Assembly: GCA_023129115.1 (NCBI GenBank)
Contig: JAGMCR010000009.1
Span: 1 to 64,000, forward strand
Reading direction: 5' to 3'
Source: Candidatus Iainarchaeum sp.
Lineage (GTDB): Archaea; B1Sed10-29; WALL01
DNA: 64,000 nucleotides
In this document: in pieces, positions 1 through 64,000 of the stretch
Layout of the letters: every line of letters begins with the position of its first letter
Numbering within the stretch: position 1 is the first letter of the stretch
The notes under the pieces: model-generated
Database searches by the model: none
What the model was told of the DNA's origin: nothing
Seen by the model: only the letters and a program-made list of their open reading frames with translations
Made by a program: the position numbers and the translations under genes

Positions 1-42
1 AAAGGGGGGTTTGGCGGGGCTAGGGCACAAAAAAAGGAATAG

Positions 43-80
43 AACGGGGGGGTCGCCGGAACTGGCGACCCCCCGGTTTC
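43..80. repeat. G/C-tract hairpin element (copy 1); may also act as terminator of the L11-L12 operon
   Basis: GGGGGGTCGCC(47-57)-GGAACT-GGCGACCCCCC(64-74) perfect 11-bp stem; on the minus strand it is followed by a T7 run (29-35) downstream of rpl12. Confidence 0.75.
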
Positions 81-98
81 TTGTGGGGGGGAGAGGGC

Positions 99-117
99 GG
101 GGGCTGTTCCAGCCCCC
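99..117. repeat. G/C-tract hairpin element (copy 2)
   Basis: GGGGGCTG-TTC-CAGCCCCC, 8-bp perfect stem. Confidence 0.65.
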
Positions 118-134
118 TGATTTTGAAGGTAGAT

Positions 135-437
135 TTAGCCGAAGAGTGCTCCGAGGCCAGCTGCAGCCTCTTCCTCGGTTTTGCCCTGTTCCTCGGGCTC
201 TTCTTCCTTCTTTTCCTCGGCCGGGGCGGCGGCAGCTGCGGGAGCAGCCACTGCTGGGGCCACAGCGGCCTTGGAGACCGCTTCCTCGATGTTCACGCCA
301 TCGAGGCTGGCTACGAGGGCCTTCACTCGGGCGTCGTCGGCCTTGCTGCCTGCGGCTTCAAGGACCTTCTTGACGTTTGCCTCGTTGATCTCCTTGCCTT
401 CTGCGTTGAGCAGGAGAGCAGCGTATACATATTGCAT
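135..437 (-). CDS. rpl12: 50S ribosomal stalk protein P1/L12
   Basis: [10 protein letters not shown]...Ala/Glu-rich hinge...GLGALFG C-terminus; operon context. Confidence 0.97.
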
Positions 438-458
438 TCCATATCACCTTTGGATTAT

Positions 459-1304
459 TTATGCTTCCTTGACCAGCGAAGAAATCGCCTTGGCCTGCAT
501 TTCGCCCTTGGCGAGGAGGTCTTCCACAATCCCTTTGTCGAGGATGCTGGCCTCTACGCCGAGGTTCCTGGCCTCGGTGGACGCCTTTTGCAGGAACGTC
601 TCGATGTTTTCCTTCATGAAGTATCCTGCGTTGAAGGCTAGGTTGAACCCGCTCATGTAGGCCTTCTGGATGTTGGAGAGGGTCTCTTCTTCGCTGATGT
701 CGAGTATTTCGGAAGTGAATATCATGCCGTTTTCCAAAGCGGCTTCGAGCGTCATGCCGACTTCCATGGGCTTGAGCCCGAGCTTGGAGAGCGCGGCTGC
801 CTGCTCTTCGGTGATGGTGTCGCCCTCTTTTGCCACTGTGGAGTCCTTCATGACCTTGATTGAGCCGCCGTCTATCCTTGCGTTGATGCCCGCGACCTTG
901 AGCTCTCCGAGGGCTGGGCCTGGCGGCAGGCCGGTGTCGCCCTTGGGGACGACGATGTCGTACGGCGCGGCCTGGCCGGCGCGTGCCGGGGCCATGGACT
1001 TGTTTTTCTTCAGGAAATTGTAGAGCTTGAAGGGGTTGACGTCGCTGAAGATGACTGCGGTGGGGCCTTCCATGTGCCCCTCGAGCTGGCCGAGGCCCTT
1101 GACGCCCGAGTTCTCGAACGCGAGCTTGAGCAGCTTGAGCTTGGCGACCTTGACGACTGCCTGGTCCCTGAGCTTTTCGCGGATTTCCTGGAACTGCGAC
1201 GCGGGGAGCGACTCGATGCTCGAGATGGCTATGACTGGGTGTGCTTTTATGAGCTCTTCGAGGCCTGCCACGGCCTTTTTCTTCCACTCGGCGACGTGTG
1301 CCAT
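459..1304 (-). CDS. rplP0: 50S ribosomal protein L10/P0
   Basis: True start MAHVAEWKK at 1304 (TGA/ATG overlap with L1); GPT..NPF..APARAG..GDTGLPPGP motifs. Confidence 0.96.
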   Translation of the reverse strand: MAHVAEWKKKAVAGLEELIKAHPVIAISSIESLPASQFQEIREKLRDQAVVKVAKLKLLKLAFENSGVKGLGQLEGHMEGPTAVIFSDVNPFKLYNFLKKNKSMAPARAGQAAPYDIVVPKGDTGLPPGPALGELKVAGINARIDGGSIKVMKDSTVAKEGDTITEEQAAALSKLGLKPMEVGMTLEAALENGMIFTSEILDISEEETLSNIQKAYMSGFNLAFNAGYFMKENIETFLQKASTEARNLGVEASILDKGIVEDLLAKGEMQAKAISSLVKEA

Positions 1305-1945
1305 CAGATTCCCTCCGTTATGGCCACTGTCGGGCCCATGGTCGTCTTTACCCGGACGCTGCCGATGTTCTGTGGGCTGGGTATCTTGGCCTTGATTGCG
1401 GAGAGAACGGCTGTGGCGTTGGCGACTAGGTCTTCGGTCGTCATTTCTTCTGTGCCGAACGGGACGTGCAGTACGGGGAGGTTCTTTCCCGTGGTCTTGA
1501 TTATGAGGGTGTTCTTGAGCCGCGCTACGAGCGGCTTGAGGTCCGCGTTCGGGGGCACTGGCTTGGGCATCTTGCCCCGCGGGCCGAGCGCCTGGCCGAG
1601 GAACTTGCCGACGAGCGGCATGAGGTTGGCCTGGGCGATGAATGCGTCGTAGTCGTTGGCGAGGGACTTTATCTTCTTGGGGTCCTTGCCCATGGACTCG
1701 AGCTCGTTGGAGAGTATTACTTTGTCGGCGGCTGCCTTGGCGCTGGACGCCATTTCGTCGCTGCAGATTACGCAGATTTTTTGGTCTTTGCCCCGGCCCT
1801 TGGGCAGCAGGACCTCTAGGCTGATTTTGTTGTCCTGCTTGTTGAAGTCGATGCTCTTGAAGTTGATGAACAAGTCCATCGACTGGACAAAGTTCCTTTT
1901 TTTGGAGTCTGCCTTTGCTTTCTCTATGGCTTCTGCCAGCTTCAT
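1304..1945 (-). CDS. rpl1: 50S ribosomal protein L1
   Basis: KRNFVQSMDL, LGPRGKMPKP, VKTTMGP motifs. Confidence 0.97.
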   Translation of the reverse strand: MKLAEAIEKAKADSKKRNFVQSMDLFINFKSIDFNKQDNKISLEVLLPKGRGKDQKICVICSDEMASSAKAAADKVILSNELESMGKDPKKIKSLANDYDAFIAQANLMPLVGKFLGQALGPRGKMPKPVPPNADLKPLVARLKNTLIIKTTGKNLPVLHVPFGTEEMTTEDLVANATAVLSAIKAKIPSPQNIGSVRVKTTMGPTVAITEGI

Positions 1946-1951
1946 GCAAAA

Positions 1952-2000
1952 TCCCCTCCTAGAGCATGTTTAAGCCGTGGCCGCTCTTAGTCTAAGGGAG
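1952..2000 (-). promoter_or_regulatory. Structured rpl1 5' leader, candidate L1 autoregulatory site
   Basis: TATA box TTTATAAA at 2026-2033; leader folds CUCC/GGGG plus CUA(A)GAGC/GCUCUAG around a GA/CUUAGA asymmetric loop that overlaps the GGAGG SD. Confidence 0.4.
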
Positions 2001-2035
2001 TGGTCTTTGGTTGTGCTTGTGGGGGTTTATAAACA

Positions 2036-2710
2036 TTACTTCTTTGCGGGAGCCTTGTTGTCCTTCTTGGGCTCTTCTTTCTCGGCGGGCTTTTCGGCTT
2101 CCGCGGTCGCTTTTTCGGCTGCCTGTGCCTCTGCCTCTTCCTTGGCTGCTGCCTTGGTCTTGGCCAGCTTGTCCTGGTGCTCCTTGGCTGCTGCCGCGGC
2201 GGCCTCGCGGTCGTACTCGAGGCTCGCGCCTTCCGCGAAGAGGTCGTCGAACTTTCCCTCGTCAATGGCTTTCTGTGCTTCCCTGGGGTCCATTCCCTCG
2301 ACCAGGAGGCCCATGCTTACGCAGGTGCCGATTACTTCTTTGGTGGCTGCCTTGACGGTCTTGGCGAGCATGTTGTCCTGCTTCATTCTGGCGACCTTGA
2401 CCGCGCCCTTCATGGGGAAATCGCCTGCCTTTTGGGTGGCCTGGCTGCCAGAGCCCTTTTCGATTCCGAGCTCTTTCTTGATGAGGGCGGACACGGGTGG
2501 TGTGCCGACCTCGATGCGGAAGCTCTTGTCCGAAGAATTGATTATTACTTTGACCGGGACCTGCATTCCAGCGAAGTCCTTGGTCTTTTCGTTGATGGCG
2601 TTGACGACGTCGCCTATGTTTATGCCCATGGGGCCCAGCGCGGGGCCAAGCGGCGGGCCTGCGTTGGCCTTTCCGCCTTCAACCAATGACTCAATTGTCG
2701 ATTCCGGCAT
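2036..2710 (-). CDS. rpl11: 50S ribosomal protein L11 with Ala/Glu/Lys-rich C-terminal tail
   Basis: GGKANAGPPLGPALGP, VGTPPVSALI, GTCVSMG motifs. Confidence 0.97.
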   Translation of the reverse strand: MPESTIESLVEGGKANAGPPLGPALGPMGINIGDVVNAINEKTKDFAGMQVPVKVIINSSDKSFRIEVGTPPVSALIKKELGIEKGSGSQATQKAGDFPMKGAVKVARMKQDNMLAKTVKAATKEVIGTCVSMGLLVEGMDPREAQKAIDEGKFDDLFAEGASLEYDREAAAAAAKEHQDKLAKTKAAAKEEAEAQAAEKATAEAEKPAEKEEPKKDNKAPAKK

Positions 2711-2786
2711 GATTATCACTATTTCCTAGCTTCCCAGAAAAAGTCCGTAACCCGCTTATTCTGAAGCATGGGGTTTAAAAGCGTTG

Positions 2787-3515
2787 CTATTTCTTGAGGA
2801 CTTTTCTCCGTCTGCGCTTGCGCTTTTCTCCCTCCACAGGCCAAGCCTTGAGTATTGGGCCTTCCTTTTTGTCGCGCTCGATTACGGGGGACTCCTTTTC
2901 CTTGACGAGCACTCCCAAGCGGGACTCCCTCTCGATTTTTTCGAGTATTGCGGTCCTCTCGGCCACCGGGCCCTCGGCGAAGGAAACGCGTTTTATGCGC
3001 CTTCGCTTGCGCGTTGGTGGTTCCAGGTCCATAGATGGTTTCCGTTTCCCTTCCCAGTCCACGGCGGGCTTTTCTTCCTCCCAGTCAACTGTGCCTTTCT
3101 TGGCAGGCGGCTTCTCGGCAGTGGACTCTTCCACCTTGGAGATGACACGCAGCATATCGGTGTCCCGCCCCTCGACAAATTTGGTGAGGTCCTTTGGCGT
3201 ATGGCCGCGGAGGAACGCGCCCAGCGTTGCAGTGAGGTCGTCGTGCAGTTCCTCAAACTGGTCGGCGAGGTCCATCCTCCTGAATGTGACTTCAAGGGTT
3301 TCTGTAATATTCTTCTTTTTCTCCAGGAAAGAGGATCCAAGCGCGCTGTTGTCCGGGTGGTCCAGGTAATCGCTCAGTACAACGTCGTAGTCGTCGCCTT
3401 CCTTCACGCTGCCGTGCTTGTAGCGCATCCCCCTCACGATGGCACTGAAAATGTTCTGGTACTTAGTGTACGCCTTCGTCAGGTCGGTGAGCTGCTTCTC
3501 TTTCGATTCAGACAT
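2787..3515 (-). CDS. Hypothetical protein, paralog A of tandem trio; basic C-terminus
   Basis: Open frame with own promoter-like spacer; shares DDY..L.D.L / FL / LG..LRG pattern with neighbours. Confidence 0.75.
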   Translation of the reverse strand: MSESKEKQLTDLTKAYTKYQNIFSAIVRGMRYKHGSVKEGDDYDVVLSDYLDHPDNSALGSSFLEKKKNITETLEVTFRRMDLADQFEELHDDLTATLGAFLRGHTPKDLTKFVEGRDTDMLRVISKVEESTAEKPPAKKGTVDWEEEKPAVDWEGKRKPSMDLEPPTRKRRRIKRVSFAEGPVAERTAILEKIERESRLGVLVKEKESPVIERDKKEGPILKAWPVEGEKRKRRRRKVLKK

Positions 3516-3559
3516 ACAAAGCACCCTTAATAAAATAAAGAAGTTCCAGCTAAAAAAGC

Positions 3560-4006
3560 CTATGGGCGCTTTTCGTGCTTTGGGAGCTCTGGGAAGGGCT
3601 TGAGCTCGGGGGGTTCTTTCCTACGGTCTGGGCGGGCGAGGTCGTCCATTTGTGTCTTCAGCTCCTTGTGGGACGTGGCGAACTCGTCGGGAGTGATTTT
3701 CCCGCGGAGGGCTTTGCCCATCTTCTGTTCCAGCTCGCTATGCAGCTTTTTAAATCTCGTGGTGAGGCCAACCACCTCCATGTGGTCGCAGGCCTCGATA
3801 AGCTTGTCCCTTAGCCTAAGGAATTCGAATCCCACGTGTGCGTTCTCTTCCTTATTGAGGTGGTCCACCAGTATATCCTCGTAGTCGTCGCCGGAGCCCA
3901 CAGTCCCATGGCCTGCCTCGATAATCTTGACTACTTCGTCCCGAAGGTTCGTGTAGCCGCCGTACATTGTCTTGAAGTCTGCTTCAATGCGCTCTTGCTC
4001 AGTCAT
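3560..4006 (-). CDS. Hypothetical protein, paralog B of tandem trio
   Basis: MTEQER start, GDDYEDILVDHL, MGKALRG. Confidence 0.8.
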   Translation of the reverse strand: MTEQERIEADFKTMYGGYTNLRDEVVKIIEAGHGTVGSGDDYEDILVDHLNKEENAHVGFEFLRLRDKLIEACDHMEVVGLTTRFKKLHSELEQKMGKALRGKITPDEFATSHKELKTQMDDLARPDRRKEPPELKPFPELPKHEKRP

Positions 4007-4020
4007 TCAGGCCACCGGCT
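3990..4020. repeat. 31-bp exact direct repeat, copy 1 (SD + MTEQER start)
   Basis: CGCTCTTGCTCAGTCATTCAGGCCACCGGCT identical to 4538-4568. Confidence 0.95.
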
Positions 4021-4056
4021 TATGATAATGGAGTTCAAACTAAAAAAAGGTTGCTG

Positions 4057-4554
4057 TTACCTTTTCACGACCTTTCTCTTGCGGATGGGCTTTTCAATCA
4101 GGGGCTTTTCAATCATTTGGCCTGAAGGCAAGACTGTTTTCATTTCCCTAAAGACAAGCTTCCGTACATCACCCCGGTGGGCTTTGTGGGACTTTTTGGG
4201 GTCTTTGAACTCTTCGTCTGACAAGTCGTGCATCAGGGCCTTGCCCAGTGCTAGCCTGAACCTATCGTAAGAAAGCCTGAACCGGGTAACAGATGTGAGG
4301 GTATATACGTCTTTGAGGGCTAACTCAAGCCCCCCCTTAGCCCGCAGAAAGTTCTTTACATCTGTTTTATACTTCGCCAAGTCAAGATGGTCGGCGAGTG
4401 CATTATGGTAGTCATCGTTGGTTCTCTTGGCTTTCCCTTCGGCTTTCATGACTCCCTTGTTCTCTTCGATGAGGTCGGCTAGGTTGCTGGAAGCTGTCTC
4501 GTAATCATAAAATGCTGATTCGAGTACTTCAACCTTTCGCTCTTGCTCAGTCAT
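4057..4554 (-). CDS. Hypothetical protein, paralog C of tandem trio
   Basis: MTEQER start, NDDYHNALADHL, LGKALM; AT-richer codons. Confidence 0.8.
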   Translation of the reverse strand: MTEQERKVEVLESAFYDYETASSNLADLIEENKGVMKAEGKAKRTNDDYHNALADHLDLAKYKTDVKNFLRAKGGLELALKDVYTLTSVTRFRLSYDRFRLALGKALMHDLSDEEFKDPKKSHKAHRGDVRKLVFREMKTVLPSGQMIEKPLIEKPIRKRKVVKR

Positions 4555-4568
4555 TCAGGCCACCGGCT
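4538..4568. repeat. 31-bp exact direct repeat, copy 2
   Basis: Identical to 3990-4020. Confidence 0.95.
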
Positions 4569-4624
4569 AGGATTAGGGTAAGTTGAGGCATAAAAGAGTT
4601 AGTCTTTTCGGGATGGTTATATTC

Positions 4625-4680
4625 AAGCAGGGGGGTGCTCGCCAGCTCAGCGGGGGGTGCAACCCCCCAAGGGGCTGCTT
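4625..4680. repeat. G/C-tract hairpin element (copy 3) directly after spt5 stop
   Basis: GGGGGGT-GCA-ACCCCCC (4652-4668) inside outer AAGCAG...CTGCTT arms. Confidence 0.6.
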
Positions 4681-5123
4681 TAGTCCTGCTTTTGGTTGAT
4701 GACGCGGATGCTCGCAGCGTCCATTGTGATGGGGATGGGCACGGTTGCCTCGACGAGCTCGAGCGTGATTTTGTCCTTGGCCTCGTCGACCCGCACGACC
4801 TTGGCCTTCTCGCCCTTGAACGGGCCAGCGGTGAGCTCCACTAGGTCGCCCTTGTGGATGTCCACGGTGAGGCTCTTTTCCTCGAAGAAGTGGCCGACTT
4901 CCGTCAAGTCCACGCCGCCGGAGACGAGCCCCTTGACCTGCGGGACGTTGTAGATTAGCTTGCGGACCTCGGCCTCGTTCGGCGCCTCGGCAAAAATATA
5001 GCCGCGCAGGTTGTCCACCACCACAACGGAGTAGATTTCCTGCTCGCCCTTGGTCTGCTTGGACCTAAGCAGGTCAGCGACTATTCGCTCTTGGCCAACT
5101 GTAGTCCTAATCGTGTAAATCAT
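4680..5123 (-). CDS. spt5: Transcription elongation factor Spt5/NusG
   Basis: MIYTIRTTVGQE NGN domain; KOW motif GDLVELTAGPFKGEKAKV. Confidence 0.96.
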   Translation of the reverse strand: MIYTIRTTVGQERIVADLLRSKQTKGEQEIYSVVVVDNLRGYIFAEAPNEAEVRKLIYNVPQVKGLVSGGVDLTEVGHFFEEKSLTVDIHKGDLVELTAGPFKGEKAKVVRVDEAKDKITLELVEATVPIPITMDAASIRVINQKQD

Positions 5124-5125
5124 TT

Positions 5126-5287
5126 TCAGGTCAGCCCAATAAGCCTTGAGAACAGAATCACGGCGACGCCCAGGACGCCGATGAGTATCATGCCAATCCC
5201 CGTTATCTTGGAAATCATGATAAACTCGTCCTTGCGGGGCTTGCGCGTTAGCCTTAGGACGCGCACTGCCTCGTTGATGAAGCTCAT
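5126..5287 (-). CDS. secE: Protein translocase SecE/Sec61-gamma (absent from ORF track)
   Basis: MSFINEAVRVLRLTRKPRKDEFIMISKITGIGMILIGVLG; conserved ftsZ-secE-spt5 order. Confidence 0.93.
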   Translation of the reverse strand: MSFINEAVRVLRLTRKPRKDEFIMISKITGIGMILIGVLGVAVILFSRLIGLT

Positions 5288-5293
5288 CCAAAA

Positions 5294-6415
5294 TCACTCC
5301 ACGTACTCGACGTCAATCTCGACTTCTTCCTGGAGCAGCCTGGCCTCGTCGAGGTACGGGAACCTCCCGCCCGCGATTACAATCATGGCCTGTAACTTGC
5401 TCCTCTTCATATCGTCGTCAATCATGGCGCCCCAAATGATGTGCGCGTTCGAGTGGATTTTGCTCGCGACTGCCTCGACAATCATCTCGGCCTCGCGCAG
5501 GGTCATGTCCGTGCCGCCGCACACGTTGACGAGCGCGCGGGTCGATTCCGAGACGTCGATGTCCAGCAGCGGAGAGTTCAAGGCGTCCTCGACCGCTTCC
5601 AACGCACGGCCCTCCGAGTCGCCCTCGATTTCTGACTCGCCGAGGCCAATCATTGCCGCCCCGCCGTTGGCGAGGACTGCACGCACGTCGGCGAAGTCCA
5701 GGTTCACGAGGCCGGGCTTGGTGATTAGCTCGGTGATGCCCTTTACCGCGTTCACGAGAATCTCGTCCGCGACCTTGAACGCCGCGTTGATTGGCAGGTC
5801 GGGCACGATTTCGAGCAATTTGTCGTTTGGGATTACGATTACTGTGTCCGATTCCTTGCGGAGCTTCTTGAGCCCGGCGAGCGCGTTCTCCATTCTCCTC
5901 CTCCCTTCGACGCTGAATGGGAGGGTGACCACGCCGAGCGTGAGCGCGCCGATGTCGCGGGCGACCTGGGCAATGATTGGCGCTGAGCCTGTCCCTGTTC
6001 CGCCGCCGAGGCCGCACGTGATGAACACGAGGTCGCTGCTGGCAAGGACTTTTTCGATTGCTTTCACGCTTTCCTTGCTGGCCGCTTCGCCGAGCTCGGG
6101 GTCGCTTCCCGCGCCGAGGCCGCGGGTGATGGTCCTGCCGAGCAAGAGCTTTCTGTCGGCAGGCGTTATGAGCAGGTGCTGGGCGTCTGTGTTCATGGCG
6201 ATGGATTCAGCGCCCTGGACGCCGACCTCGTGGAGGCGGCGCATGGTGTTGTTTCCGGAGCCGCCGGTGCCGACGACACGAATCCTGGCCTGCGAGCTCG
6301 AAAGAATGTCCTCGATTTCCTTGTTGGAGAGCGCAGCCCTCACACGCGGCTTCCTTGCCTTTGACTTTGACTTGGATTTAGCCCTCTTGGCGGCCTTTTT
6401 CACTATTTTCCTCAA
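5294..6415 (-). CDS. ftsZ: Cell division protein FtsZ (FtsZ1 context), basic N-terminal extension
   Basis: GLGGGTGTG tubulin signature, NLDFADV; TTG start with GGTGA SD. Confidence 0.97.
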   Translation of the reverse strand: MRKIVKKAAKRAKSKSKSKARKPRVRAALSNKEIEDILSSSQARIRVVGTGGSGNNTMRRLHEVGVQGAESIAMNTDAQHLLITPADRKLLLGRTITRGLGAGSDPELGEAASKESVKAIEKVLASSDLVFITCGLGGGTGTGSAPIIAQVARDIGALTLGVVTLPFSVEGRRRMENALAGLKKLRKESDTVIVIPNDKLLEIVPDLPINAAFKVADEILVNAVKGITELITKPGLVNLDFADVRAVLANGGAAMIGLGESEIEGDSEGRALEAVEDALNSPLLDIDVSESTRALVNVCGGTDMTLREAEMIVEAVASKIHSNAHIIWGAMIDDDMKRSKLQAMIVIAGGRFPYLDEARLLQEEVEIDVEYVE

Positions 6416-6444
6416 GAAGAATCACCTTGCCTATCACGCTGTAA

Positions 6445-6468
6445 GCACAATTAGCGGCGTAATTGTGC
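6445..6468. promoter_or_regulatory. Palindromic operator candidate at the ftsZ promoter
   Basis: GCACAATTA-N6-TAATTGTGC perfect inverted repeat just downstream of TATA TTTAAA (6478-6483). Confidence 0.55.
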
Positions 6469-6503
6469 AGAAAGGGGTTTAAATAGGTTATGCTGTTTAC
6501 TGG

Positions 6504-7247
6504 TTATCCTTGCATGGCCTTCTCTAATTCCATGGCGAGGTAATCAGTTAACGACCTTTCTTCGAAAATGCCTTTTTTGACAATTTTCTTGACTAGGTTA
6601 GGGACTGGTTCGCCAGTCAAATCAGACAGATAGATTATCGCTTCAGTAATGGCAGTTGGCGGAGTCTGAGCCAGTATGCCTGGCTTAAGCCCCTTATCGA
6701 TTTCCTTCAAACGTTTGCACATCTCAAGATACTCTTGCGGAGACCCATATGCGTTCTCATGTACATCTTCTTTGACCGAGGGGTGCAGGTTTTCTTCCCC
6801 CAAGACAAAATAAGCTAACGCTTTACTGACTGATTCATGAAAAGTCTTGAACTTTGAGTAATGCGTGGAAGGATCATTGCCATCTTTGCCGACAAGATGC
6901 ATGAGGACAACGTGGGACAATTCTTCCGGAATCGTGCGCCTAGCGAGTTCTACCTCGCCGAAAATGCCTGCACGTTGATTTGCCCCAAGATGATACTCGA
7001 ACTTGCCGTTTACTTCGAGGGGGAGGGCTACACCAGTAGTGAACTTAGAAACGAGGTTGGAACTATGACTAGCGATTTTGTCTTGCGATTCTTTTGATGC
7101 AGAGGGGTGGTTGGCAACGTAATCCTTTGCATCACCCACAGACTCATGGAATACTATCTTCTCAGGGAGTTCAAAATGAGTTGAGAGTATACTGTTCACC
7201 CTGTTTACCCTATCACGAGCCCACTCTGCCCTGACTTCAATAGGCAT
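6504..7247 (-). CDS. Orphan AT-richer protein, possible zincin-like fold (EExxH variant)
   Basis: 247-aa ORF; PEELSHVVL followed about 20 aa later by FHES. Confidence 0.7.
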   Translation of the reverse strand: MPIEVRAEWARDRVNRVNSILSTHFELPEKIVFHESVGDAKDYVANHPSASKESQDKIASHSSNLVSKFTTGVALPLEVNGKFEYHLGANQRAGIFGEVELARRTIPEELSHVVLMHLVGKDGNDPSTHYSKFKTFHESVSKALAYFVLGEENLHPSVKEDVHENAYGSPQEYLEMCKRLKEIDKGLKPGILAQTPPTAITEAIIYLSDLTGEPVPNLVKKIVKKGIFEERSLTDYLAMELEKAMQG

Positions 7248-7384
7248 GAATCCGATTTATGCCTCTGAGAGTTTAAATAGGTTCTTGACTGACTGTTCCA
7301 CTTGCCACGAGCGGGTTGTATTGGCTCCAAGAGGATTCATAGAAGAACCTAACCTTTAAATCCCAAGACTGCTTTTTAGCACCC

Positions 7385-8284
7385 ATGAAGTCGAAAACCA
7401 CTGCCCAGCGCATAAAGCGGCTCGAAATCCAGGGCGCGAGGAATATTGCCCGCAAGGGGCTTGAGGCCCTGGCTTTTGACGCGCGCCGGAGCAAGGCGAA
7501 GACGCTGGCGGCGTTCGGGAAGGAAGTGGAGAAGAACAGCGCTCTGCTCGCCGGCGCGCGGCCCACCGAGCCAGCGCTGCGGAACGGCCTCGCGCTCGTG
7601 CAGAGCGCGCTCGCAATCGAGAGCTCTTTGCCCGGGGCAAAGGAGGCGGTCGCAGAGGCGACAACGCAGTACGCCAAGCAGATGGAAGAGGCCAAGAAAA
7701 AAATTGTGCAGGTGGGCGTGAAGCGGATAAGGAGTGGTATGACCGTGTTCACGCACTGCCATTCTTCCACGGTCACTGCGATACTGGTGGCGGCGTGGAA
7801 AAAAGGAAAACGGTTCGACGTGATTAACACGGAAACGCGCCCGCGCTTCCAGGGGAGGATTACTGCCCGCGAGCTTGTTGGCGCCGGGATTCCGGTGACG
7901 CACATCGTTGACTCCGCGGCGAGGAGGGTGATGAACGAGGCAGACCTTGTGCTGGTGGGTGCGGACGCCGTGACTGCAGAGGGCAGCCTCGTGAACAAGA
8001 TTGGGACGAGCATGATTGCGCTGGCGGCGCACGAGGCGAGGACAGAGTTTGCCTCCGCGTGCGAGACGTTCAAGTTCGACCCGCTTACGCTGGGCGGCGA
8101 GGACGAGCCAATTGAGTACAGGAGCCCGAAAGAAGTGTGGGCGAGGCCGCCGCGCGGACTCAGTATAAGGAACCCTGCTTTTGATGTGACGCCGCCTGAA
8201 TATATAGACTATATTATAACAGAAGAGGGAATCATCCCGCCGTCAGAGGTAGCGCATATCCTGCGCGAAAGGGCGCGCTGGTGA
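7385..8284 (+). CDS. Ribose-1,5-bisphosphate isomerase (eIF-2B-like)
   Basis: IQGA, RPTEPALRN, THCHSSTV, ETRPRFQG, NKIGT, NPAFDVTP; adjacent to AMP phosphorylase. Confidence 0.92.
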   Translation: MKSKTTAQRIKRLEIQGARNIARKGLEALAFDARRSKAKTLAAFGKEVEKNSALLAGARPTEPALRNGLALVQSALAIESSLPGAKEAVAEATTQYAKQMEEAKKKIVQVGVKRIRSGMTVFTHCHSSTVTAILVAAWKKGKRFDVINTETRPRFQGRITARELVGAGIPVTHIVDSAARRVMNEADLVLVGADAVTAEGSLVNKIGTSMIALAAHEARTEFASACETFKFDPLTLGGEDEPIEYRSPKEVWARPPRGLSIRNPAFDVTPPEYIDYIITEEGIIPPSEVAHILRERARW

Positions 8285-8319
8285 ATCTTTATAAACAACG
8301 GCTCCGTTAGTGGGATTGG

Positions 8320-9840
8320 ATGAAAACAGCTTTCAAAGTCAAGTGCGTAGACTTGTCCACGGCAGGGGTGCGCGTGGTCGTGCTCAACAGGGAGGACGCG
8401 CGGGACTTGGACCTGAAGGCGATGGACCGCGTGGAGCTGTCGACTGATGGGCGCCAGCCAGTAACCTGCATCGTTGACCTGACGGACACGTTCGTCCCGC
8501 CGGGGATAGTGGGGCTGTTCAAGGAGGCCTACACGCGGGGCGGCCTCAGCGACAGGGACCAGGTCTACATCACGCCGAAGGGGAAGCCGACGAGCCTGCG
8601 CTACATCAAGGAGAAAATGGCTGGGAAGCCCCACACCGAAGAGGAAATCAATGGCATCATCCATGACCTGATGAACGAGGAGCTCAGCGACGTGGAGCTC
8701 ACGGGCTGGATTTCGTCTATTTACATCCGGGGCCTTGAGAAGGAAGAGACTATTGCCCTCACGAAGGCCATTGTCGCGTCCGGGACGACGCTCGACCTGC
8801 GGGAGAAAAGGGTTTTTGACAAGCACTGCATCGGCGGAGTCGCCGGGAACAGGACCACGATGATTGTGGTGCCGATTATTGCCGCGGCGGGTTTGACGTG
8901 CCCCAAGACATCGAGCCGCGCGATTACTTCGCCGGCGGGGACTGCGGACACTATGGAAGTGCTTGCGCCGGTGAACCTGAACAAGGACGACATCGAGGAA
9001 GTCGTGAACAAGATTGGCGCGTGCATCGTGTGGGGAGGCGCAGTGAACTTGGCTGCGGCGGACGACAAGCTGATTCGAATTCGCCATCCGTTGTCGCTTG
9101 ACCCGCGCGGCATGCTTTTGGCGTCAATCATGGCGAAGAAGAAGGCCGTGGGCGCGACGGACGTGATTATTGACATTCCGGTGGGCGTGGGCGCGAAAAT
9201 CAAGAGCCCAGACGAGGCCACTATCCTGGCGAAGCAGTTCAACGCGCTCGGGGCTTCGCTCGGGATGAACATCCACTCGCTTTTGACGAACGGCGACCAC
9301 CCGATTGGGCTCGCGGTCGGGCCGACGATTGAGGCGCGGGAGACGCTGCGGATTCTCAATGGCGAGAATGTTTCGCCTGAGCTGATTGAGAAGAGCGTGC
9401 AGCTTGCGGGAGTATTGCTCGAGATTGGGGAGAAGGCTGCGCAGGGGCAGGGCCGGGAGATGGCGCTGAACCTTATCCGGAGCGGCAAGGCGGGGGAGAA
9501 GTTCAGGAAAATGATTGAGCAGCAGGGCGGCGACGGCAGCATCAAGGTAGAAAGTATTCCAATTGGCGAATATGACCACACCGTGGTCGCGCAGCGCGAG
9601 GGGCGGATTGAGCAGGTGAACAACCGCGGGATTTCTGCGGTGGTGCGGAACGCGGGTGCGCCGAGAGACAAGGTGGCGGGCATGTATTTGCATGTGGAAG
9701 AGGGCGACCGCGTGAAGAAGGGCCAGCCGCTGTTCACAGTGTACGCGAAGAGCGAGAGAAAAATCGAGCAGGCGCTGGAGGCGTACAAGCAGCACGAGCC
9801 AATCAAGTTCGCGAGAATTATCCTGCAGACGCTGGACTAG
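8320..9840 (+). CDS. deoA: AMP phosphorylase (archaeal DeoA-like)
   Basis: DKHCIGGVAGNRTT, KTSSRAITSPAGTAD motifs; N-terminal extra domain. Confidence 0.95.
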   Translation: MKTAFKVKCVDLSTAGVRVVVLNREDARDLDLKAMDRVELSTDGRQPVTCIVDLTDTFVPPGIVGLFKEAYTRGGLSDRDQVYITPKGKPTSLRYIKEKMAGKPHTEEEINGIIHDLMNEELSDVELTGWISSIYIRGLEKEETIALTKAIVASGTTLDLREKRVFDKHCIGGVAGNRTTMIVVPIIAAAGLTCPKTSSRAITSPAGTADTMEVLAPVNLNKDDIEEVVNKIGACIVWGGAVNLAAADDKLIRIRHPLSLDPRGMLLASIMAKKKAVGATDVIIDIPVGVGAKIKSPDEATILAKQFNALGASLGMNIHSLLTNGDHPIGLAVGPTIEARETLRILNGENVSPELIEKSVQLAGVLLEIGEKAAQGQGREMALNLIRSGKAGEKFRKMIEQQGGDGSIKVESIPIGEYDHTVVAQREGRIEQVNNRGISAVVRNAGAPRDKVAGMYLHVEEGDRVKKGQPLFTVYAKSERKIEQALEAYKQHEPIKFARIILQTLD

Positions 9841-11102
9841 AACTTACAAAACTTCTGCGCTTTCTTCAAAGTGTTTTTTTCGTTTAGCCGCAGGATTTTC
9901 TGGTCGCGCATCACGAGTTCGCCGTTGATAATTGAGTGGATGACGGGAGAGTCCGCGAACAATGCCTTTTGCAAGAGCGAAGAGTCGTCCTGCGGCACCA
10001 CGCGGTCGCGCATCGAGACCACTACAAGGTCGGCGAGCGAGCCCGGGGCCAAAGTTCCTGTGGCGTGGCCGTACAGCCGCGAGTTGAACGCCATCGAAAG
10101 CAATTGCTTCAGCGACAACTGCTTGCCAAGCGTCTGCTGCAGCAGCAAGGCGTTCGACAATTCGCGCCGCAGGTCATTGCTCATGTTCGCCACGGGGTGG
10201 TCGACCCCAAGGCCCACCGCGACGCCCGCCTCAAGCATGTCCGCCACAGGCGCAATCCCCGTGCCGAGGTTCAGGTTCGCCGTCGGGCAGTGCACCACAG
10301 TCACGCGGCTTTTGGAGAGGAGGAGCACGTCCTTCTTGGAGACATTGACCGCGTGCACTGCCAGGGAGTGGTCGCTCAACACGCCGAGGTCGTACAGGTA
10401 GCGCACGCTTGTCTTGCCAGTTCGTTGTAATACAAATCCTTTTTCGCCGAGCGACTCCGCAACGTGCAGGTGCACGCCGGTGTGGTTCTCGACCGCGAGC
10501 TGCCTCACGGTCTTGATTAAGCTCTCGGTCGCCTCGACCTCGTTCGCGAGGCCGAACATTCCCGACAAAAGAGGGTGGTCCTCGAGGCGCTTGACCAGCC
10601 ACTCGTTTTCCGGCAGGGACTTGCAGTCAAAAGTTGCGCTGGTCTTGATGTCGCGGTCCTTGAGCGCGAGCGCCATCGTCCCGCGGAGGCCGAGGCGGTC
10701 CAATGCCTTCAGCACGGGCTTCGACCACCTCGCGTTGATGTTGTTGATGGTGGTGGTGCCGGTGTGCAGGAACTCGAGGCCGGCGACCAGCGCGCCGAGG
10801 TAGGCGTGGTTGTCCGTCATTTTTTTCTCGAGGGGAAACAAGACGTTTTCGAACATCTCGAAGAGGGGCATGCCCACACCAAAGCCCTGGGCGAGGCCGA
10901 GCGCCATGTGGGTGTGCGCGTTGATGAAGCCGGGCATCACGAGGCAGCCCGTGGCGTCAATCCGGTCGTAGCGCTTGTGCGACTTGCGCATCTTTTCCTT
11001 GCCGCCGACGCCGGTGATAACAGTGTCCTCGACCGCCACGGACTGCTCCCTCAGGGAGTAGTTGGGCTGGAGGACTTTGCCGTTTTCGATTAACAGAGAC
11101 AC
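9837..11102 (-). CDS. Metal-dependent amidohydrolase, MTA/SAH (nucleoside) deaminase family
   Basis: PGFINAHTH, HLHVAE, HAV, HCP, GLGVD motifs; probable GTG start at 11102. Confidence 0.85.
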   Translation of the reverse strand: MSLLIENGKVLQPNYSLREQSVAVEDTVITGVGGKEKMRKSHKRYDRIDATGCLVMPGFINAHTHMALGLAQGFGVGMPLFEMFENVLFPLEKKMTDNHAYLGALVAGLEFLHTGTTTINNINARWSKPVLKALDRLGLRGTMALALKDRDIKTSATFDCKSLPENEWLVKRLEDHPLLSGMFGLANEVEATESLIKTVRQLAVENHTGVHLHVAESLGEKGFVLQRTGKTSVRYLYDLGVLSDHSLAVHAVNVSKKDVLLLSKSRVTVVHCPTANLNLGTGIAPVADMLEAGVAVGLGVDHPVANMSNDLRRELSNALLLQQTLGKQLSLKQLLSMAFNSRLYGHATGTLAPGSLADLVVVSMRDRVVPQDDSSLLQKALFADSPVIHSIINGELVMRDQKILRLNEKNTLKKAQKFCKF

Positions 11103-11164
11103 GCTTAAACACCACAAATGACGAGGTTATCTTTATATCCGGTGCTGGTTTTTAAAGATACACC

Positions 11165-11692
11165 ATGATGGAAATACGCTTTCACGGGCGCGGCGGGCAG
11201 GGCGCCGTTACGGCAGCAGAAGTCCTTGCGGTCGCAGCATTCAAGGACGGCAAGTACGCGCAGGCCTTCGGCAAGTTCGGGCCGGAGCGCCGCGGCGCGC
11301 CGGTCCAGTCCTTCACGCGGATTAGCGACGAGCCGATTAGGATTAGGCAGGAGGTCTACGAGCCAGACTGTGTCGTGGTGCTGGACGCGAGCCTCATGAA
11401 GGTCGTGGACGTCAGGGAAGGGCTCAAGGAAGGCGGCATCCTGATAATCAACACTGGCGAAGAAGTCGCCGGCGCGTGGGCCGTCGACGCCACCCAAATC
11501 GCCATGGACGTAATCGGCAAGCCCATAGTGAACACGGCGATGCTCGGCGCGTTCAACAAGGCCAGCGAGTGCGCGGTCACGCTGGACTCGCTCACCGAGG
11601 CAATCAAGGAAAGGTTCCCGGGGAAAATCGGGGAACTCAATTCAAAAGCGATAGTGAAGGCCAGCGAGGGCTGCGCCTGCTGTGAGGTGTGA
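11165..11692 (+). CDS. porG: Pyruvate/2-oxoacid:ferredoxin oxidoreductase gamma subunit
   Basis: [24 protein letters not shown]. Confidence 0.95.
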
Positions 11693-11946
11693 AGATGGTC
11701 GGTGGCGTGGTGACAAAGGTTGGGAGCCTGGACTCCAACAAAACGGGGAGCTGGCGGAGCTTCAGGCCGGTGATTGACAGGGAAAAGTGCATCGGATGTG
11801 GGCTGTGCAAGAAGTTCTGCCCCGACGTCTGCATAGAAATCAAGGACAAGAAGGCAGAGGTCGACTACGACTACTGCAAGGGGTGCCTGATTTGCAAGAG
11901 CGTGTGCCCTGTCCAGGCGATATCGTCGGAAGAGGAGGAGAAGTAG
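11689..11946 (+). CDS. porD: Oxidoreductase delta subunit (2x[4Fe-4S])
   Basis: KTGSWR, CxxCxxCxxxCP twice. Confidence 0.95.
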
Positions 11947-13065
11947 ATGGTGAAAAAGATTGCCGAGGGGAGCCACGCCGTGGCAGAAGTCGTGCGGCTT
12001 CTGAACCCGGACGTGCTGGCAATGTACCCAATCACTCCGTCGACACATATCCCTGAGCGGCTGAGCGACTTCGAGTCCGACGGGGAATTGGATGGCACGA
12101 TAATCCGTGTCGACTCAGAGTTTTCGGCGATGTCCGCGCTCGTGGGCGCGAGCGCGACTGGCGTGAGGACGTACACGGCGACGAGCAGCCAAGGGCTGGC
12201 ACTAATGCACGAGGTCTTGTTCGTCGCGTCCGCGATGAGGCTGCCGATTGTCATCACGGTCGTGAACCGCGCGCTTAGCGCGCCATTGAATATCTTTAAC
12301 GACTGGCAGGACTCGATTAGCGAGCGCGACTCGGGATGGATACAGATGTACGGAGAGGACTCGCAGGAAGTCGCGGACCTGATGGTGCAGGCGTACCGCA
12401 TCGCGGAAGACAAGAGGGTGCTGCTGCCGGTCATGGTGTGCATGGACGGCTTTTTCTTGAGCCATACCTACGACGTGATTGACGTGCCCGAGGACCTGAA
12501 GGGGTTCGTGCCTCCGTACAAGCCAGAGCACGCGTACCTGGACCCGAAGAGGCCGCAGACGCAGGGCGCGTGGGCCATGCAGGAGCCCTACTTCGAGCTG
12601 AGGAAAGAGCTGGAGGAGGCGGTGGGCGCGGCGCTGCCAGTGATAAAAGAGGTTCATGACGAGTTTGCGAAAGTGTTCGGCCGAAGTTATGGGGGCGGGG
12701 CCATTGATGTCTATGGCGAGGGCGACACTGTCGTTGTGTCCATGGGCAGCGTGTGCACCAACCTAAAGGTCCTTGCCGACAGGCTGGGCTTCCAGGTGGT
12801 GCGCGTGAGGTGCTACCGGCCGTTCCCGGCCGAAGACGTTAAGAAGGCGCTGGAGGGGAAGAAGGCGGTTGCGGTGTTCGAGAAGGACGTTGCGTACGGC
12901 ACTGGCCACGGCGCGCTCTACAACGACGTGCGGGCGTGCACGACGGGCAAGGCAGTGAACTTCATCGTCGGGCTCGGCGGGCTGGACGTCCCAATCAATG
13001 CACTGGAGAAGATGTGCGGGGAGATAGATGCCATGAATGACGGCGAGACGAGGTGGCAGAGATGA
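11947..13065 (+). CDS. porA: Oxidoreductase alpha subunit
   Basis: YPITPST, SEFSAMS, TATSSQGL. Confidence 0.95.
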   Translation: MVKKIAEGSHAVAEVVRLLNPDVLAMYPITPSTHIPERLSDFESDGELDGTIIRVDSEFSAMSALVGASATGVRTYTATSSQGLALMHEVLFVASAMRLPIVITVVNRALSAPLNIFNDWQDSISERDSGWIQMYGEDSQEVADLMVQAYRIAEDKRVLLPVMVCMDGFFLSHTYDVIDVPEDLKGFVPPYKPEHAYLDPKRPQTQGAWAMQEPYFELRKELEEAVGAALPVIKEVHDEFAKVFGRSYGGGAIDVYGEGDTVVVSMGSVCTNLKVLADRLGFQVVRVRCYRPFPAEDVKKALEGKKAVAVFEKDVAYGTGHGALYNDVRACTTGKAVNFIVGLGGLDVPINALEKMCGEIDAMNDGETRWQR

Positions 13066-13151
13066 CTATGATGCCTCTGGGGGCATCTGTTGATGCCCCC
13101 AAGTCTACCGCGCCAGCTGAGGTTTCGGCTGAGATGAGGTGGCAGAGATGA
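13045..13151. mobile_element. 65-bp hairpin insert (13066-13130) bracketed by 21-bp direct repeats
   Basis: GAGACGAGGTGGCAGAGATGA (13045-13065) vs GAGATGAGGTGGCAGAGATGA (13131-13151), 20/21; internal GGGGGCATC-TGTT-GATGCCCCC. Confidence 0.65.
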
Positions 13152-14035
13152 GTAGTGAAGTTATTTCGTCTGGGCACTCGGCTTGCGCCGGGTGCGGCGA
13201 AATCATTGGCGAGCGCATGGTGCTCGAGGCGCTGGGCAAGGACGTGATTGTTTGCCAGGCGACGGGGTGCATGGAAATCACTACAACGCCTTATCCGCGG
13301 ACCGCGTTCAAGGTGCCGTGGCTGCACGTGACTTTCGAGAACGCGGCGTCTGCCGCCAGCGGGATTGTCGAGGCCGACAGGAAGCTCGGCCGCAATACCA
13401 CTGTCGTGGCCATCGGCGGCGACGGCGGCATGATGGACATCGGGGTTCGCGCCTTGAGCGGGGTGATGGAGCGGGGCCACGACCTGATGCTGGTCGTGAC
13501 CGATAACGAGGCGTACATGAACACCGGGATACAGCGGTCGAGCGGCACGCCGAAGTACGCGGCGACTACGACTACTCCGGCGGGCAGCGTTGTGCCTGGG
13601 AAGAGGGAGTGGAAGAAGAGCATTTCGAGGATTGCGATTGCGCACGGGATTCCGTACGTCGCGACGGCAAGCATTGGGTTCCCCGAGGACCTGGTGGCCA
13701 AGGTAAAGAAGGCCCAGGGCATCAAGGGCCCAAAGCTGCTGCACATTTACACGCCGTGCCCTGTGGGGTGGGGGTATGACTCGAGCAAGACGGTTTACTA
13801 CGCCAAGAAGATTGTCGAGACCGGGCTGTGGCCGCTTTACGAGATAGAGAACGGGAAGCTCACGATAAGCCAGAGGCCGACGTTCGCGCCGCTGGAAGAA
13901 TATTTCACTGGCCAGAAGCGGTACAAGCACATCAAGCCCGAGCACATCAAGGAAGTCAGTGAGCGCGTCAAGGCTGGCTGGAAAGAACTGGAAAAGCAGG
14001 AGAAGGCCGGCGTCGACTTGATGCTTCTTCCCTAG
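13148..14035 (+). CDS. porB: Oxidoreductase beta subunit (TPP-binding)
   Basis: GHSACAGCG, GGDGG..DIG, DNEAYMNTGIQRS, PCPVGW. Confidence 0.95.
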   Translation: MSSEVISSGHSACAGCGEIIGERMVLEALGKDVIVCQATGCMEITTTPYPRTAFKVPWLHVTFENAASAASGIVEADRKLGRNTTVVAIGGDGGMMDIGVRALSGVMERGHDLMLVVTDNEAYMNTGIQRSSGTPKYAATTTTPAGSVVPGKREWKKSISRIAIAHGIPYVATASIGFPEDLVAKVKKAQGIKGPKLLHIYTPCPVGWGYDSSKTVYYAKKIVETGLWPLYEIENGKLTISQRPTFAPLEEYFTGQKRYKHIKPEHIKEVSERVKAGWKELEKQEKAGVDLMLLP

Positions 14036-15600
14036 AGCCCTGCCTCGAGCTGTGACTTTAGCTGGCCGAGCTTCTGGATTATTTCCTTGGTCTTGGCGAG
14101 GTTTTGCAGCGAGACTGAGGTCTCGAGCGACACCAGGCCGATGTCTGTTTTTGCGACGAGCAGGTTGAGTGCGGAGACGTCCTGCCCCGCTGCCTTGCCT
14201 GTGGTGATTTTGCTTTTGGCGCTGGCGAGCGTGTCCTTCAGGAAGTCGGCGACGTCCTTGCCAAGCTTTTGCCAGAGGGCTTTTGCGTCCTCTGGCGACG
14301 CCGCGGTGTTCAGCTTCTTCTCGAATCCGGTGAACGTGTCAAGCACGGCCTTGTCTGCCTCGCCTCCCTTCAGCGCCTTCCTGAGCTCCAGCATTTTGGT
14401 CCTGACGTCTTTTTGGGCGGGCGCCGCGGCGCGCCTCGGCTTTGCGGCCTTGCCCTCAAGCTGCTCGAACTCTTTCTCGAAGTCCTGCCTGGAGAGTGTC
14501 GCGAGCACGGCCTTGCGGACCAGTTCTTTCATCCCGCGGTCGAATTCCACGAGCTGCTGCTGTGTCTCTAGGAGGTCGCGCTCCTGGCGCTGCAGCGACT
14601 CCACGCGGTCCGCGAGCATGCCCATGGTGCCGCTGAACTCGTCAATCCTTTTGCCGAAGTCCCTTGACTTGATTTCCTTTGCCAGCGCCGCGAGGTCTGT
14701 GCGGATGTCGTGGACCTCTTGTAGGTTTTCGGTGTTGCGCTCCCCCCACTCCACGAGCTTTGTCTGGAGGCCCAAGACGGACTCGTTTAGGGTGTTCAGC
14801 TCCACGCGCTCCTTCCCGACCGCGGAGTAAAGGTCCTCGAACTCCTCGTTGTGCTTGACGATTGTCTTCTTGAGCTCCTCGAACTTGTCGATGGAGCCCG
14901 CGACCTGGCCCATCTGGCCCATGGTGCGCTCCATTTCCTTCTTGAGCTTTTCGCCGACCTGGGCCTGGGACTCGATGGCGGCGACGCGCTTCAGGAGCGC
15001 GTTTAGCTCTTTGGCGTTGCTCATGCTTTCCTTGTGCCACGCCTCGAGCTCGGTCTTGAGGGTCCGGAGGAATTCCTCTCCCTCTTTGGTCTCGGCCGCC
15101 ATCTTGCGCGGCGCGGCCTTGACCTCTTCCTTGAGTGACGTGAGCTCTTCGTCGTGCCGCTGGTCGGTGCTGTCGGACGACGCAGAGAGCTCCTCGAGCT
15201 TTTTCTGCAGCTCGATTATGCGTTCTTTTTCCGTCTGCAGCTTGGAAAGCTGCTCCTCGATGGCGGCCCTCGCCTCGGGGGCTGCCTGCGAAAGCGGGAG
15301 CTTTGCGAGTGTCTCCATTTGGGCCTGGAGCCTGGCGAGCTCTGCCTTTGTCTCCGGCGGCATCGTGGGCTTCTTGGCCGCCATCTGCTGGACCTTCGTG
15401 GCCAGGCCCGCAATCTCCTGCTGGAGCTCGGGGGGGATTGCAGTCTTCTGGGAAAGCAGCTCGAGCCGCTTGTTCAGCGCCGCGATTGAGGTCTGGTTCC
15501 TCTTGCTCTCGTCGTGCCACTCCTGCAGCTCGTCCTTTATGGACTTGAGGGAGATGGCGAGCTTCTGCATCACTTGCGCCGTAGAAACGTCTTCTGGCAT
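14032..15600 (-). CDS. Long coiled-coil protein of unknown function
   Basis: 522 aa heptad-rich; three L..W..E..N repeats; no Walker motifs or TM segment. Confidence 0.85.
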   Translation of the reverse strand: MPEDVSTAQVMQKLAISLKSIKDELQEWHDESKRNQTSIAALNKRLELLSQKTAIPPELQQEIAGLATKVQQMAAKKPTMPPETKAELARLQAQMETLAKLPLSQAAPEARAAIEEQLSKLQTEKERIIELQKKLEELSASSDSTDQRHDEELTSLKEEVKAAPRKMAAETKEGEEFLRTLKTELEAWHKESMSNAKELNALLKRVAAIESQAQVGEKLKKEMERTMGQMGQVAGSIDKFEELKKTIVKHNEEFEDLYSAVGKERVELNTLNESVLGLQTKLVEWGERNTENLQEVHDIRTDLAALAKEIKSRDFGKRIDEFSGTMGMLADRVESLQRQERDLLETQQQLVEFDRGMKELVRKAVLATLSRQDFEKEFEQLEGKAAKPRRAAAPAQKDVRTKMLELRKALKGGEADKAVLDTFTGFEKKLNTAASPEDAKALWQKLGKDVADFLKDTLASAKSKITTGKAAGQDVSALNLLVAKTDIGLVSLETSVSLQNLAKTKEIIQKLGQLKSQLEAGL

Positions 15601-15639
15601 CGAATCAGGGTAAGATAACCACGGAGGGTTTATAAATAT

Positions 15640-16299
15640 TTACTTTCTAAGGCGGGAGAGCACCACAGCGATGCCTTTGGCCTCTCCGCCAGAGATAAAG
15701 GCGCGGGAGACCACGTTCCGGAACATTTTGACTGCATTCTCGGGGTTGCGGAGGCCGCTTGACTCGGCGGCCCCGGTGAACAGGCGGACAAGGGTTTTCT
15801 TCTCCATCCTGTCGGACTGGCGGCGCGTGCTGGCTTTGGAGGAAAAGAGCTCGTAGAAGACGATGGCGGCGGCGTGGGTGATGTTCATGACGCGGTAGCC
15901 CGGGCACTCGATGTGGACCACGGTGTCGCACGCGCGGAGCTCTTTGTTGGTGAGGCCGCGGGACTCGCGGCCGAACACGAGGGCGTAACGGCCTTTCGCG
16001 CGGGCAGAGGCGAGCTCGCGGGGAGTGAGGTAGGAGCGGGTGGTGTTGTTGTCCGTGCTTGGCTTCGCGGTTGTGGCGATTACCTCGTCGAACCCGGTGA
16101 CGGCTTCGGAAAATGTTTTTACGGTGCGGGCCTTCTCGAGTATTTTGGTGGAGTGCATGGCGCGGGCGCGGGTCATGGCAGTCATGTCGCATGGGTTCAC
16201 TAGGACCAGGTCGGAAAGGGAGAAGTTGTTCATGGCCCGGGCTACGAATCCGATTGTGCCGGGGTTTTCTGGTTCAACAAGTATGATTGTCCAACTCAT
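15640..16299 (-). CDS. trmJ: tRNA/rRNA 2'-O-methyltransferase, TrmJ/LasT (SPOUT)
   Basis: IILVEPENPGTIGFVARAMNNF, LVFGRESRGLTNKEL, MNITHA; ATG at 16299. Confidence 0.9.
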   Translation of the reverse strand: MSWTIILVEPENPGTIGFVARAMNNFSLSDLVLVNPCDMTAMTRARAMHSTKILEKARTVKTFSEAVTGFDEVIATTAKPSTDNNTTRSYLTPRELASARAKGRYALVFGRESRGLTNKELRACDTVVHIECPGYRVMNITHAAAIVFYELFSSKASTRRQSDRMEKKTLVRLFTGAAESSGLRNPENAVKMFRNVVSRAFISGGEAKGIAVVLSRLRK

Positions 16300-16316
16300 C
16301 CAGCTGCCTCTCTTAA

Positions 16317-16346
16317 GGGGGGCTACGCCAATTGGCGTAGCCCCCC
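16317..16346. repeat. G/C-tract hairpin element, perfect 30-bp palindrome
   Basis: GGGGGGCTACGCCAATTGGCGTAGCCCCCC; smaller GGGG-ATTAA-CCCCC hairpin at 16354-16367. Confidence 0.85.
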
Positions 16347-16425
16347 AAGTTGTGGGGATTAACCCCCATAGTACGCGGCACAAAAGCACCTAGATTTTTA
16401 TACTCATAGCTTGTATTCCACCTCA

Positions 16426-17757
16426 ATGAAAAGGATTGCGGTAATGCTCTTGCTGCTTTTGGCTGTGGCAGCGGCAGAAGAAGTGTCACTGAACCGCGCC
16501 GCCACGCTCGCGGTCGTGGAATTCCCCAACCTCGAGACCCAGCCCCAGAGCATTCCCAGCCAGCTCGCCGTCACCGATAGCGGGAGCTACTGGATAGTCG
16601 AGTTCGACGGCACGTGGGTGCCGGTCACGCGCGAGGGCGAGGTGCTGAAGGAAGAGGAAGAAGAGATAAAGGCCGCGTACCGCGTGCACTACGCGCTCAA
16701 GAAGGTGGTGGAGCAGCGCGACTCCGACCAGTACCCCACCACCAAGGACATGTCGCTCACGCTTATGCTCGGCGACATCGAGGGCAAGGAGACCTACCTC
16801 GTGTCGTACCGCAGCCAGCTCCCAACAGAGCTGCAGGGCGACGCCGACGAACTGGTTGCGGCGGCGCAGGCGCTCAAGGCCTCGGTACAGGGCTCCATCA
16901 ACGCCATAACCATGCTGCGCGCCAGGGAAAATGAAGTGCTGTACAGCCCAGCGGACTACGCGGCGTTCGAGTCGTGGCGCGGGGACTTCAACTCCCTGAT
17001 GAGTTCGTTCCAGCAGGTCGCGGCAAAGGGCTATGCCTACGACGACGGGCGGACCGCGTTTAATTTGGCGGCGCAGGACTTCCTGAACCAGAGCACTGAC
17101 GCCACCGAGAACCAAATCGTGCAGGCGTTCGCGAGCGGAATCTCGATATCCAACATTCCAGGGTCACTGCCCGGGCTCGAGGGCACGGTCAGCCAGTGGA
17201 AGGTGAACTGGCTCGACGTAACCCTCACGGACGCGAAGATAAACAAGAGCGTGGGAGAGATTTACATAATTTACCAGGAGTTCTACAGCGGCGAGACAGT
17301 GGACGTGCTCCAGCAGCAGGCCTACGAAAAGGTGCAGGGCCTAGCGGTCACCGTGCCGCTGATTGTGGGCGACCTGATGCAGTGCGAGGACGACCTCAGC
17401 GCCAGGGAGCAGACCGACCTCCACGAGCTGAACGAGACGTACGAGAGGGCGGTGAAGAGCTACAACGAGGGCGCGGACTGGGAGCGGGCGCGCGAGGACG
17501 GGAAGGCCAGGACCGCGTACCTCAACGCCGTGAGCTATGCCGAGGACGCGGCCGAGCTGGAGGCCGGGCTCAGGGACGTCGAGTGCCCCAGGGCCACGCC
17601 GAAGCCCCCGGGCGGCGACACGCTCATGGACTTCCTCACGTCTGGGTGGGGCATCGCGTTCATTGTCCTGGTGCTGCTGCTGGTCGGGCTCTACGTGTGG
17701 AACAGCAGGAAAAAGGAGGAGACGTACGATGAAGGCGAATATGTTCCTGATTGGTAG
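16426..17757 (+). CDS. Secreted helical protein with C-terminal membrane anchor
   Basis: Signal peptide MKRIAVMLLLLLAVAAA; C-terminal TM followed by RKK. Confidence 0.85.
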   Translation: MKRIAVMLLLLLAVAAAEEVSLNRAATLAVVEFPNLETQPQSIPSQLAVTDSGSYWIVEFDGTWVPVTREGEVLKEEEEEIKAAYRVHYALKKVVEQRDSDQYPTTKDMSLTLMLGDIEGKETYLVSYRSQLPTELQGDADELVAAAQALKASVQGSINAITMLRARENEVLYSPADYAAFESWRGDFNSLMSSFQQVAAKGYAYDDGRTAFNLAAQDFLNQSTDATENQIVQAFASGISISNIPGSLPGLEGTVSQWKVNWLDVTLTDAKINKSVGEIYIIYQEFYSGETVDVLQQQAYEKVQGLAVTVPLIVGDLMQCEDDLSAREQTDLHELNETYERAVKSYNEGADWERAREDGKARTAYLNAVSYAEDAAELEAGLRDVECPRATPKPPGGDTLMDFLTSGWGIAFIVLVLLLVGLYVWNSRKKEETYDEGEYVPDW

Positions 17758-18448
17758 CATTCTGCTGATGGCGATGGCTTGCGCGGCGTCATTGGACGTC
17801 CAGGGCAGGCACGTCTTTGAGGGAGAGGAATTCGCTGTGGTGTACTCCGCGAGCGCGCCAATCTCGCAGCACGAGGTATCGATTGCGTTCGCGGACCAGA
17901 CGCGTACCATCACCCTGCCCACGGCGCCGACCGGGACTTACTCCAACACGATTACGTTCACGGCGCCGCAGAAGGGAACGTACGAAGTCGTGTCCGGCGA
18001 GGCCAAAGCGGTTGTGGAAGTGGAGCCCGCGCTGCTCGTGCTCGAGGACGTGAGGATTAGCCCGGAGTCCGTGTCGCCGGGCGAGGCGGCGAGGCTGGGG
18101 TACACGGTGCGGAATGATGGGGACATGGCGGTCTACAACGTGAAGAGCCGCGTCGGCCTCTCGTCGGACAGGTTCGACTACAACGCTGACGAGCAGGAGC
18201 TCTTCAGCACGATGGCGCCCGGCGAGCAAATAGGGCAGGTCAAGGAAATCCGCGCGAGGCAAAACGCCGGGGGCGAGGCCAGGATACAGGTCGTCGTGAG
18301 CTATGAGTACGACGGCGAAACGCACACGCGGGAAGAGTGGGCAACGCTCAGCGTATCCTCAATGGACTTGGGAATGATTGTGGCCGGGGTGCTGGTCGTG
18401 GTTGCAGCCTTCCTCGTTTTCTCAAAGTCAAAGAAGGCCGGCGAGTGA
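17729..18448 (+). CDS. Surface protein with Ig-like/CARDB domain and C-terminal TM
   Basis: Signal peptide; PGE..L.YTVRNDG..YNV motif; C-terminal TM plus KSKK. Confidence 0.8.
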   Translation: MKANMFLIGSILLMAMACAASLDVQGRHVFEGEEFAVVYSASAPISQHEVSIAFADQTRTITLPTAPTGTYSNTITFTAPQKGTYEVVSGEAKAVVEVEPALLVLEDVRISPESVSPGEAARLGYTVRNDGDMAVYNVKSRVGLSSDRFDYNADEQELFSTMAPGEQIGQVKEIRARQNAGGEARIQVVVSYEYDGETHTREEWATLSVSSMDLGMIVAGVLVVVAAFLVFSKSKKAGE

Positions 18449-19003
18449 GCCGTCGCACGACGGGCTGCTGAGGTCTGCCTTCCCGTCCGACAGGGGGTAG
18501 AGGCAGTTCATGGTCAGCCCAGGTTTGATTGCCGGGTTTGAGGACTCAAGTGCCTTGACGAAGACCTGGCAGTAAGTGCCCTGGTTGGTTATTTCGTAGG
18601 AGTAGGCCATGCCGCGGTAAGAGCTTTTGTGCCTGCCCTCCACGCAGTCAATCGTCTTTTGGACGCAGAACGTGTCGTCGCCGCAGTCCTGCTCGCCCGA
18701 GAGCGCGAAGGCAGCGAAGGAGGCGGCCGCGATGAGGACGAGCACGGCGACGAAGGCCAAGAAGATTAGGGGGAAGTTTATTTTTTTCTTGGGCTTGGCG
18801 TAAACAATGGCTTCGGCGCGAGAAACGATTTTTTCGGTGTCCTGGAAGCTGTAGCCCTGGCCCCGGAGGAGGGACTTTATGGTGCCCCGCTTCTTGCCGG
18901 TGCGCAGGAGCTCGGCGGCATTGTCGATTGCCGCGTCATTGATTTCCTTTTTTGATGACTCTTCGACCTCGCCGAACTTGCTGAGGTCCACTACCTCGCC
19001 CAT
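18428..19003 (-). CDS. Single-pass membrane protein with Cys-rich external domain
   Basis: Central TM; six Cys after the TM. Confidence 0.8.
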   Translation of the reverse strand: MGEVVDLSKFGEVEESSKKEINDAAIDNAAELLRTGKKRGTIKSLLRGQGYSFQDTEKIVSRAEAIVYAKPKKKINFPLIFLAFVAVLVLIAAASFAAFALSGEQDCGDDTFCVQKTIDCVEGRHKSSYRGMAYSYEITNQGTYCQVFVKALESSNPAIKPGLTMNCLYPLSDGKADLSSPSCDGSLAGLL

Positions 19004-19036
19004 AGGGTCACAGATAGGCGGAAGGAGTTTATAAAA

Positions 19037-20131
19037 TCAGCGCTTCAGGTGGAGCTCCAGCACGTCGCTGTCGAGGAGCAGGTGGTTCGCGCCGACGGTT
19101 TGCCCGTCGAACCTCGCGCTCTTGCCCCAGACCTTGGCGTACTGGAAGCGCGTTGCCCACTCCCTGCGGATTTTTCTGCAGGCGCCGAGGACGGTGTGGT
19201 TCTTCTTGAGGATGAGTGGCTCGTCATAGTCAGGCGCGGCACCGATTCTTTTCATGTAGACGCGGATTATGCCAAGGCGCTTGAGTATTTCCTCTCGGAG
19301 GGCACCAAGATTTTCAGCCGTCTCGGCCGAGATGGGGAGGGAGCCGGCGGCCTCCTTCTGCAGTGCCGCGATTTCTTTCTTGCCGAGTGAATCGATTTTG
19401 TTGATGACGACCAGGGCCGGGACGTACTTCCGGTTGCCGGTGATTGCGTCGATGAGCTGGTCGACTGTGACGTCCTGCCGCATGACCACGTCCGCGTTGT
19501 GGATGCCGTACTCGTGGAAGATGTCCTTGGCGAACTTCTCGGTCAAGTGGGTGAGCTTGCACGACGCGACAAAGTGCACTCCCCCGCTGATTTTTTTCCT
19601 TATCGTGACGTTGGGGGGGCGCCCGTTGAGGCGGAGGTTCGCGGTGTAGAGCTCGTCAAAAATCACTTTGAGCTGGCCCGGCTTGTCAATCATGGCGAGC
19701 ACCAGGTCCGCGTTGCGGACCACGCTAAGGATTTCCCTGCCGCGGCCCTTGCCCTCGGACGCGCCGCTGATGATTCCGGGCACGTCAAGGAGCTGGATTT
19801 TTGCGCCCTTGTACTGCATGAGGCCGGGGATTACGTTAATGGTGGTGAACTCGTAGGCAGCGACCTTGGACTCGGCGTTCGTCAATTGGTTGAGGAGGGT
19901 GCTTTTGCCGACTGATGGGAAGCCGACGAAGAGCACGGTCGCGTCGCCGGTTTTTCTGACGGCGTATGACGGGCCGGAGTGGCTCGACTTCTTGGCGGCG
20001 ACTTCCTGGCCCGCCTTGAGCTTCGCTATCTTTGCCTTGACCAAGCCGATGTGGTGCTGCGTGCGCTTGTTGTACTTGGTCTTCTGCAGCTCTTCCTCGA
20101 GCTCCGCGATTTTTTCTGCTATTGTACCCAT
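19037..20131 (-). CDS. drg: DRG/Rbg1-family OBG GTPase with TGS domain
   Basis: GFPSVGKSTL, YEFTT, DVPG, NKID; C-terminal TGS. Confidence 0.95.
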   Translation of the reverse strand: MGTIAEKIAELEEELQKTKYNKRTQHHIGLVKAKIAKLKAGQEVAAKKSSHSGPSYAVRKTGDATVLFVGFPSVGKSTLLNQLTNAESKVAAYEFTTINVIPGLMQYKGAKIQLLDVPGIISGASEGKGRGREILSVVRNADLVLAMIDKPGQLKVIFDELYTANLRLNGRPPNVTIRKKISGGVHFVASCKLTHLTEKFAKDIFHEYGIHNADVVMRQDVTVDQLIDAITGNRKYVPALVVINKIDSLGKKEIAALQKEAAGSLPISAETAENLGALREEILKRLGIIRVYMKRIGAAPDYDEPLILKKNHTVLGACRKIRREWATRFQYAKVWGKSARFDGQTVGANHLLLDSDVLELHLKR

Positions 20132-20631
20132 GCCCTGAACACCACTAGTTCCTCGGTCATTATTGACGTCGAAGAGACTATTTCGTGCCTGTAGCCCAGT
20201 TGCGAGAGCAGTTGCTTCGTCTTTTCAATGCTCGTGATTGAGCTCTGGACGAAGAGTATTTGCCCGCCCGGGGTTAAATAATGTTTTGCCTCTGCGAGGA
20301 AGCGGGTGAGCAGCTCAATGCCTGTGGGGCCGCCGTCCAGCGCTGGGTCCCGGGGCTCGGCGTCCGGCAGGTAGGGGGGGTTGAAGACTATGGTGTCGAA
20401 CCTTCCGGTGATGTCTTCGAAGAGGTCGGACTGGATTGCGTTGACTCCCTGGGCTTTGGCTGCGGCGACTGCCTCGGGGTCGATGTCACAGGCGAGGGTT
20501 GGGAGGCCCTTGGACAGGGCGGCCTTGGCCTGGATGCCGCTCCCGGTGCCGACGTCAAGGACTCGGCCGTGGGCGTGTCGCTTGACTGCTTGCTTGAGGA
20601 GGAGCGAGTCCTCCCTTGGCTCGTACACCAT
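20119..20631 (-). CDS. HemK2/PrmC-like release-factor glutamine methyltransferase
   Basis: VYEPREDS, DVGTGSG, NPPY, DGG..G. Confidence 0.9.
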   Translation of the reverse strand: MVYEPREDSLLLKQAVKRHAHGRVLDVGTGSGIQAKAALSKGLPTLACDIDPEAVAAAKAQGVNAIQSDLFEDITGRFDTIVFNPPYLPDAEPRDPALDGGPTGIELLTRFLAEAKHYLTPGGQILFVQSSITSIEKTKQLLSQLGYRHEIVSSTSIMTEELVVFRAWVQ

Positions 20632-20632
20632 G

Positions 20633-21370
20633 CTAAAACGGGAGGGCGCCGAAGGCCATCGTGCCGACGAGCGTCGCGAGGATGGCGGAGAAGACCACCA
20701 GCACTATGACCGCGCCGAGGGAGAGCACGAGTGACGGCAGCACGACAGAGGCGCCGGCCCTCATCAGGTCGAACTGGTGCACCTCGGACGTCACGGCTAT
20801 CTGAAGCCAGAGGATATACAACCAGAGCAGGAGAAGGACAATTGCCTCTATCCAGAGTAGGACGACTGCGAGGATTGAGACCAGCGGCATCAGCACCGAG
20901 GCCAGGAGGGTGAGCAGCCCTATAATGAGTGAGGACAGGATGAAGCAGAGCGTGAGGGGGTAGGCCATCACGCCGAAGTGGGTGCCGTAGTCGGCCTGGC
21001 CGCCCAACAGCTTCGCGGTCCCCCAAATCAGGCCGTACCAGACAATCAAGATGATGATGAGTGCGATTATGGCCGGGAGGAAGACGATGACGTAGATGAT
21101 TACCCCGAGAATCGATTCAATGGCTGCAGTGATTAGGTCTGCTGTCGTGCCACTCACGAAGAGGTTGACGAGCGAGCCCAGGAGCTTGCCAATCGCCATG
21201 AGCATTACGCCGATTAAGCCAGCGATGAACCCAAAAAGCGTCACCAGCTTGACGCCTGAGCCTAGGTTTGCCTTGCGGACGACCCGGCGCGCGCCCATCC
21301 GCGGCCGGAAAAGAAGCATCCTGAAGTCGTTAAATTTTTCGTTGAAGTATTGAACCACACCCATGCGCAT
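20633..21370 (-). CDS. Yip1-like multi-pass membrane protein
   Basis: About 5 TM helices; P near N-terminus; AKLLGGQ motif. Confidence 0.7.
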   Translation of the reverse strand: MRMGVVQYFNEKFNDFRMLLFRPRMGARRVVRKANLGSGVKLVTLFGFIAGLIGVMLMAIGKLLGSLVNLFVSGTTADLITAAIESILGVIIYVIVFLPAIIALIIILIVWYGLIWGTAKLLGGQADYGTHFGVMAYPLTLCFILSSLIIGLLTLLASVLMPLVSILAVVLLWIEAIVLLLLWLYILWLQIAVTSEVHQFDLMRAGASVVLPSLVLSLGAVIVLVVFSAILATLVGTMAFGALPF

Positions 21371-21379
21371 CTCCAGTAT

Positions 21380-21982
21380 CTATTTTTGTGCAATGGCGTT
21401 TAAAACCTTTTCGTGGTCTGAGCCCTCGCGGAGAATCTCAGGGGTGTCCCGGAGGTCGAGGACGGTCGACGATGCGCCGGCTATTTCTCCGGCGTCGATG
21501 TAGAGCTCGACCAGGTCGCCGAAGTAGCGGTATGCTTCTTCTGCTGTGGTCGCGGCCTCTTCGCCCGCCGGGTTGGCCGAAGTGGCGGTGATTGGCTTGT
21601 TGAACGACTCAACTATCTCGGCGGCGAGGGGGTTCAGCGGCAGGCGGAAGCCAATGCCGCTTGGGGAGAGGTTCTTCGCGAAGCCCCTGCCCTCGAGGAC
21701 AACCGTGACCTTGCCGGGGAGGAGCTGCTTGAGGATGGCCTCCTGCTCGGGAGTCACTTCGGCGTAGGCCTTTAGCATCCTGAAGCTCGAGACCATAACG
21801 CTTATGGGCTGCTCGGGGTCGCGCTTTTTCAGGGTGAATATTTGCCGGACGCAGTCGTGGCGCGTCGCGTCCGCGCCGATGGCGTAGAGCGTGTCTGTTG
21901 GGTATACAGCCATCATTCCCCCGTCTAGCACGGAGACTGCGCGCTCGACTATGCCGGGTGAGTCCGCCTTGAGTATTGCCAT
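21380..21982 (-). CDS. sua5: L-threonylcarbamoyladenylate synthase (Sua5/TsaC, single domain)
   Basis: YPTDTLYAIG, K.R...P, TATSAN, SSTVLD. Confidence 0.93.
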   Translation of the reverse strand: MAILKADSPGIVERAVSVLDGGMMAVYPTDTLYAIGADATRHDCVRQIFTLKKRDPEQPISVMVSSFRMLKAYAEVTPEQEAILKQLLPGKVTVVLEGRGFAKNLSPSGIGFRLPLNPLAAEIVESFNKPITATSANPAGEEAATTAEEAYRYFGDLVELYIDAGEIAGASSTVLDLRDTPEILREGSDHEKVLNAIAQK

Positions 21983-21995
21983 TCCGATTCTCCCC

Positions 21996-22649
21996 TTATT
22001 GCCTGCCGGGCCTGCCGGTGAAATAGATGCCGACGGCCACTGATATTATGGCAAAAGTGATTAGCCCGAGGCTTTGGAGCAGGAGGATGACGCCCTGGTT
22101 CAGGTCCGTGAAGTCGAGGGAGATTACCTGGGGCGCTATTGAGATGAGGACGTAGAGGATTACAGCGATGCCGAAGAAGAGGAAGAACATGGACGCGATG
22201 AGCCTCCACTGGCTCGGCCCGCCGAGGAGTGAGTCAATGTCCAGGCGGTTCAGCTTCTGTGCCTCCGCGAGCCTGAGGTTTTCCTCCCGCATTTTCTTTA
22301 CGGCGAGGGTCATGTCCGTGCTCTTTTCGTTGACGGTCTTGGCGAACTCGCCGAATCTCGTCTCGGACCCGGCGAGCATGTCCTTTTTCACGGACTCCAT
22401 CTTTTTCTCGAGCGCTTTTGCCACCATGGAGTCGATGATGTCCTGGCTCTTCTGTATGCGCTCGGCGATGAACGTGTTCATCTCGCGCTTGAATTTGGAG
22501 TAGACGTCCTTGTCCGCGACCTGCATTATCCTTTTTACCTGGTCGTCGGTGAGGCCCAGCTGCCGCAGGTTGTCAACAATCTTGTCGTCGCTGAAGCCCT
22601 CGGCCCTCATGTCCGCGACTATCTGCAGAATCTTTGGCTTTTCCGCCAT
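21996..22649 (-). CDS. Coiled-coil membrane protein with two C-terminal TMs
   Basis: Start MAEKPK at 22649; helical N-terminus, 2 TM. Confidence 0.75.
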   Translation of the reverse strand: MAEKPKILQIVADMRAEGFSDDKIVDNLRQLGLTDDQVKRIMQVADKDVYSKFKREMNTFIAERIQKSQDIIDSMVAKALEKKMESVKKDMLAGSETRFGEFAKTVNEKSTDMTLAVKKMREENLRLAEAQKLNRLDIDSLLGGPSQWRLIASMFFLFFGIAVILYVLISIAPQVISLDFTDLNQGVILLLQSLGLITFAIISVAVGIYFTGRPGRQ

Positions 22650-22690
22650 AACGCCAACCATTATAAAGCGAGGGTATTTAAAGTTATTCG

Positions 22691-23164
22691 ATGGATTTTG
22701 AGCTGCCGTCACTGCCGAAATCGGTCGTTTTCAACTCCGCGGTACTCGCAGCCATAGCACTTTCCGCCATCATCGCAATCGTTTTGCTGTGGCAGTTCCT
22801 TCCAACTTTTCTGGAAGAAGAAATAATATTGAACCCTGCCGGCGAGCTCAAGGCGAACTTTACTTACCTTAGGGCTGTCTCGCCCGGCGAGGAGTGGCAG
22901 GTCAATGGCACCCTCAGGAACCCCAGCGCCGAGAGGCTGAACAACATAACCATCCGGCTGGTCTCGGACAGCAACATAGAGGGCGCCGAATACTTCATCC
23001 CCTCCATCGGGCCCAAGCAGATGGAAGAGTTCGTTCTGGACGCGAGGATACGGGCGGCCGCGTTCGAGGGCGAGGGGACTGCGCAAGTCGCTGTGAAGGT
23101 CGGCGACGAGCCATCGAAGGCCTACGAGATGCCTATACTCATAACCCGTGAATCAGACGATTGA
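22691..23164 (+). CDS. Membrane-anchored Ig-like (CARDB-like) protein
   Basis: N-terminal TM; PGE..V.GTLRN..L.NI. Confidence 0.7.
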   Translation: MDFELPSLPKSVVFNSAVLAAIALSAIIAIVLLWQFLPTFLEEEIILNPAGELKANFTYLRAVSPGEEWQVNGTLRNPSAERLNNITIRLVSDSNIEGAEYFIPSIGPKQMEEFVLDARIRAAAFEGEGTAQVAVKVGDEPSKAYEMPILITRESDD

Positions 23165-23215
23165 CGAAGATATATACGATAATTATTTAAACATTTCCGT
23201 TCTAAACCCATTCTT

Positions 23216-23896
23216 ATGGATCCTCTTAAGCAACAGATAGCTGGTGAGATAGCCCTTGCCAGGAACCCTGGGGCCACCATAAAGAAGTGGCGGGAAATCT
23301 TCGGGATAACCCAGACCGAGCTTGCGGACTACCTAGGCATAACACCGTCGACCATAAGCGACTACGAGAGCAACAGGCGCAAGAGCCCGGGCATCGGCGT
23401 CATCCGCCGGTTCGTCGACGCGCTCGTCGACATCGACAGCAAGAAGGGCGGCTGGGTGCACAAAAAGCTCGCGGGGGAGAAGAAGCCGGACGTGTTCAGC
23501 GTCGTGGACTTCGAGAAGCCAATCCCGGCGAAGTCTTTCGTTAACGCGATAAGCGGCCGGGTCGTCACGAACAAGCGGAAGCTGGCGGACATCCAGCTCT
23601 CGGGGTACTCACTCGTGGACTCGCTGCGGGCGATACTGGAGCTTCCCGTGGACAACTTCGCGAACATTTACGGCAGGAGCAGCAACCGCGCGGTCGTCTT
23701 CACCCACGTCGGGGTTGGGAGGTCGCCGATGGTCGCAATCCGCGTGACCAACCCAAAGCCGAGCCTCGTCGTCTACCACGGGCTCGACAAGATGGACGAC
23801 CCAATCGCCAAGAAAATCAGCGAGGTCGAGAGAATACCAATAATCCTCACCAACCTAGACATCGACACGATAAAGGAAAAGCTGGGAAGGTTTTAG
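23216..23896 (+). CDS. XRE-HTH transcriptional regulator (type often found before archaeal HMG-CoA synthase)
   Basis: [39 protein letters not shown]; [10 protein letters not shown]. Confidence 0.88.
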
Positions 23897-23898
23897 GA

Positions 23899-24927
23899 AT
23901 GGCAGGAATAGTCGGGTACGGGGCATACATCCCCCGCTACAGGATAAAAGTCGAGGAAATCGCGCACGTCTGGGGCAAGGACGCGAGGGCAATCAGCGGA
24001 GGCCTCGGCGTCAAGGAAAAAAGCGTGCCATCGCTCGACGAGGACACTATCACAATTTCTACGCAGGCCGCGCGCAACGCGCTCGAGTACTGCGGCATTG
24101 ACCCGCAAAAAATCGGTGCGGTGTACGTCGGCAGCGAGTCCCACCCATACGCAGTCAAGCCGTCCGCCACCGTGGTCGCCGAGGCAATCGGCGCCACGCC
24201 AGAGCTGATGGCGGCGGACTACGAGTTCGCGTGCAAGGCCGGCACCGCGGCGATGCAGACGTGCATGGCCTTCGTGGACAGCGGCATGGTCGACTACGGG
24301 CTTGCAATCGGCACGGACACAAGCCAGGGCAGGCCAGGCGACCCGCTCGAGTACACCACCGCTGCCGGCGGGGCCGCGTACATAATCGGCAAGAAGGACA
24401 CTGTCGCCGACATCGAGGCGACTTACTCGTTCACCACGGACACCCCGGACTTCTGGAGGCGCGAGGGAGAGCCGTACCCCAGCCACGGCGCGAGGTTCAC
24501 GGGAGAGCCCGGCTACTTCAGGCACGTCCGCGGCGCGACCGAGGGCCTGCTGGAGAAGACGGGTTACAAGTTCGACGACTTCGACTACGTCGTGTTCCAC
24601 CAGCCCAACGGGAAGTTCCCCATGCGCATGGCCAAGAAGTTCGGCATCCCAAAGGAAAAGATCGAGGTGGGCCTCCTGACGCCGATGATAGGGAACACTT
24701 ACTCCGGCTCGACGCCGCTCGGGCTTGCCGCCGTCCTGGACGTGGCAAGGCCAGGGCAGCTGATTCTCGCGACGAGCTTCGGCTCGGGCGCGGGCGGCGA
24801 CTCGTTCGCGATAAAGGTCACGGACAAAATCCACAAGAACCCACGGCCCGTGAAGGACTACGTCGAGCGGAGGAGCTACCTCACCTACGGCGAGTACATC
24901 AAGCACAGGAAGAAAATCAGGATGTGA
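23899..24927 (+). CDS. hmgS: Hydroxymethylglutaryl-CoA synthase
   Basis: [34 protein letters not shown]. Confidence 0.96.
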
Positions 24928-24932
24928 TTTCC

Positions 24933-26099
24933 ATGGAAAAAGTTGCAATCATTGGAATGGGCATGACCAAGTTCGGGGAATGCTGGGACAAGGGCTTGAG
25001 GGACTTGATAGCCGAGGCCGGCGCCAAGGCCGTCACCAGCGCCGGAATCGATGGGAAGGACATCCAGGCGATTTACGGCGGCAACATGAGCGCCGGGAGG
25101 TTCATCGGCCAGGAGCACGTTGGGGCACTGATTGCAGACGCAATCGGCCTCAGCCCGATTCCGTCGACCCGCGTGGAGGCGGCGTGCGCGTCCGGGGGCC
25201 TGGCACTAAGGGAGGCATACCTGTCAATCGCTGGGGGGATATACGACGTCGTCGTCGCGGGCGGTGTCGAAAAAATGACTGACGTCTACACAGAGCAGGT
25301 GTCGCTCACGCTCGGCGGCGCGGGCGACCAGGAGTGGGAGGTCTTCCACGGCGCAACGTTCCCGTCGCTCTACGCCATGATGGCCAGGAGGCACATGCAC
25401 GACTACGGCACGACCGAAGAGCAGCTCGCCGCGGTGGCAGTGAAGAACCATTCCAACGGCGCGAAGAACCCGCTCGCGCAGTTCCCGTTCGAAATCACTC
25501 TAGAGCAGGTCATGAAGTCCAGCAAGGTGGCCGAGCCGCTGAAGCTGCTGGACTGCTCGCCAATCACGGACGGCGCGGCCGCCGTGATTCTCGCGAAGGA
25601 AAGCTTTGCCAAGAAGGTTTGCGACAATCCAGTGTGGATAACCGGCAGCGGCCACGCCACGGACACGCTGGCGCTCGACGACAGGCGGAGCATGACCACG
25701 CTCGACGCGACCAAGCTCGCCACCAAGGTGGCGATGAAGCAGGCGGGCATCACGCCAAAGCAGGTCGACCTCGCGGAGGTGCACGACTGCTTTACCATTG
25801 CAGAGATTTGTGCGGTCGAGGACATAGGGTTCGTCAAGAAGGGGGAGGGCGGCAAGGCAGAGGCGGACGGCATGTTCGACCTGAACTCTGATATTCCAGT
25901 GAACACTTCCGGCGGCCTGAAGGCGTGCGGCCACCCTGTGGGCGCGACGGGCATAAAGCAGGCGGTCGAAATCTCGTGGCAGCTCCGCGGCGAGGCGGAC
26001 AAGCGCCAGGTCAAGGACGCGAACATCGGGCTGGCGCACAACGTAGGGGGCTCGGGGGCAACTGCAGTAGTGCACGTGTTCTCGAGGGAGGTGAGGTAG
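24933..26099 (+). CDS. Acetoacetyl-CoA thiolase
   Basis: [27 protein letters not shown]; ATG at 24933. Confidence 0.95.
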
Positions 26100-26519
26100 A
26101 TGCCGCACCGGAAGAGCCTTGCATCGGTATGGAGGCGCATCCCGCAGAGGTACCGCATGGAGAGCACAATGTGCGAGACGTGCGGGACCTATTTCTTCCC
26201 GCCGAGGAATTTCTGCCCGACCTGCAGGCGCAAGAGCAAGATAAAGCATTATGCCGCCAAGGGCACGGGGAAGGTTTATTCCTATACAGTAATCCATGTG
26301 CCGCAGGAGGGGTTCGAGCTGGAAATCCCTTACGTGCTGGCAGTGGTCGAGCTGGACGAGGGGGCAAAGCTGACTGCACAATTGTGCGACGTCGACCTCG
26401 AGGACCTGAAGATTGGGATGCCGGTCGAGGTCACGTTCAGGAGAATCAGTGAGGGCAAGGGCGGCGGCATAATCCATTATGCGTACAAGTTCACGCCTAT
26501 AAGCGGACAGAATAAGTGA
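26100..26519 (+). CDS. DUF35 Zn-ribbon/OB-fold scaffold protein
   Basis: C..CG..FPPR..CP.C; HMGCS-thiolase-DUF35 cluster. Confidence 0.93.
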   Translation: MPHRKSLASVWRRIPQRYRMESTMCETCGTYFFPPRNFCPTCRRKSKIKHYAAKGTGKVYSYTVIHVPQEGFELEIPYVLAVVELDEGAKLTAQLCDVDLEDLKIGMPVEVTFRRISEGKGGGIIHYAYKFTPISGQNK

Positions 26520-27204
26520 CGGAATACCTCTTTTTGCCTGTCTCCTTGTCGACGCCCTTCAGGGTATAAGACTCCTTAACTGTTGGGCGGTAGGTCGCCT
26601 GCAGGTGCTGCAGCGCGACTTTGGCGGCGCGGGCCGAGCCGAAGTAGACGTCGACTCCGTTCTTGACCATTTCGTACCTGAAGATTTCGGCCTTGCGGTC
26701 TTTTTTTACCATGGCGCGGGCCTCGTTGCGCAGGAACATGAGCGCGGAGCGCATGCGCTGTAGGTCGATTTCCCTGCCCGCGGGCCTGAGCTGCAGGATT
26801 GCCTCGTAGTAGTTGCCGCTCTTGCGCGAGCAGACGTCGCACGTCTGCTTCTCGTACTTCACCGTGACGAGCTGGGTGAGCGACACGGGCTCAGCTCCGA
26901 GCGCGCCCTTCACGGTCACTTCGTACACTTCCTTTTTTTCGCCGGGCTCGACGAGCTCGACCGTGACCTCGGGCGACTCGAGCGAGGTCTTGACGTGGGC
27001 GCGCACGATTTCGCCCATGGACGCCGGCGCCCCACTCTCCCAAACGCCCCGCGTCTTGACGCGCAGGCAGTGGGTGCACCGCTTGATTGTAATGTCCTCT
27101 GTCTCGGCGAGGCCGGGGTGGTCCTTGAGGTAGCAGTCGATGCAGAACCCGCCGTGGAAGGGCCTGTCCGTTGCACCGCACTTGGGGCAGAACTTTCCCT
27201 TCAC
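26497..27204 (-). CDS. nmd3: NMD3-family ribosome biogenesis protein
   Basis: FCPKCG..C..C, C..C, CDVCSR..GNYYEAILQLR; GTG start at 27204. Confidence 0.9.
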   Translation of the reverse strand: MKGKFCPKCGATDRPFHGGFCIDCYLKDHPGLAETEDITIKRCTHCLRVKTRGVWESGAPASMGEIVRAHVKTSLESPEVTVELVEPGEKKEVYEVTVKGALGAEPVSLTQLVTVKYEKQTCDVCSRKSGNYYEAILQLRPAGREIDLQRMRSALMFLRNEARAMVKKDRKAEIFRYEMVKNGVDVYFGSARAAKVALQHLQATYRPTVKESYTLKGVDKETGKKRYSVTYSVRL

Positions 27205-28484
27205 AGGTAGTCCTCCAGCTTGTACTTTTCGCCGAGCTTTGGCGCGAAGGCGTAGCAGCCGAGCTCGCCCTCGGCCCACTGGCGCAGCAGCTCGCACTGC
27301 TCTTCCTCGCCGTGGTTCACAAACACGACGGAGGGGCTCGCCTTTTTCAGCATCTTGTGCAGGCCATCCTTCCCCGCGTGCGCCGAGAAGTCGAAGTGCC
27401 GGACGTCCAGCCCAGAGCAGTCTGCCGAGACCCTTTCTGTCTCGAACCTTTTTTCCTCGAGGAGCTGGCGGCCGGGAGTGCCGGGCACCTGGAATCCCGT
27501 GAAGAAGACCGCGGACCTGTCGACGTCTCTTATGTCCTGGACGTAGCGCACGGCCGGCCCGCCGGAGAGCATGCCAGCGGTCGAGACGATTACGGAGGGC
27601 TCGTTGAAGACGTCGTTGCGCTGTGGCGGCGCGACAATCCAGTTCACCCACTTCATGGCGTTGTAGAACTGCTCGTAGTCCTTCAGGAGCTCGGGGAAGT
27701 CGAGGTAGATTTCGGTGACCGCCCTCGACATGCCGTCCATGTAGACCGGCACGTCAAGCTTGTGGGCATAAAGCATCGTGATTATTTCCTGGGTTCGGCC
27801 GACGGCAAAGCACGGCAGGAGGACGGAGCCGCCGTTGTCGGTGACGCCCTTGATTGCCTCCAGAAACTCGTCTTCCAGCTGCTTGCGCGGCGGGTGGTCG
27901 CGGTCGCCGTACGTGGCCTCGATGATTAGTGCGTCTGCGTTTTTTGGCAGGTCGGCGCCCTTGTGCAGGCAAGTGTCCTCGGTCTTGAAGTCGCCGCTGT
28001 AAACGATTGTGCGGCCCTCGGCCTCGGCCTCGACTATTGCGGCGCCGAGTATGTGGCCAGCGTCCCTCGGGGTGACGGACACGTCGGAAGTGGCGTGGTA
28101 GGTCTTGCCGTAGCTCATGCCGTCCGTGTTCCGGAGCATGCGCTTGAACTGGGGCTTGCGGAAACAGCGTGTCTTGTTGCTGGCGGCGATTTTCATGGAG
28201 TCCTGGAGCAGTAGCTGCACTATGGGGACGGACGCGGTGTGCGTCAGGACCTGTGGCTCGCCGGCCTGGAAGAGGAACGGGAGTGCGCCGCTGTGGTCGA
28301 GGTGCGCGTGCGACAGCACGGCCGCGTCAAGGAAGCCATGGACCGGGAGGGGGAACTGTGGCTCGCGGTTTTCCTCGTCGCTCATCTTCATTCCGTAGTC
28401 AAAAACGACTTTGCTCTTGTTGGTCTCGAGCAGTACCGCGCTCCTCCCAACTTCACGCGCGGCGCCCAAAAATGACAGCTGCAT
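27201..28484 (-). CDS. beta-CASP metallo-beta-lactamase ribonuclease (aCPSF2-like)
   Basis: LGAAREVGRS, SHAHLDH, AGHILG, FSAHA, HGE. Confidence 0.92.
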   Translation of the reverse strand: MQLSFLGAAREVGRSAVLLETNKSKVVFDYGMKMSDEENREPQFPLPVHGFLDAAVLSHAHLDHSGALPFLFQAGEPQVLTHTASVPIVQLLLQDSMKIAASNKTRCFRKPQFKRMLRNTDGMSYGKTYHATSDVSVTPRDAGHILGAAIVEAEAEGRTIVYSGDFKTEDTCLHKGADLPKNADALIIEATYGDRDHPPRKQLEDEFLEAIKGVTDNGGSVLLPCFAVGRTQEIITMLYAHKLDVPVYMDGMSRAVTEIYLDFPELLKDYEQFYNAMKWVNWIVAPPQRNDVFNEPSVIVSTAGMLSGGPAVRYVQDIRDVDRSAVFFTGFQVPGTPGRQLLEEKRFETERVSADCSGLDVRHFDFSAHAGKDGLHKMLKKASPSVVFVNHGEEEQCELLRQWAEGELGCYAFAPKLGEKYKLEDYL

Positions 28485-28538
28485 TGCGCTAGTTAAACCC
28501 GGGAAGATTTATAAAGCTACGGTGCCTCTTACGCTACA

Positions 28539-29168
28539 ATGCTGAGCATGAAGGCGGGGTTTGCGCTTCTCGACAAGTACGGAATCCCCACCGCGAAGTT
28601 CGCCGTCGTGAAGAGAGTTGACGCGGCGGCAAAGGCGGCGAAAAAAATCGGCTACCCCGTGGCGGTGAAGATTGACTCGCCGGACATTGTGCACAAGACA
28701 GAGCGTGGCGTCGTGGCGGCGAACCTGAAAGACGAGGCCGAGCTGCGCGCCGGGGTCAAGAGGGTGCTGAAGCGCGCTGGCAAGGCGAGGGTGAGGGGCA
28801 TCATTGTCCAGGAACACTGCTCGGGGAAGGAAGTCATTATTGGCGGGACGTGCGACGCGCAGTTCGGCGACGTGGTGCTGTTCGGCCTCGGCGGAATCTT
28901 CGTCGAGGTGCTGAAGGACTTTTCTGTCCGCGTAACGCCCATCACCAGGAGGGACGCCAAATCGATGGTGAAGGAAATCCGTGGCTATCCACTTCTTGCC
29001 GGGACGAGGGGGGAGAAGCCCGTGGCAATCCCCACCATCGTGAACACAATTATCAAGGCGTCAAGAATGCTCGAGAGAGAGCCGAAGATAAAGGAGCTTG
29101 ACATCAACCCGCTGTTCGTAGATGAAAAAGGGGTTAAGGCGGCTGACGTGAGAGTGATAACATACTGA
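28539..29168 (+). CDS. acdB: ADP-forming acetyl-CoA synthetase beta subunit (ATP-grasp)
   Basis: GYPVAVK..SPDIVHKTE.GV, FGLGGIFVEV, ELDINPL. Confidence 0.92.
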   Translation: MLSMKAGFALLDKYGIPTAKFAVVKRVDAAAKAAKKIGYPVAVKIDSPDIVHKTERGVVAANLKDEAELRAGVKRVLKRAGKARVRGIIVQEHCSGKEVIIGGTCDAQFGDVVLFGLGGIFVEVLKDFSVRVTPITRRDAKSMVKEIRGYPLLAGTRGEKPVAIPTIVNTIIKASRMLEREPKIKELDINPLFVDEKGVKAADVRVITY

Positions 29169-30538
29169 GCCTCGATGTCGTGTTCAAGCCTAAGAGCGTG
29201 GCGATGGTCGGCGCGTCAGCGACTCCTGGAAAAATCGGGCACGTAATCCTGCAGGGGCTTATGAAGGGGTTCGAGGGGAGGGTTTATCCCGTGAACCCGC
29301 ACGAGGAAGAGATACTCGGGCTCAAGTGCTACCCGAAAGTGGCGGCAATCCCGAAGCAGGTGGATCTCGCGGTCATCGCGGTGCCCGCCAAGCTTGTGCC
29401 ACAGGTGATGAGGGACTGCGGGAAAAAGGGCATGAGGGGCGCGATAATAATCTCGGGCGGGTTCAGCGAGATTGGCAACAAGGCGCTGGAAGACGAAGTG
29501 CGGCGCATAGCGAACAAGAACAAAATTGCAGTCATCGGGCCGAACTGCCTCGGCGTCTACGACTCGTACAGCAAGATGGACACACTGTTCAACCCGCGGT
29601 ACAAGATGGAGCGACCGAGGGAGGGCGGCATATCATTTATATCGCAGTCCGGAGCGGTCGGAGCGGTCGTAATGGACTGGGCCGGCGCAGAAGGGTTCGG
29701 GTTCAGCAAATTCATCTCGTACGGCAACGCGCTGAACATTGACGAGGTCGACCTGCTGGACTACCTCGGCAAGGACCCGAGCACCAAGGTAATATGCATG
29801 TACCTCGAGGGCACGCGCAGGGGCAAGGACTTCATCAAGGCCGCGAAGCGCGTCAGCCTCAAAAAGCCCATCATTGGCCTGAAGGCGGGGAAGAGCGACG
29901 AGGGTGCGAAGGCGGTTGCGTCGCATACGGGCTCACTTGCCGGCACAGCCAGGGTGTGGGAGGCCGCGTTCCGCCAAGCGGGCGTGGTCGAGGCGAGGAG
30001 CATGCCCGAAGTGTTCAACTACGCGCGCGCGTTCGCGGAGCAGCCGCTGCCGAAGGGCGGCAGGGTCGGCATAATCACTAATGGGGGAGGGTTCGGCGTG
30101 CTCGCGACCGACGCGTGCATAGAGAATGGCCTGGAAGTCCCGCCGCTGGCCAAGAAGACCGCGCAGGAAATCCGGAAAAAAGTGCCTTCGTACGCGACCG
30201 TGAAGAACCCGATTGACCTAGTGGGCGACTCGGACTATTTGAGGTATGAGGCCGCCATCAACGCCCTGCTGAAGGACAAGTCAATCGACTCGATACTCTG
30301 CATCGTGCTGTTCCAGACCGCCGACATAGACTCGAGAGTGATAAGCGTGATTTCAGAGGCGAGCGACTTGGCGAAGAAGCCGATAGTCTGCTGCGCAGCC
30401 GGCGGCGAGTACTCGAGGCTGCACAGCCAATTGCTTGAGGAGGCCGGAGTCCCAACGTTCAGCAGCCTCAAGGCGGCGGCTGACACGCTGGCAGCAATAA
30501 CTTATTACGATGAGTTCAGGAAGTCTGTCCGGAAATAA
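29165..30538 (+). CDS. acdA: ADP-forming acetyl-CoA synthetase alpha subunit (possible CTG start at 29165; otherwise GTG at 29180)
   Basis: FKPKSVAMVGAS, GPNCLG, SHTGSLAG phospho-His motif, NPIDL. Confidence 0.93.
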   Translation: MSLDVVFKPKSVAMVGASATPGKIGHVILQGLMKGFEGRVYPVNPHEEEILGLKCYPKVAAIPKQVDLAVIAVPAKLVPQVMRDCGKKGMRGAIIISGGFSEIGNKALEDEVRRIANKNKIAVIGPNCLGVYDSYSKMDTLFNPRYKMERPREGGISFISQSGAVGAVVMDWAGAEGFGFSKFISYGNALNIDEVDLLDYLGKDPSTKVICMYLEGTRRGKDFIKAAKRVSLKKPIIGLKAGKSDEGAKAVASHTGSLAGTARVWEAAFRQAGVVEARSMPEVFNYARAFAEQPLPKGGRVGIITNGGGFGVLATDACIENGLEVPPLAKKTAQEIRKKVPSYATVKNPIDLVGDSDYLRYEAAINALLKDKSIDSILCIVLFQTADIDSRVISVISEASDLAKKPIVCCAAGGEYSRLHSQLLEEAGVPTFSSLKAAADTLAAITYYDEFRKSVRK

Positions 30539-31700
30539 TTTTCCGCGCTTCCTCTTCCTTTCCTTCCACGAGCAGCGGCAGCAGGTCAGGGGCGCGGGGG
30601 CCGGAGTAGCCGGCCTGCTCAAGGTTTTTCTCGAGGATGGAGAGGCCGATTTCGTCAATGCTTTTCTTTGCCTGGGCCTCGCGGAGTATCTCTATTTTTT
30701 TCTTGAAGTGCTCGGACTCGGCCGTGCTGTCGACGCTGATGACAAGGGAGTCGAAGCCGCGCGTGATGTCTGCAGTGCTCAGGAAAGAGCCGGGCGGGAG
30801 CGAGCCCGTGACCTTCAGCTTGACGAGGGGGTGCGGGTTGTGCGGCCTGATGCCCTCGAGGAGCTCGCGGGCCTTGCGCACAGTTTCTGCGGCATCGCCG
30901 GTCGCCTTGAGCTCGAGGCAGTAGAGCTTCCTCGGCGTGTCGAGCGATTCGGACGAGAGCTCACCTGTAGCGGTGTCGTAGAACCAGACGCGCTTCGGGT
31001 GCTCTGACTCGGACTTTATCATCTGTGTGATTATGGTGCTGCCCGGGTGGAGCAAAGTCTTGCCGTCCTTCTGCTTCACGTCGCCGGTGTGGACGTGGCC
31101 ATTTATGTATAGGTCGAAGCCGTCTGGGAGGTCGCCCATCGAGAGGAAGGCGGCGTCTTCGTAGACGTATTCCCTAAAGCTCTGGTGCAGGACGAGTATG
31201 TTGACGGCGCCGGGCAGCGGCTTGAAGCTGCATTCTTTGAGTGCGAGGGGCGCGTACTGTTCGGGCACGCCGCCCATGCCGTGGATGGCGACGCTTTCGC
31301 CCTGCCTGGAGATGATGACAGCGTCGTTGTGTGCGGCCACGCACAAGCCCGCGGCCTCGAGGAGCTGGACAGGGTTCGTGAGCCCCCTGGCGCGCCGCTC
31401 GTGCGTGCCGTGTATTGCGACGACTGGAGTGCCCATGCTGGCCGGGACTTCCCTGCCCGAGCGGAAGCCGGTGATTGCGGCGGGGCTGTGGGACGAGTGC
31501 ACAAGACGCAGGACGCGCATGGCCTTGTCCATGACCTCTGGCTTGGGCACGCGGGAGTCGAAGATGTCGCCCGGGAGGATTATGGCGTCGGCGTCAAGGC
31601 ACTTGGCGATTGCCTCGCGGCCCTGGACAAAAGAGTCTTCCTGGCGCTCGGTGCCCCACGCGTAGCCGAAGTGCATGTCACTGGCGATGGCTATTTTCAT
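30516..31700 (-). CDS. mre11: Mre11/SbcD-family nuclease
   Basis: SDMHFG, GDIFD, HGTHE, LHQ, GHVH, PGS. Confidence 0.88.
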   Translation of the reverse strand: MKIAIASDMHFGYAWGTERQEDSFVQGREAIAKCLDADAIILPGDIFDSRVPKPEVMDKAMRVLRLVHSSHSPAAITGFRSGREVPASMGTPVVAIHGTHERRARGLTNPVQLLEAAGLCVAAHNDAVIISRQGESVAIHGMGGVPEQYAPLALKECSFKPLPGAVNILVLHQSFREYVYEDAAFLSMGDLPDGFDLYINGHVHTGDVKQKDGKTLLHPGSTIITQMIKSESEHPKRVWFYDTATGELSSESLDTPRKLYCLELKATGDAAETVRKARELLEGIRPHNPHPLVKLKVTGSLPPGSFLSTADITRGFDSLVISVDSTAESEHFKKKIEILREAQAKKSIDEIGLSILEKNLEQAGYSGPRAPDLLPLLVEGKEEEARKIISGQTS

Positions 31701-31726
31701 CGAGAAGAGTTAGGCAGAAGAGAGTA

Positions 31727-32698
31727 TTAAAGGGTTTTGATGAACTTCTGTGTCTTGGAGACGCAAATGGAAAGGGCGTCGTCGAGCGCGTCTGGGTTCA
31801 CGCCGTTGGCCCCGGCGGCTGCTGCGTGGCCGCCCGCGTCGCCGCCTATTAGTTCGGCTATTGAGGGTAGGATGTCGCGCCCCAGGTGCAGGCCTTTTTT
31901 GACTAGGTCGTCCCTGGCACGCGCGCTTATGCGGGCCTCGCCCTCTTTTGCCGCCGCGACGAACGAGACGTCGGCGCCAAGGCGAAGCAGTGAGCGGGCC
32001 ACGCTGCCCTCGAACGAGCTTACGTGGCTGGCCACGATTATGTAGCCGCCCTCGCGCGTTATCTTGAGGCGCTGCGCGCCCTTGAGCCGCGCGATTTTCT
32101 CTGCCTGCTCGCGGGGGGCGGCAATCAGCTTCAGGACTTCCTGAAAAGAAGCTTTTGTCTCGGTGAGCGACTCGGCGAGCACGCCGAAGGCCTCTGGCGT
32201 TGCCGCGATGAAGTTCGCGGAGTCCGTCACTATGCCCGCGCACACCGCGAGTGCAGTTTCTTTGGTCAGCGGCTCATCCATTTCCTTCAGGAGGGAATAA
32301 ATGATTTGTGTGGTGGAGACTGCAGCCTCGTCGATTATGCACTCGTCGAACCCCTTCATCACGCCGTCTTTGGGCGAGTGGTGGTCAATCAAGATTTTCT
32401 TGGCCTTGGACTTCTTGACTGAGTCCAGGTCGAAGAGGGACGGCGAGTTTGTGTCCAGCACGATTATGCAGTCCACAGAGAAGTCGGGCTCCGTGATTTC
32501 AAGGCCGAACACACTGGCAAAGTCGGCTATCTGGCCGTTGACCGCGCCCTCGGCCGATATAGTTACTTTCTTTTTCCTGCGCTTGAGGGCGAGTGCGAGT
32601 GCGGCCGCTGACGCGATGCTGTCTATGTCGGGAGAACGGTGCGGCAGCAAAAGAAATGAGTTGGATTCCTTGATTAAGGAAACTGCTTTCTTACTCAT
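31727..32698 (-). CDS. DHH/DHHA1 phosphoesterase
   Basis: H.SPDIDS, LDT, IDHH, GGH..AAGA. Confidence 0.9.
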   Translation of the reverse strand: MSKKAVSLIKESNSFLLLPHRSPDIDSIASAAALALALKRRKKKVTISAEGAVNGQIADFASVFGLEITEPDFSVDCIIVLDTNSPSLFDLDSVKKSKAKKILIDHHSPKDGVMKGFDECIIDEAAVSTTQIIYSLLKEMDEPLTKETALAVCAGIVTDSANFIAATPEAFGVLAESLTETKASFQEVLKLIAAPREQAEKIARLKGAQRLKITREGGYIIVASHVSSFEGSVARSLLRLGADVSFVAAAKEGEARISARARDDLVKKGLHLGRDILPSIAELIGGDAGGHAAAAGANGVNPDALDDALSICVSKTQKFIKTL

Positions 32699-33014
32699 TC
32701 TTTTCAGACTCGCGGAGCTTCTTCTGCAGCTCTTCGAGGCGCTTCTTCAGCTTTTCTTCCTGTGGGGCCAGCTTCGCCAGATCCTCGGTCGCCTGCTTCT
32801 TCTGCTCCTCGAGGCGCTTTGTGACATCGTCCTTGGTGCTCTCGATGAGCACGGCGCCGGTGGCGAAGTAGACCTTGCCGGTGGCGTTCTCGAGCTCCTT
32901 GAGAGTCGCGTCCATTTCAGCGTTCCTTGCTTCAAGGGCCTGCTTCTGCAGCGCCACCATTTGGTATTGCTGGCTGTAGGCCCGGTACTCTTGCATCTCT
33001 TCTTCGGTTGGCAT
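32691..33014 (-). CDS. pfdB: Prefoldin beta subunit
   Basis: Coiled coil - VY..TGAVLIE - coiled coil; superoperon position. Confidence 0.88.
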   Translation of the reverse strand: MPTEEEMQEYRAYSQQYQMVALQKQALEARNAEMDATLKELENATGKVYFATGAVLIESTKDDVTKRLEEQKKQATEDLAKLAPQEEKLKKRLEELQKKLRESEKNE

Positions 33015-33020
33015 ATTGTT

Positions 33021-33242
33021 TCACCTCATTACTGACAGGCACGCGTCGAGCAGCCGGAGGCTGCTGTTTGCCGACGCGCGGATGGCGACATTGTCGTCGC
33101 CGTGAATGTCAATCCTTATTTTTTTCCCTTGCGGGGCGAAGGCAATCGTGCCCCGCTTTGGCTTCGCGTCTGCCGCGAGGGCCTTCGCGATGGCCCTGGC
33201 CTTTTTTTCTTCGCCCGTGTCGACCTCGATTTCGAGCCTCAT
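33021..33242 (-). CDS. pcc1: KEOPS subunit Pcc1
   Basis: 73 aa, D..AIRASANS.LRLL; ATG at 33242. Confidence 0.8.
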   Translation of the reverse strand: MRLEIEVDTGEEKKARAIAKALAADAKPKRGTIAFAPQGKKIRIDIHGDDNVAIRASANSSLRLLDACLSVMR

Positions 33243-33697
33243 GCTTTTTCCTTCCTGAGGTGAAGCCGCGGCCCGACTTCCGCGCCGCCCTGGATGAATG
33301 TTATTGCGTCCTTGTTCGCGGAAAGCACTGTGTCGCTTTCCCCTGGCTCGACGCCGAGCGCCTCGGCGAACCCGATTTCGTCTTCCACTGCAAGCGCGTC
33401 CGGCCTCTTGGATCGGCCGAACTCGCGCCCGAGCCTCACGCCCTTGATGGGGAACTCCTTGCCCCACTCCCAGCCGGCCTCGTCCACTTCAAGGACGCGT
33501 ATGGAGCTGGGGTTGCCGTGCCGCCCCGTGACGACCGCCACAACCGAATAGCCCTCCTGGCGGGCCTTTTCGGCTACGGAGTCGATGGGCTGCTTGCCCC
33601 TCGTGAGCGAGACAGAGCCGGGGATTAGCCGGGCCATCTCTTTCACGAGCGAGCGCACCCGGGCACATGGCTTCCGTGAAGTCGTGAACAGTGGCAT
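33239..33697 (-). CDS. Brix/Imp4-domain ribosome biogenesis protein
   Basis: TTSRKP..VRSL, RGK, GNPSSI, VGP. Confidence 0.88.
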   Translation of the reverse strand: MPLFTTSRKPCARVRSLVKEMARLIPGSVSLTRGKQPIDSVAEKARQEGYSVVAVVTGRHGNPSSIRVLEVDEAGWEWGKEFPIKGVRLGREFGRSKRPDALAVEDEIGFAEALGVEPGESDTVLSANKDAITFIQGGAEVGPRLHLRKEKA

Positions 33698-33826
33698 TCA
33701 CACAGCCTGCACTTTCTTTGCGAGTGGGGGGCGCTCCTTTGTGATTATCTTGTGGCCGCAGTAAGGGCACGTCACGAACTTTTCCACGTCGTCAATCTTT
33801 TTTCCGCAGTTCTGGCACGTGTACAT
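33698..33826 (-). CDS. rpoP: RNA polymerase subunit P/Rpo12 (absent from ORF track)
   Basis: MYTCQNCGK...TCPYCGHKIITKERP. Confidence 0.92.
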   Translation of the reverse strand: MYTCQNCGKKIDDVEKFVTCPYCGHKIITKERPPLAKKVQAV

Positions 33827-34393
33827 CTACTTCGCCTCCTCTTCGGCTGGCTCTTCCTCTTCTTCAGGGTTTTCCTCACCAGAAGAACTGGGAGAGTCGC
33901 CAGTTGGCGACTCCCCGGTTGGAACGTTCTCCGGCTCTTCGGTTGGAGAGTCTTCTGCCTTTTCGGCTGTGGCTTCGGTTGGCTCGGCTGCCTTCTTGGC
34001 TTTCTTCTTGGCTTTCTTCTTGGCTTTCTTCTTGGCTGTCTTCTTCTTCGGAGCCGCCGCTTTCTTCGGCTCTTCTTTTTCTTCGACTGCCTCGTAGGCA
34101 GCGATGATTTCTTCCTTGGCCGCGCCCTGGACAGCGCGCTGGCTTATCCTGCCGACGTCTGTTTGGGGGGCGTACGCGCCGCCGGCCAGCTTGGTCCTGC
34201 ACTTGGTGCACTCCCAGATGCCGGTCGAGACGCGCTTCAGCGAGACCTTGCCGCACTGCGGGCACTTGTGCTTGGACTTGGCCTTAGCCTCCGCCTTTCG
34301 CACGTTCTCGCGGATTTTCCTTCCGTAGCGCGCGCCGTACCTTCCGGCTATGCCGACCTTCTTGGTCTTCCTCAGCCTCTTCCTTGTGGCCAT
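33827..34393 (-). CDS. rpl37ae: 50S ribosomal protein L37Ae with about 100-aa Lys-rich then acidic C-terminal extension
   Basis: GRYGARYG, CPQCGK, GIWECTKC, GGAY; ATG at 34393. Confidence 0.95.
   Translation of the reverse strand: MATRKRLRKTKKVGIAGRYGARYGRKIRENVRKAEAKAKSKHKCPQCGKVSLKRVSTGIWECTKCRTKLAGGAYAPQTDVGRISQRAVQGAAKEEIIAAYEAVEEKEEPKKAAAPKKKTAKKKAKKKAKKKAKKAAEPTEATAEKAEDSPTEEPENVPTGESPTGDSPSSSGEENPEEEEEPAEEEAK
33886..33920. repeat. G/C-tract hairpin element in frame within L37Ae tail
   Basis: AACTGGGAGAGTCGCCAGTTGGCGACTCCCCGGTT, close sequence relative of 43-78. Confidence 0.7.
33992..34037. repeat. 12-bp tandem repeat (about 3.8 copies) encoding AKKK
   Basis: CTTCTTGGCTTT x3 plus partial copy. 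Confidence 0.9.
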
Positions 34394-34404
34394 GCCAAAC
34401 CGCC

Positions 34405-35187
34405 TCACAATAGCTTTGTCAGTTCCTTTGACTTCTTGAAGGACATGTCGACGAGCTCGTCGATTTCCTTCATTGTGAAAGAGCCGTTCCCGCCCTTCTG
34501 CATGGCGCATATCCTGTCGCCGACCGTTGCCACGGTGAGCCTGGCGTCAAGCGCCTTGTCCTCGCCGAGCGACGGGTCGAGCATCAGCATGTCGCCAATC
34601 TTGAAGAAAGTGCACTCCACTGGCTTCTTCTGCACCGACAGCTTGCCCTTCGTCTCCTCGCGGATGACTTTGCCGTCCTCGTACTTCGGCATCTTCGTGT
34701 TCAGCAGGGCCGAAATCGCGGCCAATGCGAACGCGTCGAACAAGTTGCCGTTGTAGTCCAGGACATGCAGGTCAAGTATCACCATCCAGACCTCTTCGCC
34801 TTCTGTGACGCAGAGCTTTTCGAAGTCAAGGGTCCCGGACTCACGGATTCCGCGGTCCACGACTCTCGCGTACTCTACGGCGTTCGGCCTAGGCGGGCCG
34901 GACTCGAACATCGGCGACGCGATTGGCGTCAGCTCAACGCTCGTCATCAGCGTTCCTGCGTTCAGCTTGTCGGGGTAGGGCGTGCCCATCACGAGGCTTA
35001 CGCCCGCGATGACTTCCGTCTTCCCGAGCCTCACGCGGGTCGAGCCGAGGGCGTTGGGTATGTAGCCGTTCTCGAGCTCTATTTTCCTGTACTCGAACGG
35101 CTTGCGCTTGTCTTCCCTCATCTTTTTCTTCGCCAAGTGGCGGGTGTAGTCAGTCTTTATTTCCCATGAAATGTCTTCAACAGTCAT
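34405..35187 (-). CDS. rrp42: Exosome subunit Rrp42
   Basis: [30 protein letters not shown]. Confidence 0.95.
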
Positions 35188-35915
35188 TCCTTGCCACCCC
35201 CTTTCTTGAAGCGCTCAGTAAGTGCCTTCTTCTGCAGCTCATAGATTTGCTTGGCTGCCTTGACAGACATGTCAATTGCCTCCTTGAACTCTTCCTTTGT
35301 CAGGTCACCGTCCATCTGCAGCAGAACGATTTCCTCGCTGTGCGGCAGGATGGCGATTGGCACGTCGGCCTGGCCGAAGTTGTCCTCTTTTTTGCCCAGG
35401 TCAAGCACGACGGTGTCGTCGATTTTGCCTGCGGCGCATGACACAATCAGGTCCCTCATGGGGAGCCCGGCGTCGGCTGCGGCGACCGCGGCCGCGGTAA
35501 GCGCGGCGCAGCGCGTGCCCGCATCTGCCTGGAGGACTTCCACGAACACGTTAATCATTGTGTTGGGGAACTTCTCTACCTCGATGACTCTCTCGAGCGC
35601 CTCTGCCGAGATTTTGCTTATCTCGGTGGACCTGCGGTCGGGGCCCGGCCTCTTCCGGTCGTCCACAGAAAATGGCGCCATGTTGTAGCGGTAGGTGAGG
35701 TATGCCTTGTAGGGGCTGGACCTGTGCCTCGGGAGGCACTCGCGCGGGCCGTAGACGCCTGCGATTACCTTGTTCCCACCCCACTCCAAATAAGCGGAGC
35801 CATTAGCGTTGTCGAGCACTCCTGCCTTGATTGTTATCGGCCTGAGCTCGTCGGGCTTTCTCCCGTCCAAGCGCTTTCCGTTTTTTATTAGTTTCAAATC
35901 ACTTTTCATTCCCAT
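35184..35915 (-). CDS. rrp41: Exosome subunit Rrp41
   Basis: [34 protein letters not shown]. Confidence 0.96.
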
Positions 35916-36531
35916 CTTTTCCACCTGTCTCCAATAGTTTCTTTATCCTGTCTGTAAGTCCTTTAGTGTGAGCCTCGCGCTCTATGAGGCGGATGGCCGC
36001 CTCGGCGCGAGCGATGTCCTCTTCTTCTCCCTTGATGTATATCCGGCCGTTGCGGCCGACGAATATCCTGCAGTTGCTCCCCGCCGCCAGGGTCTCGACC
36101 ATGGACGCCTGCCTGCCGACGATGCGGGGTATCTTGACCGGGGAAACGTTAATCAGCTTGCCGCCGTACAGCGGCTTCGCGAAGTCAAGGTCCATCTTGT
36201 TGATTTCGTTGACGTGCTTGATTTCCATTATCATGAGGTCGCCGATTTTGTACTCCCTGTCGCCGAAAAACGATAGGTAGCCGGTGTATGCCGAGTTTAT
36301 GTCGACGAAGCAGCCCTTGCCCATGAGGCCCTCGATGATGCCAATCACGTGGTCGCCCTCGCGCGGCATGTACCTGCCGTTGAGCGGGACTACTTTGGCG
36401 AATCCCTTGGACGTGTCCACAAGGCCCATGACGTCCGCATAAACGCCGTCCTTTTTCTTGAAGGTCCCGTGTCCAGCCCTCAGCTCTTTTCCTCCAGCGA
36501 TTTTTTCGCCGGGAATAACTACTTCACGCAT
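35899..36531 (-). CDS. rrp4: Exosome RNA-binding subunit Rrp4
   Basis: [28 protein letters not shown]. Confidence 0.93.
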
Positions 36532-36555
36532 TTCTCTCTTCCTTCCCAACAAAAC

Positions 36556-37251
36556 TTAGATTGTTTCTATTAGCTTGGTTTCTACCGAGCCATGGGTTGA
36601 TGAATTAAGCTTATCATAAACAGCCGACTGCATTCCCGCCGGCATTTCGACGACTGCCACGAGTGAGCCGTCGTTCTTCCACTCCTCTTTCACCCTCTTC
36701 AGGTCGTGCAAGAGCCCGTAGACCTTGCCCGTGTACTGCGGCGGCACGCGGATTTCGACGCGGACCAGCGCGAACTTGATTGGCAGCACGGGCCGCAGCT
36801 TCTCGACGACTTCGTCGACCTGCCGCGACGTGGCCTTTACGGGGTCGATGTGCACCTTCGCCTCGTCCATCGCCTTCTCGATTCGGGCGGGCGGGTGCGG
36901 CGTGTTGCTCCTCGGGTCAATCGCGTTCTGGGCGATTGCATTGATTATCTGCTTTTTCTTGGCCTTGATGAGCTCCTTCCGCTGCTCCGTCGTCATCTGG
37001 ATTTCGCCTTTCGCGATTATCCTCTTCGCGACCTTGTCGAAGTCCGTGGTGCCGAACGACTCCTTCAGGGCCTCTTCGCTGGCCTTCTCCGCCTTGGACG
37101 CGTCGCGGTAGACCTCGTCCGAGGCCACCCAGTCCCTGACCGGGAGGTCTTTCTCCTTTGCCTCTGCCGCCATCTCGGGGTCCACGAGTATCTCGAAGTG
37201 GTGGCCGTGCGTCGTGAGCCTTGCGATGACAGCGTCGTCCAGTGAAATCAT
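36556..37251 (-). CDS. Ribosome maturation factor SBDS/Sdo1
   Basis: ARL...G.HFEILVDP, PHPPARIE; ATG at 37251. Confidence 0.95.
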   Translation of the reverse strand: MISLDDAVIARLTTHGHHFEILVDPEMAAEAKEKDLPVRDWVASDEVYRDASKAEKASEEALKESFGTTDFDKVAKRIIAKGEIQMTTEQRKELIKAKKKQIINAIAQNAIDPRSNTPHPPARIEKAMDEAKVHIDPVKATSRQVDEVVEKLRPVLPIKFALVRVEIRVPPQYTGKVYGLLHDLKRVKEEWKNDGSLVAVVEMPAGMQSAVYDKLNSSTHGSVETKLIETI

Positions 37252-37964
37252 TACTTTCCCTTCAATGCCTTCTTTATCTCGTCCTGCGTCATCTTGACGA
37301 ACTTCCTGTCCGCCGCAGAAACATAGGAAATCGCGATTGTGTCCGCCGACGCGGACTTGCCGCCCGCCCTCTTGAGCGCCTTGAGCGCCAGCTTTATCGC
37401 GTCGTCGCGCGACGCCTGGGCGCTGTACTCCTTCTCGAACAATGCCTCGACCTCTTTCTTGTTGGAGCCGATGGCCACGGCAAATACTTCGCTGAACGCG
37501 CCGCTGGGGTCTGTCTCGAAGAGCTTTGCCCCCGAGTCGTCGACGCCCATTATGAGGAGAGACGTCCCGAACGGCCTCGTGCCGCCGTACTGCGTGTACA
37601 TCTGCTTGAGGTCGCACACGTCCTTGGTGAGCACCTCGATGCGCACCGGCTCGTTGTACGCGACTTTCTCGCGCTGCGCCTCGACGCGGGCGTAATGGAT
37701 TAGCCTGCGCGCGTCGGCGACCAGGCCCGAAGTGGCTGCGCCGACGTGCTCGTCAATCTTGAATATTTTTTCTATGGACGCTGCCTTGACGAGGCGCGTC
37801 TTAAGGTTCTTGTCTGTCGCGAGGAGCACGCCGTCGCCGTAAACAATGCCGATTGCGGTCGTGCCGCGCTTGACTGCCTCGCGGGCGTACTCTACCTGGA
37901 ACAGCCTGCCGTCAGGTGAGAATACAGTGATTGCCCTATCATATGCTGAAGAAGCTGGATACAT
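37251..37964 (-). CDS. psmA: Proteasome alpha subunit
   Basis: YDRAITVFSPDGRLFQVEYA. Confidence 0.97.
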   Translation of the reverse strand: MYPASSAYDRAITVFSPDGRLFQVEYAREAVKRGTTAIGIVYGDGVLLATDKNLKTRLVKAASIEKIFKIDEHVGAATSGLVADARRLIHYARVEAQREKVAYNEPVRIEVLTKDVCDLKQMYTQYGGTRPFGTSLLIMGVDDSGAKLFETDPSGAFSEVFAVAIGSNKKEVEALFEKEYSAQASRDDAIKLALKALKRAGGKSASADTIAISYVSAADRKFVKMTQDEIKKALKGK

Positions 37965-38025
37965 TACTAAAACACCCCATTTTCCTTTTTTCTCTTAATT
38001 CGGCGTATATTACAATTCAAGCCCT

Positions 38026-38349
38026 TTAAATACCTTTGGCTTTCCGGATTGTCTTGAGCGTGCCGGACACGCTTAAAACCGTGATTCTCGCCTTTTCTCC
38101 CTTTATTTGGCCCACGAAGGCCAGGGCGATGAGGATATTGTCGAGCCATTCGTGGGTGCACCTGCAGATTCCAACACCCTTTTCGTACTCGATTATCGAG
38201 AAGTTGGCGCGTGCGTAGCCGTCCTCGCCGAACAGCGAGAGGACCGAGTTGCTGATGGCCTGGGAAACGTCTTTTTCAGTGGTGGGGCCGTGGACCTTGA
38301 ACTCTATGTAGCGGCGCTTCTCGCGGAGAGTCGGGGGGAACGGCTTCAT
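38026..38349 (-). CDS. rnp2: RNase P protein Pop5/Rpp14
   Basis: PPTLREKRRYI, VSGTLK. Confidence 0.92.
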   Translation of the reverse strand: MKPFPPTLREKRRYIEFKVHGPTTEKDVSQAISNSVLSLFGEDGYARANFSIIEYEKGVGICRCTHEWLDNILIALAFVGQIKGEKARITVLSVSGTLKTIRKAKGI

Positions 38350-38804
38350 TGCTGTGCCTCCATCACGTACTCAGGCGCCTTTGAAATCGCCCACTTGGCC
38401 TGCTGGCGCGTCAGGCCGAGGAATACGCCGAATGCAATCAGTTGCTCGGGCGAGCGGAGCTCGAACTCGTCTTCCGCGCCGGAAGCAAGTATAATCCTGT
38501 TTTTCTTTTTGAGGCAGAGCTGAATCAACTTGCGGTAAGCCACAATCAAGCGAATTCTCTTGAATTTACTTGCGTTCAAAAACTGGCGGAAAGTGACTGC
38601 GATGGCTATGTCGTTGTCCTTCGCCACTTGCAAAGTGGCGGTGTCGATTGTCATCTTGCCGCTGTCCATGGGGTCGAGGAGGACCTGGGTGCGCGAGCGC
38701 GCGATTTTTTTGTTGGCTTCCTCGGTCCCGCCCTTCGTGGACTTCACGGGCTTCGCTGGCGAAAACCCTTCTTCTTTCCTGAAGGCGAACAAGTCGTAAT
38801 ACAC
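38346..38804 (-). CDS. rnp3: RNase P protein Rpp30 (short)
   Basis: YYDL.., ASGA...ELRSP; GTG start at 38804; position in superoperon. Confidence 0.82.
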   Translation of the reverse strand: MYYDLFAFRKEEGFSPAKPVKSTKGGTEEANKKIARSRTQVLLDPMDSGKMTIDTATLQVAKDNDIAIAVTFRQFLNASKFKRIRLIVAYRKLIQLCLKKKNRIILASGAEDEFELRSPEQLIAFGVFLGLTRQQAKWAISKAPEYVMEAQQ

Positions 38805-38874
38805 GCTGTTTAATGGGCAAAGGCGGCAATATAAAGGGGTACGCTTATAAAGCCCAGCACGCAGAATGGATGCT

Positions 38875-38934
38875 ACTCGCTTAGAGTGCCGTGAATGTGG
38901 GCGCAATGCCTGAACGCGGGGGAAGTGACCAATA
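38875..38934 (+). promoter_or_regulatory. Structured rpl15e 5' leader, candidate ribosomal leader
   Basis: TATA TTATAAA at 38845-38851; ACTC/GAGT hairpin then CCGTG/CGCGG plus GGGC/GCCT stem with internal loop. Confidence 0.4.
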
Positions 38935-39510
38935 ATGGGAGCTTATAAGTACATTCAAAAGACTATGCAGCAGGAGTACGCCAAGCGCGACGAGAACTAC
39001 AAGCAGAGGCTCATCGCGATGAGGCGCGAGCCGACCGTGACCCGGCTCGAGAAGCCGACCAACCTTGCCAGCGCCCGGAGCATCGGCTACAAGGCCAAGC
39101 AGGGCTTTGTGGTGGCGCGCGTCCGCGTCACGCGCGGGAGCGGGATGCAGACCCGCCCCAACAAGGGAAGGCGCCCGAAGCGCATGGGCGTGAACAAGCT
39201 CACGCGCGGCAAGAGCAAGCAGTCGATGGCTGAAGAGAAGGCACAGAGGAAGTTCAAGAACCTCGAGGTGCTGAACTCGTACTGGATTGCAGAAGACGGG
39301 CAGCACAAGTGGTTCGAGATAGTCATGGTCGACCCCTCGCACCCGAGCATCGCCAATGACCCCAAAGTGTCGTGGACCGCTAGCCAGCGCGGCAGGGTGT
39401 ACCGCGGAAAGACTTCTGCCGGCAGGAAAGGAAGGGGCATCACCAAGCGCGGCAAGGGCACGGAGAAGACCCGGCCGAGCATCAGGAGCAAAGAGAGGAA
39501 GGGGAAGTGA
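38935..39510 (+). CDS. rpl15e: 50S ribosomal protein L15e
   Basis: MGAYKY, GYKAKQG, VLNSYW, RG.TSAG.K.RG. Confidence 0.97.
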   Translation: MGAYKYIQKTMQQEYAKRDENYKQRLIAMRREPTVTRLEKPTNLASARSIGYKAKQGFVVARVRVTRGSGMQTRPNKGRRPKRMGVNKLTRGKSKQSMAEEKAQRKFKNLEVLNSYWIAEDGQHKWFEIVMVDPSHPSIANDPKVSWTASQRGRVYRGKTSAGRKGRGITKRGKGTEKTRPSIRSKERKGK

Positions 39511-39515
39511 TTTGA

Positions 39516-40058
39516 ATGGCAAAGAAGAGCAAAAGGCCGGCAAGCTGCTACAAGAAGCCGCCCAAGCACGCCTACACGCGGACAGCCAAAAAAGTTGTGA
39601 AGAAAGCGTTCGTGCGTGGTGTGCCCAACGTCACCATTTTCCACTTTGACATGGGGAGCTCGGGCAAGAAGTACAAGTACGTCGTGAAGCTCATTTCCAA
39701 GAACGCTGTCCAGGTCAGGCACAACGCGCTCGAGGCCACGAGGATTGTGGTGAACAGGACCCTCCAGAAGACCATCGGCCTGGAGAACTACCACTTCCAG
39801 ATAAGGATTTATCCCCACCACGTCATGAGGGAAAACGCGATTATCTCCGGGGCAGGGGCAGACCGGCTCCAGACCGGGATGAAGCACGCGTTCGGCAAGC
39901 CAATCGGCAAGGCGGCGCGCGTCAAGCGCAACCAGGCCATGATGACCATCAAGGTCAACACGAAAGCCAACACCGAGAAGGCGAGGCAGGCGTTCAAGAA
40001 AATCGTCGCCAAGCTGCCGACGGCGTGCGCAATCGTGGTGGAAGAGCTCAAGAAATGA
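39516..40058 (+). CDS. rpl10e: 50S ribosomal protein L10e/uL16
   Basis: RPASCY, RHNALEA, YPHHVMREN, GADRLQTGMKHAFGKP. Confidence 0.96.
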   Translation: MAKKSKRPASCYKKPPKHAYTRTAKKVVKKAFVRGVPNVTIFHFDMGSSGKKYKYVVKLISKNAVQVRHNALEATRIVVNRTLQKTIGLENYHFQIRIYPHHVMRENAIISGAGADRLQTGMKHAFGKPIGKAARVKRNQAMMTIKVNTKANTEKARQAFKKIVAKLPTACAIVVEELKK

Positions 40059-40942
40059 TTCCCGAAGAAGTCGTCAGGGAGCTGAAGGGAAAAAAGAACG
40101 CGCGCGTTCTGGTCCAGCTCCCCGAGGGCCTCAAGACAAAAGCAGTCGAGATTGCTGGTGAGCTGCGGCAAAAGGGCTTCGAGCCCATTGTTTCCGGGGA
40201 CCTGTGCTTCGGCGCCTGTGACCTGAAGACACTGAAGGGCGCGACGACGCTGCACGTCGGCCACTCCGAGTTCGTGAGGCAGGAAAATGTTGTCTACTGG
40301 GAATACGATTACGGCCAGGGCCTGGTCCCCGCGGCCGAGAAGGCATTGCCGCTGTTGGGGGAGCGGGTCGGATTGTTCACCACGGTGCAGCACCTCAAGA
40401 AGATTGGAGAGGCGAAAAAGTTTCTTGAGGGAAAAGGAAAAACCGTGCTCACCGCCGCAGGAAAAACGACGCGCGACTACCAGATACTCGGGTGCGACGC
40501 CGCGGGCGCGGTGAAGATAAAGGGCGGGGTCGACTCTTTCCTTTACATCGGCGGCGGAAGGTTCCACCCGATTGCGATTGCATATTACACTGGGAAGCCC
40601 GTGGTTGCAATTGACCCGTTTTCCCTCGAGCTGCAGGAAATCGATTCCGCGGTTTGGGAAAAAGACCGCGCGCTGCGGCAGACCAAGGCCATGAACGCAA
40701 GTAGTTACGGAATACTTGTTTCTTCCAAGCCCGGCCAGAAGAACTGGAACCTCGCGGAAACAATAAAGAAAAAGCTTGAGTCGGCTGGAAAGGAAACGCT
40801 CGTCATTTATCTTGAGAACATTACTCCAGACACTTTGCTGCCGTACGGCGTGGACGCCTTCGTTGTTACTGCGTGCCCCCGCATCGTTGTCGACGACTGG
40901 AAGAGCTACAAGAAGGCAGTGCTGCTCCCGGAGGAAGTGTAA
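40055..40942 (+). CDS. dph2: Diphthamide biosynthesis radical-SAM enzyme Dph2
   Basis: QLPEGLK, FGACD, ILGC, GRFH, ACPR. Confidence 0.94.
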   Translation: MIPEEVVRELKGKKNARVLVQLPEGLKTKAVEIAGELRQKGFEPIVSGDLCFGACDLKTLKGATTLHVGHSEFVRQENVVYWEYDYGQGLVPAAEKALPLLGERVGLFTTVQHLKKIGEAKKFLEGKGKTVLTAAGKTTRDYQILGCDAAGAVKIKGGVDSFLYIGGGRFHPIAIAYYTGKPVVAIDPFSLELQEIDSAVWEKDRALRQTKAMNASSYGILVSSKPGQKNWNLAETIKKKLESAGKETLVIYLENITPDTLLPYGVDAFVVTACPRIVVDDWKSYKKAVLLPEEV

Positions 40943-41796
40943 TGCTTGGCTGGTTCGGGTTCGCCGTCCTGGCGATGTCGCTCTACGCAATCCAGAACTT
41001 TCTCTCCAAGGGCGCGATGGAAAAGAAGTGCAACTCGGCCACTGTCATGTCCATCTTCTTCGCCACTGCGGGGCTGTTGGCCGCCGGGGCAATGCTCGTC
41101 ACGGGAGAGGCGTGGGCCAACAGCTGGACCGTGTTCCTCGCTTTGGCCGTCATCAACGGCTCCTGCTTTCTCATGGGCTCGATAGCCCGGCTTGAGGCGC
41201 TGAAGTACCTGCCGCTCATCATGGTCTATCCCATGAAAAAAATGGACGTCGCCATCATCGCTGTGGTGGGGCTGCTGTTTTTCGGCGAGGCCTTGTCGCT
41301 GGCCCAGGGCATTGGGGTGGTGCTGGCGATTGCGGTAATCTGGGTCCTCGCCATGGACAAAAAAGCCGAAAAGCCAAAGGACTTCAGGAAGGGAATCGTG
41401 CTGGTCGGGATTGCGATACTCTTTTTTACAGTTACCGATGTCGTGCTGAAGCCTGCCGCGAGCGAGGGGAGTATCTACATGTTCATTGTGGTGGCGTACG
41501 GCCTGATGCTTTTGCCGTCCCTCCTGCTGCAGAAGAGGCTTGGCAAGGACAGGAGCGCCTCGCTCGAGACGACGCTGAAGTGGGGCGTGGCGATTGGCGT
41601 GGTGAACTTTTTCGCGATTACTGCATTGCTCACGTCACTAATGGATGGGCCGCTGTCCATAGTGTTCCCGATTACTGCGCTCGCCGTCCCGCTCGCGGGG
41701 GCGCTGAGTGTTGTGTTCTACAAGGAAAAGCTCACGGTGAACCGCATCGTCGGGGTGCTGCTCGCGGTCGCCGTGCTCGTGCTGATGAGCATGTAG
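40942..41796 (+). CDS. EamA/DMT-family transporter
   Basis: 10 TM in two repeats (..FGE.L..; ..KE.L..). Confidence 0.88.
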   Translation: MLGWFGFAVLAMSLYAIQNFLSKGAMEKKCNSATVMSIFFATAGLLAAGAMLVTGEAWANSWTVFLALAVINGSCFLMGSIARLEALKYLPLIMVYPMKKMDVAIIAVVGLLFFGEALSLAQGIGVVLAIAVIWVLAMDKKAEKPKDFRKGIVLVGIAILFFTVTDVVLKPAASEGSIYMFIVVAYGLMLLPSLLLQKRLGKDRSASLETTLKWGVAIGVVNFFAITALLTSLMDGPLSIVFPITALAVPLAGALSVVFYKEKLTVNRIVGVLLAVAVLVLMSM

Positions 41797-41828
41797 TAAT
41801 TTAAACCGAGCCGCCCCTTTTTGTTTTC

Positions 41829-42305
41829 GTGAAAAAAGAAATCATCGCAGTGCTTGTGCTGCTGGCCATGGCATGGCTCAGCATGCCCCAGCTGGACCAC
41901 CACGTTGAGCCGTGGCTCGACACCGTGGTGCTTCCGGGCGAAGTCGAGGCAGCGCGCTGGGTGAAAAACAATGTCGACGGCCTGTTTCTCGCGGGAATCT
42001 TCGGCGGGGAGCTCGTAATGGGCATCGCAAGCCAGCCGTCGCTCGTCGGCGGCGACTGGGCCGCTAACATTAATTCGCCCAAGCAAATGAGCGACATGGA
42101 CGAGTTTTATAAGACGGATTCTGCGGATAAAGCAGAAGAAATCTGGCGCAACTACAACGCGAGCTACGCCTGGTTCCCGGCGCGCCAGGTCTACGCCGGC
42201 TACGGGTGGATAGGCGCCAACGAGGAAAAGATGAGTGACCCGCGGTTCGAGGTCGTGTACACAAACCCGGAGGTGAGGGTATACAAATTAAGCGAGAGCA
42301 CATAG
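41829..42305 (+). CDS. Membrane-anchored extracellular domain resembling the soluble C-terminal domain of GT-C/STT3-like proteins
   Basis: N-terminal anchor; E.EAARWVK.N; F.VVY.N..VRVY. Confidence 0.65.
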   Translation: MKKEIIAVLVLLAMAWLSMPQLDHHVEPWLDTVVLPGEVEAARWVKNNVDGLFLAGIFGGELVMGIASQPSLVGGDWAANINSPKQMSDMDEFYKTDSADKAEEIWRNYNASYAWFPARQVYAGYGWIGANEEKMSDPRFEVVYTNPEVRVYKLSEST

Positions 42306-43237
42306 CACTCGCCGCCGCAATGCTGTTCGGCATCTGGTACCGGCTTAAGGCGCTCGAGGGGCTGGTGCACCCGACGTACGGCAACACGATGTACCACACC
42401 GGCATCATCAGGGCAATCGTCGAGACCGGTTTTATGCCCGTGTATGACCTGTCGTACGGCGGGTTTACCAAGAGCTTTTACGTGCCGGCGTACCGGCTGT
42501 TCACAGCGTCGGTCTCGAGCCTTTCCGGCACCGACCCAATTGTCTCGGCGGGGCTGATGGTCGTCGCGCTCGGCGCAGTATCGATATGCGCAATTTACCT
42601 GCTCGGGAAGGAGTTCGGCGGGCCGTGGGCAGGGGCTTGCTGTGCAATACTGTTCGTGCTGTCGCCCGAATTAACGATATACACGATAAGGCCGTTCCCC
42701 GAAGTGCTTGGCGTGCCCATGCTCTTGCTGGCGCTTTACTTCGTGAAGAAGCAGGACCTCGGGATGGCCGTGCTTGCCTCGGTATTGACCGCACTCACGC
42801 ACCAAACCAGCGCGGCGGTCCTCGGCTCGGTGCTGCTCGTCTATTCCGTGCTGGCGAGGGACAAAAAAGCTGCGGTGGCATTGCTCTCGATGTTCGTGGC
42901 GTACTTTGCGTGGCAGCTCTACGCGCTCAACAGCCTAGACATATTTAGCATGAGGCAGATTGCTCTCAAGGAAAGCGGGAAAATCACGCTGATGCACGTC
43001 GAGCGGATTGGGTTGTTTGCATTGCTGGCCGCGCCAATCGGCGCGATAAAAGCGGTGAAGAAAAGGCATTGGCTGCTCGCGTCGTTCGCAATCGCGGCGC
43101 TGCTGCTGGCGAAGAACGAGTGGCTAGGCATCGGGATATTCAACGACCGGCTCTTTACTTTCCTCGCGCTTGCGGTCGTTGTGCTTGGGGGCGTCGGCCT
43201 CGCAGAGCTGGGGAAGATGTGGGGTGAGGCAAAGTGA
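42287..43237 (+). CDS. Multi-pass GT-C/PMT-like membrane protein (possible ATT start at 42287; first ATG at 42320)
   Basis: TM1 then luminal loop with YH..I..I..TG..P.YD..Y.P.Y; about 9 TM. Confidence 0.7.
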   Translation: MKREHIALAAAMLFGIWYRLKALEGLVHPTYGNTMYHTGIIRAIVETGFMPVYDLSYGGFTKSFYVPAYRLFTASVSSLSGTDPIVSAGLMVVALGAVSICAIYLLGKEFGGPWAGACCAILFVLSPELTIYTIRPFPEVLGVPMLLLALYFVKKQDLGMAVLASVLTALTHQTSAAVLGSVLLVYSVLARDKKAAVALLSMFVAYFAWQLYALNSLDIFSMRQIALKESGKITLMHVERIGLFALLAAPIGAIKAVKKRHWLLASFAIAALLLAKNEWLGIGIFNDRLFTFLALAVVVLGGVGLAELGKMWGEAK

Positions 43238-43491
43238 ACATTGGTGTGCTGGAGTTCGCCTCGTTCGCCGCGGCGTTCGCGTTTTTGTTCCTCGCGCCGG
43301 GTTATGCTTTACTGCGGAAGAAAAAATACGCGCTGCCGGAACTGGCCGCGAGGGCGTTTGCAATAAGCGCCGGAGTCGTGCTCGTGGAGAGCTTTTTGCT
43401 GGCGTCATTCGTCGGGCTGAGTGCTTTGTCGCTGGCGGTTGTGGTCGGGGCCACGGCTATGCTATTTTTCCGGTCTGCCAGTCCCGGATAA
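43234..43491 (+). CDS. Small 3-TM protein (F.PGY..E..A.S module)
   Basis: GTGA overlap with the upstream gene; hydrophobic. Confidence 0.7.
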   Translation: MNIGVLEFASFAAAFAFLFLAPGYALLRKKKYALPELAARAFAISAGVVLVESFLLASFVGLSALSLAVVVGATAMLFFRSASPG

Positions 43492-44161
43492 GGCGCTTTG
43501 CGGCGCGGTCAAGGTCGAGCTCTGCGCCCTTGCGCAGCATCATCCACTTGCCGGCAAGCTCTTCGAGCTGCTCGTAGGGCTCGTCGAACGGCTCGGCCGT
43601 GTAGGCCTTCGCGATTTTTTGGGGGCCAAGCGTTCTGATGAGCTTCATGGCTGCGCCGATTGGGTCCTTCAGCTTCGTGACGTCATAGGCGCCCTTGATG
43701 GCGAGCTTTGCCTCGTCCTCGTCGCGCGGGATTATGCCGGGCGAGTCGAGCAGGACCACGCGCTTCGTGACGCGGAGCCACTGCTTTCCGCGCGTGAAGC
43801 CTGGCTTGCTGGACGTCTTTGCCTTGCCGCCCAGCGCGTTTATTACGGTGCTTTTGCCGGTGTTGGCGTAGCCCACCAGCCCAGCTTTTATTTTTTCTTT
43901 GCCCGGGAGGCACAAGTGGATTAGCGAGCGGAGCTCGCGCGTGCCCTGGCGCTTCTTGGCGCTCATCAGGACGACGCGGCCGCTCGGGACTTTGGTCTCC
44001 TTCACGAGGTCCATTTTGTTGACGACGAGCAGGAGTACTTTGCCCTTGCGGCGGACGAGGCCCTCGAGCTTTCTCGAGCGCGTGCCCTCGACGTCCCTGG
44101 CGTCCACTACCTCGATTATTACGTCGCACTCGTCGATGACTTCGCGCACGTGGCGGTTCAT
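43457..44161 (-). CDS. Circularly permuted ribosome-biogenesis GTPase (RbgA/YlqF family)
   Basis: DARD, NKMD, SAK precede GYANTGKST, PGFT, DSPG. Confidence 0.92.
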   Translation of the reverse strand: MNRHVREVIDECDVIIEVVDARDVEGTRSRKLEGLVRRKGKVLLLVVNKMDLVKETKVPSGRVVLMSAKKRQGTRELRSLIHLCLPGKEKIKAGLVGYANTGKSTVINALGGKAKTSSKPGFTRGKQWLRVTKRVVLLDSPGIIPRDEDEAKLAIKGAYDVTKLKDPIGAAMKLIRTLGPQKIAKAYTAEPFDEPYEQLEELAGKWMMLRKGAELDLDRAAKRLIRDWQTGKIA

Positions 44162-44242
44162 GCGTTAGTTCACCACGGGGTGGAATAAAAGAGTAGGTGC
44201 CAATCAGCGACTGGGAGTTGCTGGGATAAACGGGGTTGAGAC

Positions 44243-45229
44243 TTACTCCTCAAGGAGCTTATTTACAAACTTAACGAGGAATTCTGAGGCTTGACGGGCT
44301 GTTTCACGGTTTTCTTTGTTTAACTTTTGGGCTCCAGCGTAGCCAAGCGAGCAACTGCTGCAGAAACAGCCACTCCGCTCCAGTCCATTGTAGTATTCCT
44401 CAACTTCTTTCGGCGTAAACTCTGATTGCTCTACCTTTGATGGCCGCGTGAGCACTTCCATAAACATATCCGCAGGCGGACACGGCGCTAAGTTCTCCGC
44501 GGGCTTTATCTCCAACGAGTCTTTTAGTGACTTCGCAACCTTGCGGTGTTCTTCTTTATCTGTAAGTAACTCAAACGGTGGCTTGTTTTCATCAAAAGAG
44601 AATCTAGGGTCCCCGTGAACATCAATGTAGTGTTCAGGCCTCATAAGGTAATACACGACGTGATGAATTTCAGGGCGGTCGTACCCCTCAGACGGGATGA
44701 TATTTTCTTTTATCAGCTCTTCCTCAGCCCGTGTCATCGCTTCCGCGTCTGGCTTAAGCCCAATCACTCCTTTTTCCACTAACTCTCTTGGCGTGGCACT
44801 CATTAGCCCTTTGTCCACCCATCTTTGGTATTTTTCTTCTGACTCACCATACCCCAACTGCTTCAGGACCTCGTCGGTCGGAACTGGCTTACTGTACTTG
44901 CGTGCTCTTGAATTGATTAATGCGTCTCTGTGGATATCACAAACACCGTTCAGCTCAATGAAACCCACTTCTTTTTTGTCCTCAAGATTCTTGCGTGCGA
45001 GCATAGCGGTAAGCTTACCAATTTTCTCATTAAGGTGAACGCCATACTGCAAGACTACCTTTTTGCCAGCTAAGCCAACGAGCTGACGAAGGATGTCTCG
45101 ATCCACTTCATTTTTGGGCTTACCCATCTCACCAATAATGAGCTTGCGTAGCTCCTTTGGCGTAGCTTCCTTTGGGAAACCAGGAAAACGCCCGCGCAAG
45201 AACTCTTGGTGTCTTTCTCCCTTGGCCAT
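44243..45229 (-). CDS. Orphan AT-richer protein with C-terminal CxCxxC
   Basis: 328-aa ORF, atypical codon usage, bracketed by degenerate 36-bp direct repeat. Confidence 0.75.
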   Translation of the reverse strand: MAKGERHQEFLRGRFPGFPKEATPKELRKLIIGEMGKPKNEVDRDILRQLVGLAGKKVVLQYGVHLNEKIGKLTAMLARKNLEDKKEVGFIELNGVCDIHRDALINSRARKYSKPVPTDEVLKQLGYGESEEKYQRWVDKGLMSATPRELVEKGVIGLKPDAEAMTRAEEELIKENIIPSEGYDRPEIHHVVYYLMRPEHYIDVHGDPRFSFDENKPPFELLTDKEEHRKVAKSLKDSLEIKPAENLAPCPPADMFMEVLTRPSKVEQSEFTPKEVEEYYNGLERSGCFCSSCSLGYAGAQKLNKENRETARQASEFLVKFVNKLLEE

Positions 45230-45260
45230 GCTACACTATTGTGCAGGTTGGAATAAAAGG

Positions 45261-45998
45261 TTAGATGCCAAGCAGTGGTTGGAACACTGGATACGGCTTT
45301 TTCGCTGTTGGGGGCTCCTTGCCTCCAGTGACGAGTGCGGGATAGTTTTCCATTAGTTCTTCCACGCCGCCGTCGGCGTAGTTCACTTCGTGGCCGATGC
45401 TCCACTCCTCAATGAGCGGGCTTTTTTCCCCGAGGATGTCGAGCGTGCAGCCGCGCTTCATCATCATCCACCCCGCGCGCTGTGCGTCTTTGGAGTCGTT
45501 CAAGAGCAAAAGCCTCCCGGAGGTGCCGAGCGGCAGGCCGCCGGGGCCGCGAATGGTTTCCGTGAATACATAGACTACGTCCTCGAAGACTTCCACGAAT
45601 ACTTCCTGGTCGGGCTTGGACAAGTTTACCTTGTTTCCCTTCGCCTCGACGACCGCGCTGCCGAGCTCCACCGCGATTTCCTGGCTTGTCTTGGGAAAGC
45701 CCTTGAACGGCCGGTTGACGCGCAGCGCGAAAGTTCCCTCGTGCACCAGGGGCACGACTGCTTTCTTCATTTCTTCGAGTGTTGGCTCGCACGTTGTCAC
45801 AGGGGAATAGGAAACGATGCCGAATATCTTTCCGATGGCCTCGCCGCTTTTGTCTTCGACAAGTATCCTGCCGCGGCGCCGCGTTATTTTCGCGCCGGGC
45901 ATTCCGGCCTGGAGGTTCGCGATTAGCCGCTGCTCGAATCGCTTCTTCACCGGCTCGGACTTCAGGAACAGCTCGCCGTAGCGGACGAGGAACAGCAT
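45261..45998 (-). CDS. THUMP-domain ThiI-like protein with degenerate PP-loop
   Basis: [29 protein letters not shown]; lacks SGGxDS. Confidence 0.85.
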
Positions 45999-46063
45999 CG
46001 GTCTTGTTTTGGAGTCCGGGTTTTATAAAGTGGGGAGTCGATAAAGCCCCGCGAGGGATAACA

Positions 46064-46951
46064 ATGCCTAACACTAAACATGGGACACAGGGCCTGAAGC
46101 GCGGCTTCGCGAAAATGGTCAAGAACGGCGTGATAATGGACGTCACAACGCCGGAACAGGCAAAGCTCGCAGAAAAAGCGGGCGCAGTCGCAGTGATGGC
46201 GCTGGAAAAAGTCCCTGCGGACATCCGGGCCGCCGGGGGAGTGGCGAGGATGGCCGACCCCGCAATCGTGGGCAAGATAGTGAGGGCCGTCACGATTCCA
46301 GTAATGGCGAAGGCCCGGATTGGGCACCTGGCAGAGGCCCAGGTCCTGGAAACATGCGGCGTTGACATGATTGACGAAAGCGAGGTCCTGACCCCGGTGG
46401 ACGAAGAGCACATCGACAAGGCCAAGTTCACAATACCGTTTGTGTGCGGCGCGAGAAACCTGGGCGAGGCATTGAGGAGAATCAGCGAAGGCGCCGCCAT
46501 GATAAGGACCAAGGGCGAGCCCGGCACGGGCGACGTGGCAGAAGCGGTCAGGCACATGAAGCTGATGAACAAACAGATTGCCGCACTCAAGGGGAAGGGC
46601 GCGGCTTTCCTGAAGAAGAAGGCGAAGGAATACCGTGTGAGCGTAAGGCTGGTCAAGGAAGTGGCAAGGCTCCAGAGGCTCCCCGTCGTCAACTTTGCTG
46701 CCGGTGGGATTGCGACGCCTGCCGACGCGGCATTGATGATGCAGCTCGGCGCGGACGGCGTGTTTGTCGGCTCCGGAATCTTCAAGTCAAACAACCCACA
46801 GAAAATGGCGAAGGCAATCGTGGAAGCGACCATGAACTACAACCAGCCCGAAGTCGTTGCGCGGGTCTCAAGAAACCTTGGCGAGGCAATGAAGGGCACT
46901 GAGGCAAAGAAGCTTCAGGAAAGCGACAAGATGCAGGCCAGGAGCAGCTAG
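46064..46951 (+). CDS. pdxS: PLP synthase subunit PdxS
   Basis: [36 protein letters not shown]; ATG at 46064. Confidence 0.97.
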
Positions 46952-47527
46952 ATGCTTGTAGGTGTTCTGGCGGTCCAGGGCGCGATAGCAGAGCACGTGC
47001 AGGCGCTCGAGAAAGCGGGGGCTTCTGCCCTTAAGGTGGAGAACAGGCAGGCGCTCGAGCGGGTTGACGCGCTCGTGATACCCGGCGGGGAGAGCACCAC
47101 AATAGGCAGGCTCATCGGGGAGTATGGGCTATACACTGCAATCAGGAAAAGGGCAGCCGCGGGCATGCCGATAATGGGGACGTGCGCCGGGCTAATCCTG
47201 CTCGCGAAAGAGGGAGACAAGGACGTCCAGAGGACAAACCAAAAGCTGCTCGGGCTGATGGACACGAGGATAGCGAGGAACGCGTTCGGGGGGCAGCGCG
47301 AGTCTTTTGAGGCCATGCTAGAGATTCCCGTGATTGGCAGGAAGAAGTTCCGCGGGGTATTCATAAGGGCGCCCACGATAGAAAAGGCGGGCGAGGGAGT
47401 GGAAGTGATTTCCCGCTTCGAAGACAGGATTGTGGCGGCGCGGCAGGGCAGCCTGTTGGCGCTGTCGTTCCACCCAGAGCTCACCGCGGACACTAGGCTG
47501 CACAAATACTTTTTGGGAATGATTTAG
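46952..47527 (+). CDS. pdxT: PLP synthase glutaminase PdxT
   Basis: PGGEST, GTCAGLI, RNAFG.Q..SF, FHPEL. Confidence 0.97.
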   Translation: MLVGVLAVQGAIAEHVQALEKAGASALKVENRQALERVDALVIPGGESTTIGRLIGEYGLYTAIRKRAAAGMPIMGTCAGLILLAKEGDKDVQRTNQKLLGLMDTRIARNAFGGQRESFEAMLEIPVIGRKKFRGVFIRAPTIEKAGEGVEVISRFEDRIVAARQGSLLALSFHPELTADTRLHKYFLGMI

Positions 47528-47528
47528 G

Positions 47529-49334
47529 CTATATACTCTCTTTGACTGCCCTTGCAATCAATTGGCCATCGGCTTTTCCGCGCAATTCTTTCATTACTTC
47601 GCCCATGATTTTCTGGAACGCGCGTGGGTCGCCGAGCGCGCCCTTGTTCTTTGCAACGATTTTCTTGACTGCCTTGCGGACCTGCTTCTCGTTCATTTTC
47701 GAGAAGTTGTCCTCAACAATGTCGACCACTGTCCTCGTCGGGTTGAACACGATTGCGCGGATAATCTCGGGGAAGCCTTCCTTGGCGAACGCGCCCTTGT
47801 CGTAGAGCATGAACATCTCGATTAGCTTTTGGTCGGGGAGCATGTCCACGTCAATGCCCTCGCGCCGCAGCTCGGTGAGCGTGTCCTCGAGCACGTGCGC
47901 CACAATCTCGGGGTGCTTCCACTTGAGGTGGTCGAACAGGATTAGGTTGTTTGACGACGCGAGCTTTTCCGCGAGGTCGTTGCTCATCAGTTTTTTCAGC
48001 CGCGCGAGCGTTGCGCCGGGGAGCTCCGGCAAGGGAATCGCGTCGAGCCGTTTTTGCTCAACAACAACGGGGGGAATATCTGTTTCGATGTAAAGCCTTG
48101 CTGCCCCAGGCATGGGCCGCAGGAACTCACTGTTTCCATCAGGCAATGCCCTCCTTACTTCAGAAGGAACCCCTACGATTAGCTGATTGGCTCTTGCTGC
48201 TACCAGTTTCAGAGCGTTTTTGGCTCGTTTTTCGTCAGCCGCGACAAGGACGAACGCCTCACCCTCCAGCTTGAGGTTAACAATAATGTCTTTCTCAATC
48301 TGGTAGTTGCGCATGTCTTCGTCGCTGTGGATTATGCCGCCAACCCCTGCTTTCTTGGCATGGTCGGATAGTTCTGTGCCCACCCTTCGGTTGGGCTGCA
48401 CTTCTTTCCCCAGAATTCCTTCAAAGCCAATCAGAGGTAACGCGAGAACAGTTTTTCCACGAATAAACTTACATTTAGTATTTTTGAATAGATTCGTGAC
48501 GTCTATGATTTTTCCTACTTTGGCTTTTCTCTTTTCTAGCTCTTCAGCTACCTCAATCAATACTTGTTGCCGAGCTACTTCTCGGCGGGCTATCTCTGGG
48601 AACATTTTGAGGTCTTGTGCTCCTTTGATTTCAACTCTTGCTCCGCCTTTGATGCTGATGTTGATGTCCTGGCGGATTGTCCCTATGCCGCGCTTTACCT
48701 TCCGGGTCGCCCTCAATAATGAGCCGATAGCCAAAGCGGTCTCGTATACATGCTCCGGTGACTTTATGTCGGGCTCTGTACTCAATTCAATCAGAGGTAT
48801 CCCAAGCCGGTCAAGCCGGTACCACACTTCTCCGGGCTTCCGGTCAACTACTGTTGCTGCATCTTCCTCAAGCTGGGTGTTGACCATGCGTACCGGCCCC
48901 AATGAAGTGTCAATTCTCCCCCCCCTCCCCACGAGAGAGGTTCTTTGAAATCCAGTTGTATTTGAGCCGTCAACTACTGTCTTCCTCATGACGTGTATTT
49001 CCCCGATTACATCTGCCCCAATCATCTTGCAGACCTGGAGAGTAGTTTCCAAGGCCTCCTCATTCATTGGATGCGGGGGCTCGGAGTCTGTTTCCACAAG
49101 GCAGCTCGTGGCCGGGTTGTAGCAATAAACGAAGGTGATGTCGCGTGCTTGCTCGTGGCGGGCAGCCAAGTCGATTTCGCCCAGTTCGCCTGCCACTGCC
49201 CGTAGTTTGCGCCTTATCTTGAACGGAAAATCTTGGCTCCTGTGGGTGGGACACTCACAGAATAGCTTGGTAGCAGTATCTAATTGTACGTGAAGCTCCA
49301 AGCCGCTGCGGAAACCCATCTTTTCGTAGTCCAT
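47529..49334 (-). CDS. gatE: Glu-tRNA(Gln) amidotransferase subunit E
   Basis: GLELHVQL, MRKTVVDGSNTTGFQRT, GIIHSDE, PGAARLY.ETD. Confidence 0.96.
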   Translation of the reverse strand: MDYEKMGFRSGLELHVQLDTATKLFCECPTHRSQDFPFKIRRKLRAVAGELGEIDLAARHEQARDITFVYCYNPATSCLVETDSEPPHPMNEEALETTLQVCKMIGADVIGEIHVMRKTVVDGSNTTGFQRTSLVGRGGRIDTSLGPVRMVNTQLEEDAATVVDRKPGEVWYRLDRLGIPLIELSTEPDIKSPEHVYETALAIGSLLRATRKVKRGIGTIRQDINISIKGGARVEIKGAQDLKMFPEIARREVARQQVLIEVAEELEKRKAKVGKIIDVTNLFKNTKCKFIRGKTVLALPLIGFEGILGKEVQPNRRVGTELSDHAKKAGVGGIIHSDEDMRNYQIEKDIIVNLKLEGEAFVLVAADEKRAKNALKLVAARANQLIVGVPSEVRRALPDGNSEFLRPMPGAARLYIETDIPPVVVEQKRLDAIPLPELPGATLARLKKLMSNDLAEKLASSNNLILFDHLKWKHPEIVAHVLEDTLTELRREGIDVDMLPDQKLIEMFMLYDKGAFAKEGFPEIIRAIVFNPTRTVVDIVEDNFSKMNEKQVRKAVKKIVAKNKGALGDPRAFQKIMGEVMKELRGKADGQLIARAVKESI

Positions 49335-49390
49335 ACCAACTGCCTTGTGATTTGTACCCTAACCTTCTATCGCATGCTTAAAAAAACTTC

Positions 49391-49873
49391 CTAGTCAGAG
49401 AGCCCTGGATACAGCTCAATCGTGCCTTCTGCAATCTTTTTTCCGAGCCTTGTCAAGTAGACTCTGCCGTCCTTTGTTTTCTTGAGGTGGGTGAACTGCA
49501 TCCCCTGCTTTACCTCTTTTGTTTGCTTTATCTTTACCGCATTCTGTGGGGAAAAAGCGCCTGATTTTAAGAGCTGTGCATACAATTCCGCTGACTCATC
49601 TGGCTGTGGGAAATACTTTTGTTTTGCGTACTGGAAGCCCATGCCGGGCATTGTGAGCAGCCCATGCGCCTTGTAAAGAACTCTATTCCCTGTCTTCACT
49701 TCAATTATCTTGGGGCCTCGCTGGGCTTCTTCTATTACCCTTAAGTAGCGGCCGACGGTTTCCGGCCTCAGCCCCGTTTCTTGGGAAATCCGGTGTTTTG
49801 AAAGGGCTACATCATTATGCTTCTCGATGTAGTCCATCATCTCAGTTACGATTTCAAGCGCGTCCTTTCTCAT
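49391..49873 (-). CDS. Putative winged-helix DNA-binding protein
   Basis: HTH-like SKHRISQETGLRPETVGRYL; C-terminal VYLTRLGK wing. Confidence 0.65.
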   Translation of the reverse strand: MRKDALEIVTEMMDYIEKHNDVALSKHRISQETGLRPETVGRYLRVIEEAQRGPKIIEVKTGNRVLYKAHGLLTMPGMGFQYAKQKYFPQPDESAELYAQLLKSGAFSPQNAVKIKQTKEVKQGMQFTHLKKTKDGRVYLTRLGKKIAEGTIELYPGLSD

Positions 49874-49887
49874 TGGGTGATTTATAG

Positions 49888-49921
49888 CTATTGTAGTATA
49901 TAAATATTACTATTACAATAG
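49888..49921. promoter_or_regulatory. Inverted repeat between divergent HTH genes
   Basis: CTATTGTAGTA...TATTACAATAG (10/11) flanking TATATAAA. Confidence 0.5.
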
Positions 49922-49971
49922 TAAATAACCTTATATGGCTCGGCAGAGAAAGTTTTCCTGGGGAGAGTAGA

Positions 49972-50232
49972 ATGAGAGACTACGAAGAAGCTGTGCTTAT
50001 TGCTCTTTTTGATGAGAAAATAATTGGCTCTAGCTATAAGCCAATTGAAAAGGCTGCTCGTAAAATTAACTGGGGTGGGATTGCCAGGAAGTACGATGTA
50101 AAGAAGTCTTTCAAGAAAGTCCTGCAGGGACTTGCCCGGAAGGGCGTTGTAAGTGACCATGGCAAGTCAGGCAGGGTGGTCTCCCTGACACTGGCTGGAC
50201 TGGCTTACCTAAGGAGCGAGTTGGAAGTATAA
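49972..50232 (+). CDS. Small winged-helix-like protein
   Basis: L..L.RKG.V......VSLT.AG pattern. Confidence 0.65.
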   Translation: MRDYEEAVLIALFDEKIIGSSYKPIEKAARKINWGGIARKYDVKKSFKKVLQGLARKGVVSDHGKSGRVVSLTLAGLAYLRSELEV

Positions 50233-50249
50233 AGGCGTTCTGGTCTTCT

Positions 50250-50918
50250 TCAAGAGACTTGGCCCTGGAGTTCCTTGAACAGGCGGAAGGCTGTTATCGC
50301 ATCGTCGTCTGTGAGAGTGAAAGTTATCTCCGTGTAGCTGGACACCATTTGCAAGACGTTTATTGAGTTGCGTGCCAGCACCCCACTCAAAAAGTAAAGG
50401 AAGCCAGGGGTGCTGATGGACCGCGCTTCGCTGAACTCAAGGGCAGATAACCCCCTCATTGTCCCCAAGAGCTTTTTCTTTGGGACGAGGGAGACAAGCC
50501 GGTCGAAGCGTTTTTCCTCAAGGACGACTTCTATCTCGCTTGTGCTAAGTATCAAGTAAAAATTCTCGCCCTTCCCCCACTCGACTTCTTTCATCACCCT
50601 GAAAATCGCTTTCTCGACTTCTTCGTCCCGCTCCAGCGCAACGTCACACATCCCGGACTTCAAAGAAAAACGGCAGCCCTTCAGCACGTCCAGGACTTCC
50701 TCGGAAACGACTTCCTTCGCCAGCTTGTCCTCATACCTCTTCAAGGCCAGCACAATTGCTTCCCGCGTCACCTTCCTGCCGAACTCCGCTTCCACCTCCG
50801 TCTTTATGGAGTTGGCAAAAGCAGAGCAATTCAGCACGCCCAGCCGCAGGGAATCGCGGACAAAGACCAATCGGTCCACCCTCTGCCGCACTAGCCCCGC
50901 CAGGCTACTCTTCTCCAT
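50250..50918 (-). CDS. ACT-domain protein with N-terminal helical (possibly DNA-binding) domain
   Basis: L..GVLN.SAFA..I...AIV.ALKRY; C-terminal TPGFL..L...INV.Q.VSSYTE. Confidence 0.78.
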   Translation of the reverse strand: MEKSSLAGLVRQRVDRLVFVRDSLRLGVLNCSAFANSIKTEVEAEFGRKVTREAIVLALKRYEDKLAKEVVSEEVLDVLKGCRFSLKSGMCDVALERDEEVEKAIFRVMKEVEWGKGENFYLILSTSEIEVVLEEKRFDRLVSLVPKKKLLGTMRGLSALEFSEARSISTPGFLYFLSGVLARNSINVLQMVSSYTEITFTLTDDDAITAFRLFKELQGQVS

Positions 50919-50941
50919 AATGTTATATTTGTAACATTATG
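50916..50941. promoter_or_regulatory. Perfect palindromic operator candidate
   Basis: CATAATGTTA-N6-TAACATTATG between divergent ACT and B3/4 genes. Confidence 0.65.
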
Positions 50942-50971
50942 TATATATATGTAACTAAGCCCAATTATCGC

Positions 50972-51649
50972 ATGAAATTTGCAATCTCGAGGGAAGTGGC
51001 CAGAAAATACCCTGGACTGAAGATTGGGATTGTGGTTGTGAAAAGGCTTGACAACAGCGATTACCCCGACTCGATAAGGCTCTTGAAGCAAAACGCGGAA
51101 GAATACACCAAGTTCAATTTCCGGGGCCTTGTGCATCCCCACTTGTTGGCCTGGAGAGAGGCCTACAAGAAGTTTGGCTGCGATGGCGGGTGTTCTGCTG
51201 AGTGGCTGGTCAAGCGTATATTGGAGAAGAAAGCACTGCCGAAGATAAACAAGCTCGTCGACATCTACAACCTCGTGTCAGCCAAGAACGCCATGCCAAT
51301 CGGCGGGCAGGACCTCGACAGGATTTGTGGGGACATAGTCTTGAGGATTTCACCGGGCGGCGAAAGGTTTGTGGGGATTGGCGGGAAAGAAGAAAAGACA
51401 ACCCCCGGTGAAGTGGTTTACGCCGACGATGAAAAAGTGTTGTGCAGGAATTGGAACCAAAAAGATTGTGATGCCGCCAAGTTTACCAAGGAAACCAAAA
51501 AAGCTGTCTTGTTCGTCGATGGAATCGGTGGCATAAGCGAGGAAGCAGTAAAGAAAACAGCGAAGGACTTGGAGAGTATTATAACAGAGTACGGGAACGG
51601 CGTGGCAACTTCTTATTTTCTAGTGGGAGCCAACAGTGTTTCGCTGTGA
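50972..51649 (+). CDS. Standalone B3/B4 (PheT-like tRNA-editing) domain protein
   Basis: WREAY..FG..S.E.L..R, INKLVDIYN..S, P.GG.DLD, GEVVYAD. Confidence 0.88.
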   Translation: MKFAISREVARKYPGLKIGIVVVKRLDNSDYPDSIRLLKQNAEEYTKFNFRGLVHPHLLAWREAYKKFGCDGGCSAEWLVKRILEKKALPKINKLVDIYNLVSAKNAMPIGGQDLDRICGDIVLRISPGGERFVGIGGKEEKTTPGEVVYADDEKVLCRNWNQKDCDAAKFTKETKKAVLFVDGIGGISEEAVKKTAKDLESIITEYGNGVATSYFLVGANSVSL

Positions 51650-51693
51650 GTCAGGTCACAGGAAAGATGATTTCGAGGCCTGCCTTGAAGCCG

Positions 51694-52236
51694 TCAGTCA
51701 CTTTCTTCTCCGCCCTGTATCTCTTCCATCACTTCGTCGATTCTTTCGTGGAGCTCTTTAAGAGTGCCCTCGTTGCGGATGATGTGGTCCGCCATCATGA
51801 ACACAGTCTCCATGCCCTTGTTCTTGAGGTCGCGCTCGTCCCTCCCGAAGAACGCTTTCTTGTCCTGGGGGTCACTGTCGTCGCGGCGGGTGTAGCGCAT
51901 TTCGCGCGGGGCTGACGCCATTAGGAGGAAGAAGTGGGCGGTCTTGGCACGGAAGAACTCAACTTCTTGGGGGCTTCGGAATCCCGTTATGACGGCGTCC
52001 TCGGCGTCTATGATTGGGAAGAGCATGTTGGCCATTACGCCCATTCCACCTTCCTTGCGGAGCTCGTCGCCTAAGCGGCTTGCGTTGTCCTTGGTCGGCT
52101 CGAGGCCGCGCTTCTCAAGTTCCTTGAGGAAGACGTCATGGTAAAAGTCAAACTGCTTGAAGCCGTACTCCTTCATCAAGTAATGCGCGACAGTGTCCTT
52201 GCCGCTCCTCGCCGGGCCGGTCAAACCGATAATCAT
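51694..52236 (-). CDS. P-loop nucleotide kinase (UPF0200/dephospho-CoA-kinase-like)
   Basis: IIGLTGPARSGKDT, GFRSPQEV, ADHIIRNEGT; ATG at 52236. Confidence 0.82.
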   Translation of the reverse strand: MIIGLTGPARSGKDTVAHYLMKEYGFKQFDFYHDVFLKELEKRGLEPTKDNASRLGDELRKEGGMGVMANMLFPIIDAEDAVITGFRSPQEVEFFRAKTAHFFLLMASAPREMRYTRRDDSDPQDKKAFFGRDERDLKNKGMETVFMMADHIIRNEGTLKELHERIDEVMEEIQGGEESD

Positions 52237-52313
52237 AGTAACCACGTTAGTAAAGGAACCTCGGAAAGTTATACAAGAAAGCTTTATAAAAGCATGAAGA
52301 GGTATTAAAGTAT

Positions 52314-53567
52314 ATGAAAATTCACACCTTGGACGTGTTGCCCCGTCAGGTGAGAACAAAAGCTGGTAAAAAGCGGCTGCTCGTCTTGAAAGAAGGTTCC
52401 ATCAGCTCCCTTCTGCCCATAAAACTCAGGATATTGCGCCTACTCTCTAAGAAAGCCTTAAAAACAACCCAAGTCACGGAATTGCTAGGGATCCAGAAAA
52501 GGACGACCAGAAAATTTTTAAATGAGCTCGAGATTGAAGAAAAAATTGTGAGGACAGAAGGCAATCGCATTAACAACTCTTTTCGTTTCGCTGATTCATG
52601 GAGAATTGTTGGCAAGATAAGTGGCATCCCAAATAAACCCCCAAAAGACAGGGTATGTGTCTGGTACTCCACCAAGCACACTAATTACTCTACCCGTCAT
52701 TACTGTTTTTTGCCGAAAGAGATAGGGCTAACAGACAACATCGCGTCTGCTATTGGCATATTTGATGGTGAGGGCAGCAAAACAAAAATTACTACGTTGG
52801 AGATTGTGAACAACGAGCCACTGGTGATTAAATGCCTACTGGAGTTTTTTGGGATTTTTGGCATTCGGAAAAAAGACTGGAAGTGGAGATTAACATTCAA
52901 TATTAAACTGAAGGACAAGTTGAGTGTAAAGGCTATTAAGAAGGCAAGAGAGTATTGGGTCAAGAGCACAAAGATATCCGCTGAAAACGAGACTGCTAGC
53001 TCCCCACAGTTTTTGGGTACCCGCATAGGCAAAATCAGACGAGGCCCTCCGTGGGGGGCTTTGAGTATTTTTTACAATAGTGTGATACTGCGGAGCGTGC
53101 TAGCCTCAATTATGGAAAACTTAAAACCAATGATACTACAGGATCCGCAGCTGGTCGCGGGGTATCTTAGGGGCTACCTCGCTGCAGAAGCATACGTTGG
53201 AGCAAACGACAGGGCGATACAAACAGCCTCAACAAGAAAAGAAGAACTTGCTTATCTTGGAAAATGCTTTGATGTTATAGGGGTTAAAGCATCCATGAGT
53301 AAAGCAACAAGCACGTCGCCACCACGCATTATTGTTACCAATTTTGATTCTTTCATGAAGCTATACAAGTTAGACGTGTTCAGGCTTCATCCATACAAAA
53401 AGGCTAACTTGCTTTCAAAATTACTAAATTATACCCTATTAACTGGGGATGACAAAGAAAAAATTGGAAAAGAATTGAAGACACTAAACAACAAAATAGA
53501 AAACAGAGAAAAGCCTTTCAAAAAATTTACTTATACAAAAACATATCTGGCTCGAGCTGGGGGTTGA
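52314..53567 (+). CDS. Standalone wHTH-LAGLIDADG protein
   Basis: ArsR-like HTH (ILRLLSKK..TTQVTELLGI..TTRKFL..LE); ASAIGIFDGEGS and YLRGYLAAEAY motifs; AT-rich. Confidence 0.75.
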   Translation: MKIHTLDVLPRQVRTKAGKKRLLVLKEGSISSLLPIKLRILRLLSKKALKTTQVTELLGIQKRTTRKFLNELEIEEKIVRTEGNRINNSFRFADSWRIVGKISGIPNKPPKDRVCVWYSTKHTNYSTRHYCFLPKEIGLTDNIASAIGIFDGEGSKTKITTLEIVNNEPLVIKCLLEFFGIFGIRKKDWKWRLTFNIKLKDKLSVKAIKKAREYWVKSTKISAENETASSPQFLGTRIGKIRRGPPWGALSIFYNSVILRSVLASIMENLKPMILQDPQLVAGYLRGYLAAEAYVGANDRAIQTASTRKEELAYLGKCFDVIGVKASMSKATSTSPPRIIVTNFDSFMKLYKLDVFRLHPYKKANLLSKLLNYTLLTGDDKEKIGKELKTLNNKIENREKPFKKFTYTKTYLARAGG

Positions 53568-54861
53568 GCTCGCCCTTAAGATTCGATGTCATGAGTTCTT
53601 TTACTTTGTCACCCTTGGCATGCGCCAGCACCCAGCCGAGCTTTACGTACGCCGTCTCGGCGGTCATGTCGTACGCCGGGATTGCGCCCGCGTCGTGGTA
53701 CAAAATGCGCAGGTTGGTGTAAACATTCGGGTTCACCGTGCCGTAGATGCACTGCGTCGCGACGACAATGGGGACACCGCTTTTGACGGCGGACTTTATG
53801 CGGGGAATCCAGCTCTTGCGCGCCTTTGTCGGCACGTGGCCGAGCGCAGTGCCCTCGATGACGAGGCCCTTGGCGCCGCTGTCCACGTGGTAGTCGATTA
53901 TTTTTGGGTCCGAGCCGGGATACGCCTTCAGCAGGGCGATGTGGCGCTCGAATTTCGTGTCTACCTCGGTTTTACCAGTGCCGCGCTTCTTAAATTTAGA
54001 AATGGGCTCGATTTTCCCGTCAGGGTAAATCTTGGCGAGGGGGTAGTCATTAATAGGCTTAAAAGCAGGCCTGACAGTACTACTCATTTTCCTCACTTTC
54101 GTTCCCCTCAAGAAATAGCAGTAATCATCAGAAAAGGTAGCGTGCATACAAGTCCCGACTTCAGCTATGTCGGACAGCGCGGCGTAGGCGGAACAAGTAA
54201 GGTTCAGCACCGCGTCCGCAGAGCCGCGGTCGCTCGAGCGCTGCGCGCCCGTGATTATGACTGGCTTCGTGGTGTTGAGCATGAAGGACAAGGCGGCTGA
54301 GGTGTAGTGCATGGTGTCCGTCCCTTGGGTAATTATGACGCCCTCTGCCTTGTCAAGCGCTTTTGCAGTGGCCTTGGCAAGGTCCACCCAGTCAAGCGGG
54401 TCAAGGTCCTCACTCATTTTCTCGAGGACTGTCTTGGTCTTGATGCACGCAATGTCGCCGAGCTCGGGCACGAGTGCAATCAAGTCGTCGCCCGTCATGT
54501 CAGTATAGACCGCGCCCGTGGAATAGTCAACGCGCGAAGTGATGGTGCCACCCGCACCGAGGAGCGCGATGTGCTTCTTTCCCTTGCACGACTGCTTTGC
54601 CTTTGCGTGGCCGCCGGTCTCGTACTTGTATTCCTTGGTGATTCTCTTGGGCTCGGGAGTGGAAGACTTGCTGATGGTTTGGCCCTCGTACTTTATGCCA
54701 ATGTTGTAGCCGTTGTCCAGCTTGAGCACGATGTGGTCCGGTGAAGCAGTGATTTCGGGCGACGGCATTAACAGGCCTTCCTCACTCCCAACAACAATTC
54801 TGTCGCCTACGGCTGCCTTCGCCGCCTTCAGGGCACCCTGTATCTCCCTGGAATAAGCCAT
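53527..54861 (-). CDS. gatD: Glu-tRNA(Gln) amidotransferase subunit D
   Basis: LKLDNGYNIG, GGTITSRVDY.TGAV, GTDTMHY, GAQRSSDR. Confidence 0.96.
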   Translation of the reverse strand: MAYSREIQGALKAAKAAVGDRIVVGSEEGLLMPSPEITASPDHIVLKLDNGYNIGIKYEGQTISKSSTPEPKRITKEYKYETGGHAKAKQSCKGKKHIALLGAGGTITSRVDYSTGAVYTDMTGDDLIALVPELGDIACIKTKTVLEKMSEDLDPLDWVDLAKATAKALDKAEGVIITQGTDTMHYTSAALSFMLNTTKPVIITGAQRSSDRGSADAVLNLTCSAYAALSDIAEVGTCMHATFSDDYCYFLRGTKVRKMSSTVRPAFKPINDYPLAKIYPDGKIEPISKFKKRGTGKTEVDTKFERHIALLKAYPGSDPKIIDYHVDSGAKGLVIEGTALGHVPTKARKSWIPRIKSAVKSGVPIVVATQCIYGTVNPNVYTNLRILYHDAGAIPAYDMTAETAYVKLGWVLAHAKGDKVKELMTSNLKGELNPQLEPDMFLYK

Positions 54862-55548
54862 TCAACCACTCGACGTTAGCTTTTCGCCCTTCTCGTTTTT
54901 AATGATAGGCACGGCCACGACTTCCAGTGGCTGGAGCCCGAGCTCGATGCGCTTTTCATTGATTAGGTCGGCGCTGGGCCTCGTCTCGTCGCTGACCACG
55001 ATGGTGCTGAACCGCGGCTCAAGCGCAAAGCCGTAGACGTCATCTATCTCGCAAATCACTGCGCCCCAGCCCATTTCCGAGAGGAACCGCTCGAGGCCTG
55101 CCTGCCTCTCCGCGAACGAAGGCACGTTGGAGTGCTTGGAAGACGCGAACTCGTCGCTCGTCAAGCCGATTTCCACTATCTTCCCAAGCGCGAACGCCAT
55201 GCTGAACAAGTACTCGTGGCCCTTGTGGATAGCGCTGAAGGTCCCGCCAACACAGACCATGTCGCCCTTCTCTGCCGAAGCGTCCGGGAGGCGGATGTGC
55301 TCCAGGGAGCTGGAAGGAGTGGCAGCACTGGAGGAGCCGGCTTCTTCGCCACTGGGGGGGCTGGCAACTGCCAGCCCCCCGGTTTCAGCTTCTTCCTCCC
55401 CCGGTTGTGGCTCCTCTTCGACGGTTTCTGGCTCTTCTTCAGTTTCTTGTTTTTCCTCCCCGGTTTCTTCTTCGGGCTCCAAAAGCAGGTCCTCGTCTTC
55501 TTCAATGTCCATTGCCGGGTCCAGCGGCGGGGGTGGGGGGCTGTTCAT
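54862..55548 (-). CDS. coaD: Phosphopantetheine adenylyltransferase with long acidic N-terminal extension
   Basis: VGGTF..IHKGH, GLTSD, IVVSDET, IN..R...GL.PL, SS; start position uncertain. Confidence 0.85.
   Translation of the reverse strand: MNSPPPPPLDPAMDIEEDEDLLLEPEEETGEEKQETEEEPETVEEEPQPGEEEAETGGLAVASPPSGEEAGSSSAATPSSSLEHIRLPDASAEKGDMVCVGGTFSAIHKGHEYLFSMAFALGKIVEIGLTSDEFASSKHSNVPSFAERQAGLERFLSEMGWGAVICEIDDVYGFALEPRFSTIVVSDETRPSADLINEKRIELGLQPLEVVAVPIIKNEKGEKLTSSG
55351..55386. repeat. G/C-tract hairpin element in frame within PPAT extension
   Basis: ACTGGGGGGGCTGGCAACTGCCAGCCCCCCGGTTTC; same ends as copy 1. Confidence 0.75.
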
Positions 55549-56213
55549 TGCACCACCGTCCCACGCGTTCTTCCCTTGAGCGTCGACTCTATCTCGCCGG
55601 GAGTGCCGTTGATTATGAAGGTCCTTATTTTGGAGCGAGCGATTAGCTTGGCCGCGAGGAGGTCGAACACGAAGTGCGTCCTCGCGCCGCGCGCGTCCTG
55701 CTCCGCCGAGAGAGATATTAGTCTGGCGAACTTCATTTTCCGGAATTTTTTGGCGGACTTGTGCTTGCGCGGGTCCTTGGTGTACACTCCGTCCACGTTG
55801 GTGGCGTTGACAAGCTTTTTGGCGCCGATTGCCTCGGCGAGGAGGGCTGCGACGGTGTTCGTGGTGTGGCCCGGGACAGTGCCACCCATGACCGTGATGC
55901 CCTTGCGCTTCGCTTCCCTGCGGGCCTCGTCGATTGTTGCCGGGACTTTGCCGCGGAGGCCGAGCGCCTTGCGGAGGAGCATCGCGTTCTTGCGGGTTTG
56001 CCTGATTGCGACTGCGTCGAGGTCGTACTCGCTCACGCGCCTTTTCCTGGCGGCGAGGAGTGCTTTTTCGCCGCGCTTCCCCATGCCGACGACCACACCG
56101 ACGACCGTGCGCCTTTTTAAGCGCTGCAATATAGAACTGACTTCCTTGACGTAACCCGCGTCTGTTTTGCCGGGAAACACCAGAGAGCCTCCAATCTTCA
56201 GGACTATGGCCAA
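55545..56213 (-). CDS. pyrH: UMP kinase
   Basis: IVLKIGGS, PGHTTN.VAA, ATNVDGVY.KDP, GT at C-terminus. Confidence 0.9.
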   Translation of the reverse strand: MAIVLKIGGSLVFPGKTDAGYVKEVSSILQRLKRRTVVGVVVGMGKRGEKALLAARKRRVSEYDLDAVAIRQTRKNAMLLRKALGLRGKVPATIDEARREAKRKGITVMGGTVPGHTTNTVAALLAEAIGAKKLVNATNVDGVYTKDPRKHKSAKKFRKMKFARLISLSAEQDARGARTHFVFDLLAAKLIARSKIRTFIINGTPGEIESTLKGRTRGTVVQ

Positions 56214-56266
56214 ATCAACACCTCAGGCATTAAATACGCGGGACTATTATAAAAACGTGACTCGAA

Positions 56267-57457
56267 ATGGCGCACTCGAAAGAGAGGTACCTCTTCCGCA
56301 AGAAGCTGAAGGAACTGTCCGAAATGAAGGGACAGGGGACAGAATTGATTAGTATCTACATTACGCCCGGCTACAACGTCAGCGAGGTCACGAACAAGCT
56401 CCGCGAAGAAGCTGGCCAGGCCATGAACATCAAGAGCAAGCAGACGCGGAAAAACGTGAGTGCCGCGATTGAGCGGCTCCTGCACGCGCTGAAGAACATG
56501 AAGAAGCCGCCCGAGAACGGGCTCGCGATTTTTTCGGGAAACATCGACGACAAGGTCGAGTTGTTCTCGATTGAGCCGCCCGAGCCACTGAATATCCAGA
56601 CGTACAGGTGCGACTCACAGTTCTTTTTGGACCCGCTGTGGGACATGCTCGAGGCCAAGGAGGCGTACGGCCTGATTATTGTTGACAGGCGCGAGGCCAC
56701 GCTCGCGCTGCTGAAGGGCAAGCGCATCGAGCTAATAAAGTCCATGGGGTCGCAGGTCCCCGGAAAGCACCGCGCCGGCGGGCAAAGCAGCGTGCGTTTT
56801 GAAAGGCTTATTGAAATCGCCGCGCACGAGTGGTTCAAGAAAGTCGGCGACCTGGCGAACAAGAACTTCGAGCCCGAAGAGGTCAAGGGCGTTATTTTGG
56901 GTGGGCCGGGCCCGACCAAGCACGGGTTCCTGAACGCGGACTACCTCAGCAACAAAACCAAGAAAAAAATTGTCGCCACTGTGGACACGAGCTACACCGA
57001 CGAGTTCGGCATACGCGAGCTGATGCAGAAGTCTGGCGACGTGATGCACGACCTCGAGATAATCAAGGAAAAGAAGCTCCTCGAAAAGTTTTTGAGCGAG
57101 GCGGCGCTAGGCGGCCTGGCGGCGTACGGCGAGAAAGAGGTGCGCGAGGCGCTCACGATGGGCAAAGTGGACACACTGCTCTTGAGCGAGGAATTGATGT
57201 GGAAGCGCGTCGAGTTCAAGTGCCCCCAGTGCGGCGCAATCAAGGAGATGACGGTGAAGGAGCACATGCCACTCGTGAAGTGCGACAAGGACCACATGAA
57301 CATGGCGCCGCACGTCGAGAAGGACTTCGTGGAAGAATTGGCCGAGCTCGCGGAGCAGATGGCCAGCAAAATCGAGATGATTTCGACGGACACGCCGGAA
57401 GGGGAACAATTTAAAGAGGGGTTTGGTGGGATAGGTGCGCTCCTGAGGTTTAAATAA
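56267..57457 (+). CDS. prf1: Peptide chain release factor aRF1
   Basis: GTELIS, NIKS, YRCD, GGQS. Confidence 0.97.
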   Translation: MAHSKERYLFRKKLKELSEMKGQGTELISIYITPGYNVSEVTNKLREEAGQAMNIKSKQTRKNVSAAIERLLHALKNMKKPPENGLAIFSGNIDDKVELFSIEPPEPLNIQTYRCDSQFFLDPLWDMLEAKEAYGLIIVDRREATLALLKGKRIELIKSMGSQVPGKHRAGGQSSVRFERLIEIAAHEWFKKVGDLANKNFEPEEVKGVILGGPGPTKHGFLNADYLSNKTKKKIVATVDTSYTDEFGIRELMQKSGDVMHDLEIIKEKKLLEKFLSEAALGGLAAYGEKEVREALTMGKVDTLLLSEELMWKRVEFKCPQCGAIKEMTVKEHMPLVKCDKDHMNMAPHVEKDFVEELAELAEQMASKIEMISTDTPEGEQFKEGFGGIGALLRFK

Positions 57458-57502
57458 TATATAAGGAAAAGCTTATATATGTAAGTAATTCCTAATACCT
57501 GC

Positions 57503-58066
57503 ATGCGGCTCGACAGAGTTTTAAACGAACTGCTTGGTTCTCAAGCCAAAGTAAGGATTACAAGGGTGGTTGTCACTAACCCCCGGCTGGAGCACACCGG
57601 GAGGGAACTTGCCCTGATTGCGGAAATATCTCAACCACAAGCCAAGGAAGCGCTGGGGGTGTTGGAGACTTATGGGGTGGTTGGGAGCAGGACCGTGGGG
57701 CGGGCAATCGTGTGGAGACTAAATAAAAAAAACTATATTTACAAAGAATTGCTGCTGCCTTTGTTCACGAATGAAAAAATGGTGCTAAGGGATTTGAAAA
57801 AAGAACTTGCCCGGACTCTCGAGCCATTCTCGGAAAAAGTCATTTTATTTGGGAGCATTGCCCGGGAGGGGGGCGGGTCGTCAAGTGACTTGGACTTGTG
57901 TGTTGTCACAAAGAACAAGAAACTAGCCAAAAAAGCACTCTTGGATTTGGGGGCAGAAATTGCCAGAAAGTATAATATAGTTGTTTCGTCAGTAATTTAT
58001 TCGCCGAAAGAATACAAAACATCAAAAATAATCGAGGGGGGAGAGGCAATATGCGAACGAGGATAG
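57503..58066 (+). CDS. HTH-MNT minimal nucleotidyltransferase (antitoxin)
   Basis: N-terminal HTH; ILFGS.AR.....SDLDL; AT-rich. Confidence 0.85.
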   Translation: MRLDRVLNELLGSQAKVRITRVVVTNPRLEHTGRELALIAEISQPQAKEALGVLETYGVVGSRTVGRAIVWRLNKKNYIYKELLLPLFTNEKMVLRDLKKELARTLEPFSEKVILFGSIAREGGGSSSDLDLCVVTKNKKLAKKALLDLGAEIARKYNIVVSSVIYSPKEYKTSKIIEGGEAICERG

Positions 58067-58449
58067 TGGAAAAATTCAAGTACAATAATTTTCTTCAAAA
58101 GGCTAGAGAGTTTTATGACGAGATGAATGAGGCCCATGCAGCAAAGCGCTGGAATGCTGTTGGATTAAACGGTATTCACTGTGCAATCAGCTGCTGCGAC
58201 GCGGTGACAGTTTACTTTCTCGGCAAACGAAGTGCTGGAGAGCGACACGAAGAAGTGGTCAAACTGCTACAGCAAATAAAGGACGTCGATGAAAAAGTAA
58301 TAAAGCAGAGGATTGTGCAGATTCTTGATGTGCTGAGGTCCAAAACACGAGTGGAGTACCACGCAGAAGTATTTTCTGAGAAAGAAGCTGGCATGATAGT
58401 CAAGCAAACAAAACGGGTTTATGAATGGACAACTGGGCTACTTAAATGA
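58051..58449 (+). CDS. HEPN-domain protein (toxin partner)
   Basis: KA.EF..M..A..W.., DA, G.RH, K...EY; coupled to MNT. Confidence 0.8.
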   Translation: MRTRIVEKFKYNNFLQKAREFYDEMNEAHAAKRWNAVGLNGIHCAISCCDAVTVYFLGKRSAGERHEEVVKLLQQIKDVDEKVIKQRIVQILDVLRSKTRVEYHAEVFSEKEAGMIVKQTKRVYEWTTGLLK

Positions 58450-59519
58450 TAATCAAGCAGTCGCCGCAAGATTTTGTTGTCGAAGAAATAACTCTTGACG
58501 GGGAAGTGCTGGAGGTCGGGAAAGAATATTCTTTTTCTGGTGGGGAGGGAGAGCACCTTGTTTTTGTGCTGGAGAAGACAAACTGGGCGACTATGGGCGC
58601 GATGAAGGAATTGGGAAAGCGCTTGCATTGCTCGGAAAAGCGCTTGGGGTTCGCGGGCACCAAGGACCGGCGCGCCGTGACAACGCAGAGGTGCTCTGCG
58701 TGGAACGTGAAGAAGGAAGAGCTTGACAAAGTAAATATAAAAGACATAACGCTGAAGCCGCTCTGCTATGGCGAGCGCGTGGGGCTCGGCGACCTGTGGG
58801 GGAACAGGTTCACGATAACAGTGCGGGAGTTCGACGGCGAGGGAAAAATGCCGGAGAAAATCCCGAATTTTTTCGGGCCGCAGCGGTTTGGGGGGCAGAG
58901 GCCGATAACCCACCTCGTCGGCAAGGCGATTGTGAACGGCCAGTTCCACGACGCCGCCGACATATACCTTTTTGAGACGATGGAGGGCGACCCGGAGAGG
59001 GAAGTGCGGGAGAAATGCAGGGGCGACTACGCCCGCGCCCTCAAGGAATTCCCGATGCACCTTAAGTACGAGCGGTCGATGCTTGGCTGGCTCGCGAAGA
59101 GCCCGGGCGACTGGGTGGGTGCGCTGCGGGCATTGCCGCGGAAATTGCTGGTGATGTTCGTTCATGCTTACCAGTCGCACTTGTTCAACCGCGTGCTCGA
59201 GGAGCGGGGCATTGAGCCGAGGAAAGGGGACGTCCTTGAGGAGGGAGTGCCCACGGGCCCGCTGTTTGGCATGGAGTGCCCGCTCGCCGCCGGGGAGGCG
59301 GGCGAGATTGAGCGCCGCGTGCTTGAGGGCGAGTGGCTGGGGCTGAGGGACTTCGAAATCCACGGCATGCCTGACCTGACGAGCAAGGGCATGAGGCGGA
59401 GGCTCTGGATTGAGCCGAAGGGCTTCGAGGTGTTGGAGGGGGGCGGGAGCTGGATAAAAGTAAGGTTTTCGCTGCCGAAGGGGTGCTACGCGACTACTGC
59501 GTTAGATTACCTGAAGTAG
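58446..59519 (+). CDS. truD: tRNA pseudouridine(13) synthase TruD
   Basis: K..PQDFVVEE, AGTKDRRAVT.Q, GNRF.I, PNFFG.QRFG, F.LPKG.YAT. Confidence 0.95.
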   Translation: MIIKQSPQDFVVEEITLDGEVLEVGKEYSFSGGEGEHLVFVLEKTNWATMGAMKELGKRLHCSEKRLGFAGTKDRRAVTTQRCSAWNVKKEELDKVNIKDITLKPLCYGERVGLGDLWGNRFTITVREFDGEGKMPEKIPNFFGPQRFGGQRPITHLVGKAIVNGQFHDAADIYLFETMEGDPEREVREKCRGDYARALKEFPMHLKYERSMLGWLAKSPGDWVGALRALPRKLLVMFVHAYQSHLFNRVLEERGIEPRKGDVLEEGVPTGPLFGMECPLAAGEAGEIERRVLEGEWLGLRDFEIHGMPDLTSKGMRRRLWIEPKGFEVLEGGGSWIKVRFSLPKGCYATTALDYLK

Positions 59520-59643
59520 ATGCCTCTGGGGGGCGTCAACTGCCACCGGCTTAGGGGGGCGCCGACTGGCGCCCCCCTAGTCCATTGCGATGGCTTGGTA
59601 GTCTAACGCGAAGTTATCCTAAGCTGTTAGATTACCTTCAGTA
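59501..59643. mobile_element. About 107-bp hairpin insert bracketed by 18-bp direct repeats
   Basis: GTTAGATTACCTGAAGTA (59501-59518) vs GTTAGATTACCTTCAGTA (59626-59643), 16/18; internal TAGGGGGGCGCC-GACT-GGCGCCCCCCTA. Confidence 0.6.
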
Positions 59644-60473
59644 AGGTTTCCCGGCTCGGCAGGAATGGCCAAGAAGTACGGCAGGCCTTCCCTCAGGAGC
59701 CCTATTGTCGCGTTGACCGCTTTTTGCGAGTCGCCGGGGGCGGGCTGTATGTCTATGGTCGAGTTGCCCACGTGCACCTGTGTCGTGGGGTAGGACGGGT
59801 AGCGCAGGATTATGGACGGCTCCTCGAGGGCCTGGCGGCACTTTTCGACCGGGACTTGCGCGTTTGAGCTGTTGGTGCACGAGAGCCAGTCGCCGTCCGC
59901 CTGCACGCCGTAGACGCTCACGTTCACCCCCTCTGACGCGAGGTGGAAGACGAGCGGCACGAACGCGTCGACTGCTCCCTGGGGGTCTTCGCCGGGCTTT
60001 ACCTCGAAAAAGAAGTTCACTTCGGGGGAGTAGCCCAGCAATGCCGCCTTGAGCAGGGGGTTCCAGTGGTACGAGTAAAAGATTATGCCTGCCTGCTTGT
60101 CGCCGGCGGCGTTGTAGTCTACGTAGAGGCCTTCCGAGTTGTGCAGGAGCTTGTGGCCGTTCTCGTCAGTGGCGTAGACGCTTATTTGCTTAAGGCCGAC
60201 GTCGTCGTACGGCGAGACGAAGTAGCTGAAGAAGTAGCTGTTGCCCTCCTGCCTGTCAAGGGTGGCCTCGCGGTCCGGGAGGAGAACTGATATCTGGTTG
60301 AGCGGAATGCTGGAGTCCACGCGTATCGTGGCGTAGCCTATGGCTGCGGGCTGGGGATGGGCGGAGACATTGAGCTCGGCGCGCTCGCTGTGGGACGTGC
60401 CGAAGTACGAAGTGATGCCTATTGAAATGACGACTATAAGGGCGAGGAATATCCATTGCTTTTGTGCTTTCAT
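59619..60473 (-). CDS. Membrane-anchored extracellular protein
   Basis: N-terminal TM; N-x-S/T sequons. Confidence 0.8.
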   Translation of the reverse strand: MKAQKQWIFLALIVVISIGITSYFGTSHSERAELNVSAHPQPAAIGYATIRVDSSIPLNQISVLLPDREATLDRQEGNSYFFSYFVSPYDDVGLKQISVYATDENGHKLLHNSEGLYVDYNAAGDKQAGIIFYSYHWNPLLKAALLGYSPEVNFFFEVKPGEDPQGAVDAFVPLVFHLASEGVNVSVYGVQADGDWLSCTNSSNAQVPVEKCRQALEEPSIILRYPSYPTTQVHVGNSTIDIQPAPGDSQKAVNATIGLLREGLPYFLAIPAEPGNLTEGNLTA

Positions 60474-60498
60474 GGTATCAGCTAAGGGCTTTTTAGAA

Positions 60499-60538
60499 TA
60501 AAAAAGAAAGGGGAAAGGGACCTTATGGTCCCTTCTCC
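60499..60538 (-). terminator. Stem-loop plus U-tract terminator of the S-layer gene
   Basis: AAGGGACC-ATAA-GGTCCCTT on the minus strand followed by CTTTCTTTTTT. Confidence 0.7.
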
Positions 60539-60544
60539 GGGTTT

Positions 60545-63007
60545 TTAAAGTGCCTCAATCGCAGATATGAGACTGTTCACAGCCGAAGCAGTGTCCGAAG
60601 CGGTGTAACCCGCGACGTACAGTGTGCTTCCGTCCAGCTCAGTCATCGTGGTGCCGGCACCAGTCAGCGTGCCCTCGGTCTTGCCGACCGCGAGCTTGTT
60701 GACGTAGTGGCCGCCGATAACGATGGCGTTGCCGGTTGGGCTGGTCGAGTCACTCACAACGAGGTTGCTGGAGACAGTACCGAAGGTAACTCCGGTCGCA
60801 ACAGACTCCACGTCACAGGTGAGCTCGGTCACAGTCACATCAGAGGTCACGTCGTACGGGAACGTCTTGGTTGTGTCGACGGTGAACGCACTCTCGCTCA
60901 CGCCGGTTGTCTCGCTCACGCCAGGTGTCAGGGTTGCCCTGAGCTTCGCGTTTTCCTTGAAGACCTCGACCTCAACAGTTGAGGAGTCGGTAGCCTCAAG
61001 GTTCGCGTAGGCAAGCTCTTCGTACAAGAACCTGTCTTCACCAGACTTGTCAACGCTCTGCCTGATGTAGTCGCTGAAGACTTCCCTGATGCCCTCGTAG
61101 TCGCCACTTGCAGTCACGTCGTAGACGAAGCCGTGTACCGCGCTTCCAGGCGCGCGATAGATGGCCGCCACTAAGGTGTTGTTCTCGTAGACATACTCAT
61201 GGCCCCCAGTGGTGATGTTGGTATAGTTGGTCCAGTTCCACATTGGGCCGGGCCACCACAGGTCATAGTAGTCACTCGTGATGTTCTGGTCTGCACCACT
61301 CATCACGTAGATGACGTCTTCACTGCCGTAGTCCATGTAGTCGCCCGAGGTCAGAGAGATGTTGACGTTCTGTGTTCCCTGGTTGGTGCTGACGGCTATT
61401 TCTTCCCAGATAAGCTGTGCGCCAGCCGTTGTGTTGTCGTAGCCAAGGAAGAACGGTCCAACTGCATTGACTGCCGCCATCTCGTTGTCACCCTTCGCGT
61501 TGGCAGCTGTTATGTTGCCGTAGTTTGAGAGGGTGTACTTGATGTCGTTCAGCTTCACGTAACTCTTCGCCTGGTTGGGGGCCGACCTATAGTAAATGGT
61601 GTCAATCTTGATTGGCTGTTCATTTGCTATAAAGTAGTCGCCCGACCTGAGCGGGAAGTAACCAATCTGGTTGATGGTGTGGTTGGTGAAGTTGTCCGCA
61701 TAACCAACATAGGCGCTGGCATTCTCTGCCAAGAACGTCTGGCCGCGGTAGTCAGAGTCGTCCCACATGTCGACGGTGTACTGGTTCTCGTAGGTGTCCG
61801 AGTACGTCAGCTCGTCAATGATGTACCTGTCGCTCGACTCAGTGCCATGGATGGTAAACTTGTCCACCTCAATCTCGTTGCGGTCTGCGTTTGTTCCGGC
61901 GTACTTCAGGGTGAAGTACCCCTTCGGGCCGACAATCTCGGTCACCATATCGTTCTTCCCGTAGTTCTTGTTCAAGTAGAGGTCTACGTAGTTGGTGTTG
62001 GGTGGTGCGTTAACAATGTCGACCTTCCAGATGTCGCTGCCGGGGAACTTGTCGTTGTCAATTAGCTTCAGCAGCTCGCCGCCAACGCGGAGGGTTGCCG
62101 AGCCGCCCTGTCCAGGCGTGTAGGACTTCTGGACCGACTGCAGGTAGGTGTAGAAACCACCCTGGGTCGCGTCCTGGTTGTTGCCTGTGTCGAGCTGCGT
62201 GCTCACCGGGCTGGTAAGGTCGCCGCCGCTCACGGTCACTGTTGCATAACCAACGTTGACCACGCCGGTTTCGTCCAGGCTCGCGCTGTCGAGCGTGACC
62301 GTGTAGGTCAGGTCGCCGACAGTCACGTCAGTGCTCTGTCCGATACCGAGGCTGACTTTCTCGCCCTTGACCAGGTGCATCTCGTTGGACGTCATCTTGT
62401 TCACGACATACGTCTCGCCGAGGAACACAATCTCGAGAGTCTGGTTCAGCTTGTTGTCCGAGTACGGGAAGTTCTTGATAAAGTCAAACCTGTACTTTAC
62501 CGCCGGGCTGCCGGTGTCCTCAAAGTAGACACCGTGGTGGTCCTTGTCCTCCTCGTACTGCAGGGTCACGGCATTGCTCACGTCCACGCTTTCCTTGTAG
62601 TCGTATTCCAGGTTGTTGAAGGTAAACGTGCCCTTGTGCATGCCGTGGGCTTCACCCAGGGTCAAGGAGTCAATTGCTTCGTTGACAATGGTTCCGGTAA
62701 CATCCTGATCCATATAGGTGCCTTCTGTCGGAACAGCGGAGGCGCCACTAACCTTCAGCTTGACGGTTCCGGTCGCGTCGGGGGTAACTGCCCCGCCGGT
62801 CTCGACGTATGCCTTGCGACCAATCCTAGCGGCCAAGTTGCCCGCCAAAACAGCGTCGTCAAGGGAACCGACAACAATCTGAACATTGGTGTTGCCACTT
62901 ACGTCCCAATAGAAGTCCTTTGCTGGCAGCGCAGCTAGAGCCGCACCGACAAGCAAAGCAGTACCTGCCGCCACAGCAGCTGCTTTCTTTATGTTTAGAG
63001 ACTTCAT
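60545..63007 (-). CDS. S-layer protein (Methanococcales/DPANN type with paired N- and C-terminal domains)
   Basis: MKSLNIKK signal, IVVG...D.V.A..LA; C-terminal NAIVIGG..VN...LYVAGYTA.DT; many N-glycosylation sequons; GAGGTGA SD. Confidence 0.88.
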   Translation of the reverse strand: MKSLNIKKAAAVAAGTALLVGAALAALPAKDFYWDVSGNTNVQIVVGSLDDAVLAGNLAARIGRKAYVETGGAVTPDATGTVKLKVSGASAVPTEGTYMDQDVTGTIVNEAIDSLTLGEAHGMHKGTFTFNNLEYDYKESVDVSNAVTLQYEEDKDHHGVYFEDTGSPAVKYRFDFIKNFPYSDNKLNQTLEIVFLGETYVVNKMTSNEMHLVKGEKVSLGIGQSTDVTVGDLTYTVTLDSASLDETGVVNVGYATVTVSGGDLTSPVSTQLDTGNNQDATQGGFYTYLQSVQKSYTPGQGGSATLRVGGELLKLIDNDKFPGSDIWKVDIVNAPPNTNYVDLYLNKNYGKNDMVTEIVGPKGYFTLKYAGTNADRNEIEVDKFTIHGTESSDRYIIDELTYSDTYENQYTVDMWDDSDYRGQTFLAENASAYVGYADNFTNHTINQIGYFPLRSGDYFIANEQPIKIDTIYYRSAPNQAKSYVKLNDIKYTLSNYGNITAANAKGDNEMAAVNAVGPFFLGYDNTTAGAQLIWEEIAVSTNQGTQNVNISLTSGDYMDYGSEDVIYVMSGADQNITSDYYDLWWPGPMWNWTNYTNITTGGHEYVYENNTLVAAIYRAPGSAVHGFVYDVTASGDYEGIREVFSDYIRQSVDKSGEDRFLYEELAYANLEATDSSTVEVEVFKENAKLRATLTPGVSETTGVSESAFTVDTTKTFPYDVTSDVTVTELTCDVESVATGVTFGTVSSNLVVSDSTSPTGNAIVIGGHYVNKLAVGKTEGTLTGAGTTMTELDGSTLYVAGYTASDTASAVNSLISAIEAL

Positions 63008-63043
63008 TTGTTTTTTCACCTCATGCATCTGTAAAAAGATTTA

Positions 63044-63077
63044 CATCAAGGATAGAGCAAGAGCCCTACCCTTGGTG
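63044..63077 (-). promoter_or_regulatory. 5' terminal hairpin of S-layer mRNA
   Basis: CAAGGGUAGGGC-UCUU-GCUCUAUCCUUG with G-U pairs on the transcribed strand; TATA TTTATAAA at 63096-63103. Confidence 0.55.
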
Positions 63078-63200
63078 AGCATAAATCACACTCCATTTAT
63101 AAACATATCGCTTTATTATCGTCATTTTGCGAATATTTGGGTTTAAAGGGGTGTTGCCTGTTTGATGGATTCAGACCTATATAAGCCTATTTAAAAGCCC

Positions 63201-63836
63201 TCATTTTATGAAGATTTCCTTGCTTTGCTTGCGGTATTCCTTGATTGCGAGGTCTTTCTGGACCAAATTGGCTGCATAGGCCTGGAGGACTGAGGCTATA
63301 TCCATGAGGATGCCCTGGGCCTCATTGGGGCTGATTGTGTACTCTTCCATGGGCTCCAGCTCTATTGAAGAGGGCCCATACGTCAAAACGAAGTAAACGA
63401 TGTCCTCGAGCCGCTTTGCCGCCACATCAGCTTCTATCAGGTTGGTATAGAACGCGTCTTCCTTTATAATCTCGTCCTGGAGCGTGTTGCTCACTGCCAC
63501 AATCTGGTCCTTGGCCATTTCTCCCACCATGTGCTTCGTGGCGTCCTCCAAATCCTTTTTTTTCTTGGCCTGGCCCTCAATAATGACGTGCGCCCTGAAA
63601 ATGTGTGCTTCTGTTGGTTTTTCACCCATAACTCCTCGCCTCACTGCCTCTACAGCCCTGTACTTGGTTGGGTAGCCGCCCAGCTTTTCCACTGTCCTTA
63701 GCTTAATCAGCTTGGCCAGGTCGCCCTCGAGCTCGTGGAGCGGCATCCCAAGCTCGTCCCTGAGCTCTTTCGCCGTCTTCTCGCCATCGACAAGCGCCTT
63801 GGCAATCAGTGCCTGATTGCGGCTAAACCCGGGCAT
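63201..63836 (-). CDS. TrmB-like wHTH-domain protein
   Basis: G.KTAKEL...L.M....L...L..LI....V......P..YRA. Confidence 0.7.
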   Translation of the reverse strand: MPGFSRNQALIAKALVDGEKTAKELRDELGMPLHELEGDLAKLIKLRTVEKLGGYPTKYRAVEAVRRGVMGEKPTEAHIFRAHVIIEGQAKKKKDLEDATKHMVGEMAKDQIVAVSNTLQDEIIKEDAFYTNLIEADVAAKRLEDIVYFVLTYGPSSIELEPMEEYTISPNEAQGILMDIASVLQAYAANLVQKDLAIKEYRKQSKEIFIK

Positions 63837-63872
63837 AGGGCTTTTTATAATTGGGTTTGTTTAAAAACGCTT

Positions 63873-64000
63873 ATGGTCAATCCCGCCAACTTCACGGCGC
63901 TGCCCATTGCATTTAACGAGCCGAGCGGGCTCATAGTGCTCGCCGTGGGCGCAGTCGTCGTCGTTGCCGCGTTCTACATATTCTTCCGCATAATCAAGGA
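63873..64000 (+). CDS. Membrane protein, 5' fragment (runs off window)
   Basis: MVNPANFTALP...LIVLAVGAVVVVAAFYIFFRIIK. Confidence 0.6.
   Translation, partial: MVNPANFTALPIAFNEPSGLIVLAVGAVVVVAAFYIFFRIIK

Follow-up and report, generated by a model that had tools for sequence, protein, structure and literature searches.

Islands inserted by tRNA-targeting tyrosine integrases leave displaced tRNA 3' ends, have junctions in the T-loop and accrete in tandem, and the e14 insertion at icd provides replacement gene ends with synonymous changes. In integrons, the attC site is a single imperfect hairpin that pairs R'' with R' and L'' with L' and contains extrahelical bases. REP/RAYT elements (IS200/605-type) produce no target duplication, and to our knowledge REP, RPE and MJRE repeats carry neither foreign gene alleles nor cargo genes. 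Nor do we know of a fixed end signal in homology-facilitated illegitimate recombination. This process, described as rare, accounts for the sequential displacement in effector-immunity arrays of the Vibrio T6SS and in orphan 3' ends of rhs genes (PMC5361080). Integrons are known to act on transforming single-stranded DNA (10.1101/2022.02.06.479319, 10.1101/2022.09.11.507474, PMC12614218).

An earlier note on the window, that is, the whole 64-kb stretch analysed here, described a dispersed family of hairpins with a G-tract in one arm and a C-tract in the other (below, G..C hairpins). All the hairpins that it listed are found at its coordinates, with the centres that it gave, and the outer ends of 43-78, 33886-33920 and 55351-55384 are common to the three. 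Its rule of five to seven G residues does not hold for 33886-33920, which has GGGAGAG with one mismatch. The hairpin at 4652-4668 exists, but it lies inside a larger module (4626-4677) as its inner hairpin. The predicted excess over shuffled sequence is large: the 1.25-Mb DPANN genome contains 56 G..C hairpins with stem length at least 10, compared to 0-4 in 22 controls (16 local shuffles and six order-6 Markov genomes), and the reversed C..G hairpins with such stems are absent genome-wide. At stem length at least 9 the genome has 67 hairpins vs. 1-8 in shuffled and Markov controls and three in the reversed C..G orientation. The varied inner arms do remain paired: among 44 copies selected by pattern, pairing is perfect in 42, and 19 different arm pairs occur. 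Neither Rfam nor tRNA scans matched anything in the 64-kb window. No description of the hairpins or of the module family was found in a literature search limited mostly to sources other than subscription journals and to main texts rather than supplements.

The G..C hairpins are probably the variable part, or remnants, of a directional module of about 60 nt. It consists of a 7-nt leader, a variable GC-rich hairpin (hairpin 1), a conserved 12-nt linker and a 7-bp terminal hairpin. The GCCAATTGGC-type hairpins appear as hairpin 1 in module alignments. The terminal hairpin is 95.9% paired and has two-sided changes at three of its seven pairs. The 32 module folds shown usually have two separate hairpins with the linker unpaired; G-T pairs favour the top strand as the folded one, whereas energies favour the bottom strand in 22/32. 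The linker contains an RYYYAAC-like word. The 5' and 3' ends of the module are unlike beyond a weak resemblance of 4-5 nt, and there are no clear terminal inverted repeats. The covariance model, one of the checks proposed for the family, identifies 58, 9 and 37 copies in three congeners (37 in G002) and none in 38 other genomes. Thus, among the genomes examined, the module family is confined to one genus of small archaea. No module matches were found in viral contigs, and a pattern match in G005 was dismissed as a chance coding match. The link of the free-standing hairpins to the module is indirect, since they make up 37 of the 67 and only three of these are within 300 nt of a terminal hairpin. 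On the other side, 26 of 53 non-module hairpins retain the first linker bases on one flank, where 7% is expected by chance.

The hairpins and modules of the window, with the adjoining duplications, are as follows.

47-74, no strand assigned: free-standing G..C hairpin of the rpl12 (P1) trailer, followed on the coding strand after about 10 nt by a T7 tract
99-117, no strand assigned: small G..C hairpin directly after the rpl12 stop codon, with same-site counterparts in G002 and G001
4626-4677, forward strand: second, 'D-type' module, ending in GCTG and adjoining the Spt5 stop codon; contains the hairpin 4652-4668
13046-13065, forward strand: upstream copy of a duplicated anchor (end of porA and stop codon)
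13072-13131, forward strand: complete main module with 13079-13100 as hairpin 1; covariance-model E-value 6e-16, for a copy that belonged to the training set of the model
13132-13151, forward strand: downstream anchor copy with one mismatch in 20 nt, containing the likely porB ribosome-binding site and ATG
16317-16346, no strand assigned: free-standing perfect 15-bp palindrome between divergent genes
33886-33920, reverse strand: copy read in frame as PTGESPTGDSPS, within the low-complexity extension at the C terminus of eL43 (L37ae; gene 33827-34393)
55351-55384, reverse strand: copy read in frame as TGGLAVASPPS, within the extension at the N terminus of a cytidylyltransferase-like gene product (54862-55548)
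59521-59626, forward strand: composite after the truD stop codon, with a main-module 5' arm, a nested hairpin (59552-59579) and a decayed linker and terminal hairpin
59627-59644, forward strand: displaced truD tail, ending LDYLQ-stop vs. LDYLK-stop in the functional copy, joined at G^TT

Comparison with the congeners G001 and G002 reveals the empty orthologous sites that a mobile family should have, and they are reciprocal, at por, the Spt5 trailer and pyrH-eRF1. The porA/porB site is empty in both G002 and G001. The D-type module is missing at the Spt5 site in both, and a close copy of it occupies the pyrH-eRF1 junction in G001. Two sites filled in G002 are empty in G000, the studied genome, and the truD site of G002 holds an intact module. 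The duplication-flanked inserts reported at porA/porB and truD are both confirmed. The palindrome at 16317-16346 is common to G002, with one compensated and one broken pair, and absent in G001. The hairpin at 99-117 occupies the same place in all three congeners and is thus probably a trailer hairpin of long standing rather than a recent insertion; that at 47-74 has no counterpart in G002 or G001, though the flank aligns poorly. Two copies do lie in frame in housekeeping genes, as claimed, but within low-complexity extensions and outside the conserved domains, since G001 lacks both extensions. The eL43 copy is present in G002 with paired changes, whereas the G002 extension of the cytidylyltransferase-like gene differs and contains module pieces. 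Translation of the latter extension in the studied genome is suggested by the ATGA overlap with pyrH, and the real start could be an internal Met.

The 3' end of the module is joined to a conserved host sequence, 7-90 nt in from its edge; this edge may be a tRNA end, a gene tail, a gene head with its promoter or an rRNA trailer, and some anchors are antisense gene heads. On its far side, the unit continues into a different allele of that edge, either directly or after up to several kilobases of cargo. At 30/59 ends, the terminal hairpin adjoins a second copy of a neighbouring gene or tRNA edge, compared to 4/150 random sites and 20/183 in a shifted control; the same is seen at 10/34 ends in G002 and 2/10 metagenome ends. 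The module ends in G, the first base after it is mixed, and the second is T in 64/105 cases and C in one, so that most junctions fall at an N-T step and hardly any at N-C. The earlier note is supported in describing an undescribed, gene-less family, conserved in structure and polymorphic between congeners, but not in taking the G..C hairpin itself as the unit: the fixed junction is at the second, terminal hairpin, and the units carry cargo genes and foreign alleles. At the G..C hairpins themselves, exact direct repeats are mostly of chance length, the duplication signal being found at the terminal hairpin.

Displaced coding pieces are intact and in frame in 14 cases, a non-independent set picked by eye and leniently scored; in these, 68 of 93 differences are synonymous (38/48 without five nuclease heads), where neutral decay of an identical duplicate would give a fraction of 0.33. 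For the radical-SAM gene, identity over the first 49 nt gives way to recoding over the last 40 nt. Recoding extends to the stop codon beside the module (TGA/TAG, TAG/TAA). A fuzzy search for distant anchors covered C7 and C12. In contigs of three sequencing runs over C19:46501-66500, no empty-site or circle joint was found at the units, a negative that carries no weight. A rule of GCTG microhomology was dropped, as junctions vary, and so was restriction to RNA 3' ends, as antisense heads and promoters occur among the anchors. Guide pairing between linker and target was considered by eye and rejected, with no covariation.

The units, which contain cargo genes, are stacked in arrays, as in C7 of G000 and C6 of G002. 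The latter has 11 module ends on one strand over 17.5 kb, and G001 contains a head-anchored stack. Cargo genes lie on both strands and vary from unit to unit; displaced gene heads also vary among themselves. A RecB-family PD-(D/E)XK nuclease stands at the head of the arrays in G000 and G002 and was found in 4/31 genomes. The nuclease is widespread (988 matches), and no modules were seen close to it in G019 or G023; we thus take it as an anchor and only a weak candidate for the enzyme.

With slightly better than even confidence, we interpret these sites as one-sided homologous import in which a hairpin fixes the second junction. An incoming strand from a related strain or species would consist of a homologous anchor, cargo and module, and the anchor would pair with the recipient. 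The terminal hairpin would set the place where the non-homologous end joins the displaced recipient strand, so that the resident edge and cargo would be shifted downstream rather than deleted, and repeated events would generate cassette arrays. On balance, the hairpins appear to belong to a non-autonomous, directional end module, as parts or remnants of it. The free and in-frame G..C hairpins would then be stranded halves containing hairpin 1, with arms kept matched partly by template switching, and in protein linkers such halves may be tolerated as Pro/Gly-rich sequence. The template switching that the earlier note offered as a possible origin is a plausible influence on the shape of hairpin 1, in which the same loop occurs in both orientations at the same flank polarity (CAGTTG in four copies, CAACTG in three).

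The joining enzyme could come from the host or act in trans. No transposase or RAYT gene was found in the window, as the earlier note said (Pfam on 72 ORFs, E<=1e-5, no match), and the linked RAYT/HUH genes that it suggested looking for were not found in five genomes that are 84-98% complete (PF01797, 0/5, controls matched). The IS110 DEDD transposase, Cas1 and serine resolvase were likewise found in 0/5 genomes each, with matching controls. A search for the PolX palm gave nothing above the cut-off, the controls too being below it, and in that for Y2 transposases no control matched. DprA is present in G000, in favour of import, and was not found in G001-G004, which speaks against it.

A two-ended, MITE-like insertion with a target duplication of variable length is unlikely. 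It would imply that the working copy was later recoded by recombination with other strains, the displaced copy being frozen. It agrees with several duplications that are identical or nearly so over 16-39 nt, including the one mismatch in 20 nt at por, with the thermosome gene, whose intact copy is on the 3' side of the module and short copy between two modules, and with the duplications of 3-26 bp described for YPAL (PMC2229807). However, terminal inverted repeats are not clear, the duplications have no fixed length, recoding reaches the stop codon on the module side, and both cargo and displaced heads vary among units. A DDE transposase is represented by a sub-threshold fragment in G000 only, with none in G001 or G002. 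Campbell-type cassettes, in which a circle of stub, cargo and module would be excised between successive stubs and integrated by a relaxed tyrosine recombinase of tRNA-island or integron type, with the module as attachment arm, are distinctly unlikely, even though they have several observations in their favour. Arrays are on the same strand, and the bias at the junctions is similar to that of the GWT secondary sites used by integron integrases (10.1101/2022.09.11.507474). Displaced pieces share changes in their first bases, which suggests that a stub travels with the module and fits a circle better. Six of 24 tRNA stubs begin at the T-loop G^TT, mismatches in stubs concentrate in bases 1-4 (36/96, vs. 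35/243 past base 8), and three long displaced nuclease heads in two genomes have a common junction and a Lys-to-Asn change. Tyrosine integrases are present in the tRNA-Thr array of G000 and beside tRNA-Ser in G001. On the other hand, the single PF00589 protein of G000 is read as belonging to the tRNA-island type, bears a Zn ribbon and has homologues in module-free genomes, whereas the module-rich G002 (84% complete, 37 modules) has neither a PF00589 match nor a homologue of this integrase. No integrase is common to both module-rich genomes. Moreover, there is no attC-type fold, stub length varies from 7 to 90 nt, and just 3/13 copies of the tRNA-Thr end follow a module, the rest having different arm repeats.

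The earlier note also considered ordinary terminators. That the hairpins are non-mobile host terminators or RNA-stabilising stems, perfected by template-switch mutagenesis, is very unlikely. The conservation of 99-117 after rpl12 in three genomes and the T tract following 47-74 make these two possible exceptions, convergent gaps hold 12/49 hairpins while constituting 70/541 of the gaps, and loop inversions are compatible with template switching (PMC8604942). But a T-tract adjoins only 3/51 intergenic copies, 13/49 hairpins are in divergent gaps and 16/67 inside genes, and displaced alleles and cargo are left unexplained. The empty orthologous sites refute this account for the family as a whole. 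Target-primed reverse transcription, whether SINE-like or similar to prime editing, of an RNA with the terminal hairpin at its end would generate a fixed 3' end, a variable 5' end and variable duplications, and many units are indeed in sense orientation at tRNA or stop-codon ends. Given the antisense gene heads and promoters among the anchors, the cargo genes on both strands and the absence of the reverse transcriptase proposed earlier (RVT_1, PF00078, 0/5 genomes, controls matched), it is highly improbable.

A bolder reading, less likely than not, can be put forward tentatively: a dedicated, integrase-independent gene capture, in which the portable two-hairpin signal and a putative strand-joining enzyme, from the host or acting in trans, would make any conserved gene edge a cassette attachment site. 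Each event would swap in a foreign edge allele, stack cargo as integrons do and retarget via the carried stub, with Pro/Gly-rich protein linkers as a by-product. A portable hairpin fixing the second junction would explain gene gain in arrays in small DPANN archaea without integrons, and may show how ribosomal and membrane proteins can acquire low-complexity extensions. The module would then be a defined 60-nt substrate for finding the enzyme, and insertion with one anchor and a fixed end could serve genome engineering.

Among described systems, the arrays share with the Vibrio T6SS and rhs loci one homologous anchor, one non-homologous junction and an old end retained downstream, with no integrase shown (PMC5361080). 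The mark of sequential displacement, an anchor allele that lies intact but displaced downstream of the newly added unit, is seen in the 14 coding cases. Unlike those loci, the second junction is fixed here at a portable hairpin module, dozens of unrelated anchors are used, the anchor is partly duplicated, and the host is an archaeon. Structure-conserved hairpins between cargo in same-strand arrays, the G^NT-like junction bias and the RYYYAAC-like linker word recall integron cassettes with their attC sites, CALINs and attG secondary sites (10.1101/2022.02.06.479319, 10.1101/2022.09.11.507474, PMC12614218). However, a pair of distinct hairpins takes the place of the single R/L-box hairpin, a PF00589 search found no IntI, each unit has a piece of the host anchor, and cargo may be in either orientation with its own promoter region. 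YPAL/RU-2, RPE and REP/BIME are also short, palindromic, gene-less repeats that form mosaics and in-frame fusions, and YPAL has variable duplications of 3-26 bp (PMC2229807). In contrast to these bacterial repeats, the archaeal module has neither terminal inverted repeats nor TA ends, a Y1 transposase was not found, the allele-swapped duplications reach 90 nt, cargo is of kilobase size, and in-frame copies are about nine codons within low-complexity extensions. Duplications after 30/59 ends set it apart from REP/RAYT. Finally, displaced tRNA 3' ends, T-loop junctions and synonymously changed replacement ends are shared with tRNA islands and e14/icd, whereas one module serves many targets, antisense heads among them, in place of one fixed core with a cognate integrase, the junction position varies, and most units have no integrase.

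The genome under study, G000 (1.25 Mb in 19 contigs, 88.6% complete; the window is positions 1-64000 of contig C19), is taken to come from a DPANN host, and the genes of the window are archaeal. Outside the Pfam scan genes were predicted with our own hexamer caller (1315 genes), and thus gene boundaries are approximate. All hairpins listed in the earlier note are present in the window. The predicted excess over shuffled sequence was also found: the whole genome contains 56 G..C hairpins with stems of at least 10 and none of the reversed C..G pattern, and the 22 control sequences (shuffled or Markov) have 0-4 each. The variable inner arms indeed stay paired: 42 of the 44 copies selected by pattern have perfectly matched arms, and the arm pairs are of 19 kinds. 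The exact pattern occurs in two of 61 genomes, G000 and its congener G002. The plus strand of the window has 75 G runs of at least five and 31 C runs.

Profiles seeded on the copy at porA/porB (13072..13131, plus strand) recovered a directional module consisting of a 7-nt leader, the G..C hairpin (hairpin 1), a conserved AAGYCTAACGTGC-like linker and a terminal hairpin of 7 bp with a GTT loop. Its usual fold is two separate hairpins; GCCAATTGGC-type hairpins are one hairpin 1 variant. In a sequence-only alignment of 38 copies (6 from G000, 21 from G002, 2 from the congener G001, 9 metagenomic) pairing reaches 95.9% in the terminal hairpin, where three of the seven pairs show two-sided changes, and 72.7% in hairpin 1. 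None of 500 shuffles reached the paired fraction of the alignment, a contrast inflated by kinship among copies. The covariance model proposed earlier was built and yielded 58 copies in G000, 37 in G002 and 9 in G001; the 38 other genomes searched gave no hit. The exact module core occurs at nine metagenome loci and in no viral contig searched. Modules also lie directly 5' of tRNA-Ser genes, between promoter and tRNA, in several lineages (G000 C5:9151 and C4:39253; loci L034, L043, L077, L078).

The 67 G000 hairpins with stems of at least 9 comprise 10 in main modules, 4 in a second module type, 16 in predicted genes and 37 free-standing. Outside modules 26 of 53 hairpins still have the start of the linker on one side (7% by chance), and therefore we infer that they are module remnants; the link is indirect, since only 3 of the 37 free-standing copies have a terminal hairpin nearby. 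Tandem half-hairpins are repeated next to complete ones at G000 C3:70629, C5:44907 and C12:137430, as if the centre of older hairpins had received new copies, and the truD composite (59521..59626, plus strand) has the same appearance. Among the 16 coding hairpins, 13 are in Pro/Thr/Glu/Ala/Lys-rich linkers or tails (judged by eye); PT-GG..PP is the usual translation, half motifs are often repeated, and 8 of 9 orientable copies have the same polarity as the module. The two window copies noted in housekeeping genes are in frame, but they lie outside conserved domains, in extensions missing from G001.

Empty orthologous sites in sister genomes do exist. At the por junction G000 has a module and the sites of G002 and G001 are vacant; at the pyrH-eRF1 junction it is G001 that has a module, close to the G000 module at 4626-4677, and G000 and G002 have none; and two G002 insertions correspond to empty G000 sites. 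The 16317 hairpin and the eL43 copy (33886..33920, minus strand) are common to G000 and G002 only. The hairpin at 99-117 is common to all three and does not look like a recent insertion. Segments 6504-7350 and 57503-58449 are present in G000 and passed over when it is aligned with G002 or G001, with no module visible at their edges; they include a nucleotidyltransferase gene, possibly of an MNT-HEPN pair.

A copy of sequence from at most 420 nt upstream follows 30 of 59 G000 module ends (the por end was set 10 nt off in this count) and 4 of 150 random sites; the downstream-shifted control scored 20 of 183, a figure probably raised by the stacking of units. The corresponding counts are 10 of 34 in G002, 2 of 2 in G001 and 2 of 10 in metagenomes. 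Of 105 non-independent copies, 64 have T as the second base past the module end and 1 has C there (near gene ends the frequencies of T and C are 0.18 and 0.24). Fourteen coding displaced pieces, picked by eye, align without gaps and keep the frame in every case, and 68 of their 93 differences are synonymous (38 of 48 with five nuclease heads left out), including serine codon-family and stop-codon swaps; neutral decay of an identical duplicate would give a share of 0.33. The pieces were therefore working alleles until recently. Tails could be aligned for 24 of 37 module ends downstream of tRNAs, at least two of them poorly. Six tail pieces begin at the T-loop G^TT, all with C56 changed, and mismatches in displaced tRNA tails concentrate beside the hairpin. 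At 59619-59644 a decayed module end supplies the stop codon of the convergent gene 59619-60473, whose frame crosses the displaced truD tail.

On G000 contig C7, five units each consist of cargo, module and diverged anchor copy; the sequence ahead of them was read by eye as a 23S rRNA end. On G002 contig C6, 11 ends lie on one strand, spaced 0.4-4 kb. What comes after them is either a piece of a RecB-family nuclease gene (a recoded head or part of its promoter) or the rRNA-trailer anchor already seen on C7. In G001 three displaced heads of another gene are stacked. Thus what serves as an anchor is the border of a conserved sequence, whichever way that sequence points. Fragments of the first 18-29 codons of the nuclease gene recur within the array.

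Candidate enzyme genes and associated features
G000 C7:49136-50284 and G002 C6:22923-24071: RecB-family PD-(D/E)XK nuclease gene, pointing away from the cassette array
G000 C12:20019-20630: DprA, strong match, overlooked by the hexamer gene caller, not found in G001-G004
G000 C12:74872-103070 (partly locus L031): tRNA-Thr array, at least 13 copies of the 14-nt tRNA-Thr end over 28 kb
G000 C12:78360-79529: Zn-ribbon tyrosine integrase, within the tRNA-Thr array
G001 C33:3-926 and C28:6700-9800 (loci L030, L028): related integrase gene beside tRNA-Ser(GCT) and, on the other contig, five copies of the end of that tRNA

The best supported mechanism, which we favour with some reserve, is import in which an anchor of incoming DNA would pair with the recipient, the terminal hairpin would decide where the end that lacks homology is joined, and the recipient's own edge would be pushed aside. 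It builds on the established anatomy and polymorphism of the module and on displaced pieces that are alleles, and it presumes a donor route, coupling in a single step, the strand and an enzyme. DprA was found in G000 alone among the five genomes G000-G004, all incomplete. The nuclease occurs in both module-rich genomes and in two unrelated ones, where no modules were seen near it. MITE-like insertion with recoding afterwards is an improbable account; the module failed the MITE test, and the only DDE match was a sub-threshold fragment in G000. Somewhat less probable still are circles driven by an integrase. The sole G000 tyrosine integrase sits in the tRNA-Thr array, in which a module precedes 3 of the 13 end copies; relatives of this integrase were found in G001 as well as in module-free genomes, and the incomplete G002 yielded none. 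The same array contains a displaced integrase head (at 101464) and two inverted arm repeat families with no relation to the module, and in G001 five copies of the tRNA-Ser(GCT) end, some with modules, lie on a contig separate from the integrase gene.

Terminators combined with template switching are very unlikely to explain the hairpin family: a T tract adjoins just 3 of 51 intergenic hairpins, which does not fit the ordinary operon-end terminators considered earlier. Template switching probably contributed to hairpin 1 diversity under any model (compare PMC8604942). Least plausible of all is reverse transcription. Searches of the five incomplete genomes revealed no reverse transcriptase, IS110, Cas1 or serine resolvase, nor Y1 HUH, and the suggested linkage to HUH/RAYT or reverse transcriptase was not borne out.

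The systems compared include MJRE and e14/icd. The module does not fold as an integron attC site with its usual box layout, does not behave as REP/RAYT in the RAYT test, and differs from tRNA-targeting integrase islands in the single-att test. The outward orientation of the nuclease gene resembles that of intI in integrons. Features of YPAL and RPE were compared as given in PMC2229807. No published description of this hairpin module family was found in the literature searched. The arrays look like integron arrays as described in 10.1101/2022.02.06.479319, 10.1101/2022.09.11.507474 and PMC12614218, and work like the sequential displacement arrays of PMC5361080. A distinct gene-capture system is the less likely reading.

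Follow-up and report, generated by a model that had tools for sequence, protein, structure and literature searches.

The window, that is, the whole 64-kb stretch of DNA that was analysed, belongs to a 1.25-Mb genome (G000) and carries on its forward strand four genes for the gamma, delta, alpha and beta subunits of a pyruvate/2-oxoacid:ferredoxin oxidoreductase. The gamma subunit gene porC/porG (11165..11692) matched the NCBIfam model PRK08534, pyruvate ferredoxin oxidoreductase subunit gamma, with 244.7 bits (cut-off 225), and the delta subunit gene porD (11689..11946) matched PorD_Arch with 107.3 bits (equivalog cut-off 120) and the subfamily model TIGR02179 with 100.2 bits (cut-off 60). They are followed by porA for the alpha subunit (11947..13065; PorA_Arch, E=4e-140, 467 bits with an equivalog cut-off of 550, aligned over 2-370 of 372) and porB for the beta subunit (13148..14035; PRK11865 PorB, E=2e-118, 395 bits with a cut-off of 405). 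The scores of PorA, PorB and PorD are thus somewhat below the NCBIfam equivalog cut-offs.

The junction between porA and porB is occupied by a direct repeat, GAGACGAGGTGGCAGAGATGA at 13045-13065 and GAGATGAGGTGGCAGAGATGA at 13131-13151, whose copies are identical at 20/21 positions, lie 86 nt apart from start to start and are separated by 65 nt. The repeat can be extended to 24 nt with 2 mismatches. The sole difference within the 21 nt is a C-to-T change at 13135, where copy 1 has the ancestral GAGACG and copy 2 has GAGATG. Copy 1 comprises the porA tail, an SD-like GAGGTG (13050-13055), an ATG (13062) and the porA stop TGA (13063-13065), and copy 2 comprises the same SD-like motif (13136-13141), the porB ATG (13148) and a TGA at 13149-13151. 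In both copies GAGGTG stands six bases 5' of the ATG; it is SD-like by motif, and a 16S rRNA gene was not found in the G000 assembly. Copy 1 keeps the last codons and the stop of porA, so that the protein retains its native C terminus (...DGETRWQR) in agreement with the tails of its relatives, and copy 2 keeps the ribosome-binding site and start of porB.

Between the two copies lie a filler of 6 nt, CTATGA (13066..13071), and the core of a two-hairpin element in sense orientation (13072..13131, forward strand; nhmmer E=8e-15; covariance model R1 52.2 bits, E=1.6e-13), the family alignment of which begins with TGCC at 13072. Hairpin 1 has a perfect 10-bp stem (13078-13087 / 13092-13101) with the loop TGTT and a predicted energy of -21.3 kcal/mol. 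Hairpin 2 (13114..13131) has a 7-bp stem, CAGCTGA/TCGGCTG, and the loop GGTT, of which GGT is complementary to ACC at 13107-13109. This copy of the element is without a T-run, for want of which a terminator was set aside as a reading. The insert has moved the porB start to a distance of 82 nt from the porA stop, and the interval is bridged by a 29-codon mini-ORF (13062..13151, forward strand; MTMMPLGASVDAPKSTAPAEVSAEMRWQR) that has ATGA overlaps with porA at its start (13062-13065) and with porB at its stop (13148-13151) and is stop-free in between. The earlier note had described a 21-bp repeat around a 65-bp insert, removal of which restores an ATGA overlap, and a 29-codon ORF whose stop overlaps the porB ATG; all of its statements on the repeat and insert proved correct, and the ORF was confirmed by translation.

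The same note had proposed two mutually exclusive folds for the insert. Both exist, but they are very unequal: GGGGGCATC pairs with the downstream GATGCCCCC over 10 bp at -21.3 kcal/mol, whereas its GGCATC pairs with the upstream GATGCC over 6 bp at -9.1 kcal/mol. The upstream arm consists of 2 flank bases and the conserved TGCC of the family, and the partner stem bases are specific to this copy. A fold switch at the por insert is not supported by these predictions, and at most a transient co-transcriptional fold may form.

A DNA search of 40 relatives recovered the por locus in four family members, the congeners G001 and G002 and two members of other genera, G003 and G005. In G002 (...GAAACGGGGTGGCAGAGATGAGCAGTGAAG) and G001 (...GAGACGAGGTGGCAGATATGAGCAGTGAAG) the junction is present in one copy with an ATGA overlap and overlapping porA and porB matches, and its sequence context is identical to that of repeat copy 1 in the window. 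In G003 the two genes overlap by 8 nt, and in G005 the porA stop is directly followed by the porB ATG (0 nt). Both congeners therefore have the single copy with ATGA that the earlier note had expected of close relatives. The long unrelated spacer that it had named as evidence to the contrary was seen in none, the junctions being compact in 4/4. Because the insert is absent from 4/4 relatives in three genera, the state in G000 is derived. The flanking repeat scores 18 here, and at 1000 random genome sites of the same geometry the 99th percentile was 10 and the 99.9th was 14. At the level of sequence comparison, it is established that the insert at porA/porB arrived by insertion with a target duplication of about 21 nt.

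As the genome is metagenome-assembled and the element repetitive, it was considered whether misassembly produced the repeat and insert, or whether the relatives lost the element through deletion between the repeats. The site is spanned from 12800 to 13400 with 0 differences and 0 gaps by a Logan contig from run X1 (29,483 nt, depth 18.5), that is, by a second assembler's contig of 29.5 kb; X1 is possibly the source sample, which makes this a second assembler on shared reads and an independent assembly rather than independent data. In run X2, a second sample, the only matches were a 374-nt contig beginning at 13142 and short pieces of the element, so that the contig breaks within the junction, and an exact-pattern scan for the porB-start junction gave 0 matches in JGI metagenome contigs. 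On the other hand, the por copy is unlike all others (best other match 92% over 38 nt), and with 4/4 relatives from three genera lacking the insert, an insertion in the G000 lineage is the parsimonious account. The 21-nt repeat is also shorter than what we take to be the 31-letter word size of the assembler, which counts against an artefact; a 31-letter word was used by the search index of the contig comparison as well. Artefact and deletion are both very improbable, and the insert is treated below as a genuine insertion.

The element is a member of a multicopy family. Iterated nhmmer searches found 50 copies in G000. In the window, a further, composite copy lies at 59521..59626 on the forward strand (covariance model R1, E=2.7e-4; blast seed 59519-59532). 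A covariance model gave 57 matches in G000, 37 in G002 and 7 in G001, and 0 matches in 10 other genomes of the order. A degenerate pattern run over 185,579 species genomes returned 15 stretches. Of these, 14 belong to two archaeal records; the remaining one, from a Caulobacteraceae MAG, is taken as a chance match. In these searches the two-hairpin family is confined to one archaeal genus. Its consensus is a core of about 60 nt made up of TGYCTCT, hairpin 1, AAGYCTAMCKYGCCA and hairpin 2. The sequence of hairpin 1 is free among copies and its pairing is maintained by compensatory changes; some copies have extra hairpin modules of 30-100 nt 3' of GCCA. In TA[X]C, the base X and the middle base of the hairpin-2 loop are Watson-Crick complements in 71/71 parsed copies (53 A:T, 15 C:G and 3 T:A). 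This count was made with our own parser, because MAFFT left two hairpin-2 subtypes out of register; 71 of 94 copies could be read, the remaining 23 being truncated or carrying internal insertions. The pairing classes are sublineages, so that only about two independent double changes underlie the count, and the covariation suggests a pseudoknot-like contact.

Within G000, 38/50 copies lie downstream of a co-oriented gene, with 2 undetermined and crude gene calls, and 21/50 follow one of the 38 tRNA genes at a distance of at most 270 nt and share its orientation. A search of 8 element-bearing loci against Rfam 15 gave no family match at E<=1 apart from tRNAs and two chance-level matches (E 0.16 and 0.38) to a plastid family, antisense to tRNA genes. 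A C/D-box sRNA, suggested by ATGATG and CTGA in the por copy, was rejected, since these bases lie in the flank or are absent from the family consensus. The MITE-like sRNA elements of Pyrobaculum, as far as they are set out in PMC6009581, are a different kind of element, and no description of archaeal elements of the present type was found in the open-access literature searched.

The wider claim of the earlier note, insertion of the hairpins with long duplications, is borne out beyond the por locus, as other copies also carry long duplications. A flanking direct repeat with a score of at least 11 was found for 12/50 G000 copies (50-nt flanks; 99th percentile of the control 10) and for 21/94 copies when the congeners were included and 70-nt flanks used, the lengths ranging from 11 to 65 nt. 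The duplicated targets include 16 nt of the 3' end of a tRNA-Glu gene, about 40 nt of a tRNA-Asn end with its trailer and, in the congeners, two stretches of 39 nt, one from a gene tail in G002 and one in G001 (score 30). Filled and empty alleles could be paired for por, rpoA and the locus on contig C9. The second repeat copy begins within about 4 nt of the final GCTG of the element, and up to about 21 nt of filler separates the first copy from the conserved TGYC. With a near-fixed 3' junction and a variable 5' filler, the junctions are polar. Since the flanking repeats are unrelated between loci, a single att site is excluded.

Local tandem duplication might also have come first, with the element later landing between the copies or growing there by template switching. 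Such duplications are known from elsewhere in G000, where element-free tail duplications occur at C4:70996 (period 30), C7:17321 (14-nt units) and C1:46816 (period 51). This two-step origin is nevertheless quite unlikely: across the three genomes, 10 or more loci have the element placed exactly between the copies, and no more than about 4 nt separate its 3' end from the second copy. Independent events would not be expected to be so precise, and no duplicated but element-free por junction was present among the relatives. Insertion and duplication in one event remains our reading for the family.

The enzyme behind such insertions was sought in G000, G001 and G002, which are 84-89% complete. No match to Cas1, RVT_1 or Y1_Tnp was found in the three genomes. 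A DDE transposase was represented only by a 20-bit sub-threshold DDE_Tnp_1 fragment. Of tyrosine recombinase genes, G000 has one and G001 a partial one, and none was found in G002. G000 has four TnpB-like genes, and a link to these was rejected, as no element copy lies next to any of them. At 84-89% completeness a mobilising enzyme could simply be unassembled. Several known classes of element were set aside. A MITE does not fit, because the ends TGYCTCT.../...GCTG are not inverted repeats, the two hairpins are separate and internal, and the duplications vary from 13 to 65 nt instead of being short and of one fixed length. An att-type site-specific element does not fit either, as no conserved core is common to element and target, and derivation from REP/RAYT or IS200/IS605 elements is opposed by the lack of Y1_Tnp in G000-G002 and by the presence of duplications. 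Casposons make a fixed target duplication of 14-15 nt; an origin from these was rejected on the variable duplications and on the lack of Cas1 in G000-G002. A retroposed, target-primed element would be expected to have variable duplications and a precise 3' junction; variable duplications and a near-precise 3' junction are observed here together with variable 5' filler, and RVT_1 was not found in these 84-89% complete genomes.

The insertion at porA/porB was compared with insertions at other gene junctions. At rpoA1/rpoA2 (G000:C4), where G001 and G002 have empty sites with an ancestral ATGA(C/A)TAA overlap of 8 nt, an antisense element is bracketed by two copies of the junction, 21 and 18 nt long, with a period of 104, and a 35-codon ORF ends with its TGA on the rpoA2 ATG (ATGA). 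Its peptide is different from that of the por mini-ORF, and the second SD copy is degraded (GGCGGTTGATATG). At the tail of an MBL-fold gene (G000:C9; gene end ...FDNVIVAKDFMRLEI), the empty site in G002 has TGA, 4 nt and ATG. G000 has two tandem units with a period of 113, each made of tail plus element, which form two 37-codon ORFs chained by TGATG, the last relay stop being 4 nt before the ATG of the next gene. The same MBL-fold tail in G001 (G001:C15), where the downstream gene differs, has received an independent and different hairpin insert of about 77 nt with a duplication of about 48 nt; the period is 125, and a 42-codon ORF begins with ATGA and ends with TAATG. Counting por (ancestral ATGA, period 86, 29-codon ORF with an ATGA at each end), the independent insertions found at closely coupled junctions all (4/4) have an open relay ORF and a period of 2 mod 3. 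A period of 2 mod 3 is a requirement of both ATGA and TGATG chaining.

At uncoupled gene tails, a relay ORF, that is, a start on the stop with a frame reaching the stop of the second copy, was present in 0/7 insertions. Two of these seven (C19:64318 and G002:C8:10424) nevertheless have a frame open through the element, and an open frame by itself is thus not unusual. No further coupled context with two credible flanking genes was found among all 94 copies screened. The comparison of 4/4 with 0/7 has a Fisher probability of about 0.003, with small n, classes set post hoc and crude gene calls. The periods of the 21 flanked copies are spread over the residues 2, 1 and 0 mod 3 (10, 6 and 5 copies), so the insertion mechanism does not itself fix the phase. 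The fraction of frames open through the element core was 0.50 in sense, 0.34 in antisense, 0.58 for shuffled cores and 0.63 for random genomic 60-mers; the cores are not unusually stop-free, and a relay is expected in about 0.11-0.17 of insertions. Nor does the element bring the ORF with it: a relay also arises from the antisense rpoA copy and from the different insert in G001. What is new here is the geometry, 2 mod 3 with an open ORF, shared by four independent insertions at coupled junctions. Judged by this difference from the uncoupled tails, it points to selection for ribosome hand-over.

In the mechanism that we propose, a non-autonomous, structured element of about 60 nt entered the 4-nt ATGA shared by porA and porB. 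The insertion duplicated a target of about 21 nt, comprising the porA tail, the SD-like GAGGTG and ATGA, which left both genes whole; the insertion process leaves long, variable duplications of 13-65 nt, with the duplicate abutting the 3' end of the element and filler at its 5' end. The ATG of copy 1 opens the 29-codon frame across the element, which closes on the ATGA of copy 2. Ribosomes ending porA could reinitiate on the mini-ORF, and translation through it would melt the hairpins and open the paired second SD. Termination on the porB start would be followed by reinitiation at porB, the peptide of the mini-ORF presumably being a by-product. Such a relay would span an 82-nt gap that otherwise probably abolishes termination-reinitiation coupling: according to PMC10666635, reinitiation drops steeply with distance in Haloferax volcanii and E. 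coli, and a 22-nt spacer abolishes it in H. volcanii. By extension from 4/4 cases, insertions into coupled junctions would survive only if their frame is open and their period equals 2 mod 3. It counts against the relay that PorB would be expected at a lower level than PorA after two reinitiations in succession. A search for RNA runs containing the stretch found none.

Alternatively, the insertion is real and the mini-ORF incidental, with porB initiating independently on the duplicated SD and ATG and the open in-phase frame arising by chance. Copy 2 retains an intact SD-like GAGGTG and 6-nt spacer, so porB could initiate de novo without a relay, and a single event would give a relay with a chance of about 0.17. 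Internal starts, moreover, often have SD-like motifs in this genome: 176/1019 crude genes in G000 end in an NTGA shared with a following ORF of 80 codons or more, and SD-like 4-mers precede 94/176 of these starts as compared with 182/843 other gene tails. Against chance stands the contrast of 4/4 coupled with 0/7 uncoupled insertions, the joint chance being of the order of 1e-3. The degraded second SD at rpoA1/rpoA2 favours dependence on hand-over, and the second SD copy at por is predicted by folding to be mostly paired, partly with the CUACC of the element (unpaired probability 0.08). An incidental ORF is possible, and we consider it distinctly less probable than the combination of insertion with target duplication and a mini-ORF relay from porA to porB, which we hold, with moderate confidence, to be the probable explanation as a whole. 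The idea of the earlier note that the mini-ORF preserves coupling is accordingly upheld in its geometry, as the stop overlaps the porB ATG and the same arrangement recurs in 4/4 coupled and 0/7 uncoupled cases; the relay role itself is supported by comparison, not proven.

A wider and more speculative reading, which we regard as doubtful, is that an undescribed insertion process operates in this genus and pastes small structured elements, derived from DNA or RNA, with 13-65-nt duplications and with no recognisable transposase, integrase, Cas1 or reverse transcriptase. Selection would keep only relay-ORF insertions at coupled junctions, and the pseudoknot-like pairing would be a recognition structure. 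Such a process may be polar, primed from the 3' end of the element, and is possibly RNA-mediated. If it exists, even the most essential and tightly coupled junctions, such as those of por and of RNA polymerase A'/A'', would be invadable harmlessly.

On the relay reading, a very small, gene-dense archaeal genome would tolerate selfish DNA in essential operons because the duplication repairs the gene ends and a throw-away ORF keeps the flow of ribosomes. The por locus and rpoA1/A2 are particularly clean examples of relay inserts. The pattern of a 2 mod 3 period with an open frame at coupled junctions amounts to a natural experiment, suggesting that termination-reinitiation coupling matters in DPANN archaea, a group that cannot be cultured for genetic work. 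For prokaryotes there is no accepted model of an insertion chemistry that leaves long, variable duplications without a visible enzyme, and a multicopy family offers many junctions for its study.

Among known systems, MIRUs, the mycobacterial interspersed repetitive units, are co-oriented with their flanking genes and have an ORF that is intrinsic to the element. This does not describe the present family, in which a relay arises in either orientation of the element (antisense at rpoA) from an ORF that is not built in. According to PMC12548453, MIRU insertions fall on start codons, and the ORF inside them is coupled at -4 nt. The por element resembles them as a short, gene-less dispersed repeat landing at gene starts inside operons, and in its small ORF with 4-nt overlaps with both neighbours, for which coupling is proposed to survive insertion, as outlined in PMC12548453. 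It differs in its host, a DPANN archaeon, and in its limitation to one archaeal genus. It also differs in that 21/50 copies lie behind tRNA genes rather than in operons and that its target duplications are long and variable.

Integrative elements that target tRNA genes generate attL/attR duplications of tRNA 3' ends. The present family is similar in that the last 15-40 nt of tRNA genes (tRNA-Glu, tRNA-Asn) are duplicated beside the insert. Unlike these elements, it has many unrelated targets (por, rpoA, gene tails and at least 10 tRNA types) and no target copy within the element, and it does not represent site-specific recombination.

Integration at tRNA genes is also discussed by Furuta, Abe and Kobayashi (2010; PMC2853133), whose insertions with long target duplication offer a closer parallel: the long direct duplication is single-copy in the empty allele, the insert encodes neither a transposase nor an integrase, and the duplications reach into the 3' ends of genes. 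In the sense of that study, single-copy empty alleles and an insert without a mobility gene were found here too, and the length threshold of >30 bp is reached by only some copies of the element. As described there, the inserts are kb-sized bacterial restriction-modification units with repeats from >30 bp to about 400 bp, whereas the present element is structured, multicopy and 60 nt long with repeats of 13-65 nt; no archaeal case is reported to have survived the screen (PMC2853133). The IS1634/IS1549 family, found preferentially among Euryarchaeota, shares long variable direct repeats (8-514 bp), for which PMC2266710 offers no mechanistic model. Its members are given as 1.5-2 kb long with a DDE transposase and terminal inverted repeats, and the present element is without terminal inverted repeats.

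The termination-reinitiation systems with ATGA or TGATG (Huber 2019, PMC6728339; Huber 2023, PMC10666635) are matched by the canonical -4 overlap at both ends of the mini-ORF. Short overlaps are reported to be enriched among subunits of heteromeric complexes (PMC10666635), and the por genes encode subunits of a complex of this kind. Unlike the systems presented in these papers, the por junction would join two chained reinitiations through a throw-away ORF supplied by a mobile element.

Between the RNA polymerase genes rpoA1 and rpoA2 of the source genome, the 8-nt overlap is invaded by an antisense copy of the porA/porB-type element (contig C4, 32229-32420; locus L006, 1440-1556). The insertion carries a target duplication of 21/18 nt and a relay ORF of 35 codons, that is, a short frame across the insert from the stop of the upstream gene to the start of the downstream one, and SD copy 2 is degraded. 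An MBL-fold (RNase Z-like) gene bears insertions in its tail that arose independently of each other in two species, represented by the source genome (G000; C9, 44307-44540) and one congener (G001; locus L120, 2180-2360). The insert in G000 consists of two element units in tandem; that in G001 is a hairpin of about 77 nt, unrelated to the element, with a duplication of about 48 nt. Chained relay ORFs were formed in both genomes alike.

Just past the end of the window (C19, 64130-64560), about 90 nt of the tail of a radical-SAM-type gene are duplicated behind an element copy with a period of 145, and the tail so displaced remains part of an open frame that crosses the element. Gene-end duplication in G000 also occurs by itself, as short tandem duplications of gene tails that include the stop codon and are free of the element (C4, 71730-71800; C7, 17590-17660; C1, 47555-47650; periods 30, 14 and 51).

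Twenty-one of the 50 element copies in G000 follow a co-oriented tRNA gene at a distance of at most 270 nt (e.g. C4, 6895-7031 and C17, 10035-10308), and behind several of these the tRNA 3' end is duplicated. Some copies in this genome are preceded by a recurrent 5' module resembling TTCTGTTACGGCCACGTTTGAA. The window holds a second, composite copy of the family at 59521-59626, which matches the covariance model weakly.

Four TnpB/Cas12f-like genes were found in G000 (C3, 10561-10764, 79611-79808 and 102282-102485; C13, 134192-134389), none adjoining an element copy; no Y1 transposase was found, and neither congener (G001, G002) had a TnpB/Cas12f-like gene over the cut-off.

Across the family, the variable base of the TA[X]C motif between the two hairpins and the central base of the hairpin-2 loop show perfect covariation in 71/71 parsed copies (A:T, C:G, T:A; 13107-13109 with 13121-13123 in the porA/porB copy of the window). 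This covariation suggests a pseudoknot-like contact, which would mean that the element is structurally constrained as RNA or as single-stranded DNA.
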